From the NCBI GenBank assembly GCA_041651035.1, contig JBAZKC010000002.1, positions 30,884 through 94,883 of the forward strand: a stretch of DNA of 64,000 bases, given 5' to 3'. This document shows positions 1 to 64,000 of this stretch, piece after piece. The notes beneath the pieces were generated by a model. The model saw only the letters and a program-made list of their open reading frames with translations, ran no database searches and had not been told where the DNA came from. Origin of the DNA: Candidatus Omnitrophota bacterium (lineage in GTDB: Bacteria; Omnitrophota; Gorgyraeia; Gygaellales; Profunditerraquicolaceae). The stretch's first letter is position 1, and each line of letters opens with the position of its first letter. The position numbers and the translations under genes were made by a program.

Positions 1-2
1 TG

Positions 3-1169
3 ATGTTTAAACTTTCCCAAAAACTAAAAAGCCTACCGCCTTATCTTTTCTTGGAGATCGATAAAGCGAAGAGAAAGGCCAGGCAGGAAGGCCGGGATAT
101 TATTGATCTGGGGATAGGCGACCCGGACAGCCCCACGCCAAAGCATATTATTGAGGCATTATATACGGCAGCACAGGATCCGGCCAATCACCGTTACGCC
201 CTTGATCAAGGTATGCCTGTATTGCGCGAAGCGATCGCGGGCTGGTATAAGAGGCGGTTTAATGTCAGCCTTAACTCCGGCACTGAAATACTGCCTTTGA
301 TCGGCTCTAAAGAAGGTATCGCTCATCTTCCGTTAGCCTTTCTGGATGAGGGAGATTATTCGTTAGTGCCCGATCCATGTTATCCTCCTTATAGATGCGG
401 GACGATCTTAGCAGGCGGTAAGCCGTATCTTATGCCTTTGCGCGGATCAAACGCGTTCTTGCCTGACCTTAAGAAAATACCCGCGGATATCCGCGGGAAA
501 GCAAAATTGATGTATATCAATTATCCTAATAATCCGACTGGAGCAACCGCGGAGGAGGATTTCTATCGTCAGGTGGTAGAGTTCGCGGTTAAAAATAAGA
601 TTATCGTTGTTTCGGATCTGGCATATTCGGAGATGTCTTATGACGGATACAGGCCGGCTAGTTTCCTGGAGACGGAAGGCGCCGGGGATATAGGAATAGA
701 ATTCCATTCTTTGTCTAAAACCTATAACATGACCGGTTGGCGCGTAGGCTGGGCTTGCGGCAAGGCGGAATTGATCCAGGCCTTGGCAAAGGTTAAATCT
801 AATATTGATTCCGGGATATTTTCAGCGCTTCAGTTAGCGGGTGTCGCCGCTTTGGAAGGCCGGCAGGAATACGTTAGGAATATGTCCAATCTTTACCAGG
901 AAAGGCGCGATACCCTAGTTAAAGGTTTGAATTCGCTGGGCTGGCAGGTGAATCCTCCCCGGGCTTCTTTCTATATATGGATAAAGATCCCCCTAAAGAC
1001 AGGTTCTATAGAGTTTGCCAATTTGTTATTAAGGGAAGCGGATATTGTAGTTACTCCCGGAGTCGGATTCGGCAGGTATGGCGAGGGTTACATCCGCATG
1101 GCCTTAACAGTGCCTAAAGAAAGAATAAAAGAAGCGGTCGAAAGAATAAGTAAAGTTGCCAGGTTCTGA
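3..1169 (+). CDS. Class I/II PLP aminotransferase, LL-diaminopimelate aminotransferase-like
   Basis: 388 aa ORF, begins near the window edge but has an ATG. N-terminus LPPYLFLEID..IDLGIGDPD and SLSKTYNMTGWRVGW (PLP-lysine region) are typical of DapL-type fold-I aminotransferases. Confidence 0.75.
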   Translation: MFKLSQKLKSLPPYLFLEIDKAKRKARQEGRDIIDLGIGDPDSPTPKHIIEALYTAAQDPANHRYALDQGMPVLREAIAGWYKRRFNVSLNSGTEILPLIGSKEGIAHLPLAFLDEGDYSLVPDPCYPPYRCGTILAGGKPYLMPLRGSNAFLPDLKKIPADIRGKAKLMYINYPNNPTGATAEEDFYRQVVEFAVKNKIIVVSDLAYSEMSYDGYRPASFLETEGAGDIGIEFHSLSKTYNMTGWRVGWACGKAELIQALAKVKSNIDSGIFSALQLAGVAALEGRQEYVRNMSNLYQERRDTLVKGLNSLGWQVNPPRASFYIWIKIPLKTGSIEFANLLLREADIVVTPGVGFGRYGEGYIRMALTVPKERIKEAVERISKVARF

Positions 1170-1173
1170 GCCG

Positions 1174-1605
1174 ATGCCCATTTGTTATATAGGAATAGGT
1201 TCAAATTTAGGAGATCGCCGGGAAAAGATCGAATTAGCGATAGATAAGATCAGCCGGCTTAAAGACACAAAAGTGGCTAAAGTATCCTCGATCATAGAAA
1301 CTGATCCTGTCAGTACCCTTCCCCAGGGTAAATATTTAAACGCCGCGATAGAAATCAAAACAGGCTTGTCCGCGCGGGAATTATTAACCAACCTGCAAAA
1401 TATCGAAACTGAATTAGGCAGGAAGCGCTCTGTGAAGAACGCTCCGCGCACCATAGACCTGGATATTTTGCTTTTTGATGGCCAGGAAATAAAAGAACAG
1501 GATCTGACCGTGCCGCATCCTAAGATGCTGGAGAGAGAATTTGTCCTTATTCCTTTAAGGGAAATTGCCCCTGAGGTTGTGGAAAGGCTTACTTCATGCG
1601 CGTAA
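1174..1605 (+). CDS. folK: 2-amino-4-hydroxy-6-hydroxymethyldihydropteridine pyrophosphokinase (HPPK)
   Basis: MPICYIGIGSNLGDR..TIDLDILLF..LTVPHP motifs. The track ORF starts at a TTG at 1156, but the internal ATG at 1174 is the likely start. Confidence 0.85.
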   Translation: MPICYIGIGSNLGDRREKIELAIDKISRLKDTKVAKVSSIIETDPVSTLPQGKYLNAAIEIKTGLSARELLTNLQNIETELGRKRSVKNAPRTIDLDILLFDGQEIKEQDLTVPHPKMLEREFVLIPLREIAPEVVERLTSCA

Positions 1606-2456
1606 TCAGGAAAATTAAGAATATAAGAAGAGAAATAAATAAGGTAAAGGCAGGAAAAAAAACTATAGGTTTTGTTCCGACGATGGGAGCGTTGCATGAG
1701 GGGCACCTTAGCCTTATACGCCAGGCGCGCGCGGACAATGATTATGCCATAGTGAGTATATTCGTTAATCCTGTTCAATTCGGGCCGAAGGAAGACTTTA
1801 AGAAGTACCCCAGAAATCTGCCGCGGGATGCCGCTTTATGCAGAAAAGAAGGAGTAGATATTATATTTTATCCAGATATAAAAGAGATGTATACGGGAGA
1901 TTTTAAAGCGTATGTGGATGTCCAGGGCTTAAGCGGAGTTTTATGCGGCTTGTCCCGTCCGGGGCATTTTAAAGGCGTTGCCACGGTAGTAGCAAAGTTG
2001 TTTAATATAATCAGCCCGGATATAGCTTATTTCGGCCGCAAGGATGCTCAACAGGCGGTAATTATCAAGAAGATGACTGAAGATCTGAATTTTCCTGTTA
2101 AGGTTAAAGTTATGCCTATTGTGCGCCAGAAAGACGGCTTAGCGATGAGCTCAAGAAATACCTATCTGAGTAAAAAAGAGAGGAAAGACGCGTTAGTCTT
2201 GCCTGAGTCATTAGGCCTGGCTAAGGATTTGATTTATAGGGGCATAAAGGATCCAGGTAAGGTTATCCGCGGCATGAAGCAGCTTATACAGGGCAAGGGG
2301 TCTATCCGGATTGATTATATATCTATTCTGGATTTTGATACCCTAAAGCCGGTTAAGAAGATAATTGATAATTGCCTGATAGCTTTGGCAGTGCGTATCG
2401 GTAAAACCAGGCTGATAGATAATGCCGTAATATCTAAGGGACGTTTCTTGAGCTGA
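1596..2456 (+). CDS. panC: Pantoate--beta-alanine ligase
   Basis: 286 aa with GFVPTMGALHEGHLSL HIGH-type motif. Overlaps the folK end. Its last 6 codons and stop lie inside a palindromic element. Confidence 0.9.
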   Translation: MRVIRKIKNIRREINKVKAGKKTIGFVPTMGALHEGHLSLIRQARADNDYAIVSIFVNPVQFGPKEDFKKYPRNLPRDAALCRKEGVDIIFYPDIKEMYTGDFKAYVDVQGLSGVLCGLSRPGHFKGVATVVAKLFNIISPDIAYFGRKDAQQAVIIKKMTEDLNFPVKVKVMPIVRQKDGLAMSSRNTYLSKKERKDALVLPESLGLAKDLIYRGIKDPGKVIRGMKQLIQGKGSIRIDYISILDFDTLKPVKKIIDNCLIALAVRIGKTRLIDNAVISKGRFLS

Positions 2457-2496
2457 TCCCTGCCTGCCGGCAGGCAGGGGAGATCTGTCCCTTTTT
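2438..2496. terminator. GGGAC..GTCCC palindromic element acting as an intrinsic-terminator-like hairpin with a T5 tract
   Basis: gggac at 2438-2442, a perfect 22-nt GC palindrome ccctgcctgccggcaggcaggg at 2458-2479, gtccc at 2487-2491, then ttttt. Contains the panC stop codon (2454-2456). Confidence 0.6.
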
Positions 2497-2499
2497 AAA

Positions 2500-3324
2500 A
2501 TGATGAAAAGATTAAAAATCGGAATTGTGGGGTGCGGAGCGATCGGCAGTTCTCTAGCTAAAGCAATAGCTAGTGATTTTAAGAAGGAAGCAGAGCTATC
2601 CGCGTTTTACGATATTGATACTAAGAAATCCCGCGATTTATCAAGAACGGTCTCTAATAAGCGCGATTTAGTGGTCCGGGGGCTTAAACAATTAATTGAT
2701 AGATCTGAATTGGTGATCGAGGCATCTTCTGCCAAGAGTTCCTGGGGAATAACCAAGAATGTCTTAACAAGGCGGCGCGATATTATGGTTATGAGTGTAG
2801 GCGGGGTAGCCGGCCATTTCCGGGAATTAAGCGGGCTGGCAAAGAGGTATGGTTGCAGGGTTTATATTCCCAGTGGAGCCATTGCCGGTATCGACGGTAT
2901 AAAAGCGGCGGGGATCGGAAAGATCAGAAGGGTTACGCTTACTACGCGTAAGAATCCCAAATCTTTTAAAGGCGTTGAGTATATTAAAAAGAAGGGTATC
3001 AATTTAGATAAGATCAAAAAAGATACTACGTTATTTTCCGGCAGCGCCAAAGAAGCGGTTAAGTGTTTTCCTCAAAATATCAATGTTGCCGGGTTATTGA
3101 GTATTGCCGGTGTCGGGGAGGATAAAACCAAGGTTAGGATCATCGCCTCTCCGGATACAAAGAAGAATATCCATGAGGTCAGGATAGAATCGGAAGGTGC
3201 TAAGATATTTACGAGGACCGAGAATATCCTTCATCCCGATAATCCTAAAACAAGCTATCTGGCGGTATTATCGGCAGTAGCGGTTTTAAAACAGATTTTA
3301 GGCCCGGTTAAGGTCGGCACTTAA
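2500..3324 (+). CDS. Aspartate dehydrogenase domain protein (NadX-like)
   Basis: 274 aa, N-terminal Rossmann motif KIGIVGCGAIGSSLAKAI and overall NadX-like layout. Confidence 0.6.
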   Translation: MMKRLKIGIVGCGAIGSSLAKAIASDFKKEAELSAFYDIDTKKSRDLSRTVSNKRDLVVRGLKQLIDRSELVIEASSAKSSWGITKNVLTRRRDIMVMSVGGVAGHFRELSGLAKRYGCRVYIPSGAIAGIDGIKAAGIGKIRRVTLTTRKNPKSFKGVEYIKKKGINLDKIKKDTTLFSGSAKEAVKCFPQNINVAGLLSIAGVGEDKTKVRIIASPDTKKNIHEVRIESEGAKIFTRTENILHPDNPKTSYLAVLSAVAVLKQILGPVKVGT

Positions 3325-3359
3325 TTAAAATAACATAAAGAAAGGGGGTGAATCAAGAT

Positions 3360-3599
3360 ATGGCACAGAAAATAGTAAAGTTGGGTATAAAGCGTCAAAA
3401 AGGCTGCCTCTATTACGTTGACAAGCAGGGTGATGTTTCCTGCGCTACAATGGCCAGAGGCAAGAAAAAAGGAGGAAGCCCTAAAAAAGTAGCGAAAGCA
3501 GGTATAAAGAGAAAAGAAGGGTACCTTTATTTCGTTGACAAACAGGGTGATGTCTCTTGCGCTAAGATGAAAAGGGGCGGTAAGAAGAAAAAGAAATAA
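3360..3599 (+). CDS. Small lysine-rich protein with an internal tandem duplication (two Cys-containing repeats), function unknown
   Basis: Repeat 1 is KLGIKRQKGCLYYVDKQGDVSCATMARGKKKGG and repeat 2 is KAGIKRKEGYLYFVDKQGDVSCAKMKRGGKKKKK. An aagggggtg RBS lies 8 nt before the ATG at 3360; the track start at 3348 is a GTG with no spacing to the RBS. Confidence 0.55.
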   Translation: MAQKIVKLGIKRQKGCLYYVDKQGDVSCATMARGKKKGGSPKKVAKAGIKRKEGYLYFVDKQGDVSCAKMKRGGKKKKK

Positions 3600-3620
3600 G
3601 CGGATAGTAAACAATAACCC

Positions 3621-3670
3621 TATAACCCCGCGCCTTTTAACACATGCATATTAAAGGGCGCGGGGTTATC
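3621..3670. terminator. Perfect 13-bp inverted repeat hairpin (ataaccccgcgcc / ggcgcggggttat) with a 22-nt partly palindromic loop
   Basis: Seen directly in the sequence between the small basic protein gene and the B12 radical SAM gene. There is no clear U-tract, so it may be a terminator or a 5' UTR structure. Confidence 0.4.
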
Positions 3671-3678
3671 TATATTCC

Positions 3679-5037
3679 ATGAATATATTGTTGATCCAGC
3701 CATTCTTTAAAAAAAGCGAAAAAGCATATCCTTTAGGCTTAGGGTATATCAGTTCTGTCCTGAAACAGCGGGGGCATAACGTCTTTGGCGCGGACCTTTC
3801 TTTTTATCATCCCGGAGAGATCTTAGATTTAATAAAAAAAGAGAACATCAACCTCGTCGGGATCTCAGCAATGTCATATAATTTTAGTAATGCCGTCCAT
3901 ATATGTAAAAATATAAAGAGCCGTTATGCTGTCCCCATTGTTGTCGGTGGCCCGCATGCGACTATATTTAAGGAGAGGTTACTGCGCAATTATGGCGGGT
4001 ATTTTGATTATTTAGTCGCCGGAGAAGGTGAATGGGCATTTGCCGAATTGACGGATTGCCTGCAAAAAGGAGTACCGCCTGCGCATGTAGATGGTTTATC
4101 GTATATCAGTAATGGGGAGATTTTCATAAATAAAAAGCGTAAAGAAGAACCCGATATCAATAATTTCCCTTTTCCTGACAGGAATATCTTTCCCATATAT
4201 AAATACAGGGGAATGTTTGCCAGGGAAAAACTATATACCCAGATTATTACCAGCAGAGGCTGTGATCACCGCTGCAACTATTGCCCTGAATCTGCGCTAT
4301 CAAACGGCTGGAGGGGCCGTTTGATAGAAAATGTAATTGCTGAGATCGAATCTATCGTGGCATCGTTTGGGATAAAGGAATTCCATATTGAAGACGCGAA
4401 TTTCCTTGGCGGCGGGGCAAAGAGGATAGAGGAATTATGCAAACGCATCATCGCTTTAAAATTAAATATAAAATGGCAATGCCCTAATGGGATACCCGCT
4501 ATGGATTTTAAAGATGATTCTATCCTGGGATTGATGGCGGAGGCAGGCTGTTACAGCATATCCCTTGGCATAGAATCGCTTGAAGAGGGTATTCTAAATA
4601 GCATGGGCAGGCTTTATAACTTTAATTCAGTCAAGAAGATAGTAAAAAGCGCGCATAAAGCAGGCATAGAAGTTACGGGATATTTTATGATAGGCTTCCC
4701 CGGGCAGAGCCTGAAAAGTATTAAAAATGATGCCTCCTTATCAAGAAGGTTAGGTTTTGATTTCTTGCATTATTCTATTTTTCAGCTGATTCCCGGTTCT
4801 TCTCTTTTTTATAGTTATTCTGACAGTTTAGATATAGAATATACAATAAAACAATACGCCATTTTGCCGGGTATCAATAAGAGATCTTTAGGCAGGCTTC
4901 GAATACTGTTTTCCCTATCAGGCTTTTTAAGCCCGAGGTATTTTTTGTTTATTTTCAGCCTGATAATAAGAAATAATCCGTATAGGATCTTACGCAGGGC
5001 GGCCGTGCATCTCTTGGGGTTAGATCTTAAATTCTAA
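3679..5037 (+). CDS. B12-binding domain radical SAM protein
   Basis: N-terminal cobalamin-binding-like domain (NILLIQPFF..LGLGYISS) followed by RGCDHRCNYCPE (CxxxCxxC). Confidence 0.8.
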   Translation: MNILLIQPFFKKSEKAYPLGLGYISSVLKQRGHNVFGADLSFYHPGEILDLIKKENINLVGISAMSYNFSNAVHICKNIKSRYAVPIVVGGPHATIFKERLLRNYGGYFDYLVAGEGEWAFAELTDCLQKGVPPAHVDGLSYISNGEIFINKKRKEEPDINNFPFPDRNIFPIYKYRGMFAREKLYTQIITSRGCDHRCNYCPESALSNGWRGRLIENVIAEIESIVASFGIKEFHIEDANFLGGGAKRIEELCKRIIALKLNIKWQCPNGIPAMDFKDDSILGLMAEAGCYSISLGIESLEEGILNSMGRLYNFNSVKKIVKSAHKAGIEVTGYFMIGFPGQSLKSIKNDASLSRRLGFDFLHYSIFQLIPGSSLFYSYSDSLDIEYTIKQYAILPGINKRSLGRLRILFSLSGFLSPRYFLFIFSLIIRNNPYRILRRAAVHLLGLDLKF

Positions 5038-5043
5038 CCCCCC
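5017..5043. repeat. Hairpin ggggttaga-N8-tctaacccc overlapping the stop codon of the radical SAM gene
   Basis: 9-bp stem with the TAA stop (5035-5037) inside the 3' arm. Confidence 0.4.
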
Positions 5044-5052
5044 ACTACAATT

Positions 5053-7866
5053 ATGGAAGAAAATATCATTATCAGGGGAGCCAAAGAGCATAATCTAAAA
5101 GATATAGATCTTAAGCTGCCCCGCAATAAATTTATCGTGATCACCGGTTTGTCTGGTTCGGGCAAATCCAGCCTCGCCTTTGATACTATTTACGCGGAAG
5201 GCCAGCGCAGGTATGTCGAGAGCCTTTCCAGTTACGCCCGCCAGTTCTTAGAACAGTTACAGAAACCGGATGTTGAGCACATTGAAGGGCTATCTCCGTC
5301 TATAGCGATAGAACAAAGGGCTGCCGGAGGGAGCCCGCGCTCCACGGTGGCAACGCAAACTGAGATCTATGATTATTTGAGGCTGCTTTTTGCCCGCATT
5401 GGAAAGGTATATTGTTATCAATGCGGACAGCCGATAGAAAAACAAAGTTCACAGGAAATAATAGGTAAAATAATGGCTTTATCTTCCGGGACATCCATTC
5501 AGATATTGGCTCCGGTAGTAAGGGGGAGAAAAGGGGAATACAAAGAAATATTCGGTTCAATTCAGAAGTCAGGGTTTGCGCGCTGCCGGGTTGACGGCAA
5601 AGTTTATGAACTGCCGGCAAAGATAAAACTCGCCAAATATAAGATCCACGATATCGAAGTGGTTGTGGATAGATTGATCATTAAGCCGGAAATAAAAAAG
5701 AGGTTAACCGATTCGGTTGAGACGGCGCTTAAGGCTGGTAAAGGCAGTATAATTGTTTCTTTAACTGGTGCGCGTGCCCAAGAATTGGTTTTTAATGAAC
5801 AATACGCCTGCGCAAAGTGCGGTATAAGCTATTCGGAAGTCGAACCGCGCACATTTTCTTTCAATTCTCCGTATGGGGCTTGTCCTGAATGTAACGGCTT
5901 AGGCACAAAACTGGAGTTCGATCCCGATTTAGTTATTCCGGATAAAGATAAATCTATAAATGAAGGAGCAATAGATCCCTGGAGAAGGGGAGGCCGGGGA
6001 TACATACTTTATTATCGCTGGCTCATCAGGGAGCTTTCTTCCAAGATGGGTTTTGACCTGGGAACGCCGTTTAAGAGATTAAGCAAGGTAGCGCAGAAGG
6101 CGATACTCTATGGTACTGATGAAATTGTGGGAAGCAAGCCCTTTGAAGGCGTAATACCTAATTTGGAAAGGTTATTCCGCGAAACAGACAGCGATTATTT
6201 AAAAGAAGAAATTTCCAGGTTTATGTCCAGCCTGCTGTGCCCTGTGTGTAAAGGTGCCAGGTTACGTAAAGACAGCTTGTCTGTAAGGATCGGCAATAAG
6301 AATATCTGGGAAGTTTCACTGATGTCCATAAAAGAAGCTCAGGATTTTTTTAACAGATTAGAATTGGATGAAAGGCAGAAGATAGTCGCCCAGCATGTAT
6401 TAAAAGGCATAATTCAGAAGATTAGATTCTGCGCTGATGTAGGGTTGGATTATTTAACTTTAGACAGGAAGAGTTCGACTCTTTCAGGAGGGGAGGCGCA
6501 GAGGATCCGTTTAGCCACTCAGGTGGGCTCAGGGCTCGTGGGCGTGTTGTATGTCTTAGATGAGCCCAGTATAGGTTTACATAAAAGGGATATCGATAAG
6601 CTCCTTTTGACTCTTAAGGCTTTAAGGGATTTAGGCAATACTTTGATTGTCGTAGAGCATGATGAATCCATGATCCTGGCCGCGGATCACATCGTAGACC
6701 TGGGCCCGGGCGCGGGCAGGCATGGCGGAGAAGTGATTTTTTCCGGGTCAAAGGAAGCGCTTTTAAAAGATCAAAAATCCCTTACCGCTAAATACCTGCG
6801 GCGGGAATTAAAAATAGATATTCCTCTTAAAAGGAGGCCGTGGCAGGATAAAAAGTTCCTGGAAATAGTCGGGGCCAGGGAACATAACTTAAAATGCATA
6901 GATGTAAAATTCCCTCTAGGTTTGTTTGTTTGCGTTACAGGCGTATCAGGTTCAGGCAAGTCTACTTTAATAGACGGGATATTGTTTAAGGCCTTAGCGC
7001 AAATGCTCTATAGAGATCCCCGGAACAAACCCAAAGAAAAACCCGGTCTTTATGAAAAGATCAAAGGGGCGGAATTTATCGACAAGGTTATAGTAGTTGA
7101 TCAGTCTCCCATAGGCAGGACCCCCCGCTCAAATCCGGTTACATATACCGGTGTTTTTACTCATATCAGGGATATATTCAGCAGGCTTCCCGAGGCCAGG
7201 ATGCGGGGTTTTAAACCGGGGAGGTTTTCTTTTAATGTCAAGGGCGGGCGCTGCGAAGCATGCGCGGGCGACGGTATAAAAAAGATAGAGATGCATTTTC
7301 TTCCCGACGTATATGTAAAATGCGGTGTATGCAAGGGCTTGAGATTTAACGAATCCACCCTGGAAGTAAAATATAAAGGTAAGTCCATCGCTGATTGTTT
7401 GGAAATGACCGTAGAAGAGGCGCGGGAGTTATTCGCTAATATCCCTAAGATAAGCAATACCCTTAACCTTCTTTCCGATGTAGGCTTAAACTATATACAG
7501 CTCGGCCAGCCGGCGACTACTTTATCCGGAGGAGAGGCGCAGCGCCTCAAGCTTTCCTCCGAGCTTAGCAAGCGTTCCACAGGCAAGACCCTGTATATCC
7601 TGGATGAACCCACTACGGGTTTGCATTTTGCTGACGTGGCAAAGCTGCTGTCGGTCCTGCAAAGATTAGTGGATAAAGGCAATACAGTCATTGTGATCGA
7701 GCACAATTTAGAAGTAATAAAATGCGCCGACTATATTGTTGATCTTGGGCTTGAGGGAGGGGATAAGGGTGGAGAGGTTGTAGCTTTTGGAAGCCCCGAA
7801 GAGTTGATCAATAATAAGAGATCATATACTTCCCAATCCTTAAGAAAGGTATTGAAGGGTAAATAA
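5053..7866 (+). CDS. uvrA: Excinuclease ABC subunit A
   Basis: 937 aa, two ABC ATPase modules ([12 protein letters not shown].., LSGGEAQR x2), zinc fingers CxxC. Confidence 0.97.
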
Positions 7867-7909
7867 AGAAGTGGTATAGTTTAAGTATTCCGAGGGGCTC
7901 AAGCGCAAA

Positions 7910-10417
7910 ATGAATAAATCCATAAAAATATTCTTATTATTAGCGGTTGTTACAGGCTGCCTGCTGTGGGCCTCTGCCATAAATATAGGAGGGATCAGCC
8001 ATAAATCTTATGCCCAGGAATCTTCTAAAGAAGAAGAGGCGCTATTCGTCGCGAAAAAAGCATTTGAAGACGGGTTTTATGAAGTAAGCCTGGGCTTATT
8101 GGAGCGGTTCTTGAATAATTACCCTGGTTCATCCAAAGCGGTGGAAGCAAATTTATTAATAGGCAGGTGCTATTTCCAGCAAAATAAGTTCTTAGACGCC
8201 CTGGCTAAATTTGAAGGCCTCTTGGGTCAGCCCCAGGCTTTAAATGTAAGAGATGCTGTTCTTTACTGGATCGCCGAAGCGCATTTTAAAGGGAATGGCT
8301 TTAACGCGGCCGCGACTTATTACCAAAGGATAATCAATGAATTCCCCAGGTCTTCTTATATTCCCGCTGCTTATTATTCTCTGGGCTGGTGTTTATTTCA
8401 GGAACAGAAGTTCCAGCAGGCCCTGGAATACTTTAAGGTTGTGGAGGAAAAATATCCAAGGGAACCGCAGGCAAGAGATGTCCCCTTTAAGATAGCCGAA
8501 TGCCTTTATAACTTAAAAGATTACTCCGGATTAAAATCCAGGCTTAAGGATTATATAAAAATATATTCCCAGGATCCTACCCGCCTGTCTTATCTTTATT
8601 TTTATATGGCGGAAGCCGAGTATTATCTTAATAACTTTTCCGTTGCCGCCGATTGGTACCATAAGGCTTTTAACAGCAGCCGCGACGATAAGATACAGGC
8701 ATTATCTAAGCTGGGCCAGGCTTGGGCGTATCTAAAATTAAAACAATACAAAGATTCCGAAGCGGCGTTGAGGGAGGTTAAGGCCGATAAACTGGAAAAG
8801 AAGAACGTTGATGTTTTATTGCTGGGCAAAGCTATATTAATGACAGAGACCAACCGGGTTAATGAAGCGGAGGGGATATACCAGGAGCTGTTAAACACGA
8901 CCCTTGATCCGCTCGTTTTGATCCAGGCATATCTTGGCAAGGGCGACGCTCTCTATAACCTTGCTGATTATCAAGAAGCTGTAAATGTGTATAAAGAAGC
9001 TATTGTTAAGGCTGGCGCGGGGACTGTCTCCGGAGAAATGGTTGATAAACTGCATTATAATCTGGCTTGGGCTTTCTTGAAACAAGGAGAGTTTAAGGAG
9101 GCTATAAAAGAATTCCAGAAGATCATAAAGACCAGTGATGATAACATTGTTAAGGCCAGCGCCCTTTGCCAGATAGGAGACGCGTATCAAGATTCGGGTG
9201 ATTACAATAAAGCGCAAGAGACCTACGATACCATATTAAAGGATTATCCCGATAATTTCTACGGTGATTATGTACAGTACCAATTGGGTCTTACCTTGCT
9301 TAAGAATTCAAATTACGACGGAGCGGTCTTAAGCTTCTTGACTCTCAAAAATAACTTTCCTAAATCTAAACTTTTAGACGATGCCTCTTACGCTTTGGGG
9401 CTGGCTTATTTTCAGAAGCAGGACTATAACTCAAGCAAGGATGTTTTCGCGAAGTTCCAGGAAGAGTTTAAGGATAGCAGCTTAAGGCCGCAAGCGATGT
9501 ATCTTTTGGGCACCAGCTTGTATAATCTCGGGGATTTTCCGGGGGCCATAGAGGTGTTTAAAAATATCGCCAGGGGCTACGGCCAGGATACGGAATTGAC
9601 CCAGAAGGCCGAATATGAAATAGCGGATTGTTTTTATCAGATGGGCGAGGAAAAAGAAGCCATGGCAAGATTTAAGGCGTTACGCTCTAAATACCCTGAC
9701 TCCAAGCTCACCCCCGAAATTATGTGGTGGTTAGGAGAATACTACTACAGGCATAATGAATTGGAACTGGCGCGCCGGTATTTTACTTCTCTGATACGGG
9801 ATTTTCCCAAGAGTAATTTGATCGCTGATGCTTATTACGCTTTAGGCTCGAGCTTCACAGAGGAATCCCGGTACGAAGAAGCGATAGAGAATTTTAAGAA
9901 GATCGAAGAGCCGGGCAGGTCTGACCTTAGCGGCCAGGCGGCTGTCGCCATAGCCGATATTTATGTAAAACAGGACAAGGCTGATTCAGCTTTAAATACA
10001 TACCAAGAGGTCATTAAAGAATACCCCGGGCTTACGAATTTAGTTTATCCTAAAATGGCAGGTTTGTTCTACAAAATGAATAAATTAGCCCAGGCTTTAG
10101 ATTTTTATCGCCAGAGCCTGGATCTTGTGCCGGCAAAAGAGATGGCGGGTATCCAATTCAAGATAGCCGAAGTCCTAGAGGCGCAGGAGAAGATCCAGGA
10201 GGCTATAGAAGAGTACCTTAAGGTTACCTACCTTTACGCGGAGGATAACAATTTAGCGGTAAAGGCGCTTTTAAGGGTAGCGGAGATTTATGAGGGGAAG
10301 GGGGATCTTAAAGAAGCAGTCAGCATCTACAAAAGAATTATTTCCCTGAATACCGAAGAAGCAAAATACGCTCAAGAGCGGATAGATTGGATAAAAACTA
10401 ACAATAACAGGAGGTAG
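7910..10417 (+). CDS. Tetratricopeptide-repeat protein with N-terminal signal peptide
   Basis: 835 aa. Signal-like N-terminus, then many 34-residue A..Y..G..Y..A TPR units and YbgF-like repeats. Confidence 0.8.
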   Translation: MNKSIKIFLLLAVVTGCLLWASAINIGGISHKSYAQESSKEEEALFVAKKAFEDGFYEVSLGLLERFLNNYPGSSKAVEANLLIGRCYFQQNKFLDALAKFEGLLGQPQALNVRDAVLYWIAEAHFKGNGFNAAATYYQRIINEFPRSSYIPAAYYSLGWCLFQEQKFQQALEYFKVVEEKYPREPQARDVPFKIAECLYNLKDYSGLKSRLKDYIKIYSQDPTRLSYLYFYMAEAEYYLNNFSVAADWYHKAFNSSRDDKIQALSKLGQAWAYLKLKQYKDSEAALREVKADKLEKKNVDVLLLGKAILMTETNRVNEAEGIYQELLNTTLDPLVLIQAYLGKGDALYNLADYQEAVNVYKEAIVKAGAGTVSGEMVDKLHYNLAWAFLKQGEFKEAIKEFQKIIKTSDDNIVKASALCQIGDAYQDSGDYNKAQETYDTILKDYPDNFYGDYVQYQLGLTLLKNSNYDGAVLSFLTLKNNFPKSKLLDDASYALGLAYFQKQDYNSSKDVFAKFQEEFKDSSLRPQAMYLLGTSLYNLGDFPGAIEVFKNIARGYGQDTELTQKAEYEIADCFYQMGEEKEAMARFKALRSKYPDSKLTPEIMWWLGEYYYRHNELELARRYFTSLIRDFPKSNLIADAYYALGSSFTEESRYEEAIENFKKIEEPGRSDLSGQAAVAIADIYVKQDKADSALNTYQEVIKEYPGLTNLVYPKMAGLFYKMNKLAQALDFYRQSLDLVPAKEMAGIQFKIAEVLEAQEKIQEAIEEYLKVTYLYAEDNNLAVKALLRVAEIYEGKGDLKEAVSIYKRIISLNTEEAKYAQERIDWIKTNNNRR

Positions 10418-10420
10418 CAG

Positions 10421-11059
10421 ATGGGTGATATATACAAGATGAATCTATGGCAGATATTCTTAGCCGGCGGCCCGGTGATGTGGCCGATACTATTATGTTC
10501 CATATTCGCTTTGGCGGTGGCTTTGGAGAAATTCTGGCATCTGCATAAGATAGATAGTATAGATACCCAGGGTTTCTTAAGTAAAATATTGGATAAGATG
10601 AAGCGCCACGATACTAAAGAAGCCTTGCAGATCTGCGATAACACCAAGAGCCCTATCGCCAACATATTAAAAGCGGGGATCTTGAAATACGACCGCCCGC
10701 GCCCCCAGATTGTAGAAGCTATTGAAGACGCTTCTCTGTATGAGATACCCCGGATAGAAAAGAATCTTACTACGCTTGCGACTATAGCCCATATTGCCCC
10801 GCTCTTAGGGCTTTTAGGGACAGTTACGGGTATGGTCAGGTGTTTTCAGACCATTCAGGCAAAAACCACGACGTTACATCCGGTATCTCCCGGAGACTTA
10901 GCCGGCGGCATTTGGGAAGCGCTGCTTACGACTGTTGCCGGTTTGATCGTAGCAATACCGACGTTTGTAGCTTATAATTACCTGGTTAACCGTATAAATA
11001 ATTATATCTTAGAGATGGAAAAAGCATCTACGGAATTGGTTAATTTTCTCACGGAGTAA
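10421..11059 (+). CDS. MotA/TolQ/ExbB proton-channel family protein
   Basis: 212 aa, 3 TM segments, conserved C-terminal TM region ..AGGIWEALLTTVAGLIVAIP..; aggagg RBS. Confidence 0.85.
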   Translation: MGDIYKMNLWQIFLAGGPVMWPILLCSIFALAVALEKFWHLHKIDSIDTQGFLSKILDKMKRHDTKEALQICDNTKSPIANILKAGILKYDRPRPQIVEAIEDASLYEIPRIEKNLTTLATIAHIAPLLGLLGTVTGMVRCFQTIQAKTTTLHPVSPGDLAGGIWEALLTTVAGLIVAIPTFVAYNYLVNRINNYILEMEKASTELVNFLTE

Positions 11060-11093
11060 AAATTGATGGCTAGATGTGTGAAGGGAGGCAATA

Positions 11094-11501
11094 ATGCGTT
11101 TTAAGGGCCGCATGGAATTAGAACACGGGCTTAAGCAGATAGATATCGCCCCTCTTATAGATATTGTATTCCAGCTGCTGATATTCTTTATGCTTACCTC
11201 AAGTTTTGTAATACAGCCGGGTATAAAGGTCAATCTGCCAAAGGCGATAACCAGCGAAGCGGTAAAATCCGAGAATATAGAGATACTGGTAACCGGTGAG
11301 AATGTGACTTATTTGAATGGCAGGGTAGTGACCACGCAGGAATTGCAGGCATTGCTTAAGCAGGCAGCCAAGAGGGATCAAACTATCCTGATTAAGGCGG
11401 ACAGGCGCGCGTCTTTAGGCAGGGTAGTAGAGGTTTGGGATCTGGCCCGCGATTTAGGCATAACCCAGATAAACATTGCTACAAATCAATCCTTAGACTA
11501 A
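11094..11501 (+). CDS. ExbD/TolR biopolymer transport protein
   Basis: 135 aa, PLIDIVFQLLIFFM TM helix and ExbD periplasmic domain. Confidence 0.85.
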   Translation: MRFKGRMELEHGLKQIDIAPLIDIVFQLLIFFMLTSSFVIQPGIKVNLPKAITSEAVKSENIEILVTGENVTYLNGRVVTTQELQALLKQAAKRDQTILIKADRRASLGRVVEVWDLARDLGITQINIATNQSLD

Positions 11502-11512
11502 GCCCGCTTCAA

Positions 11513-12145
11513 ATGATAAACCGACTCCTGAAGAAAACAATCTTCATATCTTTATTAGGGCATATAACTGTTTTTAGTGTTTTTGGCCTTTCTTTTGGCA
11601 ACAGGATGCCCCAGGCGAATTATGCCCAGGTTTATTTTTGGGGCCAATTCTTGCGCAGCGCTCAGATTGACCCTCCCGTTGTTTCTGATTTAAGCCGTAT
11701 AAAGAAGATCCTTATTAGAAAACCGGTTACGCCAGAGCTCGATAATATCTCCAGGACCGGGTCTTCCCGGGTATTAAATAATTGGGGGGAAAAACCGCCG
11801 TTTCCCTTGGTGTTTAATAGCCAGAAAGAGCCTTTTATCAAAGAAACTGGAGCCAGGTTCTTACCCCAAAGAAGGCCTGAACCTACGATAATATTCCATC
11901 CTTTACTTCCTTATTGGTTCGCCTTATATTTTAAAGACAGGCAGGTCGCGCATGTTGAGCTCGTATTTAAAACAATCTCCGGGGGCAAGGGGAATTCCAT
12001 ACTAGTCAAGAGGAAGATCTCATCCGGTAATTTAGAGGTTGATCTCTTGAGTTTGCGTTATATAGGGCATTATCTTTCCATAAAACAGGCAAACTCTGCT
12101 TTCGATAGCTGGCAGACGGTAAAAATTGACCTTTCGGCAAAGTAG
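11513..12145 (+). CDS. Hypothetical membrane-anchored protein in the position of TonB/TolA
   Basis: The internal ATG (MINRLLKK) gives a single N-terminal TM helix. There is no recognisable TonB C-terminal domain, and the ORF is trimmed from the track start to avoid overlap with exbD. Confidence 0.4.
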   Translation: MINRLLKKTIFISLLGHITVFSVFGLSFGNRMPQANYAQVYFWGQFLRSAQIDPPVVSDLSRIKKILIRKPVTPELDNISRTGSSRVLNNWGEKPPFPLVFNSQKEPFIKETGARFLPQRRPEPTIIFHPLLPYWFALYFKDRQVAHVELVFKTISGGKGNSILVKRKISSGNLEVDLLSLRYIGHYLSIKQANSAFDSWQTVKIDLSAK

Positions 12146-12166
12146 GGTTAAGGTATCTTTTAACCA

Positions 12167-12388
12167 ATGATAAACATAGATTTTTCTTTAGCCATAGCCC
12201 TGTATACTTCTATTTTATTAAGCGCGGTATTAATTGCCTGGATATTTGCCAAGAAATATAGAGATAAGGATTTAACGCTTGACCCCAAGTTCATATGGTT
12301 TTGTTCCGTATGCGCTTATACCTATATTAATACCAAAGAAGACGTGATTTCGGTCTGTCCCAGGTGCGGGAGCTATACGAAAAAATAA
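12167..12388 (+). CDS. Small membrane protein with C-terminal CxxC..CxxC zinc-ribbon
   Basis: 73 aa, one TM helix, CSVC..CPRC. Confidence 0.4.
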   Translation: MINIDFSLAIALYTSILLSAVLIAWIFAKKYRDKDLTLDPKFIWFCSVCAYTYINTKEDVISVCPRCGSYTKK

Positions 12389-12416
12389 TTGACCAAGGTT
12401 AGTTTATTGCTATAAT
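12389..12416 (+). promoter_or_regulatory. Sigma70-type promoter TTGACC-16-TATAAT
   Basis: TTGACC at 12389-12394 and TATAAT at 12411-12416. A 7-bp stem / GAA loop hairpin (gttacttgaaaagtaac) follows in the leader. Confidence 0.6.
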
Positions 12417-12488
12417 ATATCTTAGGTCTAACTTTAAGGGCGCGAATAAGTTTTGTTACTTGAAAAGTAACCTATGGGGGAGGGCGAA

Positions 12489-12698
12489 ATGATTACAGAG
12501 ATAGGGATAGTAGCCGGGGATATCTGGCACTTTTTAGACCAGCATGGAGAGGTTTCTTTGTCTGTCCTGGTAAAGAGCATAGATAAACCGCGCGATAACG
12601 TGCTTATGAGTTTAGGCTGGTTAGCCAGAGAAGGCCATGTGATTCTCCAGCAGGTGAATAACGGAGAATATAAAATAAACTTGAGGAAAGATGCCTAA
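12489..12698 (+). CDS. Hypothetical small protein (possible winged-helix fold)
   Basis: ATG at 12489 is preceded by a gggggaggg RBS; no family recognised with confidence. Confidence 0.4.
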   Translation: MITEIGIVAGDIWHFLDQHGEVSLSVLVKSIDKPRDNVLMSLGWLAREGHVILQQVNNGEYKINLRKDA

Positions 12699-13119
12699 GC
12701 CCGGGATCCAGGAGAAGGGGATTGTGCTGTTTATAGCTTTAGCGACAATTTTTATGGTTATTCTCCTGGCGAATATTGTGCTGAGTATTGTCTCCAGCCA
12801 GTCACGCCTGACACACCATAGGGTTAGCCGTATTCAGGCTTATTACGCGGCACTAGCAGGGGTAAATTTTAGCCTGGAACAGTTAAGGACCGGCGTTTGG
12901 GCTTTTACTCCTACTAATTCCTGCCCTGATCCAGGTGGCTGCTTACTTACTAATTTTGTCCAAGATTACGCAGGCACATTCCCCACGAGCGTAAGCGAGA
13001 TAAAGATCATTTTTTGTCCTTCAGGCAGCACTTGCACAGGAACATCCGATGCTTGCAGCCCTCCCACTGGCTATACTTTCTGTATAAATTCTACCGCAAC
13101 ATTCACCTACACACCGTAA
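12691..13119 (+). CDS. PilX-N-like minor pilin / pilus assembly protein
   Basis: N-terminal hydrophobic helix GIVLFIALATIFMVILLAN then ..SRIQAYYAALAGV resembling the PilX N-terminal domain; Cys-rich C-terminus. Confidence 0.5.
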   Translation: MPKPGIQEKGIVLFIALATIFMVILLANIVLSIVSSQSRLTHHRVSRIQAYYAALAGVNFSLEQLRTGVWAFTPTNSCPDPGGCLLTNFVQDYAGTFPTSVSEIKIIFCPSGSTCTGTSDACSPPTGYTFCINSTATFTYTP

Positions 13120-13250
13120 CGTAATACCCTATTTATAATCTATATATATCTAAGTAAGTTTATTATGAATTTATATGTTTTAATTTAGGGTCATTTTTAT
13201 AGTATTTTCTTCTAATAAGTAAATCTAAGTAAGAGTATATAAAAAAACAC

Positions 13251-13280
13251 TTGACAAGATAAATACTTTATGATTAAATT
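13251..13280 (+). promoter_or_regulatory. Candidate promoter TTGACA-18-TTAAAT in an AT-rich 200-bp spacer
   Basis: TTGACA at 13251-13256. Direct repeats atctaagtaag at 13148-13158 and 13223-13233 lie upstream. Confidence 0.35.
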
Positions 13281-13319
13281 AAGTCCACAATGATTTATAA
13301 TGTAATAAGGTAAAATCCT

Positions 13320-13520
13320 ATGGCAAGACTTATTGATATTGATGAATTAGCCGAGTATCTAAAATTGAAGAGGCAGACCCTTTATAATTGGCTGCACCAG
13401 GGGAAGATCTCCGGTATTAAAGTGGGGGGAGTCTGGAGATTTGACCGCAGGGAAGTGGATAATTGGTTAAAAAGTAAAAGGCGCTTAACCAGGGAATTAA
13501 AACCCGGAGAAAAGCAATGA
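13320..13520 (+). CDS. Excisionase-family helix-turn-helix DNA-binding protein
   Basis: 66 aa. ELAEYLKLKRQTLYNWLHQGKISGIKVGGVWRFDRREVDNWL matches the Xis/AlpA-type HTH pattern. The stop overlaps the pilM start (ATGA). Confidence 0.75.
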   Translation: MARLIDIDELAEYLKLKRQTLYNWLHQGKISGIKVGGVWRFDRREVDNWLKSKRRLTRELKPGEKQ

Positions 13521-15082
13521 ATTCATCATTAGGTATATATTTCGGGCCGAAAGCAATCAGCCTCGTTGAAGTCAAGGGCAGGAAGCTCATAAATAATATT
13601 CAAATATCCCATTCAGCGGCCTCTTCCGGAGAACTGGAAGAAAAAGTTCCCGCGGAGGCAAAGGTGATCGGGATAATCGCTCTTTTTAAGGAAGAACTGC
13701 GCAGGAACAGGGTTGAGGCGAAAGAGGCGACTCTGTGCCTTTCAGGAAAGGATTTGATCATACGTACCTTTGAAATGCCTGTGCTGCCGCGTGAGGAGCT
13801 GCAAAGCGCCATAAATTTTGAAGTTAAGAAGTATATGCCTTTTAAAACTGAAGAGCTCATCTCGGATTTCCAATTAAAGTTTGATAAAATAAGCCGCACC
13901 AATATCGTCCTGTTTATGGGCATAAAGAAAGAAGCCCTGGATAGTTATCTTTCCATATTAAGCCAGTTAGATATCAAGCTTAACGCGATAGAGTATTCCG
14001 CTTTCAGTATTTTGAGGTGTTTGAAATTGTCGGGCGCCAGTGAAAGCGGTATTATAGGTATTCTTGCCGCTGACCTCCCTGGCAAGGACGAAGTTAATTT
14101 TACGATCCTAGAAAACGGATTCCCGTTATTCAGCCGGGATATTACCTTGCCTGCCTCGCCCGAATATATGGGAAAAGACGCGGAAGCGGAGTCATCAGCG
14201 ACTTTAGAGAAGCTAAAAACAGAGATCCGTATGTCCCTGGATTATTATGATCGTAAATTCTCCAATAAAAACATTAAAAAGATGTATCTCTTGTTTAACC
14301 AGGAGCATCATTTAGAACTGGAGGCGTTTATGGCGGAAATAGGTTTTCCCGCCACATTCATAGATATAAATAAATGTTTAGACAGGACTACACCCTATTC
14401 TCTGGGTTTTGTTAAAAGCTACAGCGCTTCCTTGTCCAAGGTAATAAAAAATAAATTAACGGTCGACTTGCTGGCGGCGCAGGCAAAGATAAAATCCCTG
14501 AAAGAGAAGTCTATACAGAAGGAAATACTATCTTTGTTTGAGGGCATAAAGTTAGATTACAGAATGGCTGCCGCGGCTCTGTTTATAATCATCGCGAGCA
14601 TTGGCTTGGGTTTCTACCGTACCCAGCCTTTACGTAAAGAATTAGAGACTATCCTGGCCGTGCGCCCGCGGGTATCTGTAATAAGCCCGGGTGCTTCTTA
14701 TGGGGAGTTGGCGGGCAAGGATACCGAATACAAGAGAAAGCTGGACGCCTTAGGTAGCCTAGTAAATAAACAAGTATACATTACCGAGCCGCTGGATGTT
14801 TTGCCCCGGGTTTTGCCGAAAGGCGTGTGGTTGACGAGCCTTTCTCTTAATAAGAGAAGCGAAGGCAAGGCAGAGCTTACTTTAGAGGGTACTGCCTATC
14901 TGTCTGACAGTGATAAAGAATTCGCCGCGGTAAATGAATTCCTGCTAAGCTTAAAAAGTACTCCTGCCTTTACCAAGTATTTCAAGGATATAAACGTCAC
15001 GTCTTTGAATAGCGGGAGATCCCAAGAGGTAATGGTAACCAATTTTTTGATATCCTGTAAGACTTATCAAGGAAGAGAATAA
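13517..15082 (+). CDS. pilM: Type IV pilus assembly protein PilM fused to PilN
   Basis: 521 aa. An N-terminal ~350 aa actin-like PilM domain, then a TM segment AAAALFIIIASIGLGFY and a PilN-like periplasmic region. Confidence 0.8.
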   Translation: MNSSLGIYFGPKAISLVEVKGRKLINNIQISHSAASSGELEEKVPAEAKVIGIIALFKEELRRNRVEAKEATLCLSGKDLIIRTFEMPVLPREELQSAINFEVKKYMPFKTEELISDFQLKFDKISRTNIVLFMGIKKEALDSYLSILSQLDIKLNAIEYSAFSILRCLKLSGASESGIIGILAADLPGKDEVNFTILENGFPLFSRDITLPASPEYMGKDAEAESSATLEKLKTEIRMSLDYYDRKFSNKNIKKMYLLFNQEHHLELEAFMAEIGFPATFIDINKCLDRTTPYSLGFVKSYSASLSKVIKNKLTVDLLAAQAKIKSLKEKSIQKEILSLFEGIKLDYRMAAAALFIIIASIGLGFYRTQPLRKELETILAVRPRVSVISPGASYGELAGKDTEYKRKLDALGSLVNKQVYITEPLDVLPRVLPKGVWLTSLSLNKRSEGKAELTLEGTAYLSDSDKEFAAVNEFLLSLKSTPAFTKYFKDINVTSLNSGRSQEVMVTNFLISCKTYQGRE

Positions 15083-15083
15083 T

Positions 15084-15590
15084 ATGAAATTAAGCGGGCT
15101 GATCAACAAAAACAGGGTTTTTAATGCCTCCTTGATCATACTGGCGGTCATAGTAGCCGGAAATATTTATAAGGGCCAGGGCAAGGGGGTAGAGGCGTTG
15201 AAAAAAGAGAACGATATGGAAATAAAAAAGAACACTGTAATGAATAGCCTCAGTAAAGGAGAAAATGATCTTGATGGCTACAAAAACATTTTTGTCAAAA
15301 AAGACGCCGGCTCCATTATAAACACGCTTAGCAATATCGCTAAAGAATCGGGCGTTAAGATCAAGTCTATTAAGCCGGCGCAGGAACAGAAGCTTACATA
15401 CTACATTAAGACCCCTTTTAATCTAGCGCTTAGCGTTCCCGGTTATCATGCTTTAGGCGGCTTTATCAGTAAATTAGAAAATTACCGGGACGCGTATCTG
15501 GTCGTTGAGGCTGTTGATATAAGGTCCGAGACGCAGGGCGAGGGATTGAATGTTAATTTAATGGTGAACTCTATAGTGCTTACGAACTGA
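15084..15590 (+). CDS. pilO: Type IV pilus assembly protein PilO-like
   Basis: 168 aa, N-terminal TM, coiled coil, position between pilMN and pilP/Q. Confidence 0.6.
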   Translation: MKLSGLINKNRVFNASLIILAVIVAGNIYKGQGKGVEALKKENDMEIKKNTVMNSLSKGENDLDGYKNIFVKKDAGSIINTLSNIAKESGVKIKSIKPAQEQKLTYYIKTPFNLALSVPGYHALGGFISKLENYRDAYLVVEAVDIRSETQGEGLNVNLMVNSIVLTN

Positions 15591-15592
15591 CG

Positions 15593-16054
15593 ATGAAAAA
15601 GACAGGAGCCAAGATAATAAATATTTTCTTCTTAACCGTATTTATCCTTGGTTTATTTACATTGGATTCATTCGCGGCGCAGGCGGAAAAGCCTTCTGTC
15701 GCAGGGCGTATTGAAAGGCCGGTTGTAGAATATAAAGCGCAGGGCTTGAGAGACCCTTTCCGCAGTCCCTCTACAGGAGGAGATGATAGTAGGCAGGCTA
15801 AACAGAGTGAAAAGCCCGTGCATCCTGGAGGGGCGGTAGAACAGCAACTCCCTTCTTTGGTTGTGCAGGGTTTGATCTGGGGAGGGGATTTCCCGCAGGC
15901 GATCATTAACAATAAAGTCTTGAAAATAGGGGACGTAATAGGGGGCGCGCGCGTTACCAGCATTGATAAAGACGGCGTAAGCGTGTATTTCGCGGAAAAG
16001 CAATACAAGCTGTCTCCACCGGCGGCAAACGCGAGCCCTTCTAAAAAACATTAA
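15593..16054 (+). CDS. pilP: PilP-like pilus assembly protein
   Basis: 153 aa, signal/TM N-terminus and a C-terminal beta domain (VLKIGDVIGGARVTSIDKDGV), immediately upstream of the secretin. Confidence 0.55.
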   Translation: MKKTGAKIINIFFLTVFILGLFTLDSFAAQAEKPSVAGRIERPVVEYKAQGLRDPFRSPSTGGDDSRQAKQSEKPVHPGGAVEQQLPSLVVQGLIWGGDFPQAIINNKVLKIGDVIGGARVTSIDKDGVSVYFAEKQYKLSPPAANASPSKKH

Positions 16055-16064
16055 GGAGGATAAT

Positions 16065-17609
16065 ATGAAAAAGTTTTCCCAGTTGGGTGTATTTATTCTT
16101 ATACTTTTTTTAATCCTGCCGCCTCCTTACTTATGCGCTGATTCAAAAGTAACATTTTCCGGCTCGGAGCCGGAGGTCTCTATGGATTTTAAAGACGCCA
16201 GCCTGAAAGATATATTGAAAGCCTTATCTATGCAGTCAGGCCTGAATTTTATTGCTTCAGAAGGACTACAGGATAGGAAGGTAACTCTTTATCTGGACCG
16301 GGTCCCTTTAAGGAAGGCGATGGATAGATTGTTTAAAGCGAATAATCTATCTTACGAGCTGGATAAAGATGCCAATATCTTTATTGTTAAAGACTGGGGT
16401 AAGGTCCAGGTTGAGACTATCACCAAGGTCTTTTATCTGAAATACGCCACTGTTTCCTCCTCTTCTTTAAAAGAGGAGATGTCGAATCAAATAAACGGAG
16501 AAAGCAGTTTTGCTACCGGCAGCACATCTTCTTCATCGAGTACTAGCAGTAGCAGCAGCAACGGTAAATGGAACGTAGAAGAAGACGTGGGTATCACTAA
16601 AGCAGTAAAGAAGCTTCTTTCTCCGGCCGGTTCAGTGGTTGAGGATTTTCGCACCAACAGCCTTATTGTTACGGATACTCCCGGCCGTATGGAGGTTGTA
16701 AGCCAGGTGATCGCTTCTTTGGATGTGCGCGTGCCGCAGGTTATGTTAGAAGTAGAGATGTTAGATGTAAGTAAGAACGAGGTGGATAAGTTAGGGTTTA
16801 AATTCGGCCAGACGCCTTTCGCGGTGGCTATAACAGGCGCTACGGCAAGCACCGGTTTCCCTTTTGGCAGCTGGAGCAAGATCTTTAATCCAGCCCTCGG
16901 CACCATATCAATAAATCCGAATGGTTATTCGGCGCAGTTAGATTTTCTAAGGACCCGCACTGATACGAAATACCTAGCCAGGCCCAGGCTCCTTACTTTA
17001 AATAACGAAACCGCGGAGATCAGGATCGCTACTAATGAATCAATAGGCGTAACTTCAACCAGCGTTACCGAAGCAGGCACGACTACAGCCACAGCGGAGA
17101 GGACGGAGACAGGCGTGATCTTAAGGATCACTCCTCAGATAAATCAGGAGACAGGCGAAATTACCATGTTTGTTTTTCCTAAGGTCGCCGAGGCGGTACA
17201 AGGGAATAGTTTAACCAGCGGAGGCAGCCAGAGCCGTTTCAGGGATCCTGAAGAGCGCAGCACTAAAACCTTAGTAAGGGTCAAGGATGGGGAGACGGTA
17301 GTTCTTGGAGGATTGATCCGGAATGAAGTGGTTGATATCGAAACGAAGCTTCCTATTTTAGGGGATCTTCCTATAATAGGGGTTTTCTTCAGGCATAAAG
17401 GCGGTGGCAGCGACGATTCCCCTAAGAACAAGGAACGCGAATTATTGGTATTTATTACTCCTCGTATTATAAAAGATACGGATATTAAACTTGCCCAGGC
17501 CAATAAAACCGTACTTTCCTTAGAGAGAGAGCAGAATACGGCATCGGGGGTTAACCGCGAGACAGCAATAAACGCCAGCTTAAACAATTTTGAGAAGAAG
17601 AAAAGATAA
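16065..17609 (+). CDS. pilQ: Type IV pilus secretin PilQ
   Basis: 514 aa, signal peptide, N0/N1-type domains, secretin domain motif TLVRVKDGETVVLGGLI..LPILGDLPIIGVFF. Confidence 0.9.
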   Translation: MKKFSQLGVFILILFLILPPPYLCADSKVTFSGSEPEVSMDFKDASLKDILKALSMQSGLNFIASEGLQDRKVTLYLDRVPLRKAMDRLFKANNLSYELDKDANIFIVKDWGKVQVETITKVFYLKYATVSSSSLKEEMSNQINGESSFATGSTSSSSSTSSSSSNGKWNVEEDVGITKAVKKLLSPAGSVVEDFRTNSLIVTDTPGRMEVVSQVIASLDVRVPQVMLEVEMLDVSKNEVDKLGFKFGQTPFAVAITGATASTGFPFGSWSKIFNPALGTISINPNGYSAQLDFLRTRTDTKYLARPRLLTLNNETAEIRIATNESIGVTSTSVTEAGTTTATAERTETGVILRITPQINQETGEITMFVFPKVAEAVQGNSLTSGGSQSRFRDPEERSTKTLVRVKDGETVVLGGLIRNEVVDIETKLPILGDLPIIGVFFRHKGGGSDDSPKNKERELLVFITPRIIKDTDIKLAQANKTVLSLEREQNTASGVNRETAINASLNNFEKKKR

Positions 17610-17629
17610 CACCCGCAGGCCCATTAAAA

Positions 17630-19351
17630 ATGTCTAAAGAAAGATACCTAAAATTAGGCGAGCTTCTGGTTAAGGAAGGGCTTATTAATGCCAGCCAGTT
17701 AGAGAACGCGATCAGTGTTCAGAGGCAGGAGGGCGGCCGGCTGGGTGAGATCATTGTTAATCTGGGATTTATTAAGGAAGACCGCGTTGTAGCCGCCTTG
17801 GGCAAACAACTTAATATTCCTTATTTTTCTTTAGGCACGGGGATGTTAAAACCGGCGATTGACCAGGGATTAGAGCGCCTTATTCCCCAGGATTTCGCGC
17901 TGAAGAATTCCATCCTTCCCTTATCGCGCACCTTAAGGTCTATAACCATAGCTATGTCCGATCCTTTAGACATTATCCTTATTGATAACCTAAAGAAACT
18001 GACAAGCTGCGAGATCAATCCTGTAATCGCCACAAAATCCGATATCGCCAAGGCGGTAGAGGAATTCTACGGCAAGTCCGCCATGCTCAGGGAGGCTGTA
18101 GAGGCCAGTTACGATATTACTTCTGTTGAAGCACCTTTGGCGGAAGCCGAGGCTGGCGATCAGGAATTGAGTTTGGATAAATTGATCGCCCGGGCCGAAG
18201 AAGCTCCGGTAGTAAAATTAGTAGACTTAATTGTCCGCCAGGCTATTGATGAGCGCGCCTCGGATATACATATCGAACCGTTCAAGGATAAGATATCTTT
18301 AAGGTACCGTATAGACGGAAAACTTTATGAGATACCACCTCCTGCCAGGCACCTGCATCTTCCGATCATATCCCGCATAAAGATATTGGCAAAATTAGAT
18401 ATCGCGGAAAAACGCCTTCCCCAGGACGGCGGTTTCTCGGTGAGAATAGGGGAAAGGCCTATAGACATAAGAATTTCCACTATACCTACGATATACGGCG
18501 AGAAGTTAGTTTTAAGGATACTGGATAGAATGCAGGTAGTTTTAGACCTTAATCAATTAGGCTTTGACGCCAAGCAGCTTGAGCATATCCGTTGGGCGAC
18601 TAATCAGCCTTACGGGTTGGTATTTTTAACCGGCCCTACCGGCAGCGGAAAGACCACTACCTTATACGCTATATTAAACGAGATAAAAAAACCCACAAAA
18701 AACATTATTACTATCGAAGATCCGGTAGAATACAAATTGGAAGGCATTAATCAGGTCCAGGTAAAGCCTGAGATCGGCCTGACCTTTGCCACCGCGCTGC
18801 GCAGTTTCTTAAGGCAGGACCCGGATATAATGCTGGTAGGGGAGGTAAGAGACTTAGAAACTGCCCAGATCTGCATTCGTTCAGCATTGACCGGCCATTT
18901 GGTATTAAGCACGTTACATACTAATGACGCGCCTTCAGCTGTAAGCCGTATTATGGATATTGGTATTGAATCTTATCTCTTGGCGCCTTCGTTGATAGCG
19001 GTGGTAGCGCAGCGGTTGGTGAGGAAGCTGTGCCTGGATTGCAAAGAGGCCTATGAGCCCACTGCCGAAGAAGTCAATAGGATGAAACTAAAGGCGGAAT
19101 TGATATACAAGCCGAGAGGCTGCGCTAAGTGCAATAATACCGGCTATAAAGGCAGGGCGTGTATCTCTGAAATCATGATCGCGGACGAAAAGGTCAGAGA
19201 ATTGATCAACCAGAGGGTGTCATTCCAGAAAATAAGAGAGGTAGCCAGGGCCAGTGGCATGCAAACTCTTTATGAATCAGCTATAAAAAAGGTTGAGGAA
19301 GGGGTAATTTCTTCCGAAGAAGCGCTTTCTGTTACCTTAGGAGTGGATTAG
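17630..19351 (+). CDS. pilB: Type IV pilus assembly ATPase PilB (GspE family) with N-terminal MshEN/T2SSE_N domain
   Basis: 573 aa; Walker A GPTGSGKTTT, Asp box, His box, tetracysteine CLDC..CAKC. The N-terminus carries two RLG..GLI..QL..A 24-residue motifs. Confidence 0.95.
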   Translation: MSKERYLKLGELLVKEGLINASQLENAISVQRQEGGRLGEIIVNLGFIKEDRVVAALGKQLNIPYFSLGTGMLKPAIDQGLERLIPQDFALKNSILPLSRTLRSITIAMSDPLDIILIDNLKKLTSCEINPVIATKSDIAKAVEEFYGKSAMLREAVEASYDITSVEAPLAEAEAGDQELSLDKLIARAEEAPVVKLVDLIVRQAIDERASDIHIEPFKDKISLRYRIDGKLYEIPPPARHLHLPIISRIKILAKLDIAEKRLPQDGGFSVRIGERPIDIRISTIPTIYGEKLVLRILDRMQVVLDLNQLGFDAKQLEHIRWATNQPYGLVFLTGPTGSGKTTTLYAILNEIKKPTKNIITIEDPVEYKLEGINQVQVKPEIGLTFATALRSFLRQDPDIMLVGEVRDLETAQICIRSALTGHLVLSTLHTNDAPSAVSRIMDIGIESYLLAPSLIAVVAQRLVRKLCLDCKEAYEPTAEEVNRMKLKAELIYKPRGCAKCNNTGYKGRACISEIMIADEKVRELINQRVSFQKIREVARASGMQTLYESAIKKVEEGVISSEEALSVTLGVD

Positions 19352-20586
19352 TGCCGAAATTCTTTTATATCGCCAGGAATAAATCAGGGGATAAAGAAAC
19401 AGGCCTTGAGGACGCGGGTAGTCAAGATGAGGTTATTGTCAAGCTGCAGGCTAAAGGTTTGCTTGTAGTGAGCGTTTCTCCTGAAAATAAGAACGGGCAG
19501 CATCCTGCTGCCCCTGAAATAACGGCAAAGGTAAAATTTAAGCCGAAACGTTCCCGTATCACAAGCGATGATATGGTCCTTTTCTGCCGGCAATTAGCCA
19601 CGCTTTTGGGCGCCGGAGTTACTATTCTTAAGAGTTTAGATATAATCTCACAGCAAGTAGCCAGCCGCAGGCTTTACATCATAATAAAGGAATTACAAAA
19701 AGATATGGAGGGGGGGCTTAGTTTTCACGAAGCAATGGCCAAACATAAGGTTGTGTTTTCGGACTTATGGATTAATTTAGTAGAGAGCGGCGAGGCGTCA
19801 GGGAATTTAGCGATGGTATTAAGCCGTTTAGCAAGCTACCTGGAAAAGGCTGCCGCGTTCAAAAAGAAATTCATCTCGGCGCTTATTTATCCGGCTATAC
19901 TTTTTATCGCCGGCTCCAGCGCGCTGCTGTTTTTGACCATCAAGATCATCCCTACCTTCGTGGAATTATTTAAAGGGTTTAAGATCAAGTTGCCTTTTTT
20001 AACCCAGGTGCTTGTGTCCGTAAGCGGTTTTGTCAGGCACTATATACTTTTTATAATTATCGCGATTGCCTTAGGTATATTCGTGCTGCGCAGGTTTATT
20101 TCCACGAAACCCGGCAGGAGGAGTTTTGAGAAATTTCTTTTTAGCCTGCCGGTATTCGGAGAATTCTTTCGGGTCCTGATCATTGAACGCTTTACTTCTG
20201 AAATGGCTACATTGGTTGAAAGCGGCGTCCCCATCTTGTATTCCCTGGAAATAGCCGAGCACAGCGTGGGTAATTTGACCCTGGGCGATATCATTCATAA
20301 TATCAAAGATGATGTGCGCGGAGGCAAGCCTTTATCACAGCCTTTGGAAAGGAGCGGTTTTTTTGATCCCATGGCGGTGCAGATGATAGCCATCGGGGAA
20401 GAAATAGGCGAGTTATCCAGTATGTTTAAGCGGTTGAACGCGTTTTACCAGGAATACGTGGATACATTCCTGACCAGGTTCGCCAGTATGTTTGAGCCGA
20501 TAATGCTTGTTTTTATGGGACTGGTAGTCGGGATCATGGTTATCGGTATGTTCCTGCCTATATTCCAGATCACCCAGATCCATTAA
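19351..20586 (+). CDS. pilC: Type IV pilus inner-membrane platform protein PilC (GspF family)
   Basis: 411 aa, two T2SSF repeats, GTG start overlapping the pilB stop. Confidence 0.9.
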   Translation: MPKFFYIARNKSGDKETGLEDAGSQDEVIVKLQAKGLLVVSVSPENKNGQHPAAPEITAKVKFKPKRSRITSDDMVLFCRQLATLLGAGVTILKSLDIISQQVASRRLYIIIKELQKDMEGGLSFHEAMAKHKVVFSDLWINLVESGEASGNLAMVLSRLASYLEKAAAFKKKFISALIYPAILFIAGSSALLFLTIKIIPTFVELFKGFKIKLPFLTQVLVSVSGFVRHYILFIIIAIALGIFVLRRFISTKPGRRSFEKFLFSLPVFGEFFRVLIIERFTSEMATLVESGVPILYSLEIAEHSVGNLTLGDIIHNIKDDVRGGKPLSQPLERSGFFDPMAVQMIAIGEEIGELSSMFKRLNAFYQEYVDTFLTRFASMFEPIMLVFMGLVVGIMVIGMFLPIFQITQIH

Positions 20587-20603
20587 CCGGATTATTTAAA
20601 TAT

Positions 20604-20632
20604 TTGACAAAATTGTTTTTAGATGATAAACT
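20604..20632 (+). promoter_or_regulatory. Candidate promoter TTGACA-17-(TGa)TAAACT upstream of the first pilin
   Basis: TTGACA at 20604-20609; extended -10-like TGATAAACT. Confidence 0.35.
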
Positions 20633-20663
20633 GTGTGGCATTAACAATAACAGGAGGTGTCAA

Positions 20664-21092
20664 ATGAGTAGGAAAGGTTTTACGTTGCTGGAGTTGATAG
20701 TAGTAATGGTTATTATCGGTGTACTGGCTACCTTAGGTTTTAATCAATACGGAAGGATGATAGAAAGGGCTCGCGGCGCTGAAGCCAGGTCAATTTTAGG
20801 GGATATCCGCAAGTACTCTGCCGCTTATTATCTGGAAAACGGCGCGGTTACAAATCTTACCGCGACCCTTGTTAATATCGGCACGGATAACGATCAAATC
20901 CCCAGCGCATGCGCTGACTCACATTATTTCAGTTACGCTCTGACTTCCCATGTAGATCCTACTATAGTAGCTACTGCTACGCGTTGCATAGCGGATGGAA
21001 AGACTCCTGATGCGGCTACAGCCTCAACGCTTATCCTTACTTCAAATATGTCTACAGGGGTAGATGCCTGGAGCGGGACTGGCGGTTATTAA
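20664..21092 (+). CDS. Type IV (major-type) pilin, prepilin N-terminal cleavage/methylation domain
   Basis: MSRKGFTLLELIVVMVIIGVLATL has the G|FTLLE class III signal. A caggaggtg RBS precedes it, and its C-terminal domain differs from the next three pilins. Confidence 0.85.
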   Translation: MSRKGFTLLELIVVMVIIGVLATLGFNQYGRMIERARGAEARSILGDIRKYSAAYYLENGAVTNLTATLVNIGTDNDQIPSACADSHYFSYALTSHVDPTIVATATRCIADGKTPDAATASTLILTSNMSTGVDAWSGTGGY

Positions 21093-21125
21093 TTTCTATA
21101 AAGACAAATAACCCGCTGGAGTACA

Positions 21126-21539
21126 ATGAAGGATAAGGGGTTTACTTTAATAGAGCTTATTGTTGTTATTATTGTCATCGGTGTTCTGGTGACTTTGACT
21201 TTTACCCATTATGGCTCATACACGGAACGCGCTTTAAATAAAGAGGCCCAGGCAAACCTAAGGTTGATCATAGCGGCAGAACGCAATACTAGAGTAGAAA
21301 CAGGCGATTACTATGCCAGCGATTCCACTCAACCTACGGCAATAAATAATATAAATACTAATCTAAGGCTATCCCTTTCAGCGGCAACTAACCGAAAGTG
21401 GGATTACGTCACTACGGTTGATAACGCGGCTGATCCTCCTACCTGTTGTGCTCAGGCAACGAGGAATGGCGATGATTCCAGGACTTATAGGATCCGTGAT
21501 ACCGAAGACAACCCGGTCGCAGACGGTACTTGTCCATAG
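21126..21539 (+). CDS. Type IV pilin paralog A
   Basis: MKDKGFTLIELIVV..; C-terminal CCAQATRNGDDSRTYRIRDTEDNPVADGTCP disulfide loop. Confidence 0.85.
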   Translation: MKDKGFTLIELIVVIIVIGVLVTLTFTHYGSYTERALNKEAQANLRLIIAAERNTRVETGDYYASDSTQPTAINNINTNLRLSLSAATNRKWDYVTTVDNAADPPTCCAQATRNGDDSRTYRIRDTEDNPVADGTCP

Positions 21540-21572
21540 ACAGCCGACCTTTCGTAAGGCGCCCAAAATAAA

Positions 21573-22049
21573 ATGCGTAAAAAAAGCCTTACCTTTGCTC
21601 CCATACCCGGAAAACAGAGAATAAATACGCCGGCAGCGCGCGGTTTTACTTTGATGGAGATCCTGGTGGTTATTATTATAGTAGCTATTCTGGCAACTTT
21701 GGCTATAAACCAATACCGTTCATATAAGGAACATGAACTGGATAAAGAGGCGCAGGCAACCCTAAGGTTGATTATGGGGGCAGAAAAGATCTACCGCATG
21801 GAGATAGGCGGTTACTATGCCAGTGGTCCCACTCAACCTACGGCAATAAGCAATATAAATACTAATTTAAGGTTATCTATTTCTACGGCAACTAACCGGA
21901 ACTGGGACTATATCACTACAGCCGATAACGCGTCTCCTATTCCTGTTAGCTGTACTCAGGCTACAAGGAATGAGGATGAAACTGACGCCAGGACTTATAG
22001 GATACGCAATACTGAAGATGATCCTGTCGCGAACAGTATTTGTCCATAA
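21573..22049 (+). CDS. Type IV pilin paralog B with a 19-aa insertion in the leader
   Basis: MRKKSLTFAPIPGKQRINTPAARGFTLMEILVV..; the C-terminal motif CTQATRNEDETDARTYRIRNTEDDPVANSICP is shared with paralogs A and C. Confidence 0.8.
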   Translation: MRKKSLTFAPIPGKQRINTPAARGFTLMEILVVIIIVAILATLAINQYRSYKEHELDKEAQATLRLIMGAEKIYRMEIGGYYASGPTQPTAISNINTNLRLSISTATNRNWDYITTADNASPIPVSCTQATRNEDETDARTYRIRNTEDDPVANSICP

Positions 22050-22063
22050 GGGATACCCACAAA

Positions 22064-22477
22064 ATGCGTAAAAAAGGCCTTACCTTGATGGAACTCCTGG
22101 CGGTTATTGTTATAGTCGGTGTTTTAGCAACTTTGGGTTTAGGCCAATACCGTTTATACAAGGAACGTGAATTAGATAAAGAGGCGCAGGCAAACTTAAG
22201 GTTGATTACGGGGGCAGAAAAGATCTACCGCATGGAGGCAGGCAGTTACTATCCTTATATTGGAGGCACTGTTGACAACATGGCCAGTATTAATACTGAC
22301 TTAGGTTTGCTTTTGCCTACAGGCTCCGGCCGCGCGTGGAATTATCTTACGATAGCTACTGTCAGCCCCGCTGCTTTCTGCGCTCAGGCCACAAGGAATG
22401 AGGATGAGGATGACGCCAGGACTCATAGAATACGCAATACCGAAGACGATCCGGTTGCGGACGCTATTTGTCCATAG
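22064..22477 (+). CDS. Type IV pilin paralog C
   Basis: MRKKGLTLMELLAV.. and the C-terminal CAQATRNEDEDDARTHRIRNTEDDPVADAICP. The junction sequence tgtccata-N-cacaaaatgcgtaaaaaagg is repeated before paralogs B and C. Confidence 0.85.
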   Translation: MRKKGLTLMELLAVIVIVGVLATLGLGQYRLYKERELDKEAQANLRLITGAEKIYRMEAGSYYPYIGGTVDNMASINTDLGLLLPTGSGRAWNYLTIATVSPAAFCAQATRNEDEDDARTHRIRNTEDDPVADAICP

Positions 22478-22491
22478 AGGATATTCACAAA

Positions 22492-22878
22492 ATGCGTAAA
22501 AAAGGCTTTACTTTGATCGAAGTAGTTGTTGCTATGATCATCATATTAATTACATTGACTGGCCTGATACATTTATTTGTCGCCGGGAAGAAATTGATTT
22601 TACATAGCCACGCCAGGATGACCGTAGGGGAGTTAGGAAAGGTTTTTATGGACCCCTTGCAGATGCAGGTGCGCCAGGATACCTGGGATGTGGCAGGCAA
22701 TTCGTTGTTGATTGTTACGGGCGCGGATAGCACAACCTGGACAGGGGCCGCGGAAGGCTTAAATGGGATTGATTTTACTCCTGATTATACTGTAGCCAGA
22801 GTTAAGGATGCCAGCAGTAATGATACGGGTTTGCGCCGCGTAACAGTAACTGTCCAATGGGAGGAACCTTCACCGTAA
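22492..22878 (+). CDS. Minor pilin (prepilin-type N-terminus)
   Basis: MRKKGFTLIEVVVAMIIIL.. class III signal; the C-terminus is unrelated to the major pilins. Confidence 0.75.
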   Translation: MRKKGFTLIEVVVAMIIILITLTGLIHLFVAGKKLILHSHARMTVGELGKVFMDPLQMQVRQDTWDVAGNSLLIVTGADSTTWTGAAEGLNGIDFTPDYTVARVKDASSNDTGLRRVTVTVQWEEPSP

Positions 22879-22886
22879 TTTAGCCT

Positions 22887-23561
22887 ATGAAGCGTATAAT
22901 TAAAGCGGTAACTCTTATGGAACTATTGATCGCCTTGGTTTTACTGGCGATCATTGTTTTAGGTATCGGCCAGATCGATATCTTTAGCAATCTCCATGTG
23001 TTAGGCACAGAGCGCCGGGCAAAGATAGATAACGAGATATCGCTGGCTTTAACCCATATGACTAAAGGTATTTCTAAGGCCATTGGTAATGAGGTATCCG
23101 GCGGAGCCAATTCAGTCGTAAATATCGCTAATGTTGGCGATTATACCGCGATAAGGGCTTATGTGGATACGGCTGACGATTATGTTTCAGCCGGAGACGG
23201 GCAAACAGGCACGCAAGGAGACCACTGGATCGCCTATGAATTTACAGGTACCGTTGCTTCTGATCCCGCTAACCGGTACCAGATCTGGTATTGCCCTCGG
23301 TGCACAGACAGCTCTTGCGTTACTTGCAATACCGCCTGGGGGACCGCAGGTAATACTATAGCCAGGAATATCAGCGCGGTTACTATTACTAAACCGGTGG
23401 ATAGCTCCAGCCAACTCAATAATAATTATGTAACGATAGAGATTACAGGCTGCTGGGATCCTGCAACTGTGGATGTAACGATTAATCATAACGGAACCAG
23501 GCTTAATCCTTGTGTCGATATGAATAGCCGCATTAATATGCCTTCCGTTTCTGTTAATTAA
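22887..23561 (+). CDS. Minor pilin-like protein (prepilin-like N-terminus, AVTLMELL)
   Basis: 224 aa with N-terminus KAVTLMELLIALVLLAIIVLGI (Glu at +5); the C-terminal domain is Cys-containing. Confidence 0.65.
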   Translation: MKRIIKAVTLMELLIALVLLAIIVLGIGQIDIFSNLHVLGTERRAKIDNEISLALTHMTKGISKAIGNEVSGGANSVVNIANVGDYTAIRAYVDTADDYVSAGDGQTGTQGDHWIAYEFTGTVASDPANRYQIWYCPRCTDSSCVTCNTAWGTAGNTIARNISAVTITKPVDSSSQLNNNYVTIEITGCWDPATVDVTINHNGTRLNPCVDMNSRINMPSVSVN

Positions 23562-23562
23562 T

Positions 23563-23590
23563 TTGCCCCGTTAGAAATTAATGGTATAAT
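23563..23590 (+). promoter_or_regulatory. Promoter TTGCCC-16-TGgTATAAT (extended -10) for tRNA-Ala
   Basis: TTGCCC at 23563-23568 and TATAAT at 23585-23590, preceded by TGg. Confidence 0.55.
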
Positions 23591-23614
23591 GTGTGTCCCT
23601 AAAGATAATTTTAC

Positions 23615-23690
23615 GGGGCAGTAGCTCAGTTGGGAGAGCGTCGCGTTCGCATCGCGAAGGCCGTGGGTTCGAATCCCATCTGCTCCACCA
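23615..23690 (+). tRNA. tRNA-Ala (anticodon CGC)
   Basis: 76 nt cloverleaf folded by hand: acceptor GGGGCAG/CUGCUCC with a G3:U70 wobble (the Ala identity element), D-arm GCUCAGUUGGGAGAGC, anticodon loop UUCGCAU, T-loop GUUCGAAUCC, encoded CCA, then a T6 tract. Confidence 0.9.
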
Positions 23691-23700
23691 TTTTTTGAGC

Positions 23701-24834
23701 ATGAAGAATATTTTAAGGTTAAGTTTAGGGCTGTTTTTTCTTCTGGGTTTGATCAGTGTTTGTTTCTATTTTCAAGATATTCCCACGCCGCCTTTTTCAA
23801 TAGCAGCCCAATCTCAAGAATCCGGATCTAAAGAAGCGCTTTTTTATCAACGGCTGGATAACAAAGCTGTCCAATGCCGATTATGCCCGCGGAATTGCTT
23901 CATACCTGAAGGCGGCCGCGGATTTTGCGGGGTAAGGGAAAATCAGGAAGGGGTATTGTATGCTCTTTCTTACGCTAAAGCCGTTGCCATACATATTGAT
24001 CCTATCGAAAAAAAGCCTTTATTCCATTTCTTACCGTCTACTGCCGCCTTTTCTGTTGCCACCGCGGGCTGTAACTTAAGGTGTAAATTCTGCCAGAACT
24101 GGGAGATCTCTCAGAAGCGTCCGGAAGAAGTTGATTATGTGTATCTTGAACCGGAGGAATTAATCAGGAAGGCCCAGGAATCCGGCTCTCCGGTGATAGC
24201 TTATACCTATACCGAACCTACCATATTTTACGAATATATGCTTAAGACCGCTAAGCTTGCGCGCGCCCGGGGAATAAAAAATGTCATACATTCCGCGGGC
24301 TATATTAACGAGGAGCCCTTGAGGCAATTAGTAAAGTATATTGATGCCGCTAATATTGATTTAAAAGGTTTTAGTAATGATTATTATGCCCAGATGTCGG
24401 AGGCGACATTAGAGCCTGTCCTTAGGACCTTAAAGATATTAAAAGACGCGGGCGTGCATCTGGAAATTACCAATTTGGTGCTGGCCGGTTATAATGACAG
24501 CGCGGATGCAATTGCTAAAATGTGCCTGTGGATAAAGGAAAATTTAGGCAGTGACACGCCAATACATTTTTCCCGGTTTTTCCCGATGTATAAAATGCTT
24601 AGCCTTGATCCCACGCCGGTTGAGACTTTAGAGAAGGCAAGGAAGATCGCCCTGGATTCCGGATTAAAATATGTGTATATAGGTAACGTCGCTGGACACA
24701 CCGGAGAGAATACCTATTGCCCTAAATGTAAAAGCATAGTTATCCAGCGCAGGGGCTATTTTATCTTACAGAATAATATTAAAGATGGAAAATGCAGGTT
24801 TTGCGGTGAAAAGATTGACGGGGTTTGGAATTAG
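23701..24834 (+). CDS. amrS: AmmeMemoRadiSam system radical SAM enzyme
   Basis: ATG at 23701 (the track ORF started inside the tRNA). CRLCPRNC and GFCGVREN, then CNLRCKFCQNWEIS (the CxxxCxxC radical SAM cluster), resembling the pyruvate formate-lyase-activase-like AmrS family. Confidence 0.85.
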   Translation: MKNILRLSLGLFFLLGLISVCFYFQDIPTPPFSIAAQSQESGSKEALFYQRLDNKAVQCRLCPRNCFIPEGGRGFCGVRENQEGVLYALSYAKAVAIHIDPIEKKPLFHFLPSTAAFSVATAGCNLRCKFCQNWEISQKRPEEVDYVYLEPEELIRKAQESGSPVIAYTYTEPTIFYEYMLKTAKLARARGIKNVIHSAGYINEEPLRQLVKYIDAANIDLKGFSNDYYAQMSEATLEPVLRTLKILKDAGVHLEITNLVLAGYNDSADAIAKMCLWIKENLGSDTPIHFSRFFPMYKMLSLDPTPVETLEKARKIALDSGLKYVYIGNVAGHTGENTYCPKCKSIVIQRRGYFILQNNIKDGKCRFCGEKIDGVWN

Positions 24835-26287
24835 ATTTATCCCCGCCCTGATTGCTTTTATAGCGCTTATCTCATCCGGCGCCTTGGCCCAGGATGTTAA
24901 ACAGCCCAATGCCGCCGGCACATTCTATCCTGATAACCCCGCGGAATTATCGCGTATGATCCAGGGTTTTCTGGAAACGGCAGATCCTGCTCAACAGGAA
25001 GGCCGGTTATTCGCTTTGATCTTACCACACGCTGGCTATGGTTTTTCCGGGCCAACCGCGGCCGCGGGCTTTAAGCTTATACAAGATAAAGCCTACAAAA
25101 CCGTAATTATAATCGGCACAGGCCACCGTTATAGTTTTAGCGGGGTATCTGTTTATCCTGAAGGGATATTCCGCACGCCTTTAGGCGATTTGGAGGTAGA
25201 TAAGGAATTCACGCGGCAGCTGCTCAATAAAGACAAAGAAATATTCTTCCAGCCCCGGGCCTTTGAAAATGAACATAGTGTTGAAGTTCAGTTGCCGTTT
25301 TTGCAGAAAGTTTTATCAGGTTTTAAGATAGTCCCCATAGTTACGGGAGACTGCACACTTGATGTTTGTAAAAAATTAGCGGAATTATTAAAAATAGCTA
25401 TTGGCAGCCGCAGCGACGTTTTAGTCATTGCCTCAACCGATATGTATCATGGTTATGATTACCAGGAGGCTGACACAGTTGATAACTTAACTTTGTCTTA
25501 TTTAAAGAATATGGACGCGGAAGGCCTGTATTACGGCCTGCGCGAACGTAAATTAGAGCTTTGCGGAGGGTTCGGGGTAGTTTCTACGATTATCTTAGCA
25601 AAAGATTTAGGGCATAAAAAGCTGGATGTCTTAAAGCATACCAATTCCGCTATGGTGACCGGAAAAATGGTTAAAGGCACCTGGACCGTAGGTTATGCCA
25701 GTTGTGCCATAGACAAAGAAGAAGGAGGCGCTGCTTTGTTAAACAAAAATCAGAGAAAAAGGCTGCTGGAGATCGCGCGGGGATCCATTAAAACATATTT
25801 AACTACAGGCAAGAAAACGGAAATTAGTGAAGCAGATCCGGTATTACTTAAAGAAATGGGCGCTTTTGTTACTTTAAACGAAGGCGGCCGGTTACGTGGT
25901 TGTATCGGCAATATTGTGGCAAGAGCTCCGTTGTATCTTACGGTCAGGGATATGGCTGTTGAAGCGGCAGTAGGCGACCCCCGTTTTCCGCAGGTAAATT
26001 TATCCGAACTTAAAGATATTGAAATTGAAATATCAGCGCTTTCTCCTTTAGAAAGGATAGACTCGGCTGAGAAAATAAAATTAGGCACTCACGGAGTTAT
26101 CGTAAAAAAAGGTTTTAACAGCGGCGTATTCCTTCCCCAGGTAGCTACAGAGACCGGCTGGTCAAAAGAAGAGTTCTTGTCTAATCTGTGTTCTCATAAA
26201 GCCGGCCTCTCTGCGGATGCCTGGAAAGATAAGTCTACCGAGGTCTATATATTTACTGCCGAAGTCTTCTCGGAAACTAGTTACTAA
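24785..26287 (+). CDS. amrB: AmmeMemoRadiSam system protein B (Memo-like) fused to protein A (AMMECR1 domain)
   Basis: 500 aa. The N-terminal ~300 aa are Memo-like (LILPHAGYGFSGPTAA.. HxGYxxSG) and the C-terminal ~190 aa are AMMECR1 (GAFVTLNEGGRLRGCIGNI). A hydrophobic segment sits at the extreme N-terminus. The start overlaps the amrS end. Confidence 0.8.
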   Translation: MENAGFAVKRLTGFGIRFIPALIAFIALISSGALAQDVKQPNAAGTFYPDNPAELSRMIQGFLETADPAQQEGRLFALILPHAGYGFSGPTAAAGFKLIQDKAYKTVIIIGTGHRYSFSGVSVYPEGIFRTPLGDLEVDKEFTRQLLNKDKEIFFQPRAFENEHSVEVQLPFLQKVLSGFKIVPIVTGDCTLDVCKKLAELLKIAIGSRSDVLVIASTDMYHGYDYQEADTVDNLTLSYLKNMDAEGLYYGLRERKLELCGGFGVVSTIILAKDLGHKKLDVLKHTNSAMVTGKMVKGTWTVGYASCAIDKEEGGAALLNKNQRKRLLEIARGSIKTYLTTGKKTEISEADPVLLKEMGAFVTLNEGGRLRGCIGNIVARAPLYLTVRDMAVEAAVGDPRFPQVNLSELKDIEIEISALSPLERIDSAEKIKLGTHGVIVKKGFNSGVFLPQVATETGWSKEEFLSNLCSHKAGLSADAWKDKSTEVYIFTAEVFSETSY

Positions 26288-26290
26288 AAT

Positions 26291-26944
26291 ATGACGAAGA
26301 TAATTATCAGCCTGTTTTTAACAGGCTTGTTATTCGGATCAGGCCCTTGTATGGCAAGCTGCGGCCCTTTTCTTATTAGTTATATCGCGGGATCCGGGAA
26401 AAGTATCACCAAGGGGATCATGGCTTATATTTTATTTTCTTTAGCCCGGATACTTGTGTATGTTGCCCTGGCTTTAGCGGTTTTCTTTTTAAGTAGTATC
26501 GCGGTAGAGAACTTATTGGGCGGTTTATATAAATATATCCTTATAGCAGGAGGCGGTTTTATAGCTATTATTGGTTTATTTATGTCTTTTGGAAAAAAGC
26601 TGGAATTCAGGCCGTGGCAGACCTTGTATAAGAATTTATTTGAACGCGATAAAAAAAGTGTTTTTGCTGTTGGGTTAATGATCGGGCTCCTGCCTTGCGC
26701 GCCGCTTTTATCAGTACTTTCTTATGTAGGCTTAGTTTCGCGGACGTGGCAGGCAAGCTTATTATATTCTCTTTCCTTCGGCATAGGCACTTTTGTATCT
26801 CCGTTGCTGTTACTGGTTATTTTCGCAGGCGCGATACCGCGTTTGCTGCCGGACAAGAAAGCAGCTTATCATAAGATATTTACTTTTATTTGCGGTTTAA
26901 TAATTATATTCTTAGGGGTTCAATTAATTCTAAAGGGATTTTAG
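26291..26944 (+). CDS. Integral membrane protein, DsbD_2 / TauE-SafE-like family
   Basis: 217 aa, ~6 TM helices, GSGPCMASCGPF and LLPCAPL Cys motifs within the TM helices. Confidence 0.45.
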   Translation: MTKIIISLFLTGLLFGSGPCMASCGPFLISYIAGSGKSITKGIMAYILFSLARILVYVALALAVFFLSSIAVENLLGGLYKYILIAGGGFIAIIGLFMSFGKKLEFRPWQTLYKNLFERDKKSVFAVGLMIGLLPCAPLLSVLSYVGLVSRTWQASLLYSLSFGIGTFVSPLLLLVIFAGAIPRLLPDKKAAYHKIFTFICGLIIIFLGVQLILKGF

Positions 26945-27685
26945 ATGAACAGACTTTATTCTCCTTCTCAAAGTGTTTCCGGTGATACTATAACCTTTGA
27001 CAATAAAGAGCAGGTCCATCATGCCAGAAATGTTTTAAGGCTTAAAGTAAATGAGGAAGTTATAATATTTGACGATAAGGGCAATGAGTACTTCTGTGCT
27101 GTAGAGAAAATACTTCCGGAAAGTATTATTTTTAAGGTTAAAGAAAGAAAGGTTCCTATCAATACACTATCAAAGGTCAAGATCACAGTTGCCTGCGCTA
27201 TACCCAAAGCTTCTCATATGGATGACATTGTTGATAAGCTTACACAATTAGGGGTAGGCGCGATCATCCCTATGGAGACCGAGCGTGTGATCGTAAAGCT
27301 GGATAAGCGCAAGAAAATCTTACGCCAGGAGCGATGGGAGAAGATCATTCTAAACGCAAGCCAGCAAAGCCAGAGAAATACTTTAGCTGTATTAGAGCCG
27401 GTAAAGAAGATGGAGGGGGTGTTATCCGAATCAGCCGGTTACGATTTAAAACTGATACCCGCCTTGATAGGGGATAGGAAGCCGCTAAAAGAAGTCCTGG
27501 GTAAATATAAGCCAAAGAATATACTGGTATTAATAGGCCCCGAAGGTGATTTTACCGTCGAGGAAGTTGATTTAGCAATAAAATCCGGTTTTATACCGGT
27601 TACATTAGGGGATTCGGTCCTGCGCGTGGAAACCGCCGCTGTTAGTGTTGCGGCTTTTATCCGGCTATATTATGAAAACAGTTAA
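26945..27685 (+). CDS. rsmE: 16S rRNA (uracil1498-N3)-methyltransferase
   Basis: 246 aa, RsmE family layout (PUA-like N-domain, SPOUT C-domain ..LIGPEGDFT..). Confidence 0.8.
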   Translation: MNRLYSPSQSVSGDTITFDNKEQVHHARNVLRLKVNEEVIIFDDKGNEYFCAVEKILPESIIFKVKERKVPINTLSKVKITVACAIPKASHMDDIVDKLTQLGVGAIIPMETERVIVKLDKRKKILRQERWEKIILNASQQSQRNTLAVLEPVKKMEGVLSESAGYDLKLIPALIGDRKPLKEVLGKYKPKNILVLIGPEGDFTVEEVDLAIKSGFIPVTLGDSVLRVETAAVSVAAFIRLYYENS

Positions 27686-28967
27686 ATTCATTACTTTAGG
27701 CTGTAAGGTAAATCAATTTGATACCCAAAGTATAAGAGAGAGGTTCTTAGGGGCAGGGTACTCGGAAATAGATAACGGAAAACCCGCGGATATTTACCTG
27801 ATTAATACCTGCACAGTTACGCATAGGGCGGACTCTGATTCTCTTAATCTTATCCGCAAAGCAAAAAGAGAGAACTCCCGCGCCAAGATCATAGTTACCG
27901 GCTGCCTTACAGAACTTGATGAAGATTTAATAAGGCAGGCTGCAGCCAAGGTGATAATTGTAAAAAATAAGGATAAAGAAAAGCTGCCTTCACAGGGACT
28001 GACCCCGAAATATAACTCCCGAAGAGCTGTTCTTAGGGGTCTGTCCCTAAGAGCCAACAGCATTTCTTACTTCAAAGGCCACACCCGCGCATTCTTAAAA
28101 ATTCAGGACGGCTGCGATAATTTTTGTTCTTACTGCAAAGTCCCGTTAGTAAGAGGGAGATCGCGTAGCCGTGGCTTAGACAAGATTGTAAGCGACGCGC
28201 GGCAGCTGGTAAAAAACGGTTTTAAAGAGATAGTGCTATGTGGTATTTGCCTGGGTTCGTATGGTAAAGGCTTAAGCAGCGGCAAAAATCTTGTTGATGT
28301 GATTGAAGCGCTGGAAAAAATAGACGGGTTATTGCGCATCAGGTTGAGTTCTATAGAAGCAGGTGATGTTTCAGATAAATTGATTGCTAAGATGGCAGGC
28401 TCCGAGAAATTATGCCCGCATCTGCATATTCCTATCCAAAGCGGTGATGACGATATTTTAAAGAAAATGAACCGCCGCTATAGCCGTAAGGATTATCTGG
28501 CGCTTATCAAAAGAATAAAAAAGAATATTCCCGAAGTTGCCATTACTACGGATGTATTAGTAGGTTTTCCCGGAGAATCTGAATGCAACTTTCAAAATAC
28601 CCTGAAATTAATCAAGGAAATTCTGCCTTTAAAAGTGCATATTTTCCCTTATTCTCCGAGAAAAGGCACACTGGCTAGCGCAAAATTCAATCAAAGGATA
28701 GACCCTGGAATAATAAAAGAAAGGATTGCCCGGCTTAAGGACGTCGCCGGCAGTTGTTCGCTTGAATATAAAAAACAATTCTTGAATAGGAATATGCAGG
28801 TGCTTGTTGAAGGCCGTTCCAAAGAAAACCCCGCTTTCTGGCAGGGCCATACAGGAAATTTCCTAGAGGTTCTAATAAGGTTAGATCTTAATCTAAGCAA
28901 TAAAATCGTTACAACTAAATTAAGAAAACTAAAGGACGATTTTGTTTTAGCGGAGATTTTTCATTAG
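27675..28967 (+). CDS. mtaB: tRNA methylthiotransferase, MtaB/MiaB-like (MTTase N-domain, radical SAM, TRAM)
   Basis: MKTVKFITLGCKVNQFDTQ.., CDNFCSYCKVP radical SAM cluster. Carries a 61-bp in-frame palindromic element at 27993-28053 in the inter-domain linker. Confidence 0.85.
   Translation, partial: KTVKFITLGCKVNQFDTQSIRERFLGAGYSEIDNGKPADIYLINTCTVTHRADSDSLNLIRKAKRENSRAKIIVTGCLTELDEDLIRQAAAKVIIVKNKDKEKLPSQGLTPKYNSRRAVLRGLSLRANSISYFKGHTRAFLKIQDGCDNFCSYCKVPLVRGRSRSRGLDKIVSDARQLVKNGFKEIVLCGICLGSYGKGLSSGKNLVDVIEALEKIDGLLRIRLSSIEAGDVSDKLIAKMAGSEKLCPHLHIPIQSGDDDILKKMNRRYSRKDYLALIKRIKKNIPEVAITTDVLVGFPGESECNFQNTLKLIKEILPLKVHIFPYSPRKGTLASAKFNQRIDPGIIKERIARLKDVAGSCSLEYKKQFLNRNMQVLVEGRSKENPAFWQGHTGNFLEVLIRLDLNLSNKIVTTKLRKLKDDFVLAEIFH
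27993..28053. repeat. Type A GGGAC/GTCCC palindromic element, in-frame inside mtaB
   Basis: cagggactgaccccgaaatataactcccgaagagctgttcttaggggtctgtccctaagag; translated as QGLTPKYNSRRAVLRGLSLRA. Confidence 0.8.
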
Positions 28968-28968
28968 A

Positions 28969-29026
28969 CAGGGACTGGGTCCGAAATATAGCACCAGCAT
29001 GGTTGTTCTTAGGAGCCTGTCCCTAT
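28969..29026. repeat. Type A palindromic element, intergenic, directly after the mtaB stop
   Basis: cagggactgggtccgaaatatagcaccagcatggttgttcttaggagcctgtccctat. Confidence 0.8.
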
Positions 29027-29045
29027 TTATTTTAGCAGAATTATC

Positions 29046-29073
29046 TTGATTTTTAGCCTTTTAATTATATAAT
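29046..29073 (+). promoter_or_regulatory. Candidate promoter TTGATT-16-TATAAT upstream of the paralog array
   Basis: TTGATT at 29046-29051 and TATAAT at 29068-29073. Confidence 0.4.
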
Positions 29074-29104
29074 AAAATCAACCAAGCCCTTAGTAAAGGA
29101 ATAT

Positions 29105-29764
29105 ATGTCTAAATTACTTATTAAGATAGGGATCACCTCATTTTTCCTGCTCATCCTCTCCTCTTTTAGTTTTGCCGAAGAAACCCTTACCTTTACCACG
29201 TATTATCCGTCACCCTATGCCAGCTACAACGAGCTCCGCGCTAAGCGTATGGCTATTGGTGATAATTATATTGACAGCACTACTTATACCTGGGAGGTAA
29301 CCGACGGAGATGGAGGAGAGGTTGATTACTTAGCTGACCTGGTAGTTGAAGGCAGGGTAGGCATCGGCACAGTTATTCCTACTGTTCCTCTGCATGTCGC
29401 AGGCGCGGCAACCGGAGCTGTAAGGATAGTAGATGGCAACCAGGCTTTAGGTTATGTCCTGACTTCAGACGCAAACGGCGTAGGCAAATGGCAGGCAAGT
29501 TCAGGTGGTATAGTATATACATACTATTGTTATAACTCTCCCAGAGGCACTCCTGTGTGTACCGACTCCGGAGGCACTCAAGGTTATTGCCCCGCAGGAT
29601 ATACGCAGAAGCTTGCCCTTGGAGCGTGGGGTGTATGCTATTATACTGTAGCAGGCTGCTACGGTGATTCATACTATTATCATTTTCTTCCTCCGAATGG
29701 CAGTTGTGGTTCTACTTATCCCACTACGCAACTTTTTGGTTACGCTTATGTATGCTCTCAGTAA
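29105..29764 (+). CDS. Secreted Cys-rich protein, paralog 1 of a tandem triplet (unknown family)
   Basis: Signal peptide MSKLLIKIGITSFFLLILSSFSFA|EE. Conserved core YYPSPY.SYNELRAKR.AIGDNYI..TTYTWE.TDGDGGEVDYLADLVVEGRVGIGTV.PT.PLHV.G..TGAVRIVDGNQA.GYVLTSDANG.GKWQASSGG, then a variable Cys/Tyr-rich tail ending YVCSQ. Confidence 0.7.
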   Translation: MSKLLIKIGITSFFLLILSSFSFAEETLTFTTYYPSPYASYNELRAKRMAIGDNYIDSTTYTWEVTDGDGGEVDYLADLVVEGRVGIGTVIPTVPLHVAGAATGAVRIVDGNQALGYVLTSDANGVGKWQASSGGIVYTYYCYNSPRGTPVCTDSGGTQGYCPAGYTQKLALGAWGVCYYTVAGCYGDSYYYHFLPPNGSCGSTYPTTQLFGYAYVCSQ

Positions 29765-29772
29765 AGGAATAT

Positions 29773-30405
29773 ATGCCTAGATTATTTATTAAAATAGGGA
29801 TCACCTCATTTTTCCTGCTCATCCTATCCTCTTTTAGTTTTTCCGAAGAAACTCTTACTATCACCTCCTATTATCCTTCACCTTACGGCAGCTACAACGA
29901 GCTCCGCGCCAAGAGAGTGGCTATAGGAGACAACTACATCAACACCACTACCTATACCTGGGAGACAACCGATGGAGACGGAGGAGAGGTTGATTACTTA
30001 GCTGACCTGGTAGTTGAAGGCAGGGTAGGTATCGGTACCGTTACTCCAACTACTCCGTTGCATATCGTAGGCACAACTACTGGAGCTGTAAGGATAGTAG
30101 ATGGCAACCAGGCTTCAGGCTATGTCTTAACATCAGACGCAAATGGCCTAGGCAAATGGCAGGCAAGTTCAGGAGGTACAATGTACATGTATTATTGTTT
30201 TTCTAGCACTACCTATGGCACTCCTGTGTGTACCAACTCCGGAGGCACCCGGCTTTATTGCCCCGCAGGATATACACAAAAACTTGCGCTTGGCGCGTGG
30301 GGTACAAGCAACGGTCTCCAAGACCCGTATTATATTCCTCCGGGCGGCAGTTTCAGTGGTATTGCTGGATATGTTGGTTCAGCCTATGTATGCTCTCAGA
30401 ATTAA
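29773..30405 (+). CDS. Secreted Cys-rich protein, paralog 2
   Basis: The ATG at 29773 is preceded by the same agtaaaggaatat unit as paralog 1, with ~85-90% nt identity to paralog 1 in the first 430 nt. Confidence 0.7.
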   Translation: MPRLFIKIGITSFFLLILSSFSFSEETLTITSYYPSPYGSYNELRAKRVAIGDNYINTTTYTWETTDGDGGEVDYLADLVVEGRVGIGTVTPTTPLHIVGTTTGAVRIVDGNQASGYVLTSDANGLGKWQASSGGTMYMYYCFSSTTYGTPVCTNSGGTRLYCPAGYTQKLALGAWGTSNGLQDPYYIPPGGSFSGIAGYVGSAYVCSQN

Positions 30406-30418
30406 AAAGAGGTGTATA

Positions 30419-31123
30419 GTGTTTAAGAACAAGTTTTTATTCTTTCCGCCACTAATCTTTATTTTATTTCTTATTCCAAATTATTTCCTTTTTGCCGAAG
30501 AAACTCTCACTATCACCTCCTATTATCCGTCACCTTACGGCAGCTACAACGAGCTCCGCGCTAAGCGTATAGCCATAGGAGATAACTATATCAATACCAC
30601 TACCTATACCTGGGAGGCAACCGACGGAGATGGAGGAGAGGTTGATTACTTAGCTGATCTGATAGTTGAAGGCAGGGTAGGCATTGGCACGGTTACTCCT
30701 ACTGTCCCGCTGCATGTTACAGGTACATCAACCGGGGCTGTAAGGATAGTAGACGGCAACCAGGCTTCAGGCTATGTCCTGACTTCAGACGCAAACGGCG
30801 TAGGCAAATGGCAGGCAAGTTCAGGTGGTACAAGTTATACATACTATTGTTATAACTCTACATATACTAGTATGTTTGGAGTCGTGATGGCTTCTACTGG
30901 TACCCCCCAATGTACCGACTCCGGAGGCACTCGAGGTTATTGCCCCGCAGGATATACGCAGAAGCTCGCGCTTGGCTCATGGGGTATATGTGCGGCAGGC
31001 GTTCTTACCTACTATGGATATTTTCTTCCTCCGAGTGGCAGTTGTGGTACCGTGAACATATCAGGTACAGATTTTGCTGCGGCTGCTGTTGTTTACGGCA
31101 CAGCATACGTTTGTTCTCAGTAA
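30419..31123 (+). CDS. Secreted Cys-rich protein, paralog 3 (probable GTG start)
   Basis: The GTG at 30419 is preceded by an aaagagg RBS. Mosaic similarity to paralogs 1 and 2, with the longest C-terminal tail. Confidence 0.6.
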   Translation: MFKNKFLFFPPLIFILFLIPNYFLFAEETLTITSYYPSPYGSYNELRAKRIAIGDNYINTTTYTWEATDGDGGEVDYLADLIVEGRVGIGTVTPTVPLHVTGTSTGAVRIVDGNQASGYVLTSDANGVGKWQASSGGTSYTYYCYNSTYTSMFGVVMASTGTPQCTDSGGTRGYCPAGYTQKLALGSWGICAAGVLTYYGYFLPPSGSCGTVNISGTDFAAAAVVYGTAYVCSQ

Positions 31124-31133
31124 ATAATATAAG

Positions 31134-31298
31134 ATGATTTATGCAAATAGAAAAAGATCATTTACGCTGGTAGAGATCATGATCGTTATCGCGATAATCG
31201 CGTTATTATCCCTTATTGCTATACCTAATTTACTCCGGCAGCGCCTCCAGCAAAATGAATCCGCGGCGCCGGCAGCTTTAAATGGTGTAGTAGCGCCA
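31134..31298 (+). pseudogene. Prepilin-type N-terminal fragment (54 codons), possibly a truncated pilin/pseudopilin
   Basis: MIYANRKRSFTLVEIMIVIAIIALLSLIAIPNLLRQRLQQNESAAPAALNGVVAP stop. Classic FTLVE + hydrophobic helix, but Ser at -1 and no globular domain. It ends where the palindromic element at 31304 begins, and is not in the ORF track (<60 aa). Confidence 0.45.
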
Positions 31299-31303
31299 TA
31301 AAA

Positions 31304-31405
31304 GACAGGGACAGCCCCCAATAGCGGCGGGACACTTTCCATTGAGTTACCTTGTTTTAGCTCTGATGGAAGGTGTCCCGTAACTGTTTTCGGGGACAGT
31401 CCCTT
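31304..31405. repeat. Composite nested palindromic element (gggacagcccc .. gggacactttcc .. ggaaggtgtccc .. ggggacagtccc) followed by a T6 tract
   Basis: Seen directly: outer gggacag arms and inner gggacac/gtgtccc arms. This may act as a terminator. Confidence 0.7.
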
Positions 31406-31459
31406 TTTTAAAATAATTTCCCTTGCTGAAGGCCGTTTTTATGATAGAATTTACATATT

Positions 31460-31876
31460 ATGAATAATACACGGGGCAAAAGTTTTGTGATGATAATGAT
31501 GGTGATAGCAGTTTCCGCCCTCTTTTTGAGGTTTGCCATCGATAAAGTAATAAGATTCAATATATCCCAGAATGAATCCAATGCCCAGGGTACGTTAAAA
31601 TTGATCTCCGCCGCCTTAGAAAATTACGCTAAGGATAACCACGGTGTTTACCCGGCAAGCGCGGATATCCTGACAAAATCCCAGCCGCCTTACCTGGACA
31701 AAGATTATATTTCCCAGTATCCCGCGAAAGGTTATAATTTCACTTGTCCGAAACTCGAACCGTCCGGTTATAACTGCTATGCCAGCCCCGTTAGGTGCAA
31801 ATTGACCGGCATAATGATGTATACCGTTACCACCGGCGGATTATTCGTATCGGAAGGGTGTAAAGTAAAAGAGTAG
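31460..31876 (+). CDS. GspG-like pseudopilin / pilin-like protein with a degenerate N-terminus
   Basis: KSFVMIMMVIAVSALFL (no Glu5) followed by NAQGTLKLISAALENYAKDNHGVYP..SQPPYLDKDY, which resembles the GspG core (A.E.Y..DNG.YP). Confidence 0.55.
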   Translation: MNNTRGKSFVMIMMVIAVSALFLRFAIDKVIRFNISQNESNAQGTLKLISAALENYAKDNHGVYPASADILTKSQPPYLDKDYISQYPAKGYNFTCPKLEPSGYNCYASPVRCKLTGIMMYTVTTGGLFVSEGCKVKE

Positions 31877-31897
31877 CCTGGTAAAGAGAAAGGCTGG

Positions 31898-32203
31898 ATG
31901 TACAAGGTTAAATTTGTTTTCGCCAAAAAAGGCGAAATGAAGTATATATCTCATTTAGACCTGATGCGGCTGTTTACGCGGGCATTGCGCCGGGCGGATC
32001 TGCCGGTTAAGATCACAGAAGGGTTTAGCCCTCATCAAAAGTTTAGTATTAAACGGGCCTTGAAATTAGGCGTAGAAAGCGATAATGAAGAAGCAGCGGT
32101 AGTGTTGGCCGAATTCATGGCTGTTGAAGAATTCCAACGCAGGCTGCAGGAACAATTACCAGAAGGGATAGAAATAAAAAATGCCGAAAGAGATTTTAAT
32201 TAA
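31898..32203 (+). CDS. DUF2344 / TIGR03936-family radical-SAM-associated protein
   Basis: MYKVKFVFAKKGEMKYISHLDLMRLFTRALRRADLPV..GFSPHQKFS signature. Confidence 0.7.
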   Translation: MYKVKFVFAKKGEMKYISHLDLMRLFTRALRRADLPVKITEGFSPHQKFSIKRALKLGVESDNEEAAVVLAEFMAVEEFQRRLQEQLPEGIEIKNAERDFN

Positions 32204-33626
32204 TGTTGAGCCTCAAGAGAGGCGAGTAGCCATAGTTTCCGACGGGCAGCCGGAAGAATTTTATATTGAGCGGCCGCAGGATAAGACTATAGTCGGTAAT
32301 ATATATAAAGGCATAATCGAGGCGGTCTTGCCTTCTATAGGTGCTGCGTTTGTGGATATAGGCATGGCCAAAAAGGGTTTCCTTTATTTATCCGAGATAG
32401 AGTTTGCTTTTGAATCTTTGGATACTCCGGAGCCGTTGGCTCCTCCTCGTGAGATAAAAAAGGGCCAGGAAGTCCTGGTGCAGGTAGTAAAAGAGGGGTT
32501 TGGCACAAAAGGGCCGCGGCTGTCCACGCATATCGGCCTTGCTGGAAGGTATTTAGTGCTTTTACCTTTGGATAATCAGGTAGGCGTGTCCAAAAGGATA
32601 GAGGATGATGAAGAAAGAAGGCGCTTAAGGCATATGCTGGGTGAGCTTAAACTGTCTGAAAAAGTGGGTTTTATCGTGCGCACTGTTGCCAGCGGGAAAA
32701 CAAAACAAGAATTATCCCGGGATGCGCAGTTCCTGCTTAAATTATGGAGCAGACTGCAGAAAATAATAGAGCAAAAGAAAGCTCCCAGCCTTATCTATGA
32801 AGAGTACGACCTGGTATTTCGGGTAATAAGGGATTCTTTCAGCGAGGATGTCTCTAAGCTGATCGTAGATTCAAAACCTGAATACTACAGGATACAGCGT
32901 TTCATGAGGACGTTCATGAGCTACCTGGCAAAGAGGGTAGATTTATACCGGGGCGATGACCTGTTCGGAGATAAGGATATTGAAAAACATACCAATAAGA
33001 TATTCGACAGCCACATTTATTTGAAATCAAAGGCCTATATCATAATCGAGCCTACCGAAGGGCTGGTGGTGATAGACGTAAACAGCGGGGGCTTCAGGAA
33101 GAAGTTGAACCAGGAAGACGCTGCTTTTAAGGTAAATTGTGAAGCCGCGGTTGAGATTGGCCGCCAGTTGATCTTGCGTGATCTGGGGGGTATAATCGTC
33201 ATAGATTTTATTGACATGGAAAAAGAAGCTCACCGCCGCGAACTCCTGAATGTCTTAAAGAAAGCTTTAAGCAAGGACAAGGCAAAATACGATATTTTAG
33301 GTATTTCGAAGTTTGGATTAGTGGAAATGACCAGGGAGCGGGTCCATAAGACTGTGCAGATGCTTTCTTACCAACTCTGTCCGTGCTGTCACGGAAGGGG
33401 AAAGGTCAAGTCTCCTATGACTATAGCTATCTACGCGCTGAAGGAATTAAAGAGGTTTTTAAAAGATAAATCATTAAGGCAGGTTAATCTCACATTGGCC
33501 CCCGCGGTAATTGACGAAATCTTAAAAGATAAGGGTAATTTAAAGGCAATTGAGCAGAAATTCAATACCAAGGTTAACCTTATCTCCAATCCTGCTTCCC
33601 ACACAGAAGAAATAAAAGTATCTTGA
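32181..33626 (+). CDS. rng: Ribonuclease G/E family (Rne/Rng)
   Basis: 481 aa, S1 domain (IVGNIYKGIIEAVLPSIGAAFVDIG), DNase I-like and Zn-link CPCCHGRG motifs. Confidence 0.85.
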   Translation: MPKEILINVEPQERRVAIVSDGQPEEFYIERPQDKTIVGNIYKGIIEAVLPSIGAAFVDIGMAKKGFLYLSEIEFAFESLDTPEPLAPPREIKKGQEVLVQVVKEGFGTKGPRLSTHIGLAGRYLVLLPLDNQVGVSKRIEDDEERRRLRHMLGELKLSEKVGFIVRTVASGKTKQELSRDAQFLLKLWSRLQKIIEQKKAPSLIYEEYDLVFRVIRDSFSEDVSKLIVDSKPEYYRIQRFMRTFMSYLAKRVDLYRGDDLFGDKDIEKHTNKIFDSHIYLKSKAYIIIEPTEGLVVIDVNSGGFRKKLNQEDAAFKVNCEAAVEIGRQLILRDLGGIIVIDFIDMEKEAHRRELLNVLKKALSKDKAKYDILGISKFGLVEMTRERVHKTVQMLSYQLCPCCHGRGKVKSPMTIAIYALKELKRFLKDKSLRQVNLTLAPAVIDEILKDKGNLKAIEQKFNTKVNLISNPASHTEEIKVS

Positions 33627-33666
33627 TTTTCTCTCTCTTGCATGCCTGAAAATCATACCGCCGAGT

Positions 33667-33717
33667 ATGCTAAAATTATCCGAGTTCCTAGAAAAGGAAC
33701 GAGGAAAATTTTAGCAT
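33667..33717. terminator. Imperfect hairpin atgctaaaatt..ttcct / aggaa..aattttagcat after rng
   Basis: 11-bp outer and 5-bp inner complementary arms; T-rich downstream. Confidence 0.35.
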
Positions 33718-33762
33718 ATTTTACGAGGCGGGATTTACTAATTTTTATTCACTAATTTTGGC

Positions 33763-33790
33763 TTGACCTGGTTAGAAATTGTGATAATAT
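33763..33790 (+). promoter_or_regulatory. Promoter TTGACC-16-(TGa)TAATAT upstream of rplU
   Basis: TTGACC at 33763-33768; extended -10 TGATAATAT ending at 33790. Confidence 0.5.
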
Positions 33791-33836
33791 AATAGGTTAT
33801 AATCAACTTTTTTAAGCCATTTAAGGAGGGTAACAA

Positions 33837-34151
33837 ATGTATGCGATAATTGAAGTTGGGGCAAAACAGTATAGTGTCAAGAAAGACGATATTATTGACG
33901 TAGAGTTGATAGCTGCTAAAGAAGGCAAGGTAGTCGATTTAGATAAGGTGCTTTTGGTTTCTAAGGACAAGAAGATAGAAATAGGCCAGCCTTATTTAAA
34001 AGAAGCCAAGGTCAAGGCAACGGTCTTAGGGCAGATAAAAGGCGAAAAATTAATTTCTTTTAAGTACCGCAGGCGCAAGTCTTCGCATTGGACAAAAGGG
34101 CATCGCCAGCAGCTGACGCGGTTAAAAATAAAAGAAATAGAAGCCGCTTAG
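33837..34151 (+). CDS. rplU: 50S ribosomal protein L21
   Basis: MYAIIEVGAKQY.V...D....E bL21 signature, 104 aa, aaggaggg RBS. Confidence 0.92.
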   Translation: MYAIIEVGAKQYSVKKDDIIDVELIAAKEGKVVDLDKVLLVSKDKKIEIGQPYLKEAKVKATVLGQIKGEKLISFKYRRRKSSHWTKGHRQQLTRLKIKEIEAA

Positions 34152-34155
34152 CCCG

Positions 34156-35142
34156 ATGTTTGTTGACAGCGTAAAAATATACGTCAGGGGAGGCAATGGC
34201 TCCAGAGGCTGCCAGAGCTTCTACCGTGATAAATATACGCGCCACCCGATACCTAACGGAGGAGACGGCGGCAAGGGTTCCGACATTATTATAAAAGCGG
34301 ATAGGAATTTATATACCCTTTTAGACTTTAAGTATAACAGTAATTTTCGCGGCCCAAACGGCGGCCGCGCTTCCAGCAATAAGAAAAAGGGCAAGGATGC
34401 CTCTAGTATTATTATCCCTGTCCCTATAGGCACGACCATTAAGGATATAAAAACAAATTGCGTGCTTCGCGATCTGGATAAAGACCAGCAGGAAGTTATA
34501 GTAGCTTATGGCGGTAAAGGCGGCCTGGGTAACCAGCATCATAAAGAAGCTTCTGATGGGGAGCCCGGAGAGGAAAAAGAGCTGCTGCTTGATTTAAAAG
34601 TAATCGCGGATGTGGGCATCGTAGGTTTTCCTAACGCGGGAAAATCCACGTTGATCTCCAGTATCTCTAATGCCCATCCGAAAGTAGCCTCCTATCCTTT
34701 TACTACCAAATCCCCTATTTTAGGCGTGGTTAATTATTCCCGCAAGCCGTTTACAGTAGCTGATATTCCCGGGCTTATCAAAGGTTCATCAGAAGGCCGC
34801 GGCCTGGGGGATAGGTTTTTAAGGCACATCGAACGGACGAGAATTATTATCCATATTGTGGATATCTCGAGCTCTGAAGGCAGGGACCCGGTAGAGGATT
34901 ATAAGACCATAAATGAAGAGTTAAAGAATTATAGCGAGGAAGTTAGCTCCGATGTTAAATATTTTGGCGCCAGGGTTAATAAAAAGCCGCAGATCATCGT
35001 TGCCAATAAAATGGATATAACAGGCGCTGATTCTAATCTCAAGATATTTAAGAAGGCGGTAAAGAAAAAGGTTTATCCGATATCCGCGCTGAAAAAAGAA
35101 GGGCTGGAGGAGTTAATTGAAGCAATCGTCGAAAAACTTTAA
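34156..35142 (+). CDS. obg: GTPase Obg
   Basis: MFVD..KIYVRGGNGSRGC, glycine-rich Obg fold, G1 GFPNAGKST, G3 DIPG. Confidence 0.92.
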   Translation: MFVDSVKIYVRGGNGSRGCQSFYRDKYTRHPIPNGGDGGKGSDIIIKADRNLYTLLDFKYNSNFRGPNGGRASSNKKKGKDASSIIIPVPIGTTIKDIKTNCVLRDLDKDQQEVIVAYGGKGGLGNQHHKEASDGEPGEEKELLLDLKVIADVGIVGFPNAGKSTLISSISNAHPKVASYPFTTKSPILGVVNYSRKPFTVADIPGLIKGSSEGRGLGDRFLRHIERTRIIIHIVDISSSEGRDPVEDYKTINEELKNYSEEVSSDVKYFGARVNKKPQIIVANKMDITGADSNLKIFKKAVKKKVYPISALKKEGLEELIEAIVEKL

Positions 35143-36187
35143 GAGGATCGTTGTAAAAATAGGCTCAAGCCTTCTGTGCCCTGATAAGGGGAAGCTTGAG
35201 CGCGGGCTGCTTAATGAGATCACCGGCCAGATCCAGGATCTGGTTAAAGACGGCAAAGAGATAGTCGTGGTCTCTTCGGGCGCGATCGCCCTGGGGATGG
35301 CTATATTGAAACTGGAATCACGCCCGAAAGAACTGGCGTATCTGCAGGCAGCCGCGGCTATAGGCCAACCAGAGCTGATGGATATCTATAGGGAATCTTT
35401 TAAGCAAAGGCAGTTAAATTGCCCGCAGCTGCTTTTAACCTGGGAAGATTTTAATGACCGCTCGCGTTATCTAAACGCCAAGAATACATTGTTAGCGCTT
35501 TTAAAATTAAACAGCGTGCCGATAATAAATGAAAACGACACAGTCTCCACTGATGAGATAAAATTCGGAGATAATGACCGGCTTTCAGCGCTGGTATCCA
35601 TACTTATCGGCGCGGACCTTTTGGTCATACTCTCTGATGTTGACGGCCTTCTGGAAAAAGATAAAAAGACCCTGGTAAGGTTAGTAGATAAAATTACGCC
35701 CCAGATACATGGCCTGGCTTGCCCTACGGATAAAAAAACCTGCGTGGGCGGGATGGTGACCAAGATAGAAGCAGCCAGGATTGTCGTAGACTCCGGTATT
35801 CCCTGCGTGATCGCCAATGGCAGGCGTAAAGGTATTATTAAATCCTGCGTAGACAATTCTAGTGAGAGCGGCACTTTGTTTTTGCCTAAGAAAGATCATC
35901 TTGCCGCGAAGAAGCGCTGGATCGCTTTTAGCGCCAAGCCAAAAGGAAAAATTATCGTTGATGATGGGGCCCGCCTTGCGCTCCTGAATAAGAAGAGCCT
36001 GCTTTCAGTAGGGATCGTTGGTTGTGAAGGCAGTTTTAATAAAGGGGACATTGTCAGCTTAAGAGATAAGCAAAACCGCGAATTCGCCAGGGGCAAAGCG
36101 GCGCTTTCCAGCGGAGAATTAGACAAAATTAAAGGCAGGCGCTGCGAGAAAGAAGCGGCCCATTGCGATAATATAGTCATATTGTAG
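35117..36187 (+). CDS. proB: Glutamate 5-kinase with C-terminal PUA domain
   Basis: KRIVVKIGSSLL.., amino-acid kinase fold, PUA C-terminus. Confidence 0.9.
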   Translation: MKQSSKNFKRIVVKIGSSLLCPDKGKLERGLLNEITGQIQDLVKDGKEIVVVSSGAIALGMAILKLESRPKELAYLQAAAAIGQPELMDIYRESFKQRQLNCPQLLLTWEDFNDRSRYLNAKNTLLALLKLNSVPIINENDTVSTDEIKFGDNDRLSALVSILIGADLLVILSDVDGLLEKDKKTLVRLVDKITPQIHGLACPTDKKTCVGGMVTKIEAARIVVDSGIPCVIANGRRKGIIKSCVDNSSESGTLFLPKKDHLAAKKRWIAFSAKPKGKIIVDDGARLALLNKKSLLSVGIVGCEGSFNKGDIVSLRDKQNREFARGKAALSSGELDKIKGRRCEKEAAHCDNIVIL

Positions 36188-36192
36188 TTACA

Positions 36193-36254
36193 CAGGGACT
36201 GTCCCCGAAATGTAGCTCCTGATGGGCTGTTCTTAGGGGACTGCCCCTAGAGAG
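36193..36254. repeat. Type A palindromic element between proB and proA
   Basis: cagggactgtccccgaaatgtagctcctgatgggctgttcttaggggactgcccctagagag. Confidence 0.8.
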
Positions 36255-36260
36255 AAGCTA

Positions 36261-37517
36261 ATGGATCTAAAACAAGAGTTGATAAATACGGTAAAGAATA
36301 CTAAAGCAGCTTCAGGTTTTCTGTTAAATATTTCTTCCGCTACGAAGAATAAGATCCTTCGTGATATGGCCTCTAGTTTAAACGCTAGAAGCGGTTTTAT
36401 CCTGAAAGCTAATAGAAAAGATGTAGCGGGAGCCAAAACAGCGGGCCTTTCTCTAGCGCTTATTGACAGGCTTACTCTTAATCCTAAGCGGATAAAAGAG
36501 ATGTCTGATTCTTTGATAGAGATATCCAAGTTAAAAGATCCTGTGGGAGAGGTGATAAAAGCCTGGACCCGGCCAAACGGCTTGCGTATACAGAAGGTGC
36601 GCGTGCCTATTGGAGTCATCGCCATCATCTATGAGTCGCGTCCCAATGTTACTTCTGACTGCGCGGGGCTTTGTTTTAAATCGGGCAACAGTGTAGTCTT
36701 AAGAGGCGGGAGCGAGGCATTAAATTCCAATAAAGCTATCTATCAGGTACTTAAAGATGTGTTGAAGAAATATAAGATCCCTGAATCTGTGATAAATATT
36801 ATTACTACTAGAGACAGGCGCGCGGTAGACGCGCTGCTAAAATTGAATGATTACATTGATCTGGTTATTCCCCGCGGCGGAGAAGGGCTTATAAGAAGAG
36901 TAGTTAAATTATCGCGCATACCGGTAATAAAACATTATAAGGGTATCTGCCATACCTACGTGGATGAATGGGCGGACCTGAATATGGCAGAGAATATTTG
37001 TTTTAATGCCAAGGTCCAGCGCCCCGGGGTATGCAACGCCATGGAAAGCATGCTTGTGCATAAAGATGTCGCGGCAAGATTCTTGCCGGGGATGTTAAGA
37101 AAATTCAAACAGGCAGGGGTAGAGATCCGTGGTTGCGCTGTTACCCAAAGAATAGTTAAAGGCATCTTAAGGGCTAGCGAAAAAGATTACCGCACCGAGT
37201 ACCTGGATCTGGTGCTTTCCGTAAAGGTGGTGGAGGACCTGAAAGAGGCGATAACCCATATAAATAATTATGGCTCGCACCATTCTGATACTATCATTAC
37301 GGAAGACCATAAAAATGCCCTGCAATTTTTAAAAGGCGTTGATTCGGCCTGTGTTTATGTAAATGCCTCCACGCGGTTTACCGACGGCCATCAATTCGGA
37401 TTAGGGGCGGAGATAGGCATATCCACGGATAAATTGCACGCGCGCGGGCCTATGGCGCTTGAAGAATTGACTACTTATAAGTATATGGTATTCGGGAGCG
37501 GCCAGATACGGGCATAG
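36261..37517 (+). CDS. proA: Glutamate-5-semialdehyde dehydrogenase
   Basis: 418 aa, aldehyde dehydrogenase fold, catalytic Cys region ..VCNAMES.. Confidence 0.9.
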   Translation: MDLKQELINTVKNTKAASGFLLNISSATKNKILRDMASSLNARSGFILKANRKDVAGAKTAGLSLALIDRLTLNPKRIKEMSDSLIEISKLKDPVGEVIKAWTRPNGLRIQKVRVPIGVIAIIYESRPNVTSDCAGLCFKSGNSVVLRGGSEALNSNKAIYQVLKDVLKKYKIPESVINIITTRDRRAVDALLKLNDYIDLVIPRGGEGLIRRVVKLSRIPVIKHYKGICHTYVDEWADLNMAENICFNAKVQRPGVCNAMESMLVHKDVAARFLPGMLRKFKQAGVEIRGCAVTQRIVKGILRASEKDYRTEYLDLVLSVKVVEDLKEAITHINNYGSHHSDTIITEDHKNALQFLKGVDSACVYVNASTRFTDGHQFGLGAEIGISTDKLHARGPMALEELTTYKYMVFGSGQIRA

Positions 37518-37519
37518 AG

Positions 37520-38098
37520 ATGAAAATTGGCATCTTAGGCGGGACATTTAATCCCGTGCATATAGGGCATCTTATTTTAGCGGAAGAGGCGAGAGAAAAA
37601 TTAGGCCTGGATAGAGTTGTTTTTGTGCCCGCGTATCTGCCTCCGCACAAAGACAGTTCTGATATTGCTTCCGCCAGGGACAGGTTTTTGATGGTAAAGC
37701 TCGCGATCTCCGGCAATAGATATTTTTCCGCCTCCGATATAGAAATAAAAAGGGACGGCCGTTCTTTTACAATAGACACCATAAAGGAATTTAAAAAAAT
37801 ATACCCGCAGGATGAGTTATATTTTATAATTGGTTCTGACCTGCTTAAATATTTAGATGAATGGAAAAATTTGGACGAGATCATTAAGATGGTAAAATTT
37901 ATCGCGGCAACCCGGCCGGGATACCCTTTAGAAAATCTGCCTGCTTATATCTCTACCGTTGCTATCAGGGCGGTAGATGTTTCAGGGTTCCAGATCCGTC
38001 GTTGCATAGAGGCAGGCAGGTCATTCAGGTATCTTATTCCCGACGCAGTGCGTAAATACATCCTTAAAAAGAAACTATACAGGAAAGCCCCTAATTAA
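37520..38098 (+). CDS. nadD: Nicotinate-nucleotide adenylyltransferase
   Basis: MKIGILGGTFNPVHIGHL (HxGH) motif, 192 aa. Confidence 0.9.
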   Translation: MKIGILGGTFNPVHIGHLILAEEAREKLGLDRVVFVPAYLPPHKDSSDIASARDRFLMVKLAISGNRYFSASDIEIKRDGRSFTIDTIKEFKKIYPQDELYFIIGSDLLKYLDEWKNLDEIIKMVKFIAATRPGYPLENLPAYISTVAIRAVDVSGFQIRRCIEAGRSFRYLIPDAVRKYILKKKLYRKAPN

Positions 38099-38101
38099 TT
38101 T

Positions 38102-38746
38102 ATGAAGATTAAAATCGCTCCCTCGATATTATCAGCAGATTTCAGCTGCCTGGCTTCTGACATGAGAAAGGCCCAGGCCGCCGGAGCCGACATGTTCCAT
38201 GTGGATATTATGGACGGCCATTTTGTGCCTAATATCACCATCGGCCCTGTGGTCGTAAAGCGTATCCGCAAGGTAACAAAATTACCGCTGGATGTGCATC
38301 TGATGATCGAGGAGCCGGAAAAGTTCATTAATGCTTTCGCGGAAGCTGGAAGCGATATGATCACCGTGCACATAGAGACCATAAGCCCTAAACGCTATAC
38401 CCTCTGCGCCAGGCGTTTAAAAGCAAAAGGCATTAAAGCAGGCATTTCTTTAAATCCCTCTACTCCTTTAGCAAAAATTAAACCCGTACTTAATGTGGCA
38501 GATCTTGTTTTAATTATGTCGGTTAACCCGGGCTTTGCCGGCCAGGCGTTCATAAAGGCGGCTTTACCCAGGATAAAACAACTGCGTTCTATTTATGACG
38601 GCGATATCGCCGTGGATGGCGGGATAAATGACAGTAACGCCAGGCAAATAATCAACGCAGGGGCAAATATTTTAGTCGCGGGTTCCTACATATTTGGCGC
38701 CAAAAATATGAAGCTTGCTATGGAAAGGATAAGAAATGCGAAGTAA
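38102..38746 (+). CDS. rpe: Ribulose-phosphate 3-epimerase
   Basis: IAPSILSADF..HVDIMDGHFVPN..MSVNPGFAGQ motifs. Confidence 0.92.
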   Translation: MKIKIAPSILSADFSCLASDMRKAQAAGADMFHVDIMDGHFVPNITIGPVVVKRIRKVTKLPLDVHLMIEEPEKFINAFAEAGSDMITVHIETISPKRYTLCARRLKAKGIKAGISLNPSTPLAKIKPVLNVADLVLIMSVNPGFAGQAFIKAALPRIKQLRSIYDGDIAVDGGINDSNARQIINAGANILVAGSYIFGAKNMKLAMERIRNAK

Positions 38747-40115
38747 TCAGGAAATTAAATTCGGGACCGACGGCTGGAGAGCTGTTATTGGAGATACCTA
38801 TACTTTTTCTAACCTGCGTATTCTTTCACAGGCGGTAGCGGATTATCTAGGTTCTGGTAAAAAGGTGGCCGTGGGTTATGATACGCGTTTTATGTCTGGA
38901 CGTTTCGCCAGGATAGCCGCCGAAGTGCTGGTTAACAATGGTATTGATGTCCTGCTCGCGGACAGCTATATTCCTACTCCCGCTTTAAGCCTTACCGTTA
39001 AAACAAGAAAATTAGATTTAGGCATTATGATCACCGCTTCGCATAATCCCGCGGAATATAACGGGTTTAAGATCAAGGATCCCACCGGAGGCTCAGCCAG
39101 CCCTGAAGTAACCGGCGCCATAGAAAACCTCTTGGGCGCAAACGCGGTAAAAGAGTCCAATAATACACCGGCTAAAATAATAGAGGAAGACTTAATACGT
39201 GATTATGTAGGTTTCTTGCGTTCCTATATTGACTTTAAGAAGATAAAGAACAAGAAATTCAAAGTTTTGGTTGATCCTATGTATGGTGCGGGAAACAGTT
39301 TTATCGCTCGAATACTCAAAGGATCGAGCATAAAGATAGAATTTATGCACAACACTGTTAACCCTTCTTTTGGCGGCAGGCGGCCTGAGCCGGTTGAAGA
39401 AAACCTGGAAGAATTAAAGGGCCGGCTTAAGAAAGAAAAATTCGATTTAGGGATTGTCCTTGATGGGGATGCTGACAGGATCGCCGCTGTGGCTCCGGGA
39501 GGCATATTTATACATCCGCAGAAGATATTAGGCCTCCTGGCCCTGCACCTTAACCAGGACAGGCATATGTCAGGCGGTATCGTAAAGACGATCGCCGGCA
39601 CAGCTATGATCGATAATATCGCTAGATCTTTAGGTGTTAAACTTTATGAAACACCGGTGGGCTTTAAATATATCTCCGAACTTATGGGGAAAGAAGATAT
39701 TGTAGCCGGCGGGGAAGAAGCCGGCGGCATGGGAGTAAAAGGCTACATCCCCGAACGGGACGGTACGTTGGCAGGCCTGTTGCTTTTAGAGATGATGGTT
39801 TATCGTAATAAAAACATTCTAGAGATCTTAAAGGATACCGAGAAGAAATTCGGCAGGTATTATTATCTCCGCAATGACCTGCGCCTGGATAGGAAAATTG
39901 AATTGAAGAAAGAAAACCTGCCGAAAGAGCTGCTGGGCAAGAAAGTGACGCGGGTAAAAGATTACGACGGGATAAAATTGATCTGTGAAGATGAGAGTTG
40001 GCTGATGTTCAGGGCTTCGGGCACCGAACCGATCATGCGTTTATATGCTGAGGCAAAAAGTTTAAGCAGGTCTAAAGGGCTATTAGAGTTAGGCGAAGCA
40101 ATGATCCGTCCTTAA
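38736..40115 (+). CDS. Phosphoglucomutase/phosphomannomutase family protein
   Basis: FGTDGWR.., active-site loop TASHNP, metal loop DGDADR. Confidence 0.88.
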   Translation: MRSNQEIKFGTDGWRAVIGDTYTFSNLRILSQAVADYLGSGKKVAVGYDTRFMSGRFARIAAEVLVNNGIDVLLADSYIPTPALSLTVKTRKLDLGIMITASHNPAEYNGFKIKDPTGGSASPEVTGAIENLLGANAVKESNNTPAKIIEEDLIRDYVGFLRSYIDFKKIKNKKFKVLVDPMYGAGNSFIARILKGSSIKIEFMHNTVNPSFGGRRPEPVEENLEELKGRLKKEKFDLGIVLDGDADRIAAVAPGGIFIHPQKILGLLALHLNQDRHMSGGIVKTIAGTAMIDNIARSLGVKLYETPVGFKYISELMGKEDIVAGGEEAGGMGVKGYIPERDGTLAGLLLLEMMVYRNKNILEILKDTEKKFGRYYYLRNDLRLDRKIELKKENLPKELLGKKVTRVKDYDGIKLICEDESWLMFRASGTEPIMRLYAEAKSLSRSKGLLELGEAMIRP

Positions 40116-40121
40116 GAAGCA

Positions 40122-40745
40122 ATGGTTTATTCTATATCGCGGTTTTTAAGTTTATTGATATTTAAGATCGTGTTTCGGCTGGAGGTACACGGCCAAAAAA
40201 ATATACCTGAAAAAGGAGGTTTTATTTTAGCCGGCAACCATGTCAGTTACTTAGACCCGGTTGCCGTAGGGGTAGCCTGTCCGCGTGAAACTGATTTTAT
40301 GGCGCGGCACGATTTATTCTCGAAGCGTTTTCTCTCCTGGTGGCTGCCCAGAGTGAGGGCTTTTCCGGTAAAAAGGGATTCTCCGGACGCGTCAGCTTTA
40401 AAAGAAGCTATACGGCGCCTAAGGCGCGGCAGGGGGTTGGTTATGTTTCCTGAAGGCAGCCGCCGCGACGGGCCAGACGGCACTTCAGCTGGACCGCAGC
40501 CGGGTATCGGATTTATAGCGGTAAAAGCTGATGTGCCTGTGATACCGGCTTTTGTAAAAGGGACGGAAAGAGCGCTTCCCAGAGGCGCTAAATTCATATT
40601 TCCCGCTAAGGTTTCCGTGTATTTCGGGAAACAAATTCATATAGAAAAGGGGGTATCTTATCAAAGCGTCGCTAAAATAGTAATGGACAATATTAAAATT
40701 ATTGATACGAAGGGAGAAATAAAAAATGACAGAAACAAGATCTGA
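40122..40745 (+). CDS. plsC: 1-acyl-sn-glycerol-3-phosphate acyltransferase
   Basis: AGNHVSYLDP (HX4D) and MFPEGSRR acyltransferase motifs. Confidence 0.85.
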   Translation: MVYSISRFLSLLIFKIVFRLEVHGQKNIPEKGGFILAGNHVSYLDPVAVGVACPRETDFMARHDLFSKRFLSWWLPRVRAFPVKRDSPDASALKEAIRRLRRGRGLVMFPEGSRRDGPDGTSAGPQPGIGFIAVKADVPVIPAFVKGTERALPRGAKFIFPAKVSVYFGKQIHIEKGVSYQSVAKIVMDNIKIIDTKGEIKNDRNKI

Positions 40746-42264
40746 GATGGAGCAGTTTTATAATCAAAGTATAAAGATAATCCGCGAGGGCCAGGTAGTT
40801 ACCGGAAAGATCATTTCCGTGAGGGCTAAAGAGGTACTGGTGGATGTGGGGTTTAAATCCGAAGGCCTTGTCCCGATCATCGAGTTTAGCAAGGATGACC
40901 TAGAACCCGGAAAAGAATTAGAGTTCTACGTCGAATCAATAGAGAACGACGCGGGCAATATTGAGCTGTCCAGGGAAAAGGCAATGCGCATACAGGGGTG
41001 GGACAAGATCGTTAAATTTTCCCAGGATGGAGAGTTTGTCGACGGCAGGCCTGTTAAGAAAGTAAAAGGCGGGTTTCTCGTTGATGTTATGGGTATTGAA
41101 GGGTTCCTGCCTTCGTCTCTTTCCGCTTTTAAGGGTATCATGGAAAGGGATATTATGTATAAGCCTTATAAGTTCAAGATCGTCAAAGTTAATAACCTAA
41201 GGCGGAGCATTATCGTCAGCCGGCGTGAAGCTGTGCAGAAAGACAAGGAAGTAAACAAAACTAAAGTATGGCAGGGATTAAAGATCGGCGATATACATTC
41301 CGGCATGGTCAAGGCCATAACCGATTTCGGCGCCTTTATTGACTTAGGCGGAGTAGACGGGCTCCTGCATATTACGGATATGTCCTGGTCAAAGATCAGC
41401 CATCCTTCAGAAATAGTGGCTTTGGGGGATAAGATCGAAGTAACGATCTTGAATTTGGATAAAGATTCGGGAAAGATCTCTCTGGGATTAAAGCAAAGGC
41501 TGCCGGATCCCTGGCAGGATGTTGAGACAAAATTCAGCGTCGGCTCTAAAGTTAAGGGGAAGGTTGTAAATATTCTTCCATACGGGGTGTTCGCTGAATT
41601 GGATAAAGGGATAGAGGGATTGATCCATATATCAGAGATCTCCTGGATAAAGAGGATCAATAACCCGAGCGAGATGTTCGCTATCGGGGATATGGTAGAG
41701 ACTCAAGTGATAAGTGTGGATAAAGAGTCCCGCAGGATATCCTTAAGCATTAAACAACTGGAGCAGAATCCCTGGTTAGAGGCTGAATCCAAGTATCCTG
41801 TAGGCGCGAAAATCTCAGGTAAAGTAAGGGGATTTACGGAATACGGCGCCTTTGTGGAATTAGACAGCAGCTTGGAAGGAATGATCCATGTTTCTGATAT
41901 CTCTTGGACTAAAAGGATCGCGCATCCTCAGGATGTGTTGAAAAAGGGCCAGAAGGTGGATGTATCTGTTCTTTCCGTGGACAGCCAGAACCGGCGCATT
42001 TCTTTAGGCTTAAAACAATTACAGCCTAATCCTTGGACGGAGATCGCCGCCAAGTATCCCCTGGATACTATTTTAGAAGCAGAAGTAGCCAGCATCACTG
42101 ATTTTGGTGTCTTTGTGAAAATAGAAGAGGATCTGGAGGGTTTGATTTACGCCAGTGAAATAGATAAGGACACGGTTTCTAAATTGAAACCGGGAGATAA
42201 AATACAGAGCAAGGTTATTAAGGTTGATGTTGAGCAGGCCAAGATCGGCCTCGCCCCCGTTTAA
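40726..42264 (+). CDS. rpsA: 30S ribosomal protein S1
   Basis: 512 aa, six S1 (OB-fold) repeats. Confidence 0.92.
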   Translation: MTETRSEMEQFYNQSIKIIREGQVVTGKIISVRAKEVLVDVGFKSEGLVPIIEFSKDDLEPGKELEFYVESIENDAGNIELSREKAMRIQGWDKIVKFSQDGEFVDGRPVKKVKGGFLVDVMGIEGFLPSSLSAFKGIMERDIMYKPYKFKIVKVNNLRRSIIVSRREAVQKDKEVNKTKVWQGLKIGDIHSGMVKAITDFGAFIDLGGVDGLLHITDMSWSKISHPSEIVALGDKIEVTILNLDKDSGKISLGLKQRLPDPWQDVETKFSVGSKVKGKVVNILPYGVFAELDKGIEGLIHISEISWIKRINNPSEMFAIGDMVETQVISVDKESRRISLSIKQLEQNPWLEAESKYPVGAKISGKVRGFTEYGAFVELDSSLEGMIHVSDISWTKRIAHPQDVLKKGQKVDVSVLSVDSQNRRISLGLKQLQPNPWTEIAAKYPLDTILEAEVASITDFGVFVKIEEDLEGLIYASEIDKDTVSKLKPGDKIQSKVIKVDVEQAKIGLAPV

Positions 42265-42271
42265 ACGCTTA

Positions 42272-42339
42272 GGGACACCCTTTTTGCCAATCGAGGGACA
42301 CCCTTTCAGCTAATCGGGAGGGTGTCCCTTCAAGGGACA
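42272..42339. repeat. gggacaccc-type palindromic element (two direct gggacaccctttt copies plus inverted agggtgtccc) between rpsA and tyrS
   Basis: gggacaccctttttgccaatcgagggacaccctttcagctaatcgggagggtgtcccttcaagggacat; can form a 9-10 bp hairpin. Confidence 0.7.
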
Positions 42340-42343
42340 TAAA

Positions 42344-43528
42344 ATGCAAAAACCGGATATAAAAAAACAACTGGAGATAATAAAACGCGGCGCGGTGGAT
42401 ATTATCTCTGAGGATGAGCTTAAGCAGAAATTGGAAGCGAGTATTAAATCCGGCAAACCGCTTAAGATTAAAGCCGGTTTTGATCCTACAGCTCCTGATA
42501 TCCATCTGGGGCATATAGTGCTTTTGCGCAAGCTGCGCCAGTTCCAGGAGCTTGGGCATGAAGTCATCTTTTTGATCGGTGATTTCACCGGTCGTATCGG
42601 AGACCCCAGCGGCCGTTCCGAGATCCGCAAGCAGCTTACTGCCGAAGAAGTGGCTAAGAATGCCGAAACATACCGCAGGCAGATTTCAAAAGTCCTCGAC
42701 ATTAAGAAGATCAAGATCGTTTTTAACAGCTCCTGGTTCGAGAAGCTATCTTTAACCAGTATGCTCCATCTTGCCATGTGCTCTTCAGTCGGCCAGATGC
42801 TTGCCCGCGATGATTTTAAGAAGCGTTATACCAAAGGCGAAAACATCTCCATACTTGAATTTATCTATCCGCTCCTTCAGGGATATGATTCGATTAAGCT
42901 TGAGGCTGATGTTGAGCTCGGCGGGACAGACCAGGTTTTTAATCTTTTGATGGGCAGGGAGCTCCAGAAAGATTTTAACCAGCCTCAACAGGTAGTCATT
43001 ACTATGCCGCTTCTGGAAGGCACTGATGGGGTTAACAAGATGAGTAAGTCTTCGGGTAATTATATCGGCATTAACGAAAGCCCTTCTGAAATGTTCGGAA
43101 AGATCATGTCCATATCCGACGCGTTAATGGTCAAGTATTACGAATTGTTGACGGATGAAGACCTGGCTGCGGTAAAGAGTATGCACCCTAAGGAAGCAAA
43201 GATAAAATTAGCCCGGGAGATCGTCGCGCAGTACCATTCCCCGGAAGACGCAAAGCGGGCCCAGGCGGAATTTGACCGCGTATTCAGCCAGAAAGAATTG
43301 CCGGATGATATTCTAGAATATAAAACAAACGGGACAGAGACGATCCTGGCCATATTATTAAATACCGGATTGGTAAAAAGTGGCAATGAGGCACGCAGGC
43401 TCCTAAAGCAGGGGGCGGTTATCTTCTGTGACGCTAGAATAGAAAAGGATAGTTTTATCCCCCAAGAAAGCGGCATCTTGAAAGTCGGCGCGCGCAGGTT
43501 CTTGAAAATTACATGCCCAATAAAATAG
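42344..43528 (+). CDS. tyrS: Tyrosine--tRNA ligase
   Basis: HLGH (HIGH-class) and KMSKS motifs, C-terminal S4-like domain. Confidence 0.92.
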
Positions 43529-44799
43529 ATTCTTTCCACAAGAATATCCTCATTGTTTTTGCCGGAGCATCGTTAGCCAATTTCTTTAATCTTCTCTACC
43601 AATTACTAATTGCCCACAAGCTTTCAGCCGCGGATTTCGCGGCATTTAACTCCTTACTTGCTATATTCACGGTCATTACATCTCCTTTAGGCACTGTCCA
43701 GATGGCGGTAACCAAATATAGCGCGGAATTTAATGCCCGTAACCAGATCAACAAACTAAAATTCTTACTATCAGGCTTGTTTAAAGCGGCATCTATCCTG
43801 GCGATAGTCATCCTCCTGGTCTTTTGTTTTTTTTCAACTCAGATAACAAATTCCTTGAAGATCCCGTCGGTTTCTGCCGGGTATATTCTAGCCATATTGC
43901 TGGCTTTGACCTGCCTGACCCAGGTTTTCGCGGGTGGAGTACAGGGGCTGGAACTATTTAAATGGCTTGCTTCTGGATCTATCATAGCCGGTGTCTTGAA
44001 GTTAGTCTTTGGTTTTATATTCATTTCTTTAGGATATAATATTGCCGGCGCTTTAGGCGCCTTATTAGTTTCCAGTTTTATCGGGCTGGTTATTTACTAT
44101 TTTCCTTTAAGACAGTATATACGTTTAAATACGGCAGGCCCAATTACCGGCACGCCTGAGCAAGTAACAGCTTCTGGCGGGATAAATTATAAGGAGATGT
44201 TTGTATATTTATTTCCTGTGGCAGCCGCCTATTTTTGTTTTTCGAACCTGGTGAATTCCGATATGGTCCAGGTAAAGTACTTTTTTAACCCTCAAGATTC
44301 AGGTTTTTATTCTTTGGCGCAGATGTTAGGGAAGATTTTTCTGTTTCTTCCCGCGGCGATAAGCTTAGTGATGTTCCCCAAGACCTGCGGCTTAAACGCC
44401 AAGAATATGGATACGAGGGTAATTTTAAAAAAGTCAATGCTGTATGTCCTGGGTTTGTGTATCCTGTCGGTTTTATTCTATAATATTTTTCCATCCTTTG
44501 TGTTAAAGGTTTTAACCGGCAAGGCGTATCCCGAATCTATATTGTTAGGCAGGTTGTTCAGTATATCCATGAGCTTTTTCGCGCTCTTATATGTTTTGAT
44601 CATGTATTTTCTTTCCGTAAAAGACCTGCGCTTCATCAAATATTTAGCTTCTTTTACTATTTTACAATTCTTAGCCGTCGCATTCTTTCATAAAAACCTC
44701 ATTCAAGTCCAACTGGTGCTTTGCGTAAATGCGGTATTGCTTTTTTGTATTCATCTTATTCTGGCTAACTTTACTCCGTCTCTGCGCGAGGAGGCATAG
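43513..44799 (+). CDS. Oligosaccharide/polysaccharide flippase (Wzx/MOP superfamily)
   Basis: 428 aa, ~12 TM helices, polysaccharide biosynthesis protein-type N-terminus. Confidence 0.75.
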
Positions 44800-44802
44800 A
44801 TA

Positions 44803-45600
44803 ATGCGCGACATAAAAGGAAAGGTTTCCATAATCATGCCTGCTTATAATGAAGCAGGCCGCATCGCCGCCAGCATAGAAGAAACAGCCAAAACTTTTAA
44901 CGAGTTTGGGTGCTCTTGGGAGCTCATCGTGATGGATGACGGCTCAAGCGACGATACGTATGAGTTTACCAGAGAAATTTCCAAAAAATACCCCGCCGGC
45001 CGGATTATTATCAAAAAGAACCCTTTTAACATGGGTAAAGGCAGGGCGCTTAAAAAGGCATTACGTTACATAAGCGGGGATTACGCGGTGTTCTTAGACG
45101 CGGATATGGATTTGCACCCCATACAGGTTCAAACGCTTTTTGACATCATGCGCCTGGATAACGCTGATATAGTCATAGGCTCTAAATTGCACCCTAATTC
45201 AATAGTGGATTATTCTTTCCAGCGCAGGCTTTATAGCTGGGTTTATTATTTGTTGGTAAAGATGCTTTTTGGCCTGCCTTGTCATGATACTCAAACCGGC
45301 CTTAAGTTATTTAAGACCGAGGTCTTGCGAAAGGTTTTCCCCCGGATACTGGTAAAGAAATTTGCCTTTGACCTGGAGGTTTTGGTAAACGCGCACCACT
45401 TAGGATATAAAATGGCGGAAGCCCCGATAGTGCTTAGTCCCCAAAGGCGTTATGGCCGTATTGGGCTCAATGCCGTCTTTGTTACTTTATGGGATACCCT
45501 GGCAATATTCTATCGGATGCATATTTTAAAATATTATGACCGTATCCATTATTATCGTCGTAAAAACCTGGCAAAAGAATTTAGAAGAATGCGTAGGTAA
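44803..45600 (+). CDS. Glycosyltransferase family 2 (DPM/undecaprenyl-phosphate sugar transferase-like)
   Basis: VSIIMPAYNE..DDGSSDDT..FLDADMD motifs. Confidence 0.85.
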   Translation: MRDIKGKVSIIMPAYNEAGRIAASIEETAKTFNEFGCSWELIVMDDGSSDDTYEFTREISKKYPAGRIIIKKNPFNMGKGRALKKALRYISGDYAVFLDADMDLHPIQVQTLFDIMRLDNADIVIGSKLHPNSIVDYSFQRRLYSWVYYLLVKMLFGLPCHDTQTGLKLFKTEVLRKVFPRILVKKFAFDLEVLVNAHHLGYKMAEAPIVLSPQRRYGRIGLNAVFVTLWDTLAIFYRMHILKYYDRIHYYRRKNLAKEFRRMRR

Positions 45601-46507
45601 GTGCCTCAAACTCGACTCTGCTGAGTTTGAGATCTTGATCTTGCCTGACGAACCTATTGCCCAAAGGGACAGTCTCTGTTCGGGGACAGTCCCTATTAGA
45701 GTTATTCCCACGGGCCCTGTGTCTCCGGCTGATAAGCGGGACATAGCCATAAAATACGCGAAAGGAGACATCGTTGCTTTTATCGATGACGATGCCTATC
45801 CGGTAAAAGATTGGCTTAAAAACGCGTTAGAGAATTTTAAAGATGAAGAGGTGGCCGCGGTAGGGGGGCCGGCAATAACCAGCCCTCTGGACAGCTTAAG
45901 ACAAAAAGCAAGCGGCGCGATATATTCGTCGTTTTTAGTAAGCGGGGGATTTGTCTATCGTTATCTGCCTAAGGAAAAAAGAGAGATAGATGATTATCCG
46001 AGTTGTAATCTTCTGGTCCGTAAATCCATAATGCGGGAGTTAGGCGGTTTTAATACCAAGTTCTGGCCGGGAGAAGATACTAAGCTTTGCCTGGATATAA
46101 CTGTCAGGCTCGGTAAAAAGATAATTTATGACCCCGGTGTCCTGGTTTATCATCACCGCCGGCCGGTCTTTGTCCCCCATCTTAAGCAGATAGCTAATTA
46201 TGCCCTTCATCGCGGTTATTTCGTAAAGAAATACCCCGAAACCTCTTTAAAGTTGCCTTATTTTATTCCCACGCTATTTCTATTCGCGCTGACAATAGGC
46301 GCTATCTTGTCTATGGTTTCAGCTCCCATTAGAATAATTTATTCTTTAGGGTTGTCGTTATATTTAATTTCAGTTTTTATTTCTAGTATTCGTAATGGCG
46401 CGCGTTTGGCACCTTTTGTATTTTTCGGCATAATATTTACTCATTGCACCTATGGTTTTTATTTCCTGAAAGGCCTTTTTTACCAGAAGCTTTCCGAAGA
46501 AAAATAA
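45536..46507 (+). CDS. Glycosyltransferase family 2 with C-terminal membrane helices
   Basis: VSIIIVVK..IDDDAYP; contains a 28-bp in-frame GGGAC element at 45666-45693 (SLCSGTVP). The start overlaps the upstream GT2 by 65 nt. Confidence 0.75.
   Translation: MTVSIIIVVKTWQKNLEECVGKCLKLDSAEFEILILPDEPIAQRDSLCSGTVPIRVIPTGPVSPADKRDIAIKYAKGDIVAFIDDDAYPVKDWLKNALENFKDEEVAAVGGPAITSPLDSLRQKASGAIYSSFLVSGGFVYRYLPKEKREIDDYPSCNLLVRKSIMRELGGFNTKFWPGEDTKLCLDITVRLGKKIIYDPGVLVYHHRRPVFVPHLKQIANYALHRGYFVKKYPETSLKLPYFIPTLFLFALTIGAILSMVSAPIRIIYSLGLSLYLISVFISSIRNGARLAPFVFFGIIFTHCTYGFYFLKGLFYQKLSEEK
45666..45693. repeat. Short gggacagtc / ggggacagtccc element inside the GT2 CDS
   Basis: gggacagtctctgttcggggacagtccc. 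Confidence 0.6.
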
Positions 46508-46508
46508 T

Positions 46509-46744
46509 GGGGACGGTTCTCTTCGAGAACCGTCCCCAGGTTTCACCAAAACAGGGACTGGTTCCGAAAGCTATTTAAAATCGCGGGGATAATTTGTCAT
46601 TCTGAACTACTACTCTTTTAGTCATTCTGAGCGAAGCGAAGAATCTGTTTTTAGATTCTTCGGCCTGCGGCCTCAGAATGACGACAAGACAGGGACTGGT
46701 CCCGAAAAGTAGCTCAATATAGACTGTTCTTAGGGACCTGTCCC
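46509..46744. repeat. Intergenic nest of palindromic elements: a type B hairpin, a partial type A arm, a long gtcattctgag hairpin and a full type A element
   Basis: 46509-46537 ggggacggttctcTTCGgagaaccgtcccc (13-bp stem, UUCG loop). 46552-46575 cagggactggttccgaaagc. 46621-46682 gtcattctgagcgaagcgaagaatc..gattcttcg..ctcagaatgac, with an extra gtcattctga copy at 46596. 46690-46744 cagggactggtcccgaaaagtagc..ctgttcttagggacctgtccc. Confidence 0.8.
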
Positions 46745-46754
46745 AAAAATAAAT

Positions 46755-48248
46755 ATGAAAATTATAATTTCTTACCCGCCGTTAAAGAACCAAAAAGGCT
46801 GCCCTACGCTTGGCCAAAACCGCCAGTTCCAGTATTTTAAAGACGAAACATTTATTTATCCGGTAGTCCCGGCGCAGGCGGCTACACTGCTAAAACAAGC
46901 AGGGCATGAAGTTATTTGGAATGATTGCCTGGCTCAAGGCTGGGATTACAAAAGGTTCCTTGATTTTATAAAATCTGAGAATCCTGACCTGATCGCTTTT
47001 GAAACAAAAACTCCCGTGATCAAGCAGCACTGGCAGATAATAAACGATATTAAGGGACTGTCTCTGAATGCCCCTAAGATAGCCTTATTCGGCGACCACG
47101 TTACTGCTCTTCCGGAAGAATCATTCCAGAATTCAAAAGTAGACTTTGTATTGACTGGAGGCGACTATGATTTCTTGCTTCTGAATTTATGCAATAACCT
47201 TCAGGGGACGGTTCTCAAAGAGAACCGTCCCCATGTTTTGCCTGCCCCTGAGTTTGAACCCGGCATCTATTATCGCGAAAACAACCAAATTAAAAATACC
47301 GGAAAATTTGAGCTTAACCATGACTTAAATTCACTCCCGTTTATCGATCGTGACTTAACCAAGTGGCAGCTATATGCCCGTAAGAACGGAAATTATAAGA
47401 GGACTCCCGGGACCTACATTATGTCCGGCAGGGATTGTTGGTGGGGAAAATGCACATTTTGCAGCTGGGGGAGTTTCTATCCGTCATTCCGCAGCCGCTC
47501 TGCCAGTAACGTGTTGGATGAGATCGGTGATCTGATAAAACGGTATGGGGTAAGAGAAATAATGGATGATACGGGTAGCCTTCCTACAGGAGGGTGGCTT
47601 AGAGAATTTTGCCGGGGCATGATCTCGCGCGGCTATAATAAAAAAATTTATTTAGACTGCAATATGCGTTTTGGCGCGTTGTCAGCGGAAGAGTACCGGC
47701 TGATGAAGGAAGCCGGGTTTCGTCTGCTTTTATTTGGCTTAGAATCCGCGAATCAGTATACTTTAGACAGGGTAAATAAGAAACTGCGGGTTCAGGATAT
47801 TATTGATTCCTGTAGATCAGCCCGTAAAGCAGGGTTATTCCCGCATATTACGCTTATGTTTGGTTACCCTTGGGAAAGTTATTCCGATGCCTTAAACACC
47901 CTAAAACTGGGGAAATGGTTATTGACTAAGGGTTGCGCTTATACGATGCAGGCAACTGTAGTTATCCCGTATCCCGGCACTCCTCTTTTTGAAGAATGCA
48001 GGAAAGAACGTTGGCTAAAGACCTTAGACTGGGATGATTATGATATGAAGAAGCCTGTGATGACAACCGCCATACCCGATAATAAAATTTTAGGGTTGGT
48101 CCAGGATATGTATAAAGTTTCTTTCCGACCGGATTTTATTTTAAGAAAGATATTTTCCCTAAGGGATATTGAAGATGTAAAATACTCTTTGCGCGCGGCA
48201 AAGAAGGTGTTGGGGCATATTTTTGATTTTAAGAAGGGGGAAAGATGA
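46755..48248 (+). CDS. B12-binding domain radical SAM protein (sugar-modifying candidate)
   Basis: 497 aa, cobalamin-binding N-domain, radical SAM core. Contains an in-frame type B element at 47205-47233 (GTVLKENRPH). Confidence 0.75.
   Translation: MKIIISYPPLKNQKGCPTLGQNRQFQYFKDETFIYPVVPAQAATLLKQAGHEVIWNDCLAQGWDYKRFLDFIKSENPDLIAFETKTPVIKQHWQIINDIKGLSLNAPKIALFGDHVTALPEESFQNSKVDFVLTGGDYDFLLLNLCNNLQGTVLKENRPHVLPAPEFEPGIYYRENNQIKNTGKFELNHDLNSLPFIDRDLTKWQLYARKNGNYKRTPGTYIMSGRDCWWGKCTFCSWGSFYPSFRSRSASNVLDEIGDLIKRYGVREIMDDTGSLPTGGWLREFCRGMISRGYNKKIYLDCNMRFGALSAEEYRLMKEAGFRLLLFGLESANQYTLDRVNKKLRVQDIIDSCRSARKAGLFPHITLMFGYPWESYSDALNTLKLGKWLLTKGCAYTMQATVVIPYPGTPLFEECRKERWLKTLDWDDYDMKKPVMTTAIPDNKILGLVQDMYKVSFRPDFILRKIFSLRDIEDVKYSLRAAKKVLGHIFDFKKGER
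47205..47233. repeat. Type B palindromic element in-frame inside the radical SAM CDS
   Basis: ggggacggttctcaaagagaaccgtcccc (13-bp stem, aaa loop). Confidence 0.75.
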
Positions 48249-49114
48249 AAGGAATAATTTTAGCAGGAGGCAAGGCCAGGAGGCTGTATCCGATCACCAA
48301 GGGGGTCTGTAAGCAAATGCTCCCTATTTACGACAAGCCTATGATTTATTATTCTCTATCTACGTTGATGCTTGCCGGTATAAAGAATATCCTGATAATT
48401 TCTACTCCGGTTGCTCTGCCTAGATTCAAGGATTTATTAGGCGATGGCTCTCTTTTGGGTATTAACATTTCCTATGCCCAACAGCTTGAGCCAAAAGGCA
48501 TAGCCGAAAGTTTTATCGTAGGAGAAAATTTTATCGGGGACGATAAGGTTTGTTTAATATTAGGAGATAATATATTTTACGGGCACAATCTTACCGGGAT
48601 CCTGAAAGAGGCCCGTTCCCTAAAGGAAGGGGCAGCGGTTTTTGGCTATTATGTAAAAGACCCCTCAAGATACGGAGTAATAGGGCTTAACGCTCGGGGC
48701 AGGGTAATCTCAATCCAAGAGAAGCCAAAAAAACCGGCATCCAACTGGGCAATTACTGGATTGTATTTCTATGATAACGAAGTAGTCCGCATCTCAAAGA
48801 GCCTCAAGCCTTCTTACCGCGGAGAATTAGAGATAACCGATGTTAATAACGAATATTTAAAGAAAGGGAAACTTAAAGTCAAACTTTTAAACCGCGGATA
48901 CGCCTGGTTGGATACAGGTACTTGCGATTCTTTAATTGACGCTTCGATGTTCATTAAAACCATAGAAGAGAGGCAAGGGTTAAAGATCGGCTGTATTGAA
49001 GAAGTGGCTTATAGAATGGGGTATATCAACAAAAAACAATTGGCAAATTTGGCGCGGGAAATAGGCACAAATTATGGCGAATACCTAAAGAGCATATTAA
49101 AAGATGAAGAATAA
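48245..49114 (+). CDS. rfbA: Glucose-1-phosphate thymidylyltransferase
   Basis: MKGIILAGGKARRLYPITK..KQMLPIYDKPMIYY signature. Confidence 0.92.
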   Translation: MKGIILAGGKARRLYPITKGVCKQMLPIYDKPMIYYSLSTLMLAGIKNILIISTPVALPRFKDLLGDGSLLGINISYAQQLEPKGIAESFIVGENFIGDDKVCLILGDNIFYGHNLTGILKEARSLKEGAAVFGYYVKDPSRYGVIGLNARGRVISIQEKPKKPASNWAITGLYFYDNEVVRISKSLKPSYRGELEITDVNNEYLKKGKLKVKLLNRGYAWLDTGTCDSLIDASMFIKTIEERQGLKIGCIEEVAYRMGYINKKQLANLAREIGTNYGEYLKSILKDEE

Positions 49115-49952
49115 AATCCTTATTTTAGGCAATGGTTATATCGGTAATAGGCTTTGCGAGGAGCTCGGAGCCGAGCTTGCCGGAGGGAGGATCAGTTCTT
49201 TGCTAGATGCGCAAGAACAGATCCAGATGTATAAGCCTAACATCATTATTAACTGTATCGGGCATACCGGAAGAAACGTTGATGATTGCGAACTGGATAA
49301 GGATAAGACATTAATGGCGAATACATTTGTCCCCGTGATCTTAGGCGAAGCGGCGCTGCGCGATAATATTAAACTCATCCATATCAGCAGCGGATGTATT
49401 TACAAATTTGATTATTCTCAGGATAGTCCTATTAAAGAAGATAAGACGCCCGATTTCTTTAGGCTCTTTTATAGCCGGACCAAGATATACGCCGAACAGG
49501 CGTTAAAGGCATTGTTTAAAGAATGTCCGGCACTGATCGTCAGGATACGCATACCGCTGGACAACCGGCCCCATCCTAAGAATCTGCTTACTAAGCTGCT
49601 GGAGTACAAGAAGATTATCGATATTCCCAATTCAGTTACCTATATCCCAGATTTTATAGAAGCTTTAAAACATTTGATCCATATTAATGCCGAGGGTATT
49701 TACAATGTCGTCAATAGAGATGGCTTGCGCTACCCCGACCTTTTAGATGCATATAAGAAATACATTCCGGATTTTCAATACCGGGTCGTTGACTACAAGG
49801 AATTGAATTTAGTAAGGACTAACCTGATATTGTCTACGGCTAAACTCCAGAGATCCGGCTTTAAGGTGAGAGATATTAATTCTGTTTTAGACGAATGTGT
49901 AAGGGGATATTTGGGATATTCAGGGACTGTCCCCACCAAAGCTATTAGTTAG
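49104..49952 (+). CDS. dTDP-4-dehydrorhamnose reductase-like (RmlD substrate-binding family)
   Basis: ILILGNGYIGNRL Rossmann, HISSGCIY, YSRTKIYAE catalytic YxxxK. The last 10 codons and stop are encoded by the palindromic element at 49921. Confidence 0.65.
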   Translation: MKNKILILGNGYIGNRLCEELGAELAGGRISSLLDAQEQIQMYKPNIIINCIGHTGRNVDDCELDKDKTLMANTFVPVILGEAALRDNIKLIHISSGCIYKFDYSQDSPIKEDKTPDFFRLFYSRTKIYAEQALKALFKECPALIVRIRIPLDNRPHPKNLLTKLLEYKKIIDIPNSVTYIPDFIEALKHLIHINAEGIYNVVNRDGLRYPDLLDAYKKYIPDFQYRVVDYKELNLVRTNLILSTAKLQRSGFKVRDINSVLDECVRGYLGYSGTVPTKAIS

Positions 49953-49981
49953 CCATAACCAAGGGGACTGTCCCTAAAGAG
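49921..49981. repeat. Type A-variant palindromic element spanning the rfbD-like 3' end
   Basis: cagggactgtccccaccaaagctattagttagccataaccaaggggactgtccctaaagag. Confidence 0.75.
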
Positions 49982-49990
49982 GGTGGTATA

Positions 49991-51028
49991 ATGACCAATA
50001 AATCTATCTTGATTACCGGCGGCGCGGGTTTTATCGGCAGCGCCTTTGTAAGATTGTTAAATCAAGGGGACGGTTCTGCCTTTGGTAGAACCGTCCCCGA
50101 GTTTCACAGAACAGGAACTGTCCCTAAGATTATAGTAGTAGACAGCCTTACCTATGCCGGAGATTTAAAGCGTCTTAAAGAAGCAAAGGGCAGATTTAAG
50201 TTCTACAAAGTTGATATTTGCGATAAGAAAAGAATGGAAGCGGTCTTCGCGAAAGAAAAACCGCAAGCCGTAGTGCACTTTGCCGCGGAAAGCCACGTTG
50301 ACCGCAGTATTAATGATGCTACGCCATTTATTGAAACTAATATTAAGGGCACACAAATTCTTCTTGATGCCGGCCGCAAGCACGAGATAAATAAATTTAT
50401 TTTTATTTCCACCGACGAGGTCTACGGAGAGATTGCCAATGGCAAGTTTAACGAAAATTCTCCAATTAGGCCGAACAGCCCTTACGCGGCTTCTAAAGCG
50501 GCAGCAGACCTCCTGGTGCAGGCATATATCAGGACTTACAAATTCCCCGCGATAATTATCCGGCCGTCAAATAATTACGGCCCCTGGCAATACCCGGAAA
50601 AACTCATTCCCTTAGCTGTTTTAAAAATATTGCGCGATAAAAAAGTGCCTGTTTATGCTCAGGGCAAGAATGTCCGGGAGTGGCTTTATGTGGAAGACTG
50701 CGCGAAAGGAATTATGCGGATATTGCAAACGGGAAAGCTTGGGCAGGTTTATAACCTGGGAAGCAATGAAGAAAAACAGAATATAGACGTGGTGAAAATG
50801 ATCTTGAATATTTTCAATAAGCCCGAAAATATGATTGAATTTGTAAAGGACAGGCCCGGGCATGACATACGCTATAGCCTGGATTCCAGGAAGGCCCGTC
50901 GGGAAACTAATTGGAAACCGAAAATAAAGTTCAAAGAAGGCATTAAATTGACCGTATCTTGGTATCTCAAAAACAAGAGTTGGCTTCTTAGTAAATATCC
51001 GTCAGCAGGGACTGGTCCCGAAAAGTAG
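49991..51028 (+). CDS. rfbB: dTDP-glucose 4,6-dehydratase
   Basis: ILITGGAGFIGS.., YAASKAAAD (YxxxK). Has a 62-bp composite element inserted in-frame after the Rossmann motif (50067-50128), and its C-terminus and stop lie inside the element at 51006. Confidence 0.88.
   Translation: MTNKSILITGGAGFIGSAFVRLLNQGDGSAFGRTVPEFHRTGTVPKIIVVDSLTYAGDLKRLKEAKGRFKFYKVDICDKKRMEAVFAKEKPQAVVHFAAESHVDRSINDATPFIETNIKGTQILLDAGRKHEINKFIFISTDEVYGEIANGKFNENSPIRPNSPYAASKAAADLLVQAYIRTYKFPAIIIRPSNNYGPWQYPEKLIPLAVLKILRDKKVPVYAQGKNVREWLYVEDCAKGIMRILQTGKLGQVYNLGSNEEKQNIDVVKMILNIFNKPENMIEFVKDRPGHDIRYSLDSRKARRETNWKPKIKFKEGIKLTVSWYLKNKSWLLSKYPSAGTGPEK
50067..50128. repeat. Composite type B + partial type A element in-frame inside rfbB
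   Basis: ggggacggttctgcctttggtagaaccgtccccgagtttcacagaacaggaactgtccctaag; colinear with the intergenic composite at 46509-46575. Confidence 0.8.
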
Positions 51029-51067
51029 CTTAAGATGAACTGTTCTTAGGGACCTGTCCCTAAAGAG
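51006..51067. repeat. Type A palindromic element overlapping the rfbB stop
   Basis: cagggactggtcccgaaaagtagcttaagatgaactgttcttagggacctgtccctaaagag; the rfbB TAG is the aaaagTAG inside the element. Confidence 0.8.
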
Positions 51068-51078
51068 AGGAAAGTAGT

Positions 51079-52158
51079 ATGTCCATAGTCATAGTTACCG
51101 GTTCTTGCGGTTTGATCGGCTCTGAGGCAGTGAGCTTTTTTTGTGAAAAAGGCTTTAAGGTTATAGGCATAGATAATAATATGCGCGAGGCCTTCTTTGG
51201 CAAAGACGGCAGTACCTTCTGGAACAGGAAACGGCTGGAGAAGAAGCATGAGAACTATAAGCATTATTCAGTTGATATCAGGAATGGATCCGGGATTACG
51301 CGGATTTTTAAGAAATTCCATAAAGATGTTTCTTTGATAATCCACGCCGCTGGCCAACCTTCGCATGATTGGGCTGCGGGTGACCCGAAGACGGATTTTG
51401 GAGTCAATGCCGCCGCTACTTTGTTGCTGCTGGAGGCCTACAGGAAATATTGCCCGGAGTCGGTATTTATTTTTACCTCAACCAACAGAGTTTACGGCGA
51501 TAGGCCTAATTACCTGCCTTTAATAGAGATGGAGAAAAGGTATGAACTTCCTTCAGGCCATGAGTATTATAACGGCATAAACGAGTCCATGAGCATAGAT
51601 AATTGCCTGCACGGTTTATTTGGCGCTTCCAAGGTTAGCGCGGATATATTGACACAGGAGTATGGAAAATATTTCGGCTTAAAAACCGGGGTATTCAGAG
51701 GTGGCTGCCTTACCGGCCCGGCGCATTCCGGGGCAGAGCTTCATGGTTTTTTGTCATATCTGATGAAGTGCTGCGTAACCAAAAAAAAGTATACAATATT
51801 TGGCTATAAAGGCAAACAGGTGCGCGACAATATCCATTCTTATGATCTGGTAAGCGCCTTTTATCATTTTTTTCAGCAGCCGCGCCGCGGGGAAGTTTAT
51901 AATATCGGTGGAGGAAGGTTTGCTAACGTATCGGTTCTGGAGGCAATAGATATATGTGAAAAGGTAACAGGGGCAAAATTAGATTATGAATACGCCGAGA
52001 AAAACAGGATCGGAGACCATATCTGGTGGATAAGCGATGTTTCCAAATTCAGGTCTCATTATCCCGGATGGGCTTATAAATATAACACTGAGGATACCAT
52101 AAAACAGATCTACGAAGTTCAAAAGGGATCAGTAAATTCTAAGAGATTGATCGGTTAA
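51079..52158 (+). CDS. NAD-dependent epimerase/dehydratase (CDP-paratose/tyvelose 2-epimerase-like)
   Basis: [25 protein letters not shown].., SDR-extended fold with a YxxxK. Confidence 0.75.
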
Positions 52159-52908
52159 ATGGGGACAACCCTGAAAGATACCTTCCGTAGGCGTTTTATC
52201 GCCGCTGAATCCGACTCGCTTATCATTGAGACTATCCAGACTCTATCCAAAACCCGCCGCCAGCAGTTGCGCGTATTAAAACTAAAAGGCACTTGGCATG
52301 CCAATGAATATAATGAATTGGTTTTTGAGGTGACAGGCCGCAAAGGCCCTCCTGAAACCTATACCTTCAAAGGGAGCTGGAGATTAAACAAAAACCAGCA
52401 GATTGAGTATAGCCACGGAGATGGCCCGGATGTGCTGGTTTTTAAGGGCTATTGGGATATATCTTCAGCCAGCAGGCTTGTTTATATCTTGGAAGGCAGC
52501 TCAGCTTCGCGTTTTGAATTTAAAGCCCAGCTTGAGTCACCTACGCTGTATCCTAAGGAAGGGCAGATACGCTATCGTATCGGCATAGGGGCGCGCAAAA
52601 GCCGCCTGAACAAGCGCAGACAAATAATTACTCTATACGGAGAATGGAAATTTGGCCGCAACCTGGGTTTGACTTTTGAGATGGATTATGGTCAGGGTAG
52701 GGTAAAATCCATTACTTTCGGGGCAGAGGTAACTTTTGGTAGCAATGAGGTTATTTTCGCGCTGAAGGATGAGATAGGAGAGCCCCTGGGAATAACCTTG
52801 ACTTTTACGCGTAAATTCTTGAAAAGAATGGATGCCGAAGCATTCCTTCGCCTGAAAGCCCTTGGCAAGGAACAAGGGCTTGAGGCTGGATTAAGAATAC
52901 CCTTTTAA
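52159..52908 (+). CDS. Hypothetical protein (beta-rich, no recognised family)
   Basis: 249 aa ORF abutting the epimerase stop; I could not place it. Confidence 0.45.
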   Translation: MGTTLKDTFRRRFIAAESDSLIIETIQTLSKTRRQQLRVLKLKGTWHANEYNELVFEVTGRKGPPETYTFKGSWRLNKNQQIEYSHGDGPDVLVFKGYWDISSASRLVYILEGSSASRFEFKAQLESPTLYPKEGQIRYRIGIGARKSRLNKRRQIITLYGEWKFGRNLGLTFEMDYGQGRVKSITFGAEVTFGSNEVIFALKDEIGEPLGITLTFTRKFLKRMDAEAFLRLKALGKEQGLEAGLRIPF

Positions 52909-52967
52909 TCATCCCCCCCTTCCTATATCTACCTGTAATGAAATAAGTTATGTTCGAAAAAAGTGTT

Positions 52968-52994
52968 TTGCTATAGCCCAATCAGTGTTATAAT
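52968..52994 (+). promoter_or_regulatory. Promoter TTGCTA-15-(TGt)TATAAT, 8 nt before the peptidase ATG (near-leaderless)
   Basis: TATAAT at 52989-52994 preceded by TGt; the ATG is at 53003. Confidence 0.45.
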
Positions 52995-53002
52995 ATACAA
53001 CT

Positions 53003-53791
53003 ATGTTTGCCCTCGGCTGCCATAAAGATCCCGAAGATTTGCGTGATATCCCTATGGGCTTAGTTTTGCCACCCATACCTCTGCCTAAGAGCGTAGATTG
53101 CACTCTTCAAATGTCTCCTGTCAGAAATCAGGGAGATGAAGGGACCTGTGTTGCCTTTGCTTCAGTTGTAGGCGTTAAGGAATATCAGGATAAGAAAGAA
53201 TACAATAAGCTGATAGAATTATCCCCACGGTACCTCTATTACCTTTGCAAAGAATTTGACGGACAGCCTTATCAGGAAGGCACGTATCCCCGGATTGCCA
53301 TGAAGTTGCTTGTAAAATATGGCGTAGCCGAAGAGTCATGCTGGCCCTATAAACCTTTTCAAAAAGATCACCCTTGCGCCGATGCCTCCAGGGAGGCAAA
53401 AAAATACCGTATTAAAGCCTATGCCCGCCTGCATTCGATAGTGGAAATGAAAAGAAGCCTGGCGATAAACGGGCCTTTTCTTGCCGGTGTAGAAGTATTT
53501 GAGAGCTGGTTTAGTAAACGAGCGGTAAAGAGCGGATTAATCCCCATGCCCAGAAAAAGCGAACAGGCGGTAGGAGGGCACGCGGTATGTATCTCCGGTT
53601 TTAATGATGCTAAGCAAATTTTTAAGTTTAAAAACTCCTGGGGCAGAAGCTGGGCAGATAAAGGTTACGGTTATTTAAGCTATGCCTATATGCAGAGGTA
53701 TTGCGTGGATGCCTGGAGCGCTACCGACCTTATTCTTAATCCTAAAGCCCTGGTTAAAAAGAGAGAAGAAATAATAAAGAGGTTTAAATAA
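53003..53791 (+). CDS. Papain-family (C1) cysteine peptidase, no signal peptide or prodomain
   Basis: QGDEGTCVAFAS (catalytic Cys), GGHAVCISGF (catalytic His), NSWG. Confidence 0.75.
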   Translation: MFALGCHKDPEDLRDIPMGLVLPPIPLPKSVDCTLQMSPVRNQGDEGTCVAFASVVGVKEYQDKKEYNKLIELSPRYLYYLCKEFDGQPYQEGTYPRIAMKLLVKYGVAEESCWPYKPFQKDHPCADASREAKKYRIKAYARLHSIVEMKRSLAINGPFLAGVEVFESWFSKRAVKSGLIPMPRKSEQAVGGHAVCISGFNDAKQIFKFKNSWGRSWADKGYGYLSYAYMQRYCVDAWSATDLILNPKALVKKREEIIKRFK

Positions 53792-53794
53792 TAT

Positions 53795-54058
53795 ATGTTC
53801 TGGACTATCGTTGGCTCAACTGCCGCGGCCCTAACCATGTTTTCGTTTGTGCCTCAGATTATCAAAGGATTTACTACGAAATCTGTCAAAGACGTCAGCC
53901 CGGTTACGTTATTTCAACTTTCAAGCGGTGTTTCATTATGGGTTATCTACGGTATATATCTTAAGGATTATGTTATAATAATTGCCAATATAGTAACCCT
54001 GGTTTCTTTAATAATTTTGTTATGCCAGTATTTTAATTACAGAAAAACAAAATGTTAA
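53795..54058 (+). CDS. SemiSWEET / PQ-loop sugar transporter
   Basis: 87 aa, 3 TM helices, PQ motif in FSFVPQIIKG. Confidence 0.7.
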   Translation: MFWTIVGSTAAALTMFSFVPQIIKGFTTKSVKDVSPVTLFQLSSGVSLWVIYGIYLKDYVIIIANIVTLVSLIILLCQYFNYRKTKC

Positions 54059-54075
54059 CGGCTGACGGCTAAAAC

Positions 54076-56055
54076 ATGGAAGAGCGCCCGGTAGTTTCAG
54101 TTATAGTAACAACCAGGAATGAAGAAAATAATATAGCAGGTTGTCTGGAATCCATCAAAAATCAAACCTATCCTCAAGATAGGATTGAAATAATTGTGGT
54201 GGATAACAGCTCTATAGACAAGACTAAGGGAATCGCTTATAAATATACAGATAAAGTATACAATTCTGGCCCTGAGCGCTCAGCCCAGAGAAACTTCGGC
54301 GTAAAACAGGCAGCCGGTAAGTATATTTTGTATTTAGATGCGGATATGGCATTATCTGAAAATGTTATATCTGAATGTGTTCAGAAATGCGAAAAAGAAG
54401 GGTATGTTGCTATATATATACCTGAAAGGATTATTGGTAAAGGGTTTTGGATTAAAGCAAGGGACTTTGAACGGAGTTTTTATAACTCTACCTGTATAGA
54501 TTGTGTAAGATTTATCAGAAAGGATAATTTTCTGGAGATAGACGGTTTTGATGAGACCTTAACAGGACCCGAGGATTGGGATTTTGATAGGAGAATAAAT
54601 AAGAGCGGTAAAGTCGGGATTATAAACTCTGTCTTATATCATAATGAACATAACTTCTGTCTTAGAGAATACCTAAGAACAAAAATCTATTATATTGTAT
54701 CTTTTAATAAATATATACGTAAGTGGGGGAAAGACGACGCAATAATAAAGAAACAACTTGGCTTTTACTATAGGTATTGGGGGGTTTTTATAGAAGACGG
54801 CAGATGGATAAAGCTAATTCTGCATCCTTTGTTAACTATAAGAATTTTTTTATTGAGGTTTCTAGTAGGGGTAGCATATCTATTGAGTAGAATGAAGAAA
54901 AATAGCACAGTTCTTTCCGGAAGAGGAGTGTTGATACTATCTCCATTTTTTTCTCCAAATATGGGAGGAGTTGAAACTCATCTTGATGATCTCTGCGGAT
55001 ACCTTACTTCACATAACTATAGAGTACATGTTATTACTTACCAGCCACTAACTACAAGAGTAAAATGCCCCAAATTTTATAAAAATAATGGCTTGGAAGT
55101 AAAAAGGATTTATTGGTTTAGGGGGAATCTTTTTCACAAATTGGAACCTTATCCTGTTTTGGAAGTTTTATATCTTACGCCCAGACTTCTCTTGAGTACT
55201 TTCTGGTTCTTGGTTTTTAATAAGGATAAGATTGACGTAATACATGCTCACGGATTTAACGCAGTTTTAGTCACTAGACTTGTAAATTTAATATTTAGAA
55301 AAAGATCGGTTATGAGTACTCATGCCATTTACCAGTTAGATAAAAAACCGTTAATGGCAAAATTCATTAAATGGATGTTGGGTGGCATAGATGTAATAAT
55401 GCCTCTTGCAGAGAAATCAAAGAAAGAATTAGTAACAATCGGCGTGCCTGAGAAGAAAATCAGGATTTATACTCAATGGGTTAATCAAGAAATTTTCCGT
55501 CCTTTGTTAAAAAATGAATGTAGAAAGAAATTGAATCTTAAAGGAGAATTCTTTGTGCTTTTTGTCGGCAGGCTGATTGAAAAAAAAGGAGTTTTGGTTT
55601 TATTAGATGTCGCCAGGAAATTACCCGAAATAAATTTTATTTTTGTAGGTAGTGGTCCGGTATTAGGGCGACTCTTGGACGCAAAGACATATTTAAATAA
55701 TATTTTCGTCGCGGGAGAGAAGAACCAAGAAGAAATAAGTATTTTTTATGGGGCTTCCGATGTTGTAGTTGTTCCTTCTCAATATGAAGAAGGCTTTGCT
55801 CGTGTTGTATTGGAAGCGCTTTTCTCGGGGAGACCGGTTATAGCCGTCAACAAAGGGTGTCTTGTCGAAATGTTGAATAAAGACGTTGGGATCTTGGTTG
55901 ATCCTAGTATAGAGAATCTGGCTAAAGCTATTAAATCATTATATCATGATTCGGCATATCTTACTAATATAACCTCCAATACAAGACTATACGCTTTAAA
56001 CCGCTTTAGCGAGAATAATGCTAAAGCCATAATGGGATCCTATGAAAAGAATTAA
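54076..56055 (+). CDS. Bifunctional glycosyltransferase: N-terminal GT2, C-terminal GT4/GT1
   Basis: VSVIVTTRNE..VVDNSS..YLDADM (GT2) and a C-terminal E..FARVVLEALFSGRPVIA (GT4 E-x7-E region). Confidence 0.8.
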   Translation: MEERPVVSVIVTTRNEENNIAGCLESIKNQTYPQDRIEIIVVDNSSIDKTKGIAYKYTDKVYNSGPERSAQRNFGVKQAAGKYILYLDADMALSENVISECVQKCEKEGYVAIYIPERIIGKGFWIKARDFERSFYNSTCIDCVRFIRKDNFLEIDGFDETLTGPEDWDFDRRINKSGKVGIINSVLYHNEHNFCLREYLRTKIYYIVSFNKYIRKWGKDDAIIKKQLGFYYRYWGVFIEDGRWIKLILHPLLTIRIFLLRFLVGVAYLLSRMKKNSTVLSGRGVLILSPFFSPNMGGVETHLDDLCGYLTSHNYRVHVITYQPLTTRVKCPKFYKNNGLEVKRIYWFRGNLFHKLEPYPVLEVLYLTPRLLLSTFWFLVFNKDKIDVIHAHGFNAVLVTRLVNLIFRKRSVMSTHAIYQLDKKPLMAKFIKWMLGGIDVIMPLAEKSKKELVTIGVPEKKIRIYTQWVNQEIFRPLLKNECRKKLNLKGEFFVLFVGRLIEKKGVLVLLDVARKLPEINFIFVGSGPVLGRLLDAKTYLNNIFVAGEKNQEEISIFYGASDVVVVPSQYEEGFARVVLEALFSGRPVIAVNKGCLVEMLNKDVGILVDPSIENLAKAIKSLYHDSAYLTNITSNTRLYALNRFSENNAKAIMGSYEKN

Positions 56056-57064
56056 AGATAAACTTTACGATATTGTAGTCTATAACCGTTCAATTAAGCG
56101 GATGGTGGTCGCCTTTTTTAAAACGCCGATTATCGTGAATAACCCGGCATACAATTTCATTTATGGGCGCTTATTAAAAAAAAAGATGGAGTTATTCAAT
56201 GATATCCCTTTCAGGGTAATGATTGAAAATACGAATAATTGCAATGCAAATTGCGTATTCTGTCCTCATAAAAATATGAAGCGTGAATCCGGCACGATGG
56301 AACTTGCTTTGACACGAAGAATCATAGATGAATGCGCTAATTTCGGGATTACATATTTGACTATTTATGGTTTCGGAGAGCCGCTCCTAGATAAATATTT
56401 TTTTGAGAGGGTAAGATATGCAAAATCAAAGAAGATAGATAGAGTAACCACAAATACAAATGCCATGTATCTGAACAAAAATATCGCTAAAGAGTTTATT
56501 GATTCGGGCATTGACGAAGTATACATAAGTTTTGACGCAGCTACGGCAGATACATTTAAAATGATCAGGCCCAACCTTAATTTTGATACAGTAAAACAAA
56601 ATATACTCGGGTTGATAGAAGAGAAGAAGCGGAGAAAAATCTCCAAACTAAAAGTTTTCTTGAGTTTTGTAGAAGGCAATCATAATATGCATGAAAGAGA
56701 TGCATATATTAAAGAATGGAAGAATAAGGTGGATGGTGTGTCGGTATCATTGATTCATAACTGGACGGGAAGTATCAAGAAAATGGACAAAGAATTGAGC
56801 TGTCTCAGGAGAGATCCTTGTAGGTTGCTTTGGACCGATATGGTCGTAAGCTGGAACGGTGATGTACCTTTATGCTGTAATGATTTTGATAACCGGATAA
56901 TCCTTGGTAATGTCACTTGTTCTTCCATCAAAGAGATATGGTCGGGAGAAAAGCTCAAAAAAATACGGCAATCGCACTTGAATAAAGAATTCTCGGCAAT
57001 AGCCGTTTGTAAAGAATGTGAATATAATCTTCATTTCAAATCACCCTGGTGGATATCAAAATGA
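56042..57064 (+). CDS. Radical SAM/SPASM domain protein
   Basis: CNANCVFC radical SAM cluster. C-terminal Cys cluster C..C..CC..C..CKEC typical of SPASM. Confidence 0.8.
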   Translation: MKRIKDKLYDIVVYNRSIKRMVVAFFKTPIIVNNPAYNFIYGRLLKKKMELFNDIPFRVMIENTNNCNANCVFCPHKNMKRESGTMELALTRRIIDECANFGITYLTIYGFGEPLLDKYFFERVRYAKSKKIDRVTTNTNAMYLNKNIAKEFIDSGIDEVYISFDAATADTFKMIRPNLNFDTVKQNILGLIEEKKRRKISKLKVFLSFVEGNHNMHERDAYIKEWKNKVDGVSVSLIHNWTGSIKKMDKELSCLRRDPCRLLWTDMVVSWNGDVPLCCNDFDNRIILGNVTCSSIKEIWSGEKLKKIRQSHLNKEFSAIAVCKECEYNLHFKSPWWISK

Positions 57065-57870
57065 CGCGTATTAACGACATGGAAGAGGATATCGCTATTA
57101 CAAGAGAAAAATGGCAGAATCGATATTTGGATAGTCAATCTGATAAGTATAAGAGATCCTGCGTACCCTCGACGGTTAAAATAAGCAGTGGGTACGCAAG
57201 AAATTTCCTTTTTGACAATAAACCGGAAAGCGGTATCCTGCTTGAGGCTGGATGTGGGACTGCTAGGACATCATTAGATGTATCCTTTTCAGGAGAGTTG
57301 ACTATAATCTGTGTCGATATATCTATGGGGGCATTAGAACAGGCGCGTAAACTTTTCAAGGAAAATAATCCTTCTGCAAAAGTTTATTTCGTTTGTTGCG
57401 ATTTGAGAACGCTCCCTTTTAAGGGTGCTTCCATAGGGCATATATTCAGTGATGGTGCGATTGAGCATTTCCGGGATACCGGGCTTTCGGTTAAAGAATT
57501 CTACCGTGTGCTTAAATCCGGTGGCAGAGTATTTGCTACTGTTCCATGTGTATCGTTTTCCATGTTTACATACGGACAATTACAGGGTAATATACCCGAT
57601 ATATTCTTACTGAGAAATCTATTTGAAGTGATTCATATAAAAATGCTTAGATCCAAATTAATGACCAATGGTTATGAATTATCATTCATCCCTGGTAAAA
57701 TCAGGGGTATTTTTAAAAATGCTGGCTTTAAGTATCCCCGGATTGGCCTTTTCGATACTTTTAACGAGATTAAATTCGTCAGAAACCAGTTTCTAAAACA
57801 AATATTTAGAAGGCTGACAAAGATGCGCATGTTTTGGCCATTGATTTATATTTTTGCGGAGAAACAATGA
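57061..57870 (+). CDS. Class I SAM-dependent methyltransferase
   Basis: LEAGCGTAR motif I; ATG at 57061 overlapping the upstream stop (ATGA). Confidence 0.75.
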   Translation: MTRINDMEEDIAITREKWQNRYLDSQSDKYKRSCVPSTVKISSGYARNFLFDNKPESGILLEAGCGTARTSLDVSFSGELTIICVDISMGALEQARKLFKENNPSAKVYFVCCDLRTLPFKGASIGHIFSDGAIEHFRDTGLSVKEFYRVLKSGGRVFATVPCVSFSMFTYGQLQGNIPDIFLLRNLFEVIHIKMLRSKLMTNGYELSFIPGKIRGIFKNAGFKYPRIGLFDTFNEIKFVRNQFLKQIFRRLTKMRMFWPLIYIFAEKQ

Positions 57871-58919
57871 GCGGATTGAAAGCCCATCTTGAATTAACCA
57901 ATATATGCAACCTCGAATGTTCGTATTGTCCAAAATATGCGATGAAACGCAAATTGGGGTATATGGACAAAAACCTGGCAATCAGACTGATCGACGAACT
58001 GTCCGGCTATGGAAAAAGTTTGGAAAAGGTGTTCTTTCATTTAATGGGGGAACCTCTGATGCATCCAAATTTCATGGAGCTGGTGCATTATGCAGTAGCG
58101 AAGAAGATTCCCCTTTCACTTTATTCGAATGGTAGCCTTTTAAATGTTGATCGCATAAGGGCGTTGCTTAATTCCAATCTAAAGGAATTAATTGTGAGTT
58201 TTCAGACTCCGGCTAAAGATAGTTTTAAGCTTAGGAAAGACTCCTTAGGTTATGATGACTATCTAGAGAACATCAAGAATCTTATTCTGGAAAAGATAAA
58301 ATCAGAATCAGAAACCAGGATTGAATTAAGGATTTTAAACACAGCAAAAAGGAATATTTTTTCTTTGCGTTTCTGGTTTGTGGATAGAAATCTAGATGTT
58401 TTTTCAGATAAGGGAATCCTTAAAAACTTCCTTGCTGACCTTAATCAGAAGTTAAACAAACACTCTTTGCATATAGATATACAAAAAGTCCTGGGAGGGA
58501 TTTCTATGAGAAGCTCGGTGTTTACAGCGGAACTGTTTAAGGGCATATTTGTAGTAGGGACTACGTATTTTTCCTGGTATAATTTCGAAGACGCTAAGGA
58601 TCCGGTTTTCAAGAAAGCCAGGATAGGGAGTTGTGATGGATTCATGAAACAGGTGGGTATACTGTGGGATGGATCGGTAACTTCCTGTTGTGTTGATTAT
58701 AATGGGGATAATGTTATGGGTTCCGTTGTCAATAAGAGCATTAGAGAAGTATTGAGTAGCCAAAAAGTTATTGATTTCATATCTAAGCTTAAGCATTGTC
58801 TGCTGCCTACGCCATATTGCAGAATATGTCGCGGCGCGAGAAAAATAAGGGTGTTACTTATGAAACAATTAGGTTCAATTATTATTTTTAATCTCGCTAG
58901 AATCGGAGAGGGAAAATGA
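57867..58919 (+). CDS. Radical SAM/SPASM domain protein (second copy, divergent)
   Basis: CNLECSYC cluster; C-terminal C..CC..C..CRIC SPASM-like; ATG at 57867 with a ggag RBS. Confidence 0.8.
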   Translation: MSGLKAHLELTNICNLECSYCPKYAMKRKLGYMDKNLAIRLIDELSGYGKSLEKVFFHLMGEPLMHPNFMELVHYAVAKKIPLSLYSNGSLLNVDRIRALLNSNLKELIVSFQTPAKDSFKLRKDSLGYDDYLENIKNLILEKIKSESETRIELRILNTAKRNIFSLRFWFVDRNLDVFSDKGILKNFLADLNQKLNKHSLHIDIQKVLGGISMRSSVFTAELFKGIFVVGTTYFSWYNFEDAKDPVFKKARIGSCDGFMKQVGILWDGSVTSCCVDYNGDNVMGSVVNKSIREVLSSQKVIDFISKLKHCLLPTPYCRICRGARKIRVLLMKQLGSIIIFNLARIGEGK

Positions 58920-59968
58920 AAAGAGCTCTTATAACGGGCATCACGGGGCAGGACGGTTCTTATCTGGCAAAGTTTCTTCTTGAAAAAGGGTATAAGGTTT
59001 ATGGAATTTATCGACGGTTATCTACGCCTAATTTCTGGCGGCTGCAGCATTTAGATATTTTTGACAAAGTAAACCTTATACCAGCTGATTTGATAGATGC
59101 GGCTTCAATCAGTGAAGCTATTAGGATTGCCGATGCTGAAGAAATATATCATCTCGCCGCGCAAAGCTTCGTAGGGACTTCTTTTGAGCAGCCCATAGGT
59201 ACGGGCGAAATTACTGGTCTCGGAGTGACCAGAATTCTCGAGGAAATACGCCAGATTAACCCAAAGATCAAATTTTATCAGGCATCTACTTCAGAATTGT
59301 TCGGCAACGGCCACAAGAAACCACAGAATGAGATCTCGCGGTTTCAACCTTCAAGTCCATATGCAGCTTCAAAACTGTACGGTTACTGGATTACTGAAAT
59401 TTATAGGAAGGGTTATGGTCTATTCGCGGTTAACGGGATACTGTTTAATCACGAGTCACCCTTAAGAGGCCTGGAATTTGTAACCCGGAAAATATCAAAT
59501 GCAGTTGCAAAGATCTCGTTGGGGTTGGCGAAGGAATTAAGAGTTGGGAATATGACTGCCAAAAGAGATTGGGGTTATGCCCCTGAATACGTAGAAAGTA
59601 TGTGGCTTATGCTCCAGCAGAAGAAAGCAGATGATTTTGTAATATCCACGGGTGAAACTCATTCGGTTGAAGAATTTATGTCTGAGGCGTTCAAAATAGT
59701 AAATTTAAAATGGCAGAAATATGTAAAAAAAGATAAGACTCTAATGCGGCCGCTTGATGTAGATCTACTTTGTGGTGATTGTTCCAAGGCAAAAAACATA
59801 CTGCATTGGCAGCCAAAGACTAAATTTAGGGAGTTAGTGAAAATAATGGTGGAAGCTGACCTAAAGAGATGGAAAAGGTTTCTAAAGGGGGAGCATTTTC
59901 CATGGGATGCGGCGATCTATCCCCATGAGTATATGATATTATCAAGACAATATAAACTCGACCAATAA
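58916..59968 (+). CDS. gmd: GDP-mannose 4,6-dehydratase
   Basis: [28 protein letters not shown]..; GMD family signature. Confidence 0.92.
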
Positions 59969-59987
59969 TACCGCGCTTAAATATTTT

Positions 59988-61214
59988 ATGACGCATTGTA
60001 GAATCTGTAAATCTAGAAATCTATCGAAATTCTTGGATTTGGGTATGATGCCACCCGCAGATGGTTTTCTTAGCAAAGGTGAACTATGCTTGAAAGAAAA
60101 AAGCTATCCCTTGGAGGTATGTATTTGCAAAGATTGTTCCTTAGTTCAACTGGGCTATACAGTTTCTCCCCAGATCCTGTATCAAATGAACTATCCTTAC
60201 GAATCATCCATTACAAAGACAGGAGTAACACATTTTTATTCCTTCGCCAGTCAGATTGTCAGTGACTTTGGGTTATCAAGAAATGATTTGGCGGTAGATA
60301 TAGGATCTAATGTGGGGGTGTTACTTGAAGGTTTTAAGAAATCAGGAATTAAGGTGTTGGGGGTCGAACCGGCGGCAAATATCTGTCAGAAATCGCATCA
60401 AAGGGGGATAGAGGCTATAAATGATTTTTTTAATGCAAAAACAGTCAAGTTAATCATTCGGGAAAAGGGGAAGGCAAAGGTGATAACAGGCACTAATGTC
60501 ATCGCCCATATAGATAACTTGCATTCGCTGGTTAGAAATGTAAAGAATCTGCTCACAGAAAAAGGGATATTTGTTTTTGAGGCCCCCTATTTGGCCGATT
60601 TGATCAATAACCTTGAATATGACACAATCTATCACGAGCATCTTATGTACTTTTCGGTTAAACCCTTAATCACATTATTTGATCAATTTGATATGGAGAT
60701 CTTTGATATAAAAAAACAGCGTATCCATGGGGGTTCTTTAAGATATTTCATTTCTCGGAAATACAATTATCCTGTTTCTGCGGAAGTCAACAAATTTCTG
60801 AAGATTGAAAAAGAACAGAGAATCCACGATATTGCCACATTTAGAAAGTTTTCCAAGAGAGTCAAGAATAACCGTAAAATTCTAGTTACTTTACTTGAAT
60901 CCTTGAAATCTAAGGGTAAGAGAATTGCCGGGGTAGGGGCGCCGGCAAAAGGAATGACTTTGCTTAATTATTGCGGTATAGGTCCCGAAACGCTTGATTT
61001 TGTAACCGAAAAATCAAAGTTAAAAATAAACAAATTCACCCCTGGGCGGCATATACCTATAGTGCCTGATTCACGGTTGATTAAAGCAATGCCTGATTAT
61101 GCCCTTTTACTACCCTGGAATTTTGCGAATGAAATTATGAACAATCTTAAAAATTATACCAAATTAGGCGGTAAATTTATACTTCCCATACCTAGCCCGC
61201 GTATTATCAGCTAG
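59988..61214 (+). CDS. NDP-hexose C-methyltransferase-like (zinc-ribbon N-terminus, class I SAM MTase, C-terminal C-methyltransferase domain)
   Basis: CRICKS..CKDCSLVQL zinc-binding N-terminus, then DIGSNVG motif I; layout of TylCIII-type sugar 3-C-methyltransferases. Confidence 0.7.
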   Translation: MTHCRICKSRNLSKFLDLGMMPPADGFLSKGELCLKEKSYPLEVCICKDCSLVQLGYTVSPQILYQMNYPYESSITKTGVTHFYSFASQIVSDFGLSRNDLAVDIGSNVGVLLEGFKKSGIKVLGVEPAANICQKSHQRGIEAINDFFNAKTVKLIIREKGKAKVITGTNVIAHIDNLHSLVRNVKNLLTEKGIFVFEAPYLADLINNLEYDTIYHEHLMYFSVKPLITLFDQFDMEIFDIKKQRIHGGSLRYFISRKYNYPVSAEVNKFLKIEKEQRIHDIATFRKFSKRVKNNRKILVTLLESLKSKGKRIAGVGAPAKGMTLLNYCGIGPETLDFVTEKSKLKINKFTPGRHIPIVPDSRLIKAMPDYALLLPWNFANEIMNNLKNYTKLGGKFILPIPSPRIIS

Positions 61215-61226
61215 AAAGGCGTCGTC

Positions 61227-61601
61227 ATGAAAATCAAGAAAAAAAAGATATCTTTCCGCGACAAAAGAGGCTGTATCGCAGACATCCTTGGAAAAGAACA
61301 CATTGAGTATATCACTTTAATAACTTCCAAAAAAGGTGCGGTCAGAGGTAATCATTTTCATAGATATTCGGTACAATATAACTTCATTGTTAATGGGAGG
61401 ATGAAACTTTTTAGTCGTATGCCTGGGGAAAAAACCAAAACCGTTGTCTTAAAAAAAGGAGACTTGGCCTTCAACCCGATGAGAGAAGAACATGCTTTAC
61501 TTGCTTTGGAAAACTCGGAATTCTTAGTATTTACAAGAGGGCCGCGAGGCGGGAAAAACTATGAGAACGATACATTCCGTCTGAAAAATAAACTAATCTA
61601 A
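61227..61601 (+). CDS. Cupin-fold sugar isomerase/epimerase-like protein (FdtA/WxcM-like)
   Basis: 124 aa with VRGNHFH (RG.H.H) cupin motif. Confidence 0.5.
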   Translation: MKIKKKKISFRDKRGCIADILGKEHIEYITLITSKKGAVRGNHFHRYSVQYNFIVNGRMKLFSRMPGEKTKTVVLKKGDLAFNPMREEHALLALENSEFLVFTRGPRGGKNYENDTFRLKNKLI

Positions 61602-61607
61602 GAAATT

Positions 61608-62723
61608 ATGAAAATCCCTGTATCAAAACCATTTTTAGGAAAAGGGGAAATACAAAATGTCCTTACTGCGCTAAAGGTAAAGGCAATCTCTGGTTTATAC
61701 GGTGAATACATCAATAAATTCGAGAATGAGTTTGCTAATTATTGCGGATGTAAATACGGTGTATCCACAAATAGCGGAACCACGGCCCTGCATTTAGCTA
61801 TCGCTTCTCTGGGAATAGGTAAAGGGGATGAGGTATTGGTGAGTTCTTTTACAAACATGGCGACATTTTTTGCAGTTCTTTACCAGGGGGCGAAACCAGT
61901 GCCGATAGATATAGAGCCGGATACCTGGAATCTAAACCCGGACCTTTTGGAGAGTAAAATAACGAATAAGACAAAAGCCATCATGGCGGTGCATATCTAT
62001 GGTCATCCGTGCAATATGGGACCGATAATGAAAATTGCAGCTAAGTATGGTTTATTTCTCATCGAGGATTGTGCGGAAGCGCACGGGGCTACCTATCGAG
62101 GACGAAAAGTAGGCTCTTTTGCCGATGTTGCGGCCTTTAGTTTCTATGCCAATAAGATTATCACCACCGGCGAAGGAGGGATGCTTATAACCAATAATAA
62201 GAAGCTTGCAAACAAAATAAGGTCTTTGAAAAGCCTAGCATTCGGCAACAAGCATAGATTTATGCACAAAGACATAGGCTATGGCTATAGGATGACTAAT
62301 ATACAGGCAGCGATAGGGTACGCCCAGTTTAAGAAAATAGAAAAATTGATTAAAATGAAACGAAAGATGGCAGATTATTATACCAAAAACTTTATTGCTA
62401 TTCCTTCTTTGCAGCTACCCATAGAAGAAAAATATGCCAGGAATGTTTACTGGATGTACCACGTAGTGTTAAAGCGGGACTCTGCTCTTTCGCGCAATAA
62501 AATCATGAAAGAACTGTCCGGAAGAGGCATTGAAACTAGGGAATCATTTATTCCGTATAATATGCAGGAAATATTCACTAGAAAAGGATGGACAGCATAC
62601 GGTGATTGTCCAATAGCTAATTTTGTGGCCAAAAATGGGTTTTATCTTCCGAGTTCACCCGATCTCACAGAAAAAGAACAGAATTATGTAATTAAGAATA
62701 TAAAGGAAGTCATAAATGGATAA
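61608..62723 (+). CDS. DegT/DnrJ/EryC1/StrS-family sugar aminotransferase
   Basis: 371 aa, PLP fold type I; FSFYANKIITTGEGG (PLP-lysine region). Confidence 0.88.
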   Translation: MKIPVSKPFLGKGEIQNVLTALKVKAISGLYGEYINKFENEFANYCGCKYGVSTNSGTTALHLAIASLGIGKGDEVLVSSFTNMATFFAVLYQGAKPVPIDIEPDTWNLNPDLLESKITNKTKAIMAVHIYGHPCNMGPIMKIAAKYGLFLIEDCAEAHGATYRGRKVGSFADVAAFSFYANKIITTGEGGMLITNNKKLANKIRSLKSLAFGNKHRFMHKDIGYGYRMTNIQAAIGYAQFKKIEKLIKMKRKMADYYTKNFIAIPSLQLPIEEKYARNVYWMYHVVLKRDSALSRNKIMKELSGRGIETRESFIPYNMQEIFTRKGWTAYGDCPIANFVAKNGFYLPSSPDLTEKEQNYVIKNIKEVING

Positions 62724-63501
62724 AAAAAACAGAGAGGAACTACTGCGCGACAGTAAATTACGAGAACATTTTTTTGCTAATGAAGTAATTGCTTTTTGCA
62801 GGAGAAAAATGGAATTTATACTGCAAAATCTGAAGCCAGGGATAATATTAGATGCGGGCGTCGGTTCAGGCTATATTTCTGCTGAGATTAAGAAATCCAA
62901 TTCTAAGGTATTCTCACTTGATTCCGAATTTGCAGCTATACAGGAATGCCAATTGTTGATGGATCTCAGACAGATAAGGTTTCAATTATTTATTGCCAGA
63001 CTCCCCGATCTGCCATTTAAAGATTCAAATTTTGATTCTATTGTCTGTACCGATGTTATCGAGCATATTCCGGATTTGGAAAAAGCTTTTTATTGCTTTC
63101 ACCGTATTCTGAAACCCGAAGGCAGATTGATACTTTCATTGCCTAATGGTTACGGATTTGATACAATTGCCGGATTATATTCGAAGAGAAATAACTCTGT
63201 AAATAAGCGTCTTAAAGAATTAGGCATCGATATAAACCAAAAATATAGCAAGAGTACATTACGGCATATACATAAATTTACTCCACGTTCGATGAAAAAA
63301 TATCTAGAAAAATCAAGATTTGATATTCTAAAATTTGAGAATACCGCATTTTTGTCCCAGTATATCTCAGCTTTTTTCTCTGGCATCTTAGGTTATGAAA
63401 GAGAATTTTCTTCTAGAATAGAGAATATCGATATCCGTATTGCCAAACACTTGCCGTTATTATTGGGAAGCCATTGGCTGATATCCTGTAAGAAAATATA
63501 A
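62716..63501 (+). CDS. Class I SAM-dependent methyltransferase
   Basis: LDAGVGSGY motif I; acidic motif II DVIEH. Confidence 0.75.
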   Translation: MDKKNREELLRDSKLREHFFANEVIAFCRRKMEFILQNLKPGIILDAGVGSGYISAEIKKSNSKVFSLDSEFAAIQECQLLMDLRQIRFQLFIARLPDLPFKDSNFDSIVCTDVIEHIPDLEKAFYCFHRILKPEGRLILSLPNGYGFDTIAGLYSKRNNSVNKRLKELGIDINQKYSKSTLRHIHKFTPRSMKKYLEKSRFDILKFENTAFLSQYISAFFSGILGYEREFSSRIENIDIRIAKHLPLLLGSHWLISCKKI

Positions 63502-63502
63502 A

Positions 63503-64000
63503 ATGAATAATAATATTTTTGATTCTAAATATGCAAGATATTACGATATAATCTATAAAGATAAAGACTACCCAAAAGAATGCATATACATAGAGAAACT
63601 TTTTAAAAAGTTTATAGGTGGGCATATAGAGATTTTAGATATCGCCTGCGGAACAGGCAATCATTTACTACCATTTATCAATAAAGGATATGCGATCAGC
63701 GGGATAGATTTATCTTCTGCTATGATCGAAGCGGCGAAAAGGAAAATACCGTCAGGCATAAGTTCGAAAATAGATTTACAGGTCGCCAGCATGCAAAACT
63801 TTAGGATGAAAAAAAGATTTGATGTCATAATATTAATGTTTTCCGCGATAAATTATCTTACTGAATATCGTGATTTGAAAAAAACCATAATAAATATCCG
63901 CACTCATCTTAAGCCAGGAGGAGTATTTATTTTCGACTTCTGGAATGGTTTTGCAGTACTTGACCATTATTCTATCAGAAGAGATAAAATAGCGAGAGAA
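63503..64000 (+). CDS. Class I SAM-dependent methyltransferase (3'-truncated by window end)
   Basis: ILDIACGTGNHL motif I; the ORF runs off the window and is not in the track because it has no stop. Confidence 0.65.
   Translation, partial: MNNNIFDSKYARYYDIIYKDKDYPKECIYIEKLFKKFIGGHIEILDIACGTGNHLLPFINKGYAISGIDLSSAMIEAAKRKIPSGISSKIDLQVASMQNFRMKKRFDVIILMFSAINYLTEYRDLKKTIINIRTHLKPGGVFIFDFWNGFAVLDHYSIRRDKIARE

Follow-up and report, generated by a model that had tools for sequence, protein, structure and literature searches.

The window analysed here spans 64,000 nt of a Candidatus Omnitrophota genome. Hairpin elements of 35–100 nt, built on the stem foot AGGGAC...GTCCCT, occupy about 14 loci in it, of which some are nested or composite. 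Copies lie both between genes and, read in frame, within essential genes. The elements probably constitute a superfamily of short interspersed hairpin repeats, non-autonomous and mobile ('selfish') DNA of the same kind as REPs, REPINs and MITEs, which inside genes behaves like the palindromic elements of Rickettsia. A hairpin family of this kind is so far undescribed in the phylum Omnitrophota.

Results

A dispersed repeat family

A covariance model was searched across the entire window with filters off (Table 1). The five canonical 59-nt type A copies (27993, 28969, 36193, 46690 and 51006) scored between 68.5 and 80.8 bits (E 1e-16 to 1e-19) and form a single direct-repeat family, which agrees with the 58-bp class originally predicted at these sites; the predicted variant at 49921 was recovered as well. 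No copy was found beyond 51.1 kb, as expected from the claim that all copies fall in the first 52 kb. Pairs of GGGAC and GTCCC at most 130 nt apart numbered 26, compared with 2.4 ± 1.7 in 200 first-order Markov shuffles (shuffle maximum 9), an approximately tenfold enrichment that separates the family from shuffled sequence.

Every site of the original prediction is present at its listed position, and the two composites of types B and A (46509 and 50067) are indeed colinear across about 58 nt. Several details required revision. The family is multi-copy, but with about 14 loci a count of at least 15 is not firm. The perfect 13-bp hairpin described for type B occurs at 46509 and 47205, whereas the copy at 50067 has a 12-bp stem and a longer loop. 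Hairpins of the gggacaccc and gggacagtc types were found at 42272, 45666 and 31304–31405, but the inner hairpin at 31329–31379 is GGGACACTTTCC... and not GGGACACCC. The 13-nt sequence at 23591, taken to be a remnant, is there but indistinguishable from chance, and the panC-end variant at 2438 is present but weak.

The window sequence is the same in independent ENA and Logan assemblies, and one Logan contig from this strain starts precisely at the type B hairpin at 47201. The elements matched no Rfam family, even with E ≤ 10.

Table 1. Hairpin elements and possible remnants in the 64-kb window.
Position	Strand	Element	Context or translation	Score
2434..2495	-	Variant, GGGAC foot and inner CCCTGCCTGCCGGCAGGCAGGG hairpin	panC end	8.8 bits (weak)
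23593..23603	+	Possible 3' foot and tail remnant GTGTCCCTAAAGA, doubtful	Promoter-like -10 box on one side, tRNA-Ala on the other	
27991..28051	+	Type A	Within mtaB, in-frame translation SQGLTPKYNSRRAVLRGLSLR	78.8 bits
28967..29027	+	Type A	Directly after mtaB stop codon	68.5 bits
31304..31407	-	Nested composite, hairpin within hairpin		
36191..36251	+	Type A	Fills proB-proA spacer	78.8 bits
42268..42332	-	GGGACACCC-type hairpin, one arm present in extra copy		13.9 bits
45662..45697	-	35-nt short form	Antisense in GT2 glycosyltransferase gene, QRDSLCSGTVP	26.7 bits
46506..46590	+	Type B hairpin (46509-46537), 14-nt linker, truncated A2-type arm (CAGGGACTGGTTCCGAAAGCTAT...)		
46688..46748	+	Type A	Ends 6 nt ahead of ATG of radical-SAM gene (46755)	75 bits
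47050..47078	+	Probable decayed short form	In radical-SAM gene, KGLSLNAPK	12.7 bits, E 0.38
47201..47235	+	Type B hairpin	In radical-SAM gene, QGTVLKENRPH	
49919..49978	+	A2-type variant, same 12-bp T·T stem, other interior	rmlD end	35.7 bits
50063..50128	+	Type B hairpin, linker and one GGAACTGTCCC unit ending in a TAAG tail	In rfbB	
51004..51064	+	Type A	Last 7 rfbB codons and stop (…SAGTGPEK*)	80.8 bits

Hairpin structure

The foot is common to all forms. In the main class it belongs to a 12-bp stem formed by GGGAC-T-GNNCCC and GGGNNC-T-GTCCC, whose inner pairs covary and whose sixth position always holds a T·T (U·U) mismatch. At its smallest (35 nt) an element is this stem with nothing but a 2–3 nt loop; types A and A2 carry an additional interior module, and different inner stems occur in type B and in the GGGACAC type. 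The A, A2, short and B interiors swap on the one conserved foot.

The 12-bp stem of the type A fold shows compensatory changes. Over 13 copies from several organisms, 92% of stem positions are paired; pair 12–51, for example, is AU in five copies, UA in five and GC in three, and is never unpaired. The covariation score was matched by none of 500 shuffles, and fold z-scores range from -2.5 to -5.5. G·U pairs are present in the inner helix on the sense strand, and the reverse strand folds as well as the sense strand. In the common form, either arm taken alone is a near-palindrome (GGGAC-T-GTCCC); in the variants, covariation keeps the arm-to-arm pairing and breaks the palindrome inside each arm. 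TA flanks about 14 of 16 copies on the 3' side and four on the 5' side. In this genome the head of the elements reads CAGGGAC; GTAGGGAC is restricted to some other species.

Elements between and within genes

Among placeable long forms, about 15 of 17 are sense-oriented, and the sense orientation also prevails among copies in intercistronic spacers. Long forms start 0–15 nt past a stop codon and most placeable ones end 6–14 nt ahead of the next ATG, the distance being 43–360 nt in four; in several, the tail (TAAAGAGG / TAACGAGG) resembles a ribosome-binding site. The proB-proA copy begins 3 nt past the stop (6 nt from 36193) and ends 9 nt ahead of the ATG. The copy that follows mtaB has a U-rich tail, with a promoter-like site downstream at 29046–29073, and the hairpin at 42268..42332 sits between an S1-domain gene and trpS. 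The outer arms of the nested composite (31304–31322 and 31389–31407) pair on the minus strand in a 12-bp stem of the T·T type around a second hairpin, GGGACACTTTCCAT...ATGGAAGGTGTCCC, at 31325–31383, and TTTTTT comes next on the plus strand.

At least 5 of the roughly 14 copies are intragenic and translated. The element holds stops in most of its reading frames, yet each intragenic copy is in frame and free of them, with encoded peptides such as GLSP..GTVP, GQSP..GTVP and GTVLKENRP. In MtaB, the insert occupies the linker joining the UPF0004 and radical-SAM domains. The RfbB insert, translated as QGDGSAFGRTVPEFHRTGTVPK, appears as a clean gap of 15–16 residues against the solved RmlB structures (PDB 6bi4 and 1bxk). 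Copies also provide the C-termini of PanC, RmlD and RfbB. The panC copy encodes the final 6 codons and the stop (...SKGRFLS*), is followed by TTTTT on the plus strand and is terminator-like at 2473–2489. The rmlD copy likewise encodes the C-terminus and stop (…SGTVPTKAIS*), ending 12 nt ahead of the rfbB ATG, and the TAAAGAGAGG tail of the copy at the rfbB end lies 14 nt ahead of the next ATG. In another species (L133), ValRS holds four inserts, in both orientations.

Occurrence and turnover in other genomes

The hairpin family extends beyond this genome. Nine type A copies were found in other metagenome contigs of 37–47% GC, with a search pattern that already demanded CCGAAA and GTTCTTAGG, and the A2, short and B forms occur in L121, L127, L132, L133, L147 and L149. 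Type A, the short form and type B occur in further Omnitrophota contigs. An uncultured Planctomycetia contig holds one short form, and a Mu-like phage module has long forms, arranged in the phage late operon as in host operons. The T·T mismatch is kept across phyla.

Occupancy of orthologous sites differs. An element is present in the same MtaB linker in 9 of 120 orthologues; these belong to differing subtypes (A, A2, short, B) and mostly to proteins that are not mutual nearest relatives. In one filled/empty pair, P0060 holds a 39-nt unit and P0067 lacks exactly those 39 nt, the mtaB genes being 84–88% and their flanks about 90% identical. The unit interrupts one codon, and no target duplication was found at this site; P0052 has a decayed 33-nt version. 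The tree favours loss over gain for this difference, and the loss could be a simple deletion of the palindrome, not an excision. The proB-proA spacer, occupied here, is 22 nt long and element-free in the syntenic locus L147, and the rsmE-mtaB spacer, too, holds an element in only one of the two species compared. The proposed presence/absence polymorphism between strains was not seen among other assemblies of the strain and of the L121 species, which are 100% or 99.9% identical.

Candidate mobilising enzymes

The 64 kb hold no transposase of any kind, and tblastn with an Omnitrophota Y1_Tnp gave no match; the cognate RAYT- or IS200-type gene that had been suggested is thus absent from the window. 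Related genomes encode a Y1 transposase family that is single-copy-like and conserved across the host phylum. This, the only Y1 transposase located nearby in the relatives, is bounded by TAGACGYTKTAGCTAAC inverted repeats, not by GGGAC hairpins, and these repeats have no significant similarity to the elements.

Discussion

Dispersal, hairpins with compensatory changes, copies in other species, in-frame insertions and differing occupancy all support the MITE/REP/RPE-like, selfish reading. The elements appear to come and go as discrete units without target-site duplication, and would probably be moved as single-stranded DNA hairpins by a trans-acting enzyme encoded outside the window; our best guess is a HUH/Y1 transposase (RAYT- or IS200/IS605-like). 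Because the genome has almost no spacer DNA, copies would persist only at tolerated sites, and survival within genes would be limited to linkers, loops, C-termini and stop-free reading frames. In reversed spacer copies, the A-rich 5' flank would become a U-run after the hairpin, giving a terminator-like structure, and selection against this orientation can explain the sense bias. Some settled copies have probably been co-opted as mRNA hairpins or terminators.

It is unlikely that type A is instead an intercistronic RNA module that acts in cis to stabilise mRNA, provide a processing site or modulate translation, and that is selected by the host rather than selfish. The covarying stem with its sense-strand G·U pairs, the fold z-scores, the predominant sense orientation, the spacing to stop and start codons with RBS-like tails, and the same arrangement in a phage late operon are what such a module would show. 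Conservation of the type A interior across species could indicate the same, but the search pattern had demanded part of it. Against a host function, the same units are translated within coding sequences in both orientations, the interiors are interchangeable, orthologous spacers lack elements, Rfam is blank, the reverse strand folds equally well, and the sense bias has the explanation given above.

Classical MITEs derived from DDE-type IS (e.g. IS630/Tc1-mariner), with the arms as double-stranded TIRs and insertion at TA, are a still less probable source. The arms do resemble 12-bp terminal inverted repeats, TA is frequent at the 3' flank, and in-frame fusions are known for MITEs (PMC10969869). 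However, this TA belongs to the paired foot (AGGGAC/GTCCCT), the filled/empty pair shows no target-site duplication, and a parent IS with such ends was seen at no locus. The ends also differ consistently at position 6, where both arms have T on one and the same strand; the resulting mismatch, kept across phyla, would not be expected in symmetric double-stranded TIRs, whereas one-strand hairpins typically show it.

We regard as very improbable that the near-palindromic 11-mer GGGACTGTCCC is a protein-binding site amplified by selection, such as a sequence for DNA uptake or a site for nucleoid proteins or regulators, although each common-form arm is such a near-palindrome, the genome has many type IV pilin-like genes and an L121 pilin has a weak ComP_DUS Pfam match on record. 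Exact GGGACNGTCCC 11-mers number only five in 64 kb, far below uptake-sequence densities; covariation preserves pairing between arms while the palindrome within them breaks; long conserved interiors and composite units would be unexpected; and the 39-nt indel acts as one unit. Chance resemblance or assembly artefact might account for weak items such as 23591, 47050 and 2434. As regards the core copies, the E values of the five type A copies, the foot-pair enrichment, the identical independent assemblies and the homologous copies in other organisms already refute it.

Comparison with known systems

Selfish hairpin repeats have several precedents. The REP/REPIN sequences of proteobacteria, mobilised by RAYTs, are likewise short, imperfect, multi-copy hairpin palindromes with a conserved stem mismatch and no target duplication. 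The doublet layout of REPINs fits, with two near-palindromic units pairing into one long hairpin; the clusters and nested composites recall BIMEs; and the host phylum conserves a single-copy-like Y1 family. Unlike in REP/RAYT systems, no RAYT gene flanked by the present hairpins was found, the head is CAGGGAC rather than GTAG, the foot is common to more than one phylum, and at least 5 copies are translated within genes whereas REPs are extragenic by definition.

One-strand hairpin recognition with an unpaired or mismatched T, and precise gain and loss without duplication, would be shared with PATEs, the palindrome-associated elements derived from IS200/IS605 that transpose as single strands by 'peel and paste'. 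From the biology of IS608, the orientation bias may be viewed as compatible with a lagging-strand template. PATEs differ in that their left-end and right-end hairpins are not alike and their target is a fixed tetranucleotide; neither trait was definable here.

Correia/NEMIS (Neisseria), ERIC, BOX and RUP elements are also small, non-autonomous and hairpin-forming, occupy operon spacers and can affect mRNA stability or termination. Bacterial MITEs are occasionally intragenic, giving in-frame fusions (PMC10969869). Their double-stranded TIRs match a parent IS and their insertions duplicate the target site (TA for Correia), in contrast to the strand-specific T·T mismatch, lack of visible duplication and lack of a detected parent IS here.

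Rickettsia palindromic elements (RPEs) are reportedly inserted in frame in Rickettsia genes and translated, and to our knowledge no transposase is known for them, as for the present elements. Both interrupt unrelated housekeeping genes without shifting the frame and add peptides in loops or at termini (PMC10969869). RPEs are about 100–150 bp long and confined to Rickettsia, whereas the present elements measure 35–100 nt, are unrelated to them in sequence, occur in Omnitrophota and Planctomycetia, and also occupy intercistronic spacers with an orientation bias.

A dispersed family of hairpin repeats

In an unguided repeat search of the window, the five type A copies grouped into a single family, and the type B hairpins emerged as an inverted pair. 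Pairs of GGGAC and GTCCC at most 130 nt apart numbered 26, against 2.4 ± 1.7 (maximum 9) in 200 shuffles. As the original prediction had proposed, a covariance model (R1), built from 13 type A copies, was applied, unfiltered, to the full window. It gave 68.5–80.8 bits for the type A copies, five in number, and 35.7 bits for the variant at 49921; the remaining GGGAC hairpins were weak matches through the common foot. All coordinates of that prediction were confirmed, including the B+A composites, which are colinear at 46509 and 50067. The elements are confined to the first ~52 kb, as predicted, with no R1 match past 51.1 kb. The multi-copy dispersal also stands, with ~14 loci in 52 kb; the proposed figure of at least 15 copies is not firm, and a 13-nt 'remnant' at 23591 is indistinguishable from chance. 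The interpretation as a MITE/REP/RPE-like repeat family is essentially right.

The window comes from a metagenome contig of 385 kb (ENA ERZ27247363, k141_96912). The real genes of the window all lie on the plus strand with very short spacers between them, and the GC skew stays positive along its whole length. NCBI names homologues of the MtaB protein as coming from 'Candidatus O...' MAGs, and homologues of the Y1 transposase in the syntenic locus L121 as Candidatus Omnitrophota or Omnitrophica; on these grounds the organism was taken to be an Omnitrophota bacterium, whose nearest relatives share ~65% MtaB identity. GC content is 0.44 at 52–54 kb and 0.35–0.39 from 54 kb on, compared with ~0.44 elsewhere in the window; the genes of the region 52000–64000, low in GC and free of elements past 51.1 kb, may have been acquired as a block more recently. 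At 3369–3578, a 93-nt segment is duplicated in tandem inside a small ORF (117-nt spacing, 74% identity). At 20604–22878, the type II secretion/type IV pilus E and F genes are followed by a tandem array of five pilin-like genes, whose products have N-termini of the GFTL(I/M)E type, in an arrangement that is syntenic in the loci L121 and L149.

A conserved foot and stem with interchangeable interiors

The type A stem consists of 12 bp, GGGACUGNNNCC paired with GGNNNCUGUCCC, and has a small variable inner hairpin. Pairing in the stem reaches 92% across the 13 copies, which come from several organisms. Pair 12–51 is AU in five copies, UA in five and GC in three, and is never unpaired. The covariation score of the stem was reached by none of 500 shuffles and collapsed in slid-register controls. 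At stem position 6, a T faces a T in every type A copy of this alignment.

R1 also picked up a minimal 35-nt form, AGGGACTGTCCCCG-loop-GGGGACTGTCCCTA. Type B (GGGGACGGTTCTC...GAGAACCGTCCCC) recurs at two other loci, L132 and L149, and one copy of the family, in L125, has a foot changed compensatorily to GGGTC/GACCC. The family is thus a conserved foot with interchangeable interiors, which makes it look like a repeat family and not like a single structured RNA. The idea of a known ribozyme or riboswitch was rejected on the basis of Rfam 15, in which a search of the whole window at the gathering threshold matched a tRNA-Ala alone and no element, and a search at E <= 10 gave no match overlapping any element in 46450–51150. 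DNA-uptake sequences were likewise rejected, on density and on the direction of the covariation.

Elements of the window, with their recurrence at other loci searched (L numbers)
Feature	Position	Orientation or reading	Other loci
35-nt short form	45662	minus strand	L127, L133, L149
A2 form (type A stem, other interior)	49921, 46547		L121, L147
Nested composite	31304–31407	T·T-type element in reverse orientation, enclosing a second hairpin	
Cluster	46506–46748	elements and one unrelated hairpin	
Copy in mtaB		in frame, SQGLTPKYNSRRAVLRGLSLR	
Copy in rfbB		in frame, QGDGSAFGRTVPEFHRTGTVPK	
Copy in GT2 glycosyltransferase gene		in frame, element antisense, RDSLCSGTVP	
Copies in radical-SAM gene		in frame, QGTVLKENRPH; decayed, KGLSLNAPK	

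The unrelated strong hairpin, GTCATTCTGAGCGAAGCGAAGAATC...GATTCTTCGGCCTGCGGCCTCAGAATGAC, occupies 46596–46684, between a truncated A2 arm and the type A copy at 46690; just before it, its own 5' end is partly repeated in direct orientation. This hairpin, found at one locus only in the window, probably represents another repeat family.

Elements in intercistronic spacers

Spacer copies start 0–15 nt past a stop codon. Those in tight spacers (36193, 46690, 49921 and 51006 in the window, L121 9941 and L127) end 6–14 nt from the next ATG, while the copies at 28969 and in contigs L128, L129/L130 and L132 lie 43–360 nt before the next start. Directly downstream of the type A copy at 28969 and a promoter-like site (29046–29073), three tandem paralogous genes span 29086–31123, with a period of 652–668 nt, 73–86% DNA identity and no Pfam match.

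Long forms are sense-oriented in ~15 of 17 placeable copies by our own tally, a bias that could stem from the replication strand or from transcription, which run in the same direction here and so cannot be told apart. The reverse-oriented copies at 2434–2495 and 31304–31407 present a hairpin followed by T5–T6 on the sense strand and were flagged as terminator-like; among intergenic copies, a hairpin with a U-run is found only in these (2473–2489 and 31392–31404). The terminator scan also flagged type B at 47204–47232 (plus strand, inside the radical-SAM gene) and 46538–46508 (minus strand), and terminator-like sites overall numbered 25–27, not clearly above shuffle means of 19.0–22.4. Sense type A copies are followed by TAAAGAG and lack a U-run, and we therefore rejected a terminator role for type A. 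A simple selective explanation is available for the sense bias: reverse copies, with their terminator-like hairpin, would be harmful inside operons and would be selected against.

Elements within genes

In the window, five copies are intragenic and three overlap the ends of genes; panC, rmlD and rfbB owe their final codons and stop to such copies. The insert in rfbB appears as a clean gap of 15–16 residues against the solved RmlB structures 6bi4 and 1bxk. At another locus, L133, the valyl-tRNA synthetase (ValRS) gene holds four copies, one of them an antisense type A. A six-frame translation of the element contains stops in most frames, yet the reading frame is open and stop-free through all intragenic copies. 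This points to translation of the intragenic copies and to selection on which insertions persist. Splicing or translational bypass is unlikely, since the copies are all in frame and free of stops despite the stops in most frames.

Gain and loss at orthologous sites

The linker between the UPF0004 and radical-SAM domains of MtaB is hypervariable, measuring 20–64 residues over the compared stretch in 120 orthologues. Members of the element family occupy it in nine of the 120; they belong to different subtypes (A, A2, short and B), and their bearers are mostly not mutual nearest relatives, save for two small clades. In many species the linker (window ~27950–28080) carries other repetitive peptides (NELNEHNGPNGHN, SQLITHNSQLIT and TQYAIRDT), which may stem from other repeat families, each specific to its species and translated there.

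One MtaB clade (P0052, P0060, P0074 and P0067; 81–88% identity) includes a member, P0067, without the element. Compared with P0067, the gene of P0060 contains exactly 39 extra bases, ATTTATTGAA-GGGACTGTCCCC-GAA-GGGGACTGTCCC-TT, which split one GCA codon between flanks of ~90% identity; in P0052 the unit is decayed and measures 33 nt. No target-site duplication or flanking direct repeat was found at this single filled/empty site. The identities within the clade suggest a loss in P0067 rather than three separate gains.

Two further sites differ between the window and loci syntenic with it. The proB–proA spacer holds a type A copy in the window and is 22 nt long and element-free in L147, and the rsmE–mtaB junction, element-free in the window, contains an A2 copy in L121. 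The available assemblies showed no strain-level differences: L124 and L134, Logan contigs of the window's strain, are 100% identical to it, and L121, L122 and L123 are 99.9% identical among themselves. The start of one Logan contig coincides exactly with the copy at 47205, which would be expected of repeats that interrupt assembly.

Distribution in other genomes and phages

The elements extend beyond the window's genome, with type A, A2, short and B forms in other contigs. A specific pattern scan of metagenome contigs yielded nine further type A copies, in contigs of 37–47% GC. Because this pattern required CCGAAA and GTTCTTAGG, the search itself accounts in part for the cross-species conservation of these bases; it did not demand the 3' arm or the T·T, both of which are invariant nonetheless. 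Of the matches listed for a looser pattern, CAGGGACTGNNNCCGAAA, in a genome collection, most were due to chance and L069 alone later proved real. This uncultured Planctomycetia contig carries a short-form GGGAC-T-G.../...C-T-GTCCC hairpin, and it was the only convincing match when R1 was run on 100 of 119 unrelated control loci (0.73 Mb).

The same hairpin architecture occurs in 11 IMG/VR contigs of 49–72% GC, some of them densely populated. In L137, a Mu-like phage structural module (portal, Mu F, gp36), long-form GGGAC-T-G hairpins sit in sense orientation in two intercistronic spacers (3208–3303 and 8313–8367), an arrangement also seen in L145. Phages could carry the elements between hosts. 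That foot and mismatch are conserved across Omnitrophota, Planctomycetia and a phage is noteworthy. Three IMG/VR contigs of 67–72% GC and unassigned taxon (L146, L138 and L143) hold dense clusters of hairpins, with 18–32 foot pairs in 4–10 kb, of this GGGAC-T-G.../...C-T-GTCCC architecture.

Concatenated element translations were searched against a collection of 5.8 billion proteins; scores generally fell below the level for listing, and P0241 was the single match listed. At the end of this 317-aa, high-GC JGI protein of the epimerase family, two GGGACAGTCCCC-type units are translated as ...GRDSPLRGQWVGTVPFGDSP..., which suggests coding read-through of such hairpins outside Omnitrophota.

A candidate route of mobilisation

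The element behaves as a discrete unit that forms a hairpin and covaries; in several lineages and many contexts, orthologous sites either have it or lack it, with no duplication. We propose that it is probably mobilised in trans as a single-stranded hairpin, because arm pairing is kept by compensation, a strand-specific T·T is kept on an otherwise perfect stem and no duplication is produced. A strand-specific T·T is unexpected for double-stranded terminal inverted repeats. A strand-specific mismatch kept in this way is characteristic of hairpins read by HUH/Y1 enzymes, as in IS608 and REP/RAYT work.

A search for a RAYT or IS200-type transposase, which the original prediction had suggested as a partner, revealed no Y1_Tnp homologue in the window. 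In L121, a 228-aa Y1_Tnp (Pfam PF01797, E 8.8e-15) adjoins mtaB; its homologues, named Candidatus Omnitrophota or Omnitrophica, show 60–95% identity across many Omnitrophota and often lie on ~1 kb contigs. In L121 (12294–13330) and in another locus, L135 (9844–10790), the gene is bracketed by inverted TAGACGYTKTAGCTAAC repeats, which showed no significant similarity to the elements in local alignments with shuffle controls. This Y1_Tnp looks RAYT-like and is unlinked to the GGGAC elements. It is at most a possible candidate for the mobilising enzyme and was rejected as evidence for it, as its flanks are unrelated and the gene is absent from the window.

Discussion

Omnitrophota are uncultivated, small-celled organisms with compact genomes. 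Hairpin repeats that look active can populate even genomes of this kind, and are tolerated inside the essential enzymes MtaB, RfbB and ValRS. This extends the 'selfish DNA in protein-coding genes' of Rickettsia to a second, unrelated lineage, and makes the elements a concrete source of new linkers, loops and C-termini in proteins. In practice, they break short-read assemblies and create spurious hypervariable stretches in protein alignments, with the peptide signatures GLSP...GTVP, GQSP...GTVP and GTVLKENRP. Their use as markers of lineages is also conceivable. The T·T on an otherwise covarying stem offers a precise substrate for seeking the enzyme that recognises it.

A more far-reaching joint reading, which we regard as doubtful, is that of an undescribed, ancient REPIN-like system, with the GGGAC-T-G hairpin as its signature, shared by Omnitrophota, Planctomycetota and Mu-like phages and served by its own hairpin-specific enzyme. 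It would combine large-scale colonisation of coding sequences (four copies in one ValRS and recurrent occupancy of the MtaB linker), on a scale otherwise documented only for Rickettsia, with long forms that double as mobile, operon-rewiring RNA modules between cistrons, each a hairpin with a ribosome-binding-site-like tail.

Of the known systems, REP/REPIN-RAYT is the closest in its probable way of working. Shared features are a short hairpin, a doublet architecture, a mismatch and the lack of duplication (PMC3337134, PMC3116915). REPs are imperfect palindromes of about 20–40 nt in many dispersed copies, as compared with ~14 loci in 52 kb, a 35-nt minimal form and a 12-bp imperfect stem here. 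However, REPs bear a GTAG/GTGG tetranucleotide at the 5' foot, whereas the copies of the window all read CAGGGAC and GTAGGGAC stands at the foot only in L127, L129 and L131. A single-copy RAYT is flanked by its own REPs, unlike the situation in the window, without a Y1_Tnp, and in L121 and L135, with unrelated flanks. REPs are also mostly extragenic, in contrast to the intragenic copies of the window (n=5) and of the L133 ValRS gene (n=4).

RPEs are the closest in behaviour, namely the frequent in-frame colonisation of housekeeping genes (PMC10969869). Both are palindromic inserts in frame in unrelated genes, and here the frames are open through all intragenic copies. Sequence, size and host are unrelated: the present elements measure 35–100 nt, have a GGGAC foot and belong to Candidatus Omnitrophota.

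MITEs, the derivatives of insertion sequences with DDE transposases, have terminal inverted repeats; the arms of the present elements are inverted repeats that differ consistently at position 6, giving the T·T mismatch. The target-site duplication of MITEs is absent at the one filled/empty MtaB pair. Classical MITEs therefore agree poorly with the lack of duplication at this site and with the unequal 'ends'; no full-length parent insertion sequence with the same termini was seen in the window and ~200 kb of related loci. In the literature searched, the element sequence was not reported as a bacterial repeat, nor were palindromic repeats linked to Omnitrophota. The elements are a new family of an already known sort of element.

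Follow-up and report, generated by a model that had tools for sequence, protein, structure and literature searches.

The systems closest to the repeats described here are the REP/REPIN-RAYT families of E. coli, Pseudomonas and Stenotrophomonas (PMC2817692, PMC3116915, PMC3337134), the ERIC-like RU-1, RU-2 and RU-3 units (PMC2759123), and the Rickettsia palindromic elements (RPEs; PMC10969869). Published REPs consist of a palindrome preceded by a GT(A/G)G head, and inverted REPs flank the rayt genes (PMC2817692). In enterobacteria, a repeat unit fused to a gene at its 3' end can remove the normal stop codon (Delihas 2007, PMC2759123), yielding a C-terminal extension that runs past the conserved domain and is absent from orthologs. 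RPEs are palindromic repeats located in frame at tolerated positions in unrelated housekeeping genes, where they add peptides; they are 100-150 bp long, encode a conserved peptide, are found only in Rickettsia, and have no known transposase (PMC10969869).

We analyzed a 64-kb stretch of DNA from the metagenome-assembled genome of an uncultured Candidatus Omnitrophota bacterium (the window) and found that the reading frames of panC, an RfbD-like reductase gene, and rfbB each enter a member of one palindromic repeat family and terminate within it. The initial annotation, which had assigned the last codons and the stop codons of these three genes to repeat elements, is confirmed in all of its sequence statements. 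The effect is exactly that described for RU-1, RU-2, and RU-3, although these units are longer (103-168 bp) and differ in family and host range (PMC2759123). The elements resemble REPs and REPINs in being numerous (14 copies or more in the 64-kb window), in consisting of short, GC-rich, imperfect palindromes whose center is asymmetric (for comparison, REP cores in P. fluorescens read GGGGGCTTGCCCCC and GGGAGCTTGCTCCC), in forming hairpin doublets with compensatory stem changes, in lacking target duplications, and in flanking Y1 genes as inverted copies in two related contigs (L052 and L121); part of the family may also share the head, which there reads GTAGGG. On the other hand, their hosts belong to Omnitrophota and other phyla instead of Gammaproteobacteria, the window copies start with CAGGG, the RAYT-like proteins do not reach the curated score cutoff of the family, and the two cores of a doublet are direct, with a T.T mismatch, whereas those of classical REPINs are inverted. 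Moreover, classical REPs are predominantly extragenic, whereas five of about 14 copies in the window are intragenic. Work by Liang, Rudd and Deutscher in 2015 reportedly found that E. coli REPs near stop codons stall ribosomes and trigger tmRNA tagging; the hairpins are likewise at or near stop codons here, but in three cases the stop codon lies inside the hairpin and not upstream of it. As with RPEs, the in-frame hosts include housekeeping proteins (RfbB, MtaB, a GT2 glycosyltransferase, and a radical SAM protein), but the elements are only 27-63 nt long, unrelated in sequence to RPEs, and read in different frames in different genes, all three frames being used (GTVP, GLSP, RDCP). They work in an RPE-like manner without being members of that family.

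No new mechanism is revealed. Enterobacteria, Rickettsia, and other bacteria already provide documented cases of repeats taking the place of stop codons and lengthening C-termini. The elements do account for the odd C-terminal tails and the internal GTVP, GLSP, and RDCP peptides of Omnitrophota proteins, which are repeat by-products; this is relevant to annotation, ortholog alignment, and structure modelling. They also add a little-known phylum to the range of REP/RAYT-like systems, and offer a natural data set on small palindromes tolerated in essential genes and at cistron junctions. Literature searches on the motif and on Omnitrophota repeats returned nothing relevant.

Architecture and spread of the repeat family

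At least 14 copies were counted in the window, with arms of either GGGAC(T/A)GTCCC or GGGGACGGTTCT/AGAACCGTCCCC. Type A elements are doublets of the core GGGAC(T/A)GTCCC(C), and type B elements are hairpins of the form GGGGACGGTTCT..AGAACCGTCCCC, which are sometimes nested. Six full type A copies are recovered by nhmmer with E values of 1e-14 to 1e-21, the further window copies being type B elements and variants, and the sequence GGGACNGTCCC occurs five times in the window compared with 0.00 times in shuffles. Type A doublets fold as a 6+6 bp stem in which the same central base in both cores gives a T.T or A.A mismatch, and hairpin stabilities across the family range from -22 to -59 kcal/mol. 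Alignment of the arms shows that 97.6% of cells are paired and that three pairs have changed on both sides, a co-variation score reached by none of 500 shuffles. An Rfam scan of the window matched only a tRNA and thus no known RNA family, and a scan of the genome contigs with a loop-specific pattern gave no matches.

The same elements were found in eight metagenome contigs and more than 116 genome loci. The left end of the window copies reads CAGGGAC, rather than GTAGGGAC, and the bottom strand at the right end reads TAGGGAC in five of the six; in other genomes, GTAGGGAC is present in about 20 of 127 copies and many copies end in ..GTCCCTAC. GTAG is absent from the type B arms flanking the transposase gene of L052. 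Cores of the form GGGAC-N-GTCCC are found in many taxa as single copies, pairs, and arrays, including tandem arrays of 13-nt cores. Relatives whose proteins are 67-70% identical (L009 and L130) carry elements at orthologous sites, implying that many copies are old. The same core was also seen in contigs whose labels name about ten other phyla, a cultured Metabacillus among them.

Gene ends located within repeat elements

Three window elements overlap stop codons:

2436-2493, plus strand: nested hairpin over the end of panC, supplying KGRFLS and TGA and followed by T5 (evidence from folding and from relative L009)
49921-49976, plus strand: type A doublet with a variant loop, supplying the last 10 residues of the RfbD-like protein, SGTVPTKAIS, and the TAG stop (49950-49952)
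51006-51064, plus strand: type A doublet supplying the final seven residues of RfbB (AGTGPEK) and its TAG codon (51026-51028), ahead of a gene that begins at 51079

The panC gene (1596-2456) ends with a TGA codon at 2454-2456, the KGRFLS tail being encoded by 2436-2453 and the T5 run lying at 2492-2496. Its hairpin (-31.4 kcal/mol, z -3.8) combines outer arms AAGGGACG/CTGTCCCTT, a degenerate type B stem, with an inner hairpin CCCTGCCTGCC/GGCAGGCAGGG. Matching outer arms (GGGACGGTTCT..AGAACCGTCCC) are found at the panC site of L009, where the inner hairpin differs and the T-run is absent. The other two genes, RfbD-like (49104-49952) and rfbB (49991-51028), end within type A elements, and the RfbD-like junction carries a mini doublet or a solo core in L130 and L129. 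When a copy sits at a 3' end, translation enters its left arm and halts at the first in-frame stop codon in or just after that arm. The element thereby supplies the stop codon along with the final 6-10 residues, which lengthen or supplant the ancestral tail.

Comparison of C-terminal lengths with orthologs supports a repeat origin for both type A tails. RfbD-like orthologs are typically 272 aa long and end in ..ECVKDYLKY, and the window protein is longer by 10 residues, which are exactly those encoded by the element. Most RfbB orthologs end in ..SKLKDINKLYK, in place of which the window protein has YPSAGTGPEK. Element-free sites are present in the relatives L010, L011, and L012, in which the gene junctions differ and the rfbD-like and rfbB genes overlap by 28 nt; the sites in L010 and L012 show replacement, not duplication. 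These observations support the earlier proposal that insertion near a gene end creates a new C-terminus. An identical tail in an ortholog lacking the repeat would argue against it, and none was found: the only PanC ortholog with the same tail (P0124, 70% identity) has an element at the same site. Other lineages have acquired independent repeat-derived tails (GTVP.., GDCP, RDCPKK, and RDGS), and tyrS of L010 also terminates within a nested type B element. Stable hairpins lie at, or a few nucleotides from, the stop codon in eight of nine gene-end copies. Counts of perfect stems over stop codons were so noisy that gene ends could not be told apart from controls, and fold energies in sliding windows were used instead.

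The idea that type A elements carry a conserved TAG fares less well. The triplet is present in four of the five long window copies, with TAA in the fifth, but it is missing at that position in six of eight metagenomic relatives, and the other two have TAA; moreover, it serves as a stop codon only in rfbB. TAG therefore holds for a subfamily, and its status as a conserved design feature of the family is not supported.

Copies between and inside genes

The remaining extragenic copies are as follows:

28969-29027, plus strand: type A doublet starting 2 nt past the TAG stop of the MtaB-like gene
31306-31404, minus strand: long nested hairpin with outer arms made of the reversed type A core (GGGACAG..), followed by T6
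36193-36251, plus strand: type A doublet 5 nt after the TAG of a proB-like gene (35117-36187) and 9 nt before the next start codon
42293-42329, no strand assigned: related hairpin with arms GGGACACCCT/AGGGTGTCCC
46509-46569, plus strand: type B hairpin (GGGGACGGTTCT..AGAACCGTCCCC, 46509-46537) with a left type A half (46553-46569)
46690-46748, plus strand: type A doublet in a repeat-filled spacer, 6 nt upstream of the start of gene 46755-48248

The 31306-31404 hairpin is the most stable (-58.9 kcal/mol, z -9.5); its inner stem of about 23 bp starts with GGGACAC, and it begins 4 nt after the stop codon of a 55-aa pilin N-terminal fragment. A half copy (42270-42288), located 6 nt past the stop of gene 40726-42264, accompanies the 42293-42329 hairpin, and the type B hairpin at 46509 starts 2 nt past the TAA of the GT2 gene.

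The intragenic copies, all of which are in frame, number five among about 14, compared with three that overlap stop codons, and include:

27993-28051, plus strand: type A doublet in the MtaB-like methylthiotransferase gene (27672-28967), encoding QGLTPKYNSRRAVLRGLSLR
45665-45694, minus strand: minimal doublet AGGGACAGTCTC-TGTTC-GGGGACAGTCCCT in the GT2 glycosyltransferase gene (45536-46507), encoding RDSLCSGTVP
47204-47232, no strand assigned: type B hairpin in the B12 radical SAM-like gene (46755-48248), encoding GTVLKENRP
50066-50128, plus strand: type B hairpin and right type A half in rfbB

The segment QGLTPKYNSRRAVLRGLSLR falls in the linker that joins the UPF0004 domain to the radical SAM domain and is hypervariable among homologues; solved MiaB and RimO structures have a linker of similar length and so do not mark this copy as an insertion. 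In rfbB, the 50066-50128 copy corresponds to an insertion of about 15-16 aa relative to solved RmlB structures. RfbB has a hot spot that is occupied in 67 of 120 orthologs. Among low-GC loci, 25 of 74 copies lie within open frames of at least 150 aa. The intragenic share of the elements is high, at about one third.

Proposed mode of spread, competing explanations, and a separate hairpin

We consider it probable that this compact Omnitrophota genome carries a REP/REPIN-like family, spread by a RAYT and with a REP-like role in mRNA, of which copies survive in gaps, last codons, and linkers. In such a genome, copies would persist in tiny intergenic gaps, in last codons, and, when in frame, in tolerant linkers or surface loops. 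They may owe their spread to a tyrosine (Y1) transposase of the RAYT type that works on hairpins in single-stranded DNA. At cistron ends, the mRNA stem-loop would then act mainly as a barrier to 3' exonucleases, a processing site, or a weak attenuator, as for REPs, rather than as a dedicated terminator, and the stop codons would be incidental to the element sequence.

The 64-kb window contains no Y1/RAYT gene, and Y1 transposase genes flanked by inverted copies were found only in related contigs. A tblastn search with RayT and IS200 probe sequences gave a single match, which Pfam and NCBIfam then confirmed. In L052, inverted type B arms of 25 nt, 92% complementary to each other, enclose a Y1_Tnp gene (Pfam E 7e-16), and in L121 such a gene lies between two copies of GGGACTGTCCC and three of GGGACAGTCCC, the T-centered and A-centered type A cores. 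The best NCBIfam match of both proteins is REP_Tyr_transpos, at 56 and 74 bits against a curated cutoff of 80. None of 13 window copies has a target-site duplication of at least 4 nt, the best flanking direct repeat being 3 nt or shorter with 3 nt of slop allowed, and a search of the window copies for TA target duplications was also negative. The lack of target-site duplications fits Y1 rather than DDE transposition and, together with RAYT-like genes bracketed by the same arms, makes a REP/REPIN-like family the best fit.

Selection of the elements as intrinsic terminators or attenuators at gene ends, the stop overlap forming a compact stop-plus-terminator module, is unlikely. The hairpins are stable (-22 to -59 kcal/mol), and the initial annotation was correct that T5 follows the panC element and that T6 (31404-31409) follows the copy at 31306, which it placed at 31304. 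This copy also has an A-run upstream, as in a bidirectional terminator, some Pseudomonas REPIN classes have apparently been co-opted as terminators (PMC3337134), and gene-end copies are mostly co-oriented with their genes (15 versus 3; six of six in the window). At 12 of about 14 copies, however, there is no T-run, the hairpin being followed by TAAAGAG, TATTTAT, AAAAATA, or coding sequence, and that of panC is missing in L009. Most copies lie 10-30 nt before the next co-directional gene, those at 36193, 49921, and 51006 being 9-15 nt upstream of a co-directional start codon in apparent operons, and five are in frame within essential-looking genes. Moreover, a generic terminator and promoter scan of the window showed no enrichment (25 terminators found, 22.4 expected). 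The earlier suggestion that the hairpins terminate transcription is thus weak, and unlikely for most copies.

It is less probable still that these are classical MITEs, which are internally deleted copies of DDE insertion sequences moved via their terminal inverted repeats. The arms do form such repeats, 12-13 nt long, and the CAGGG left end presumably resembles the ends listed for the ISAs1 family. Nested insertions and clusters of repeats, as at 46509-46748, are also typical of MITEs (PMC10969869). Nevertheless, the 0/13 count of target-site duplications stands against this origin, no DDE transposase gene was seen beside copies in 129 loci, and transposase genes bracketed by the arms are only of the Y1 type. 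The elements are in addition very short (27-59 nt), and solo cores and tandem 13-nt core arrays exist.

Least credible is the reading of the cores as primarily double-stranded binding sites of a dimeric nucleoid-associated or regulatory host protein, with incidental gene-end overlaps: each core is a perfect palindrome (5+5) that is not long enough to fold by itself, cores occur singly, paired, and arrayed in many taxa, and REPs and BIMEs are known to bind host proteins (PMC2817692), but compensatory changes preserve complementarity between the left and right arms of doublets, pointing to intramolecular pairing, type B arms behave alike without being self-palindromic, and both arm types flank Y1 transposase genes. 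Integron attC sites were rejected by eye, the genes being housekeeping genes and RYYYAAC/GTTRRRY core sites being absent. DNA uptake sequences were also rejected, GGGAC being only mildly over-represented (56 versus about 39 expected from base composition, by our own estimate).

A RAYT-spread, REP/REPIN-like family thus remains the preferred reading. It is a more speculative, and rather doubtful, extension that the core and its RAYT-like partner constitute one ancient or horizontally spreading REP system shared by Omnitrophota and the contigs labelled as other phyla. On this proposal, its habitual use of coding sequence and cistron boundaries in Omnitrophota (the RfbB hot spot, and junctions that uncouple overlapping genes) would hint that the elements have been selected for a role in mRNA processing or translation and are not merely tolerated.

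One further gene end lies in a different structure:

5016-5041, plus strand: 9-bp hairpin GGGGTTAGA..TCTAACCCC, with the TAA (5035-5037) of a B12 radical SAM gene (3679-5037) in its 3' arm

The stop codon had been correctly assigned to a separate hairpin with a 9-bp stem, although at 5017-5043. No further copies were found in the window or in the 129 loci. This hairpin is unique, lies outside the repeat family, and folds at -15.3 kcal/mol (z -5.3).

Repeats sit on gene ends

At least 14 related palindromic copies, comprising type A elements, type B elements and variants, are present in the window, which derives from a Candidatus Omnitrophota MAG, and five of these are long copies of a 59-nt repeat family. 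Type A elements are defined by two occurrences of the core GGGAC-T-GTCCC(C) with a loop of about 30 nt between them, and hairpin sequences of the family include GGGGACGGTTCT..AGAACCGTCCCC and GGGACTGTCCCC. The sequence GGGACNGTCCC occurs five times in the window versus zero times in 100 shuffles, and a profile built from six type A copies refound all six on the + strand (E values of 1e-14 to 1e-21). An Rfam scan of the window returned no family matching the repeats.

Principal copies of the repeat family in the window (start positions)
27993, 28969, 36193, 46690, 49921, 51006; + strand; type A doublets
31306; reverse-oriented type A variant, long and nested
45665; reverse-oriented type A variant, minimal
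46509, 47204, 50066; type B hairpins, GGGGACGGTTCT..AGAACCGTCCCC
42293; additional hairpin with a GGGAC stem

Type A copies fold into a 6+6 bp stem with a single T.T mismatch. The arms co-vary over 14 copies, with pairing in 97.6% of cells, two-sided changes in three pairs, and a covariation score that none of 500 shuffles reached. No target-site duplication of 4 nt or longer is seen at any window copy checked.

The repeats sit on gene ends, and translation runs into them as far as the first stop codon. The initial annotation had claimed that palindromes supply the last codons and stops of four genes, and all four ends match its description:

panC, 1596-2456; TGA at 2454-2456 within the nested hairpin 2436-2493 (-31.4 kcal/mol, z -3.8)
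B12 radical SAM gene, 3679-5037; stop within a 9-bp hairpin at 5016-5041
RfbD-like gene, 49104-49952; SGTVPTKAIS-TAG end within the element 49921-49976
rfbB, 49991-51028; AGTGPEK-TAG end within the element 51006-51064

The element at the end of panC is a nested, degenerate version of type B. The hairpin at the end of the B12 radical SAM gene contains the stop; it is unique and is not a member of the repeat family. When the nine copies at gene boundaries are considered together, the upstream stop lies inside the copy in three cases, and in five others the copy begins 2-6 nt past the stop. The TAG that had been described as conserved in type A elements proves to be limited, at position 21, to a subfamily, and rfbB alone uses it as a stop; in nine other genomes, the TAG of the gene is made up of a T and the AG of AGGGAC.

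Several further features of these loci were observed. A tyrS gene on the related contig L010 ends within a nested type B element (265-338; GGGACGGTTCT-TAA..), providing another repeat-supplied gene end. A 55-residue ORF at 31134-31301 encodes the N-terminal prepilin helix only (FTLVEIMIVIAII..NESAA). This ORF ends 4 nt short of the 31306 element and resembles a fragment of a pilin gene cut off at the repeat. The regions 20604-23561 and 29086-31123 contain a series of prepilin-type paralogues (GFTLIEL) and a secreted-protein gene in three tandem copies of about 660 nt each, having 73-86% DNA identity. Two very stable intergenic hairpins, at 3622-3669 and 33658-33730, lie outside the GGGAC family, one with a stem of 19 bp (-34.8 kcal/mol), the second folding at -45 kcal/mol. 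A second, unrelated repeat, GTCATTCTGAGCGAAGCGAAGAATC..CTCAGAATGAC, occupies a spacer at 46594-46686, and its relative at 2440-2480 of contig L130 is read in-frame as IHPERSEGP within rfbB.

Ortholog tails and the terminator interpretation

Ortholog sets were compared for RfbB, PanC and the RfbD-like protein, each set including the window's own, 100% identical protein (P0001, P0121 and P0241). RfbD-like orthologs are typically 272 residues long and end in ..ECVKDYLKY; the window protein has 282 residues, and its surplus SGTVPTKAIS is encoded by the element. In three relatives having 80-82% identity (L010, L011 and L012), the rfbD-like/rfbB junction lacks an element and the genes overlap by 28 nt (L010, 4792-4819), as they do in most relatives. 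The rfbB start in these three contigs reads MRQGLPKILITGG, and MRKRIPKILVTGG in most orthologs. At the window junction (49921-50014), the genes are parted by the element together with a ribosome-binding site and a new rfbB start, MTNKSILITGG. The genes are also apart in L130, where a 29-nt mini doublet gives the tail GTVPEGDCP and rfbB again has a new start (MKNKSILITGG), and a solo core at the L129 junction gives the tail GTVPKKD. RfbB orthologs mostly end in ..SKLKDINKLYK, but the window protein ends in ..SKYPSAGTGPEK, and another ortholog ends in ..WLLRDCPKK, which is the repeat core in a different frame. Comparison with L010 and L012 shows that the ancestral RfbB tail codons were replaced rather than simply displaced.

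The conserved core of PanC closes with RLIDN and 3-5 further residues, and the window protein has AVISKGRFLS. This tail is shared by a single ortholog, P0124 (70% identity), whose syntenic contig L009 has an element at that position too; the outer arms of that element match those of the window copy, but its inner hairpin differs and the T-run is missing. Identical tails in genomes without the repeats, which would speak against an origin of the tails in the elements, were looked for among the orthologs and not found.

The initial annotation also proposed that the elements could act as transcription terminators, and the T-runs on which it drew are present (T5 3' of the panC element and T6 3' of the 31306 element). 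The case for termination is weak, however, because T-runs accompany these two copies only, that of panC is not conserved, several copies lie within operons 9-15 nt ahead of the next start codon, five are within coding sequence, and a generic terminator scan of the window gave no enrichment. Repeat-derived gene ends are the part of the earlier interpretation that is supported. In mRNA, the repeats would behave as REP-like stem-loops; transcripts are known to be stabilised or attenuated by REPs (work cited in PMC3337134).

Repeat-supplied gene ends are an effect already known from other bacteria. Enterobacterial repeat units have been found fused to gene 3' ends, with loss of the stop codon and addition of residues that orthologs lack (PMC2759123), and Rickettsia palindromic elements insert into housekeeping genes in frame (PMC10969869). 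New here are the host phylum, Omnitrophota, the shortness of the elements, the large proportion of copies that are intragenic, including an RfbB hot spot, and the wide distribution of one core. Literature searches for the repeat motif and for Omnitrophota repeats found no description.

Intragenic copies and orientation

The five in-frame intragenic copies in the window are hosted by an MtaB-like linker, a GT2 glycosyltransferase, a radical SAM gene and rfbB. Solved RmlB structures lack the approximately 15-16 residues present at the site of the internal rfbB copy. This loop, which follows GGAGFIGSAFVRLL (window 50066-50128), is a repeat hot spot across the phylum, being occupied in 67 of 120 orthologs (P0001-P0120) by inserts of 9 to about 45 residues, and the peptides GTVP, GLSP and RDCP found there correspond to translation of GGGACTGTCCC in each of its three frames.

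Most type A copies located at a gene end point the same way as that gene. In metagenome contigs, at least four of eight copies are clearly co-oriented with the genes on their flanks.

Orientation of copies relative to the gene
Window, type A copies; same 6, opposite 0
Low-GC genome loci, gene-end copies; same 15, opposite 3; two-sided binomial p ~0.008
Low-GC genome loci, intragenic copies; same 6, opposite 19; two-sided binomial p ~0.015

In the sense orientation most frames of the element meet a stop within 20-40 nt, and the antisense strand usually keeps one frame open, so simple purifying selection accounts for both orientation biases. Locus L016 (1-8000) is, over its whole 8 kb, one open frame on the minus strand containing two near-identical element copies 3.4 kb apart, and may be a giant repetitive gene with antisense in-frame repeats.

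Y1 transposases and distribution of the core

In species-representative genomes, a scan for core pairs with a spacing of 15-45 nt gave at least 116 loci. Among the matches listed there are three Y1 transposase genes, two of which are bracketed by arms of the family. One (L052, 138-970) lies between inverted type B arms of 25 nt that are 92% complementary; the other (L121, 3129-3848) has two T-centred type A cores on one side and three A-centred ones on the other. Both genes end within the flanking repeat, and both proteins match Pfam Y1_Tnp, with the REP-associated tyrosine transposase model as the best NCBIfam match, under its curated cutoff. Inverted REPs, each having a GT(A/G)G head and a palindrome, on either side of rayt genes are the hallmark of REP/RAYT systems (PMC2817692), and a Y1 gene bracketed by repeat arms is this defining arrangement. 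Set against the GT(A/G)G head, part of the present family reads GTAGGGAC, and the Pseudomonas REP cores GGGGGCTTGCCCCC and GGGAGCTTGCTCCC (PMC3337134) resemble the family core. We infer that the repeats were spread by a RAYT-type enzyme.

Most of the matches listed are from Omnitrophota or from MAGs labelled Planctomycetia, with Gammaproteobacteria, Actinomycetota, Acidobacteria and Elusimicrobiota among the other labels. Doublets and tandem arrays of GGGAC(T/A)GTCCC occur among L013-L128 (for example L014 3923-4328, L018, L020, L042 and L074), and contigs with the core among the matches listed carry labels of about ten phyla, the phylum being the MAG label as given. REP sequences are usually lineage-specific, so that a core common to many labelled phyla is unexpected. 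An array of eight cores with a 56-nt period is also present in a cultured organism, Metabacillus bambusae.

Follow-up and report, generated by a model that had tools for sequence, protein, structure and literature searches.

A palindromic repeat in frame in the inter-domain linker of mtaB from an Omnitrophota bacterium is probably a REP-like mobile hairpin

In the mtaB gene of a Candidatus Omnitrophota bacterium, a palindrome is read in frame between two domains of the encoded enzyme, which raises the question of whether this segment is a native part of the protein or a repeat that arrived from elsewhere and was tolerated. We analyzed the 64,000-nucleotide stretch of DNA surrounding the gene (the window) together with related loci. 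The reading we consider probable (roughly 70%) is that the segment is a REP-like mobile hairpin, non-autonomous in nature, that sits in a permissive linker where it is tolerated and translated. The phenomenon is known from Rickettsia and REP-rich bacteria; what is new here is the sequence family and the phylum, the largely uncultured Omnitrophota, to which intragenic repeats of the RPE and REP kind are thereby extended. The gene and its insert are as follows.

27672-28967, + strand: mtaB, 431 aa, with UPF0004, radical SAM and a C-terminal beta-barrel; the host gene is intact.
27994-28048 (repeat unit 27993-28051), + strand: c1, the family-A hairpin in frame in mtaB, found by repeat search and fold, 81 bits.

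The host protein was characterized by domain search, orthologue alignment and structure prediction. In Pfam, UPF0004 covers residues 4-94 and Radical_SAM residues 143-314, and the cluster cysteines C11, C47 and C78 as well as C148, C152 and C155 are all invariant in the orthologue alignment. The hallmarks of the class are present, namely a UPF0004 domain with three cysteines, CxxxCxxC and a C-terminal TRAM-like barrel, the last visible in the AlphaFold model, and the best matches in the PDB are MiaB and RimO. The name MtaB (tRNA t6A37 methylthiotransferase) rests on orthologues and the NCBI record; the contig is 385,813 bp long and bears the NCBI protein MFA5144994.1. The reading frame ends at a TAG (28965-28967), and the model has a mean pLDDT of 86, falling below 50 only at residues 111-132. 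With six cysteines kept and a predicted structure that is well ordered, MtaB looks otherwise intact around the insert, in line with the canonical MtaB/MiaB-like enzyme recognized in a preliminary description of this DNA.

The insert itself is a 55-nt imperfect palindrome whose predicted fold consists of an outer stem of 6 bp, a T·T mismatch and another 6 bp, enclosing an inner hairpin (-27.5 kcal/mol, z = -4.1); its stem is flawless and carries the private compensatory changes GACCCC/GGGGTC. Together with its flanks, c1 encodes MtaB residues 108-127, QGLTPKYNSRRAVLRGLSLR, in the linker between the UPF0004 and radical SAM domains, and positions 27993-28055 read without a stop as QGLTPKYNSRRAVLRGLSLRA. 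The preliminary description had proposed a palindrome translated without a stop between the MTTase N-domain and the radical SAM core, and had suggested modeling the structure to see whether it forms a surface loop. The 431-aa frame is indeed open across the segment, the Pfam boundaries agree with its position, and AlphaFold models the insert as a disordered loop, the sole disordered stretch of the protein. Only the proposed size of 61 bp needs correction: the paired core is 55 nt, 61 is not divisible by three, and the inserted-looking part is 60 nt (20 codons). On this reading the repeat adds ~20 disordered residues to MtaB.

Comparison with the 120 MtaB orthologues listed for Omnitrophota, a phylum with about 8000 MtaB homologues, showed that every one of them lacks the segment, as expected for the insertion that the preliminary description had proposed to check by such an alignment. 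Because the nearest orthologue is only ~65% identical, there is no empty site for this exact lineage, and both the limits of c1 and its insertion are for this reason deduced from protein alignments. Orthologues with a short linker exist, for example P0027 with VIVKKKINGISYF, while most are not shorter at the insertion point and carry unrelated inserts of 10-25 variable residues there. Since other orthologues carry these unrelated inserts, the linker is better regarded as a generally permissive or hot site than as a linker of fixed length with one clean insertion. In three sibling pairs of orthologues the presence or absence of an insert is clean. P0030 and P0027 (69% identity) differ by a 17-aa gap that corresponds to a 53-nt hairpin with the same arms, the filled and empty proteins being exactly 17 residues (51 nt) apart, with no duplication in the flanking DNA as read; P0074 and P0067 (82% identity) differ by gaps of 13 aa and 9 aa; and P0008 and P0034 differ by a 17-aa gap. 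Such pairs could be used to date and track the mobility of repeats in metagenomes.

Across at least seven lineages of Omnitrophota, five or more palindromes that are unrelated yet still perfectly paired occupy the MtaB linker, and a second loop, following the GICLGSYGK strand, has also been struck repeatedly. In other Omnitrophota, five or more different repeats have struck the linker independently, and these repeated insertions map naturally where MtaB tolerates added sequence (the linker and the post-GICLGSYGK loop). A stronger claim, that the linker is a true hotspot or a selected site and goes beyond mere permissiveness, would explain the palindromes in at least seven lineages, the second struck loop and the flawless stem of c1. 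An A-rich tract of lysine codons (GTAAAAAATAAGGATAAAGAAAAG) may mimic the integration target of hairpin elements, or a hairpin in the mRNA at the domain boundary may be advantageous, for instance by pausing the ribosome so that the N-terminal Fe-S domain folds first. We regard this stronger claim as distinctly unlikely.

The 55-nt sequence is not confined to mtaB. Five copies of 59 nt (family A) lie in the 64-kb window, starting at 27993, 28969, 36193, 46690 and 51006 and all on the + strand, and two half-patterns of the family matched 4 and 5 times in the window, compared to 0.00 and 0.02 matches expected from shuffled sequence. The four copies other than c1 are listed below.

28970-29024 (repeat unit 28969-29027), + strand: c2, 2-3 nt past the mtaB stop.
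36194-36248 (repeat unit 36193-36251), + strand: c3, 6 nt past the stop of the ORF at 35117-36187.
46691-46745, + strand: c4, 9 nt 5' of the ATG at 46755.
51007-51061, + strand: c5, overlapping the final 22 nt of the rfbB-like ORF at 49991-51028.

A near-identical copy had been reported directly after mtaB; the copy is there (c2), but at 79% identity to c1 it is not near-identical, and the nearest sibling of c1 is c3, at 86%, which also sits 12 nt 5' of an ATG at 36261. The 3' flank of c2 holds a U-rich tract and a promoter-like site (29046-29073). c5 supplies the C-terminal AGTGPEK and the TAG stop of the rfbB-like ORF, and the next ATG follows at 51079. Unrelated metagenome contigs supplied three more copies of the family, one following argG, one between rtcB and serS and one at the end of an ORF; they came from a pattern scan that matched 3 contigs, the source contig not being among them. 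Two pattern scans of 185,579 GTDB species genomes gave no match, nor did a scan of viral contigs with the arm pattern. Searching 191 kb with a covariance model of 8 copies added no family-A member, a local tblastn against the fetched loci yielded no orthologue of the other window genes that bear a hairpin, and a protein-database search with a 58-aa chimera of element peptides, a query too short for significance, returned no match at E<=10.

Judging by the stem foot AGGGAC...GTCCCT, the element seems to belong to a wider superfamily, and the window holds at least seven further related hairpins.

49922-49975, + strand: family-B hairpin with the arms of family A (AGGGACTGTCCCC/GGGGACTGTCCCT) and a different 28-nt interior.
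31307-31404, - strand: long relative of 98 nt that shares the foot, intergenic and in opposite orientation (A·A on the + strand).
45665-45694, - strand: short 30-nt hairpin with the same arms, antisense and in frame in the GT2-like ORF at 45536-46507.
50066-50125, + strand: second-family hairpin in frame in rfbB, GGGGACGGTTCT...AGAACCGTCCCC.
47204-47232, + strand: second-family hairpin in frame in the radical-SAM-like ORF at 46755-48248.
46509-46537, + strand: second-family hairpin, intergenic, 2 nt past the stop of the ORF at 45536-46507.
42271-42329, + strand: hairpin with the AGGGAC...GTCCCT foot (AGGGACACCC type), between the ORFs at 40726-42264 and 42344-43528.

Eight of these 12 hairpins occupy or border spacers that separate co-directional genes; the family-B hairpin, for example, overlaps the end of the ORF at 49104-49952 and stands 15 nt 5' of the rfbB ATG. 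The mtaB case is one among several in-frame hairpins of the window, the related ones being placed in rfbB and, apparently, in the GT2 gene and the radical-SAM gene. The rfbB hairpin, which has a GTTTCAC..AACAGGxACTG tail, accounts for ~15-16 residues that are extra relative to solved RfbB structures in the PDB. In the GT2-like ORF the hairpin encodes RDSLCSGTVP, and in the radical-SAM-like ORF, so called from its sequence motif CTFCSWG, it encodes GTVLKENRP, a peptide identical to one in the MtaB linker of orthologue P0098. The AGGGAC/GTCCCT foot, the T·T mismatch and interchangeable interiors define a new hairpin superfamily.

Comparison of the copies revealed signs of constraint on the stem. 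The outer stem is 96.9% paired, with both sides changed at 3 positions, compared to 31-57% pairing in slid controls, and its covariation score of 0.225 (0.131 in shuffles) was reached in 0 of 500 shuffles. The foot is the same throughout all copies and subfamilies, whereas their interiors vary, and every family-A and family-B copy has a T·T mismatch separating the two 6-bp halves of its stem. Two unpaired blocks, CCGAAA..TA and TGTTCTTAGG, are also invariant, and the sense strand shows 7 G·U cells in the inner helix. The T·T strand is the sense, G-rich strand in 12 of the 14 superfamily copies with clear gene context, a bias that fits strand-specific recognition of single-stranded DNA. By our reading, the frame that is open in c1 carries stop codons in 5 of the 7 other copies, and direct duplications are absent from the flanks of 13 copies, which fits Y1-type elements rather than DDE-type MITEs. 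By analogy, the invariant foot and the T·T mismatch resemble the REP hairpins that are recognized as single-stranded DNA; for REP transposases, strand specificity and a mismatch conserved at mid-stem serve as determinants (PMC8266576).

These properties suggest how a REP-like element could have come to be translated. Elements of the family would normally persist in the short spacers of co-directional genes, and c1 would have survived in mtaB because it landed in a dispensable, disordered linker between the N-domain and the radical SAM core and because its length and frame add ~20 stop-free codons. The mRNA would be read through, and MtaB would gain a flexible loop at its surface, probably a neutral one. 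The family may spread in the form of folded single-stranded DNA that an HUH/Y1 transposase (RAYT or IS200-like) would cut and join in trans, reading the invariant foot and the mid-stem T·T mismatch, the strand marker. Because the 64-kb window holds no transposase (tblastn with the Y1 protein of a relative, L004), the mobilizing enzyme is one that we infer. In L004, where hairpins with the same arms are present, a Y1_Tnp gene at 12551-13237 lies two genes 3' of mtaB; its best match is the REP-associated tyrosine transposase model, at 59 bits compared to a curated cutoff of 80, and this candidate RAYT-like gene has no flanking hairpins.

Among known systems, the likeness to REPs and REPINs, which are mobilized by Y1 transposases (RAYT/TnpAREP) and include the GTAG families (Di Nocera et al. 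2013), is extensive. Both are short, GC-rich, dispersed stem-loops found mainly between co-directional genes and just 3' of ORFs, at times providing the stop codon; both fall into subfamilies whose stems show compensatory changes and G·T pairs, carry a conserved mid-stem irregularity that marks the strand, lack target duplication, and occur occasionally in frame within genes, in flexible loops. Intragenic REPs, REP ends serving as stop codons and neutrality in flexible linkers have all been described, and in-frame intragenic REPs have also been reported from the PVC bacterium Opitutus terrae (PMC3733652). There are differences as well. A REP family has a cognate single-copy RAYT gene in its genome, usually with the repeats on either side; here no such gene was found in the 64-kb window, and the L004 gene is unflanked. 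The core here is 55 nt with a 29-nt structured interior, which exceeds the 20-40 bp of classical REPs and may count against the REP-like reading; only the short same-arm relatives of 29-30 nt (8934-8962 of L012 and 45665-45694 of the window) are REP-sized. The GTAG/CGTC tag is not conserved, and the absence of GTAG from the window copies, where the tetranucleotide before GGAC is ACAG or GCAG, counts against that reading. GTAG-GGAC occurs only in the loci L002 and L003, and AAAG or GAAG in the related hairpins of L004, L011 and L012.

The parallel with Rickettsia palindromic elements (RPEs), drawn in the preliminary description, is functionally apt, as c1 combines a dispersed family, an intact host ORF and a disordered loop. 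RPEs are found between genes and in frame in conserved housekeeping genes, including tRNA-modification enzymes, and add a peptide without destroying the host protein in several genes per genome (PMC10969869, PMC3733652); insertion in frame likewise spares the host ORF in mtaB and rfbB. The lineages are unrelated, however, and size and description set the element apart: the classic RPE-1 type is ~100-150 bp with its own conserved peptide, compared to 55 nt and a variable interior here. Bacterial MITEs derived from DDE insertion sequences (Correia, ERIC, Chunjie, Nezha) are also small, non-autonomous inverted-repeat elements, with hairpin transcripts, positions in operon spacers and occasional in-frame fusions (PMC10969869). 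The present element shares their inverted arms but is much shorter, shows no target-site duplication in the flanks of the 13 copies and has no visible parent insertion sequence with matching terminal repeats, and the bias in strand together with the mismatch at mid-stem points to chemistry on single-stranded DNA (Y1) and not of the DDE type.

The placement of the copies could also mean that the family is primarily a functional RNA, an intercistronic stem-loop that would act in mRNA stability, processing or tuning of translation of the next gene, with the mtaB copy an accidental or ribosome-slowing hairpin at a domain boundary. Most copies lie 2-6 nt past a stop and/or 8-18 nt before the next start, a GAGG-like Shine-Dalgarno occurs in the 3' flank, and the sense orientation of 12/14 copies fits; yet copy positions are not kept among relatives sharing the gene order (a copy after mtaB is present only in the window and one before mtaB only in L004), two copies are antisense, and in-frame copies of both orientations occur in unrelated genes. 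At the sequence level, CCGAAA..TA and the second unpaired block stay fixed while the stem changes, and the 7 sense G·U cells would be A·C mismatches on the opposite strand, observations that could equally mean a role at the RNA level; against this, subfamilies share their arms but have exchanged interiors. A U-rich tract follows c2 at the end of an operon, but most copies lack a terminator-like T-run, and a terminator reading for the whole family was rejected since the U-rich tail is found at c2 only. Di Nocera et al. argue likewise that many REPs work as RNA (PMC3733652). Rfam 15 at the gathering score gave one tRNA only for the whole window, and at E<=10 the mtaB region gave only chance matches to miRNA hairpins. 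The consensus motifs of hammerhead, twister, pistol, k-turn and GAAA-receptor, compared by eye, did not fit. A primary RNA function therefore appears unlikely, and it is not exclusive of the mobile reading because selfish elements can be transcribed as well.

Each 13-nt arm is itself near-palindromic, and the two arms are direct repeats of GGGACTGTCCC, 42 bp from center to center, which would explain the T·T mismatch without a hairpin if the arms were double-stranded operators (GGGAC-T-GTCCC) for a dimeric protein, paired four helical turns apart and serving nucleoid organization or regulation. The changes in c1 (GACCCC/GGGGTC) and in c2, c4 and c5 (GGTCCC/GGGACC) break or shift the symmetry within an arm while keeping complementarity between arms, the 3-4-nt loop of the short relatives leaves no room for two sites, and some copies are within coding regions, making this reading very improbable. 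That the segment is a native linker, an assembly artefact or a removed intron- or intein-like element leaving the mature enzyme unchanged is largely refuted: MiaB, the nearest solved relative, has a comparable linker length here, as do most orthologues with their 10-25 variable residues, but the 55-nt sequence recurs in four window spacers and on unrelated contigs, the peptide occurs in no listed orthologue (n=120), the MtaB protein sequence is identical in the JGI, NCBI and ENA versions of the contig, and 20 residues or 55 nt fall far short of the size of an intein or self-splicing intron, with no ribozyme family matching.

Whatever moves them, repeats of this kind inflate or distort protein predictions in metagenome-assembled genomes through extra peptides, altered C-termini and supplied stop codons. 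Recurring "motifs" such as GLSP...GTVP or GTVLKENRP are artefacts of DNA repeats and not protein signatures.

The host of the in-frame repeat is mtaB. Window positions 27672-28967 encode a 431-aa protein identical to NCBI MFA5144994.1 (385,813-bp contig) and matched by thousands of orthologues, of which the named ones are MtaB, mostly from 'Candidatus O...' (Omnitrophota) metagenome assemblies. Its closest solved structures are MiaB (7MJV) and RimO, and the MtaB alignment shows no variation at the three N-domain cysteines or in the CxxxCxxC motif. The preliminary description had placed a stop-free repeat between the N-domain and the radical SAM core, and both points held: positions 27993-28055 translate as QGLTPKYNSRRAVLRGLSLRA, and the segment (residues 108-127) lies in the inter-domain linker, since the Pfam domain UPF0004 spans residues 4-94 and Radical_SAM residues 143-314. 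Its absence from orthologues was also borne out, as no QGLTPK...RGLSLR-like sequence occurred in a 32-orthologue alignment or in the linkers of 106 of 122 retrieved proteins, and the flanks KNKDKEKLPS and NSISYFKGH both align to the orthologue consensus. Because the nearest orthologue is ~65% identical, we infer rather than observe the exact junctions. An AlphaFold2 model built from a 32-sequence alignment (mean pLDDT 86.4, pTM 0.84) was weak only at residues 111-132, corresponding to the insert (pLDDT below 50, secondary structure absent), a predicted disordered loop joining two well-folded domains.

This segment is one copy of family A, a hairpin repeat with a 55-nt core. Element half-patterns matched the window 4 and 5 times, compared to 0.00 and 0.02 expected from shuffles, and a repeat search of the window returned a five-copy, 59-nt family, here listed by start:

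27993, + strand: c1, in frame within mtaB
28969, + strand: c2, starting 2-3 nt past the mtaB stop codon
36193, + strand: c3, 6 nt past a stop and 12 nt ahead of the next ATG
46690, + strand: c4, 9 nt ahead of an ATG
51006, + strand: c5, overlapping the final 22 nt of an rfbB-like ORF and providing its C-terminus AGTGPEK and TAG stop

Pairwise identity among these copies is 74-92%. With 79% identity of c1 to c2 (86% to c3), calling the copy behind mtaB near-identical was an overstatement. The + strand of the window carries every long ORF and is the one richer in G (GC skew +0.07 to +0.15). Among c2-c5, only c2 has a terminator-like T-run (UAUUUAUUUU), with a promoter-like site behind it at 29046-29073. 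A strict pattern scan of metagenome contigs identified further copies directly 3' of argG (L002), in an rtcB-serS spacer (L003) and at an ORF end (L001), on unrelated contigs and in the orientation of the flanking genes. Pattern scans of 185,579 GTDB species genomes and of viral sequences found none; given these three contigs, family A is thus uncommon and confined to a narrow lineage.

All family A copies share a fold with a paired core of AGGGAC-T-(6 bp)-GAAAnnT-(5-bp inner hairpin)-GTTCTTA-(6 bp)-T-GTCCCT (-22.6 to -27.5 kcal/mol, z = -2.1 to -4.2). We aligned the five window copies with the three metagenome ones. In these eight sequences, pairing of the 12-bp outer stem reaches 96.9%, falling to 31-57% in slid stem controls, and the stem changes on both sides at three positions (UA/GC/AU; CG/UA; CG/UA). 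Its covariation score was 0.225, compared to 0.131 in shuffles, 0 of 500 of which reached the observed value. The foot AGGGAC/GTCCCT, the T·T mismatch that separates the stem halves and the unpaired blocks CCGAAA..TA and TGTTCTTAGG are invariant. The inner helix pairs weakly (82%), but on the + strand seven of its cells are G·U. The stem of c1 is flawless and carries a private compensatory pair, GACCCC/GGGGTC.

Family A is best read as a REP-like non-autonomous mobile hairpin, with a probability of about 0.7. In this mechanism, a Y1 transposase would recognize folded single-stranded hairpin DNA. The repeat matches Y1-recognized hairpins in its invariant foot and T·T mismatch, its variable yet compensated upper stem, its interiors, which are interchangeable between hairpins, the lack of a visible target-site duplication in the flanks read beside hairpins, and its strand bias. 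The mismatch makes the strands distinguishable (T·T top, A·A bottom), and T·T is on the sense, G-rich strand in 12 of the 14 copies with clear gene context. In E. coli, TnpAREP requires a conserved mid-stem mismatch in the REP for activity and acts on one strand only (PMC8266576). On L004, an Omnitrophota contig with same-arm hairpins (arms like those of family A), a 228-aa Y1_Tnp protein is encoded at 12551-13237, two genes downstream of mtaB; its best model is the REP-associated tyrosine transposase (RAYT), at 59 bits (cutoff 80) compared to 18 bits for the IS200 model. None of these hairpins flanks this gene, the window contains no homologue and the GTAG tag is not conserved in the hairpins, so that a RAYT-like enzyme specifically is a tentative candidate for the mobilizing activity.

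The hairpin might instead act at the RNA level as an intercistronic stabilizer, processing site or translational tuner, a role compatible with mobility. We consider this unlikely: the sense orientation of copies, their position in the gap from stop codon to ribosome-binding site, the G·U pairs on the sense strand and the invariant loops would suit it, but positions are patchy and non-orthologous, interiors are swapped, antisense and intragenic copies exist, and no known RNA family matches, with Rfam searches of the window and the mtaB region returning nothing matching the hairpin.

The most interesting by-product was that MtaB has been struck repeatedly by differing repeats. The distance from TGC to FLKIQDGC ranges from 38 to 75 residues across orthologues (median 59.5; 65 in the window protein), so that most carry some content at the c1 site, but different content. 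Orthologue P0027 is virtually linker-free (VIVKKKINGISYF). We read the DNA of nine orthologue loci, whose linkers contain the following:

L004 (P0030): 53-nt same-arm hairpin (AGGGACTGTCCCC...GGGGACTGTCCCT) whose interior differs; a second copy is in the rsmE-mtaB spacer of the contig
L011 (P0042): same-arm hairpin
L012 (P0060): 29-nt same-arm version (AGGGACTGTCCCCGAAGGGGACTGTCCCT); a second hairpin, GGGGACGGTTCTATTTTCTAAAATAGAACCGTCCCC, is in frame in a radical-SAM domain loop
L005 (P0066): unrelated perfect palindrome, CCCCGTTAGAGAC-27 nt-GTCTCTAACGGGG
L010 (P0007): CCTGCCTGCCGGCAGGCAGG hairpin
L008 (P0008): 51-nt insert coding for WFDKLTIPRTIPSEVEG
L009 and L006: tandem repeats
L007 (P0027): empty

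The tandem, non-palindromic cases are an ACGCAAT heptamer expansion giving 'NTQYAVRNT' (L009, ~10380-10410) and a 16-21-nt duplication giving 'NELNGHNELNG' (L006, ~4170-4215). Three sibling pairs are clean for presence and absence: P0030 and P0027 (17-aa gap, 69% identity), P0074 and P0067 (13-aa linker gap and 9-aa second-loop gap, 82% identity) and P0008 and P0034 (17-aa gap). Same-arm hairpins occupy at least three linker positions (after IVKK, ERIVxLL and KEKLPS) and are therefore independent insertion events. In all, the linker and second loop have undergone repeated independent insertion by at least five repeat types across the phylum. Permissiveness is the default explanation; that the linker is a genuine hotspot for integration, or that an mRNA hairpin has been selected there, seems quite improbable. 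Further permissive sites follow GICLGSYGK (the second loop) and LVKNG (a third), where in-frame palindromes give KGTVLFSKIEPSP in P0060 (L012 9181-9216), VTVTFGDCH in P0074 and GFTPLETKGKQEKDKMSLT in P0002.

A model in which the hairpin arms form a paired double-stranded-DNA operator is contradicted by compensatory changes that destroy within-arm symmetry yet preserve between-arm pairing. Native linker, artefact and splicing models of the c1 segment are effectively refuted.

Searching the window with arm patterns and for inverted repeats extended family A to a superfamily with a common GGGAC...GTCCC foot, whose other members, a second family included, are:

49922-49975: family B copy (family A arms, different 28-nt interior), same foot
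31307-31404, antisense: 98-nt relative, same foot
45665-45694, antisense: 30-nt hairpin, same foot
42271-42329: AGGGACACCC-type hairpin, same foot
46509, 47204 and 50066: second family, GGGGACGGTTCTC-NNN-GAGAACCGTCCCC

Four of the 12 window hairpins are in frame within genes (mtaB and rfbB-like, GT2-like and radical-SAM-like ORFs). The homologue comparison beyond mtaB covered the rfbB-like dTDP-glucose 4,6-dehydratase ORF (49991-51028), in which a second-family hairpin (50066-50125; GGGGACGGTTCT..AGAACCGTCCCC plus tail) directly follows the GGAGFIGS helix, and FVRLLN[QGDGSAFGRTVPEFHRTGTVP]KIIVVD has 15-16 residues beyond solved RfbB structures. This composite repeat is also intergenic at 46508-46560. 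In ORF 45536-46507, a putative GT2-like glycosyltransferase from its translation, the antisense 30-nt same-arm hairpin encodes RDSLCSGTVP between 'ILILPDEPIAQ' and 'IRVIPTGP'. In ORF 46755-48248, probably radical-SAM-like by its motif CTFCSWG, hairpin GGGGACGGTTCTCAAAGAGAACCGTCCCC (47204-47232) encodes QGTVLKENRPH. The identical peptide GTVLKENRP constitutes the MtaB linker of orthologue P0098, indicating that this recurring protein 'motif' is probably a DNA-repeat artefact. Hairpins also overlap the 3' ends of two ORFs (51007-51028; 49922-49952), giving the last residues and stop codon; predicted C-termini of the source genome are partly repeat-encoded. Just 5' of c4 lies a further inverted repeat, at 46592-46689 (TCTTTTAGTCATTCTGAG ... 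CTCAGAATGACGACAAGA, interior GCGAAGCGAAGAATC/GATTCTTCGG), so that at least three distinct palindromic repeats crowd the spacer 46508-46754.

The proposed parallel with in-frame Rickettsia palindromic elements (RPEs) stands functionally, as it does for intragenic REPs, but family A belongs to no RPE family since its size, and probably its sequence, differs, and it does not conserve the GTAG tag of the tagged REP super-families. With these corrections, the original observation is confirmed and its interpretation supported. Di Nocera et al. described REPs within genes, among others in the PVC bacterium Opitutus terrae, stop codons supplied by REP ends and G·T pairing, and argued that intragenic inserts are neutral as they are located in flexible linkers (PMC3733652). 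The phenomenon itself is thus known, and family A is best classed as a new REP-like hairpin family (superfamily) of Omnitrophota; no publication on palindromic repeats from this phylum turned up.

Several other features were observed. First, hairpins on L002 and L003 share a ~45-nt module behind them (ACCAAGCGAGATAAGG..GATTGG.AGATAAGCCAAAAG; L002 1844-1890, L003 3610-3650, L002 505-552), also where the hairpin is a different one (AGGGACTCATCCCC...); none was seen next to the window copies that were read. The module could represent a longer composite element or a leader. Second, three tandem paralogous genes (29086-31123; ~220-300 aa, DNA identity 73-86%) directly 3' of mtaB and c2 share an N-terminus resembling a signal peptide and end in a conserved ...AYVCSQ. 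Third, four to five tandem prepilin-type (N_methyl) genes lie at 20600-22900, downstream of T2SS E/F-like genes. Lastly, the order pilins - radical SAM - Memo/AMMECR1 - DsbD - rsmE - mtaB is kept across the examined Omnitrophota contigs (L004, L005, L012 upstream).
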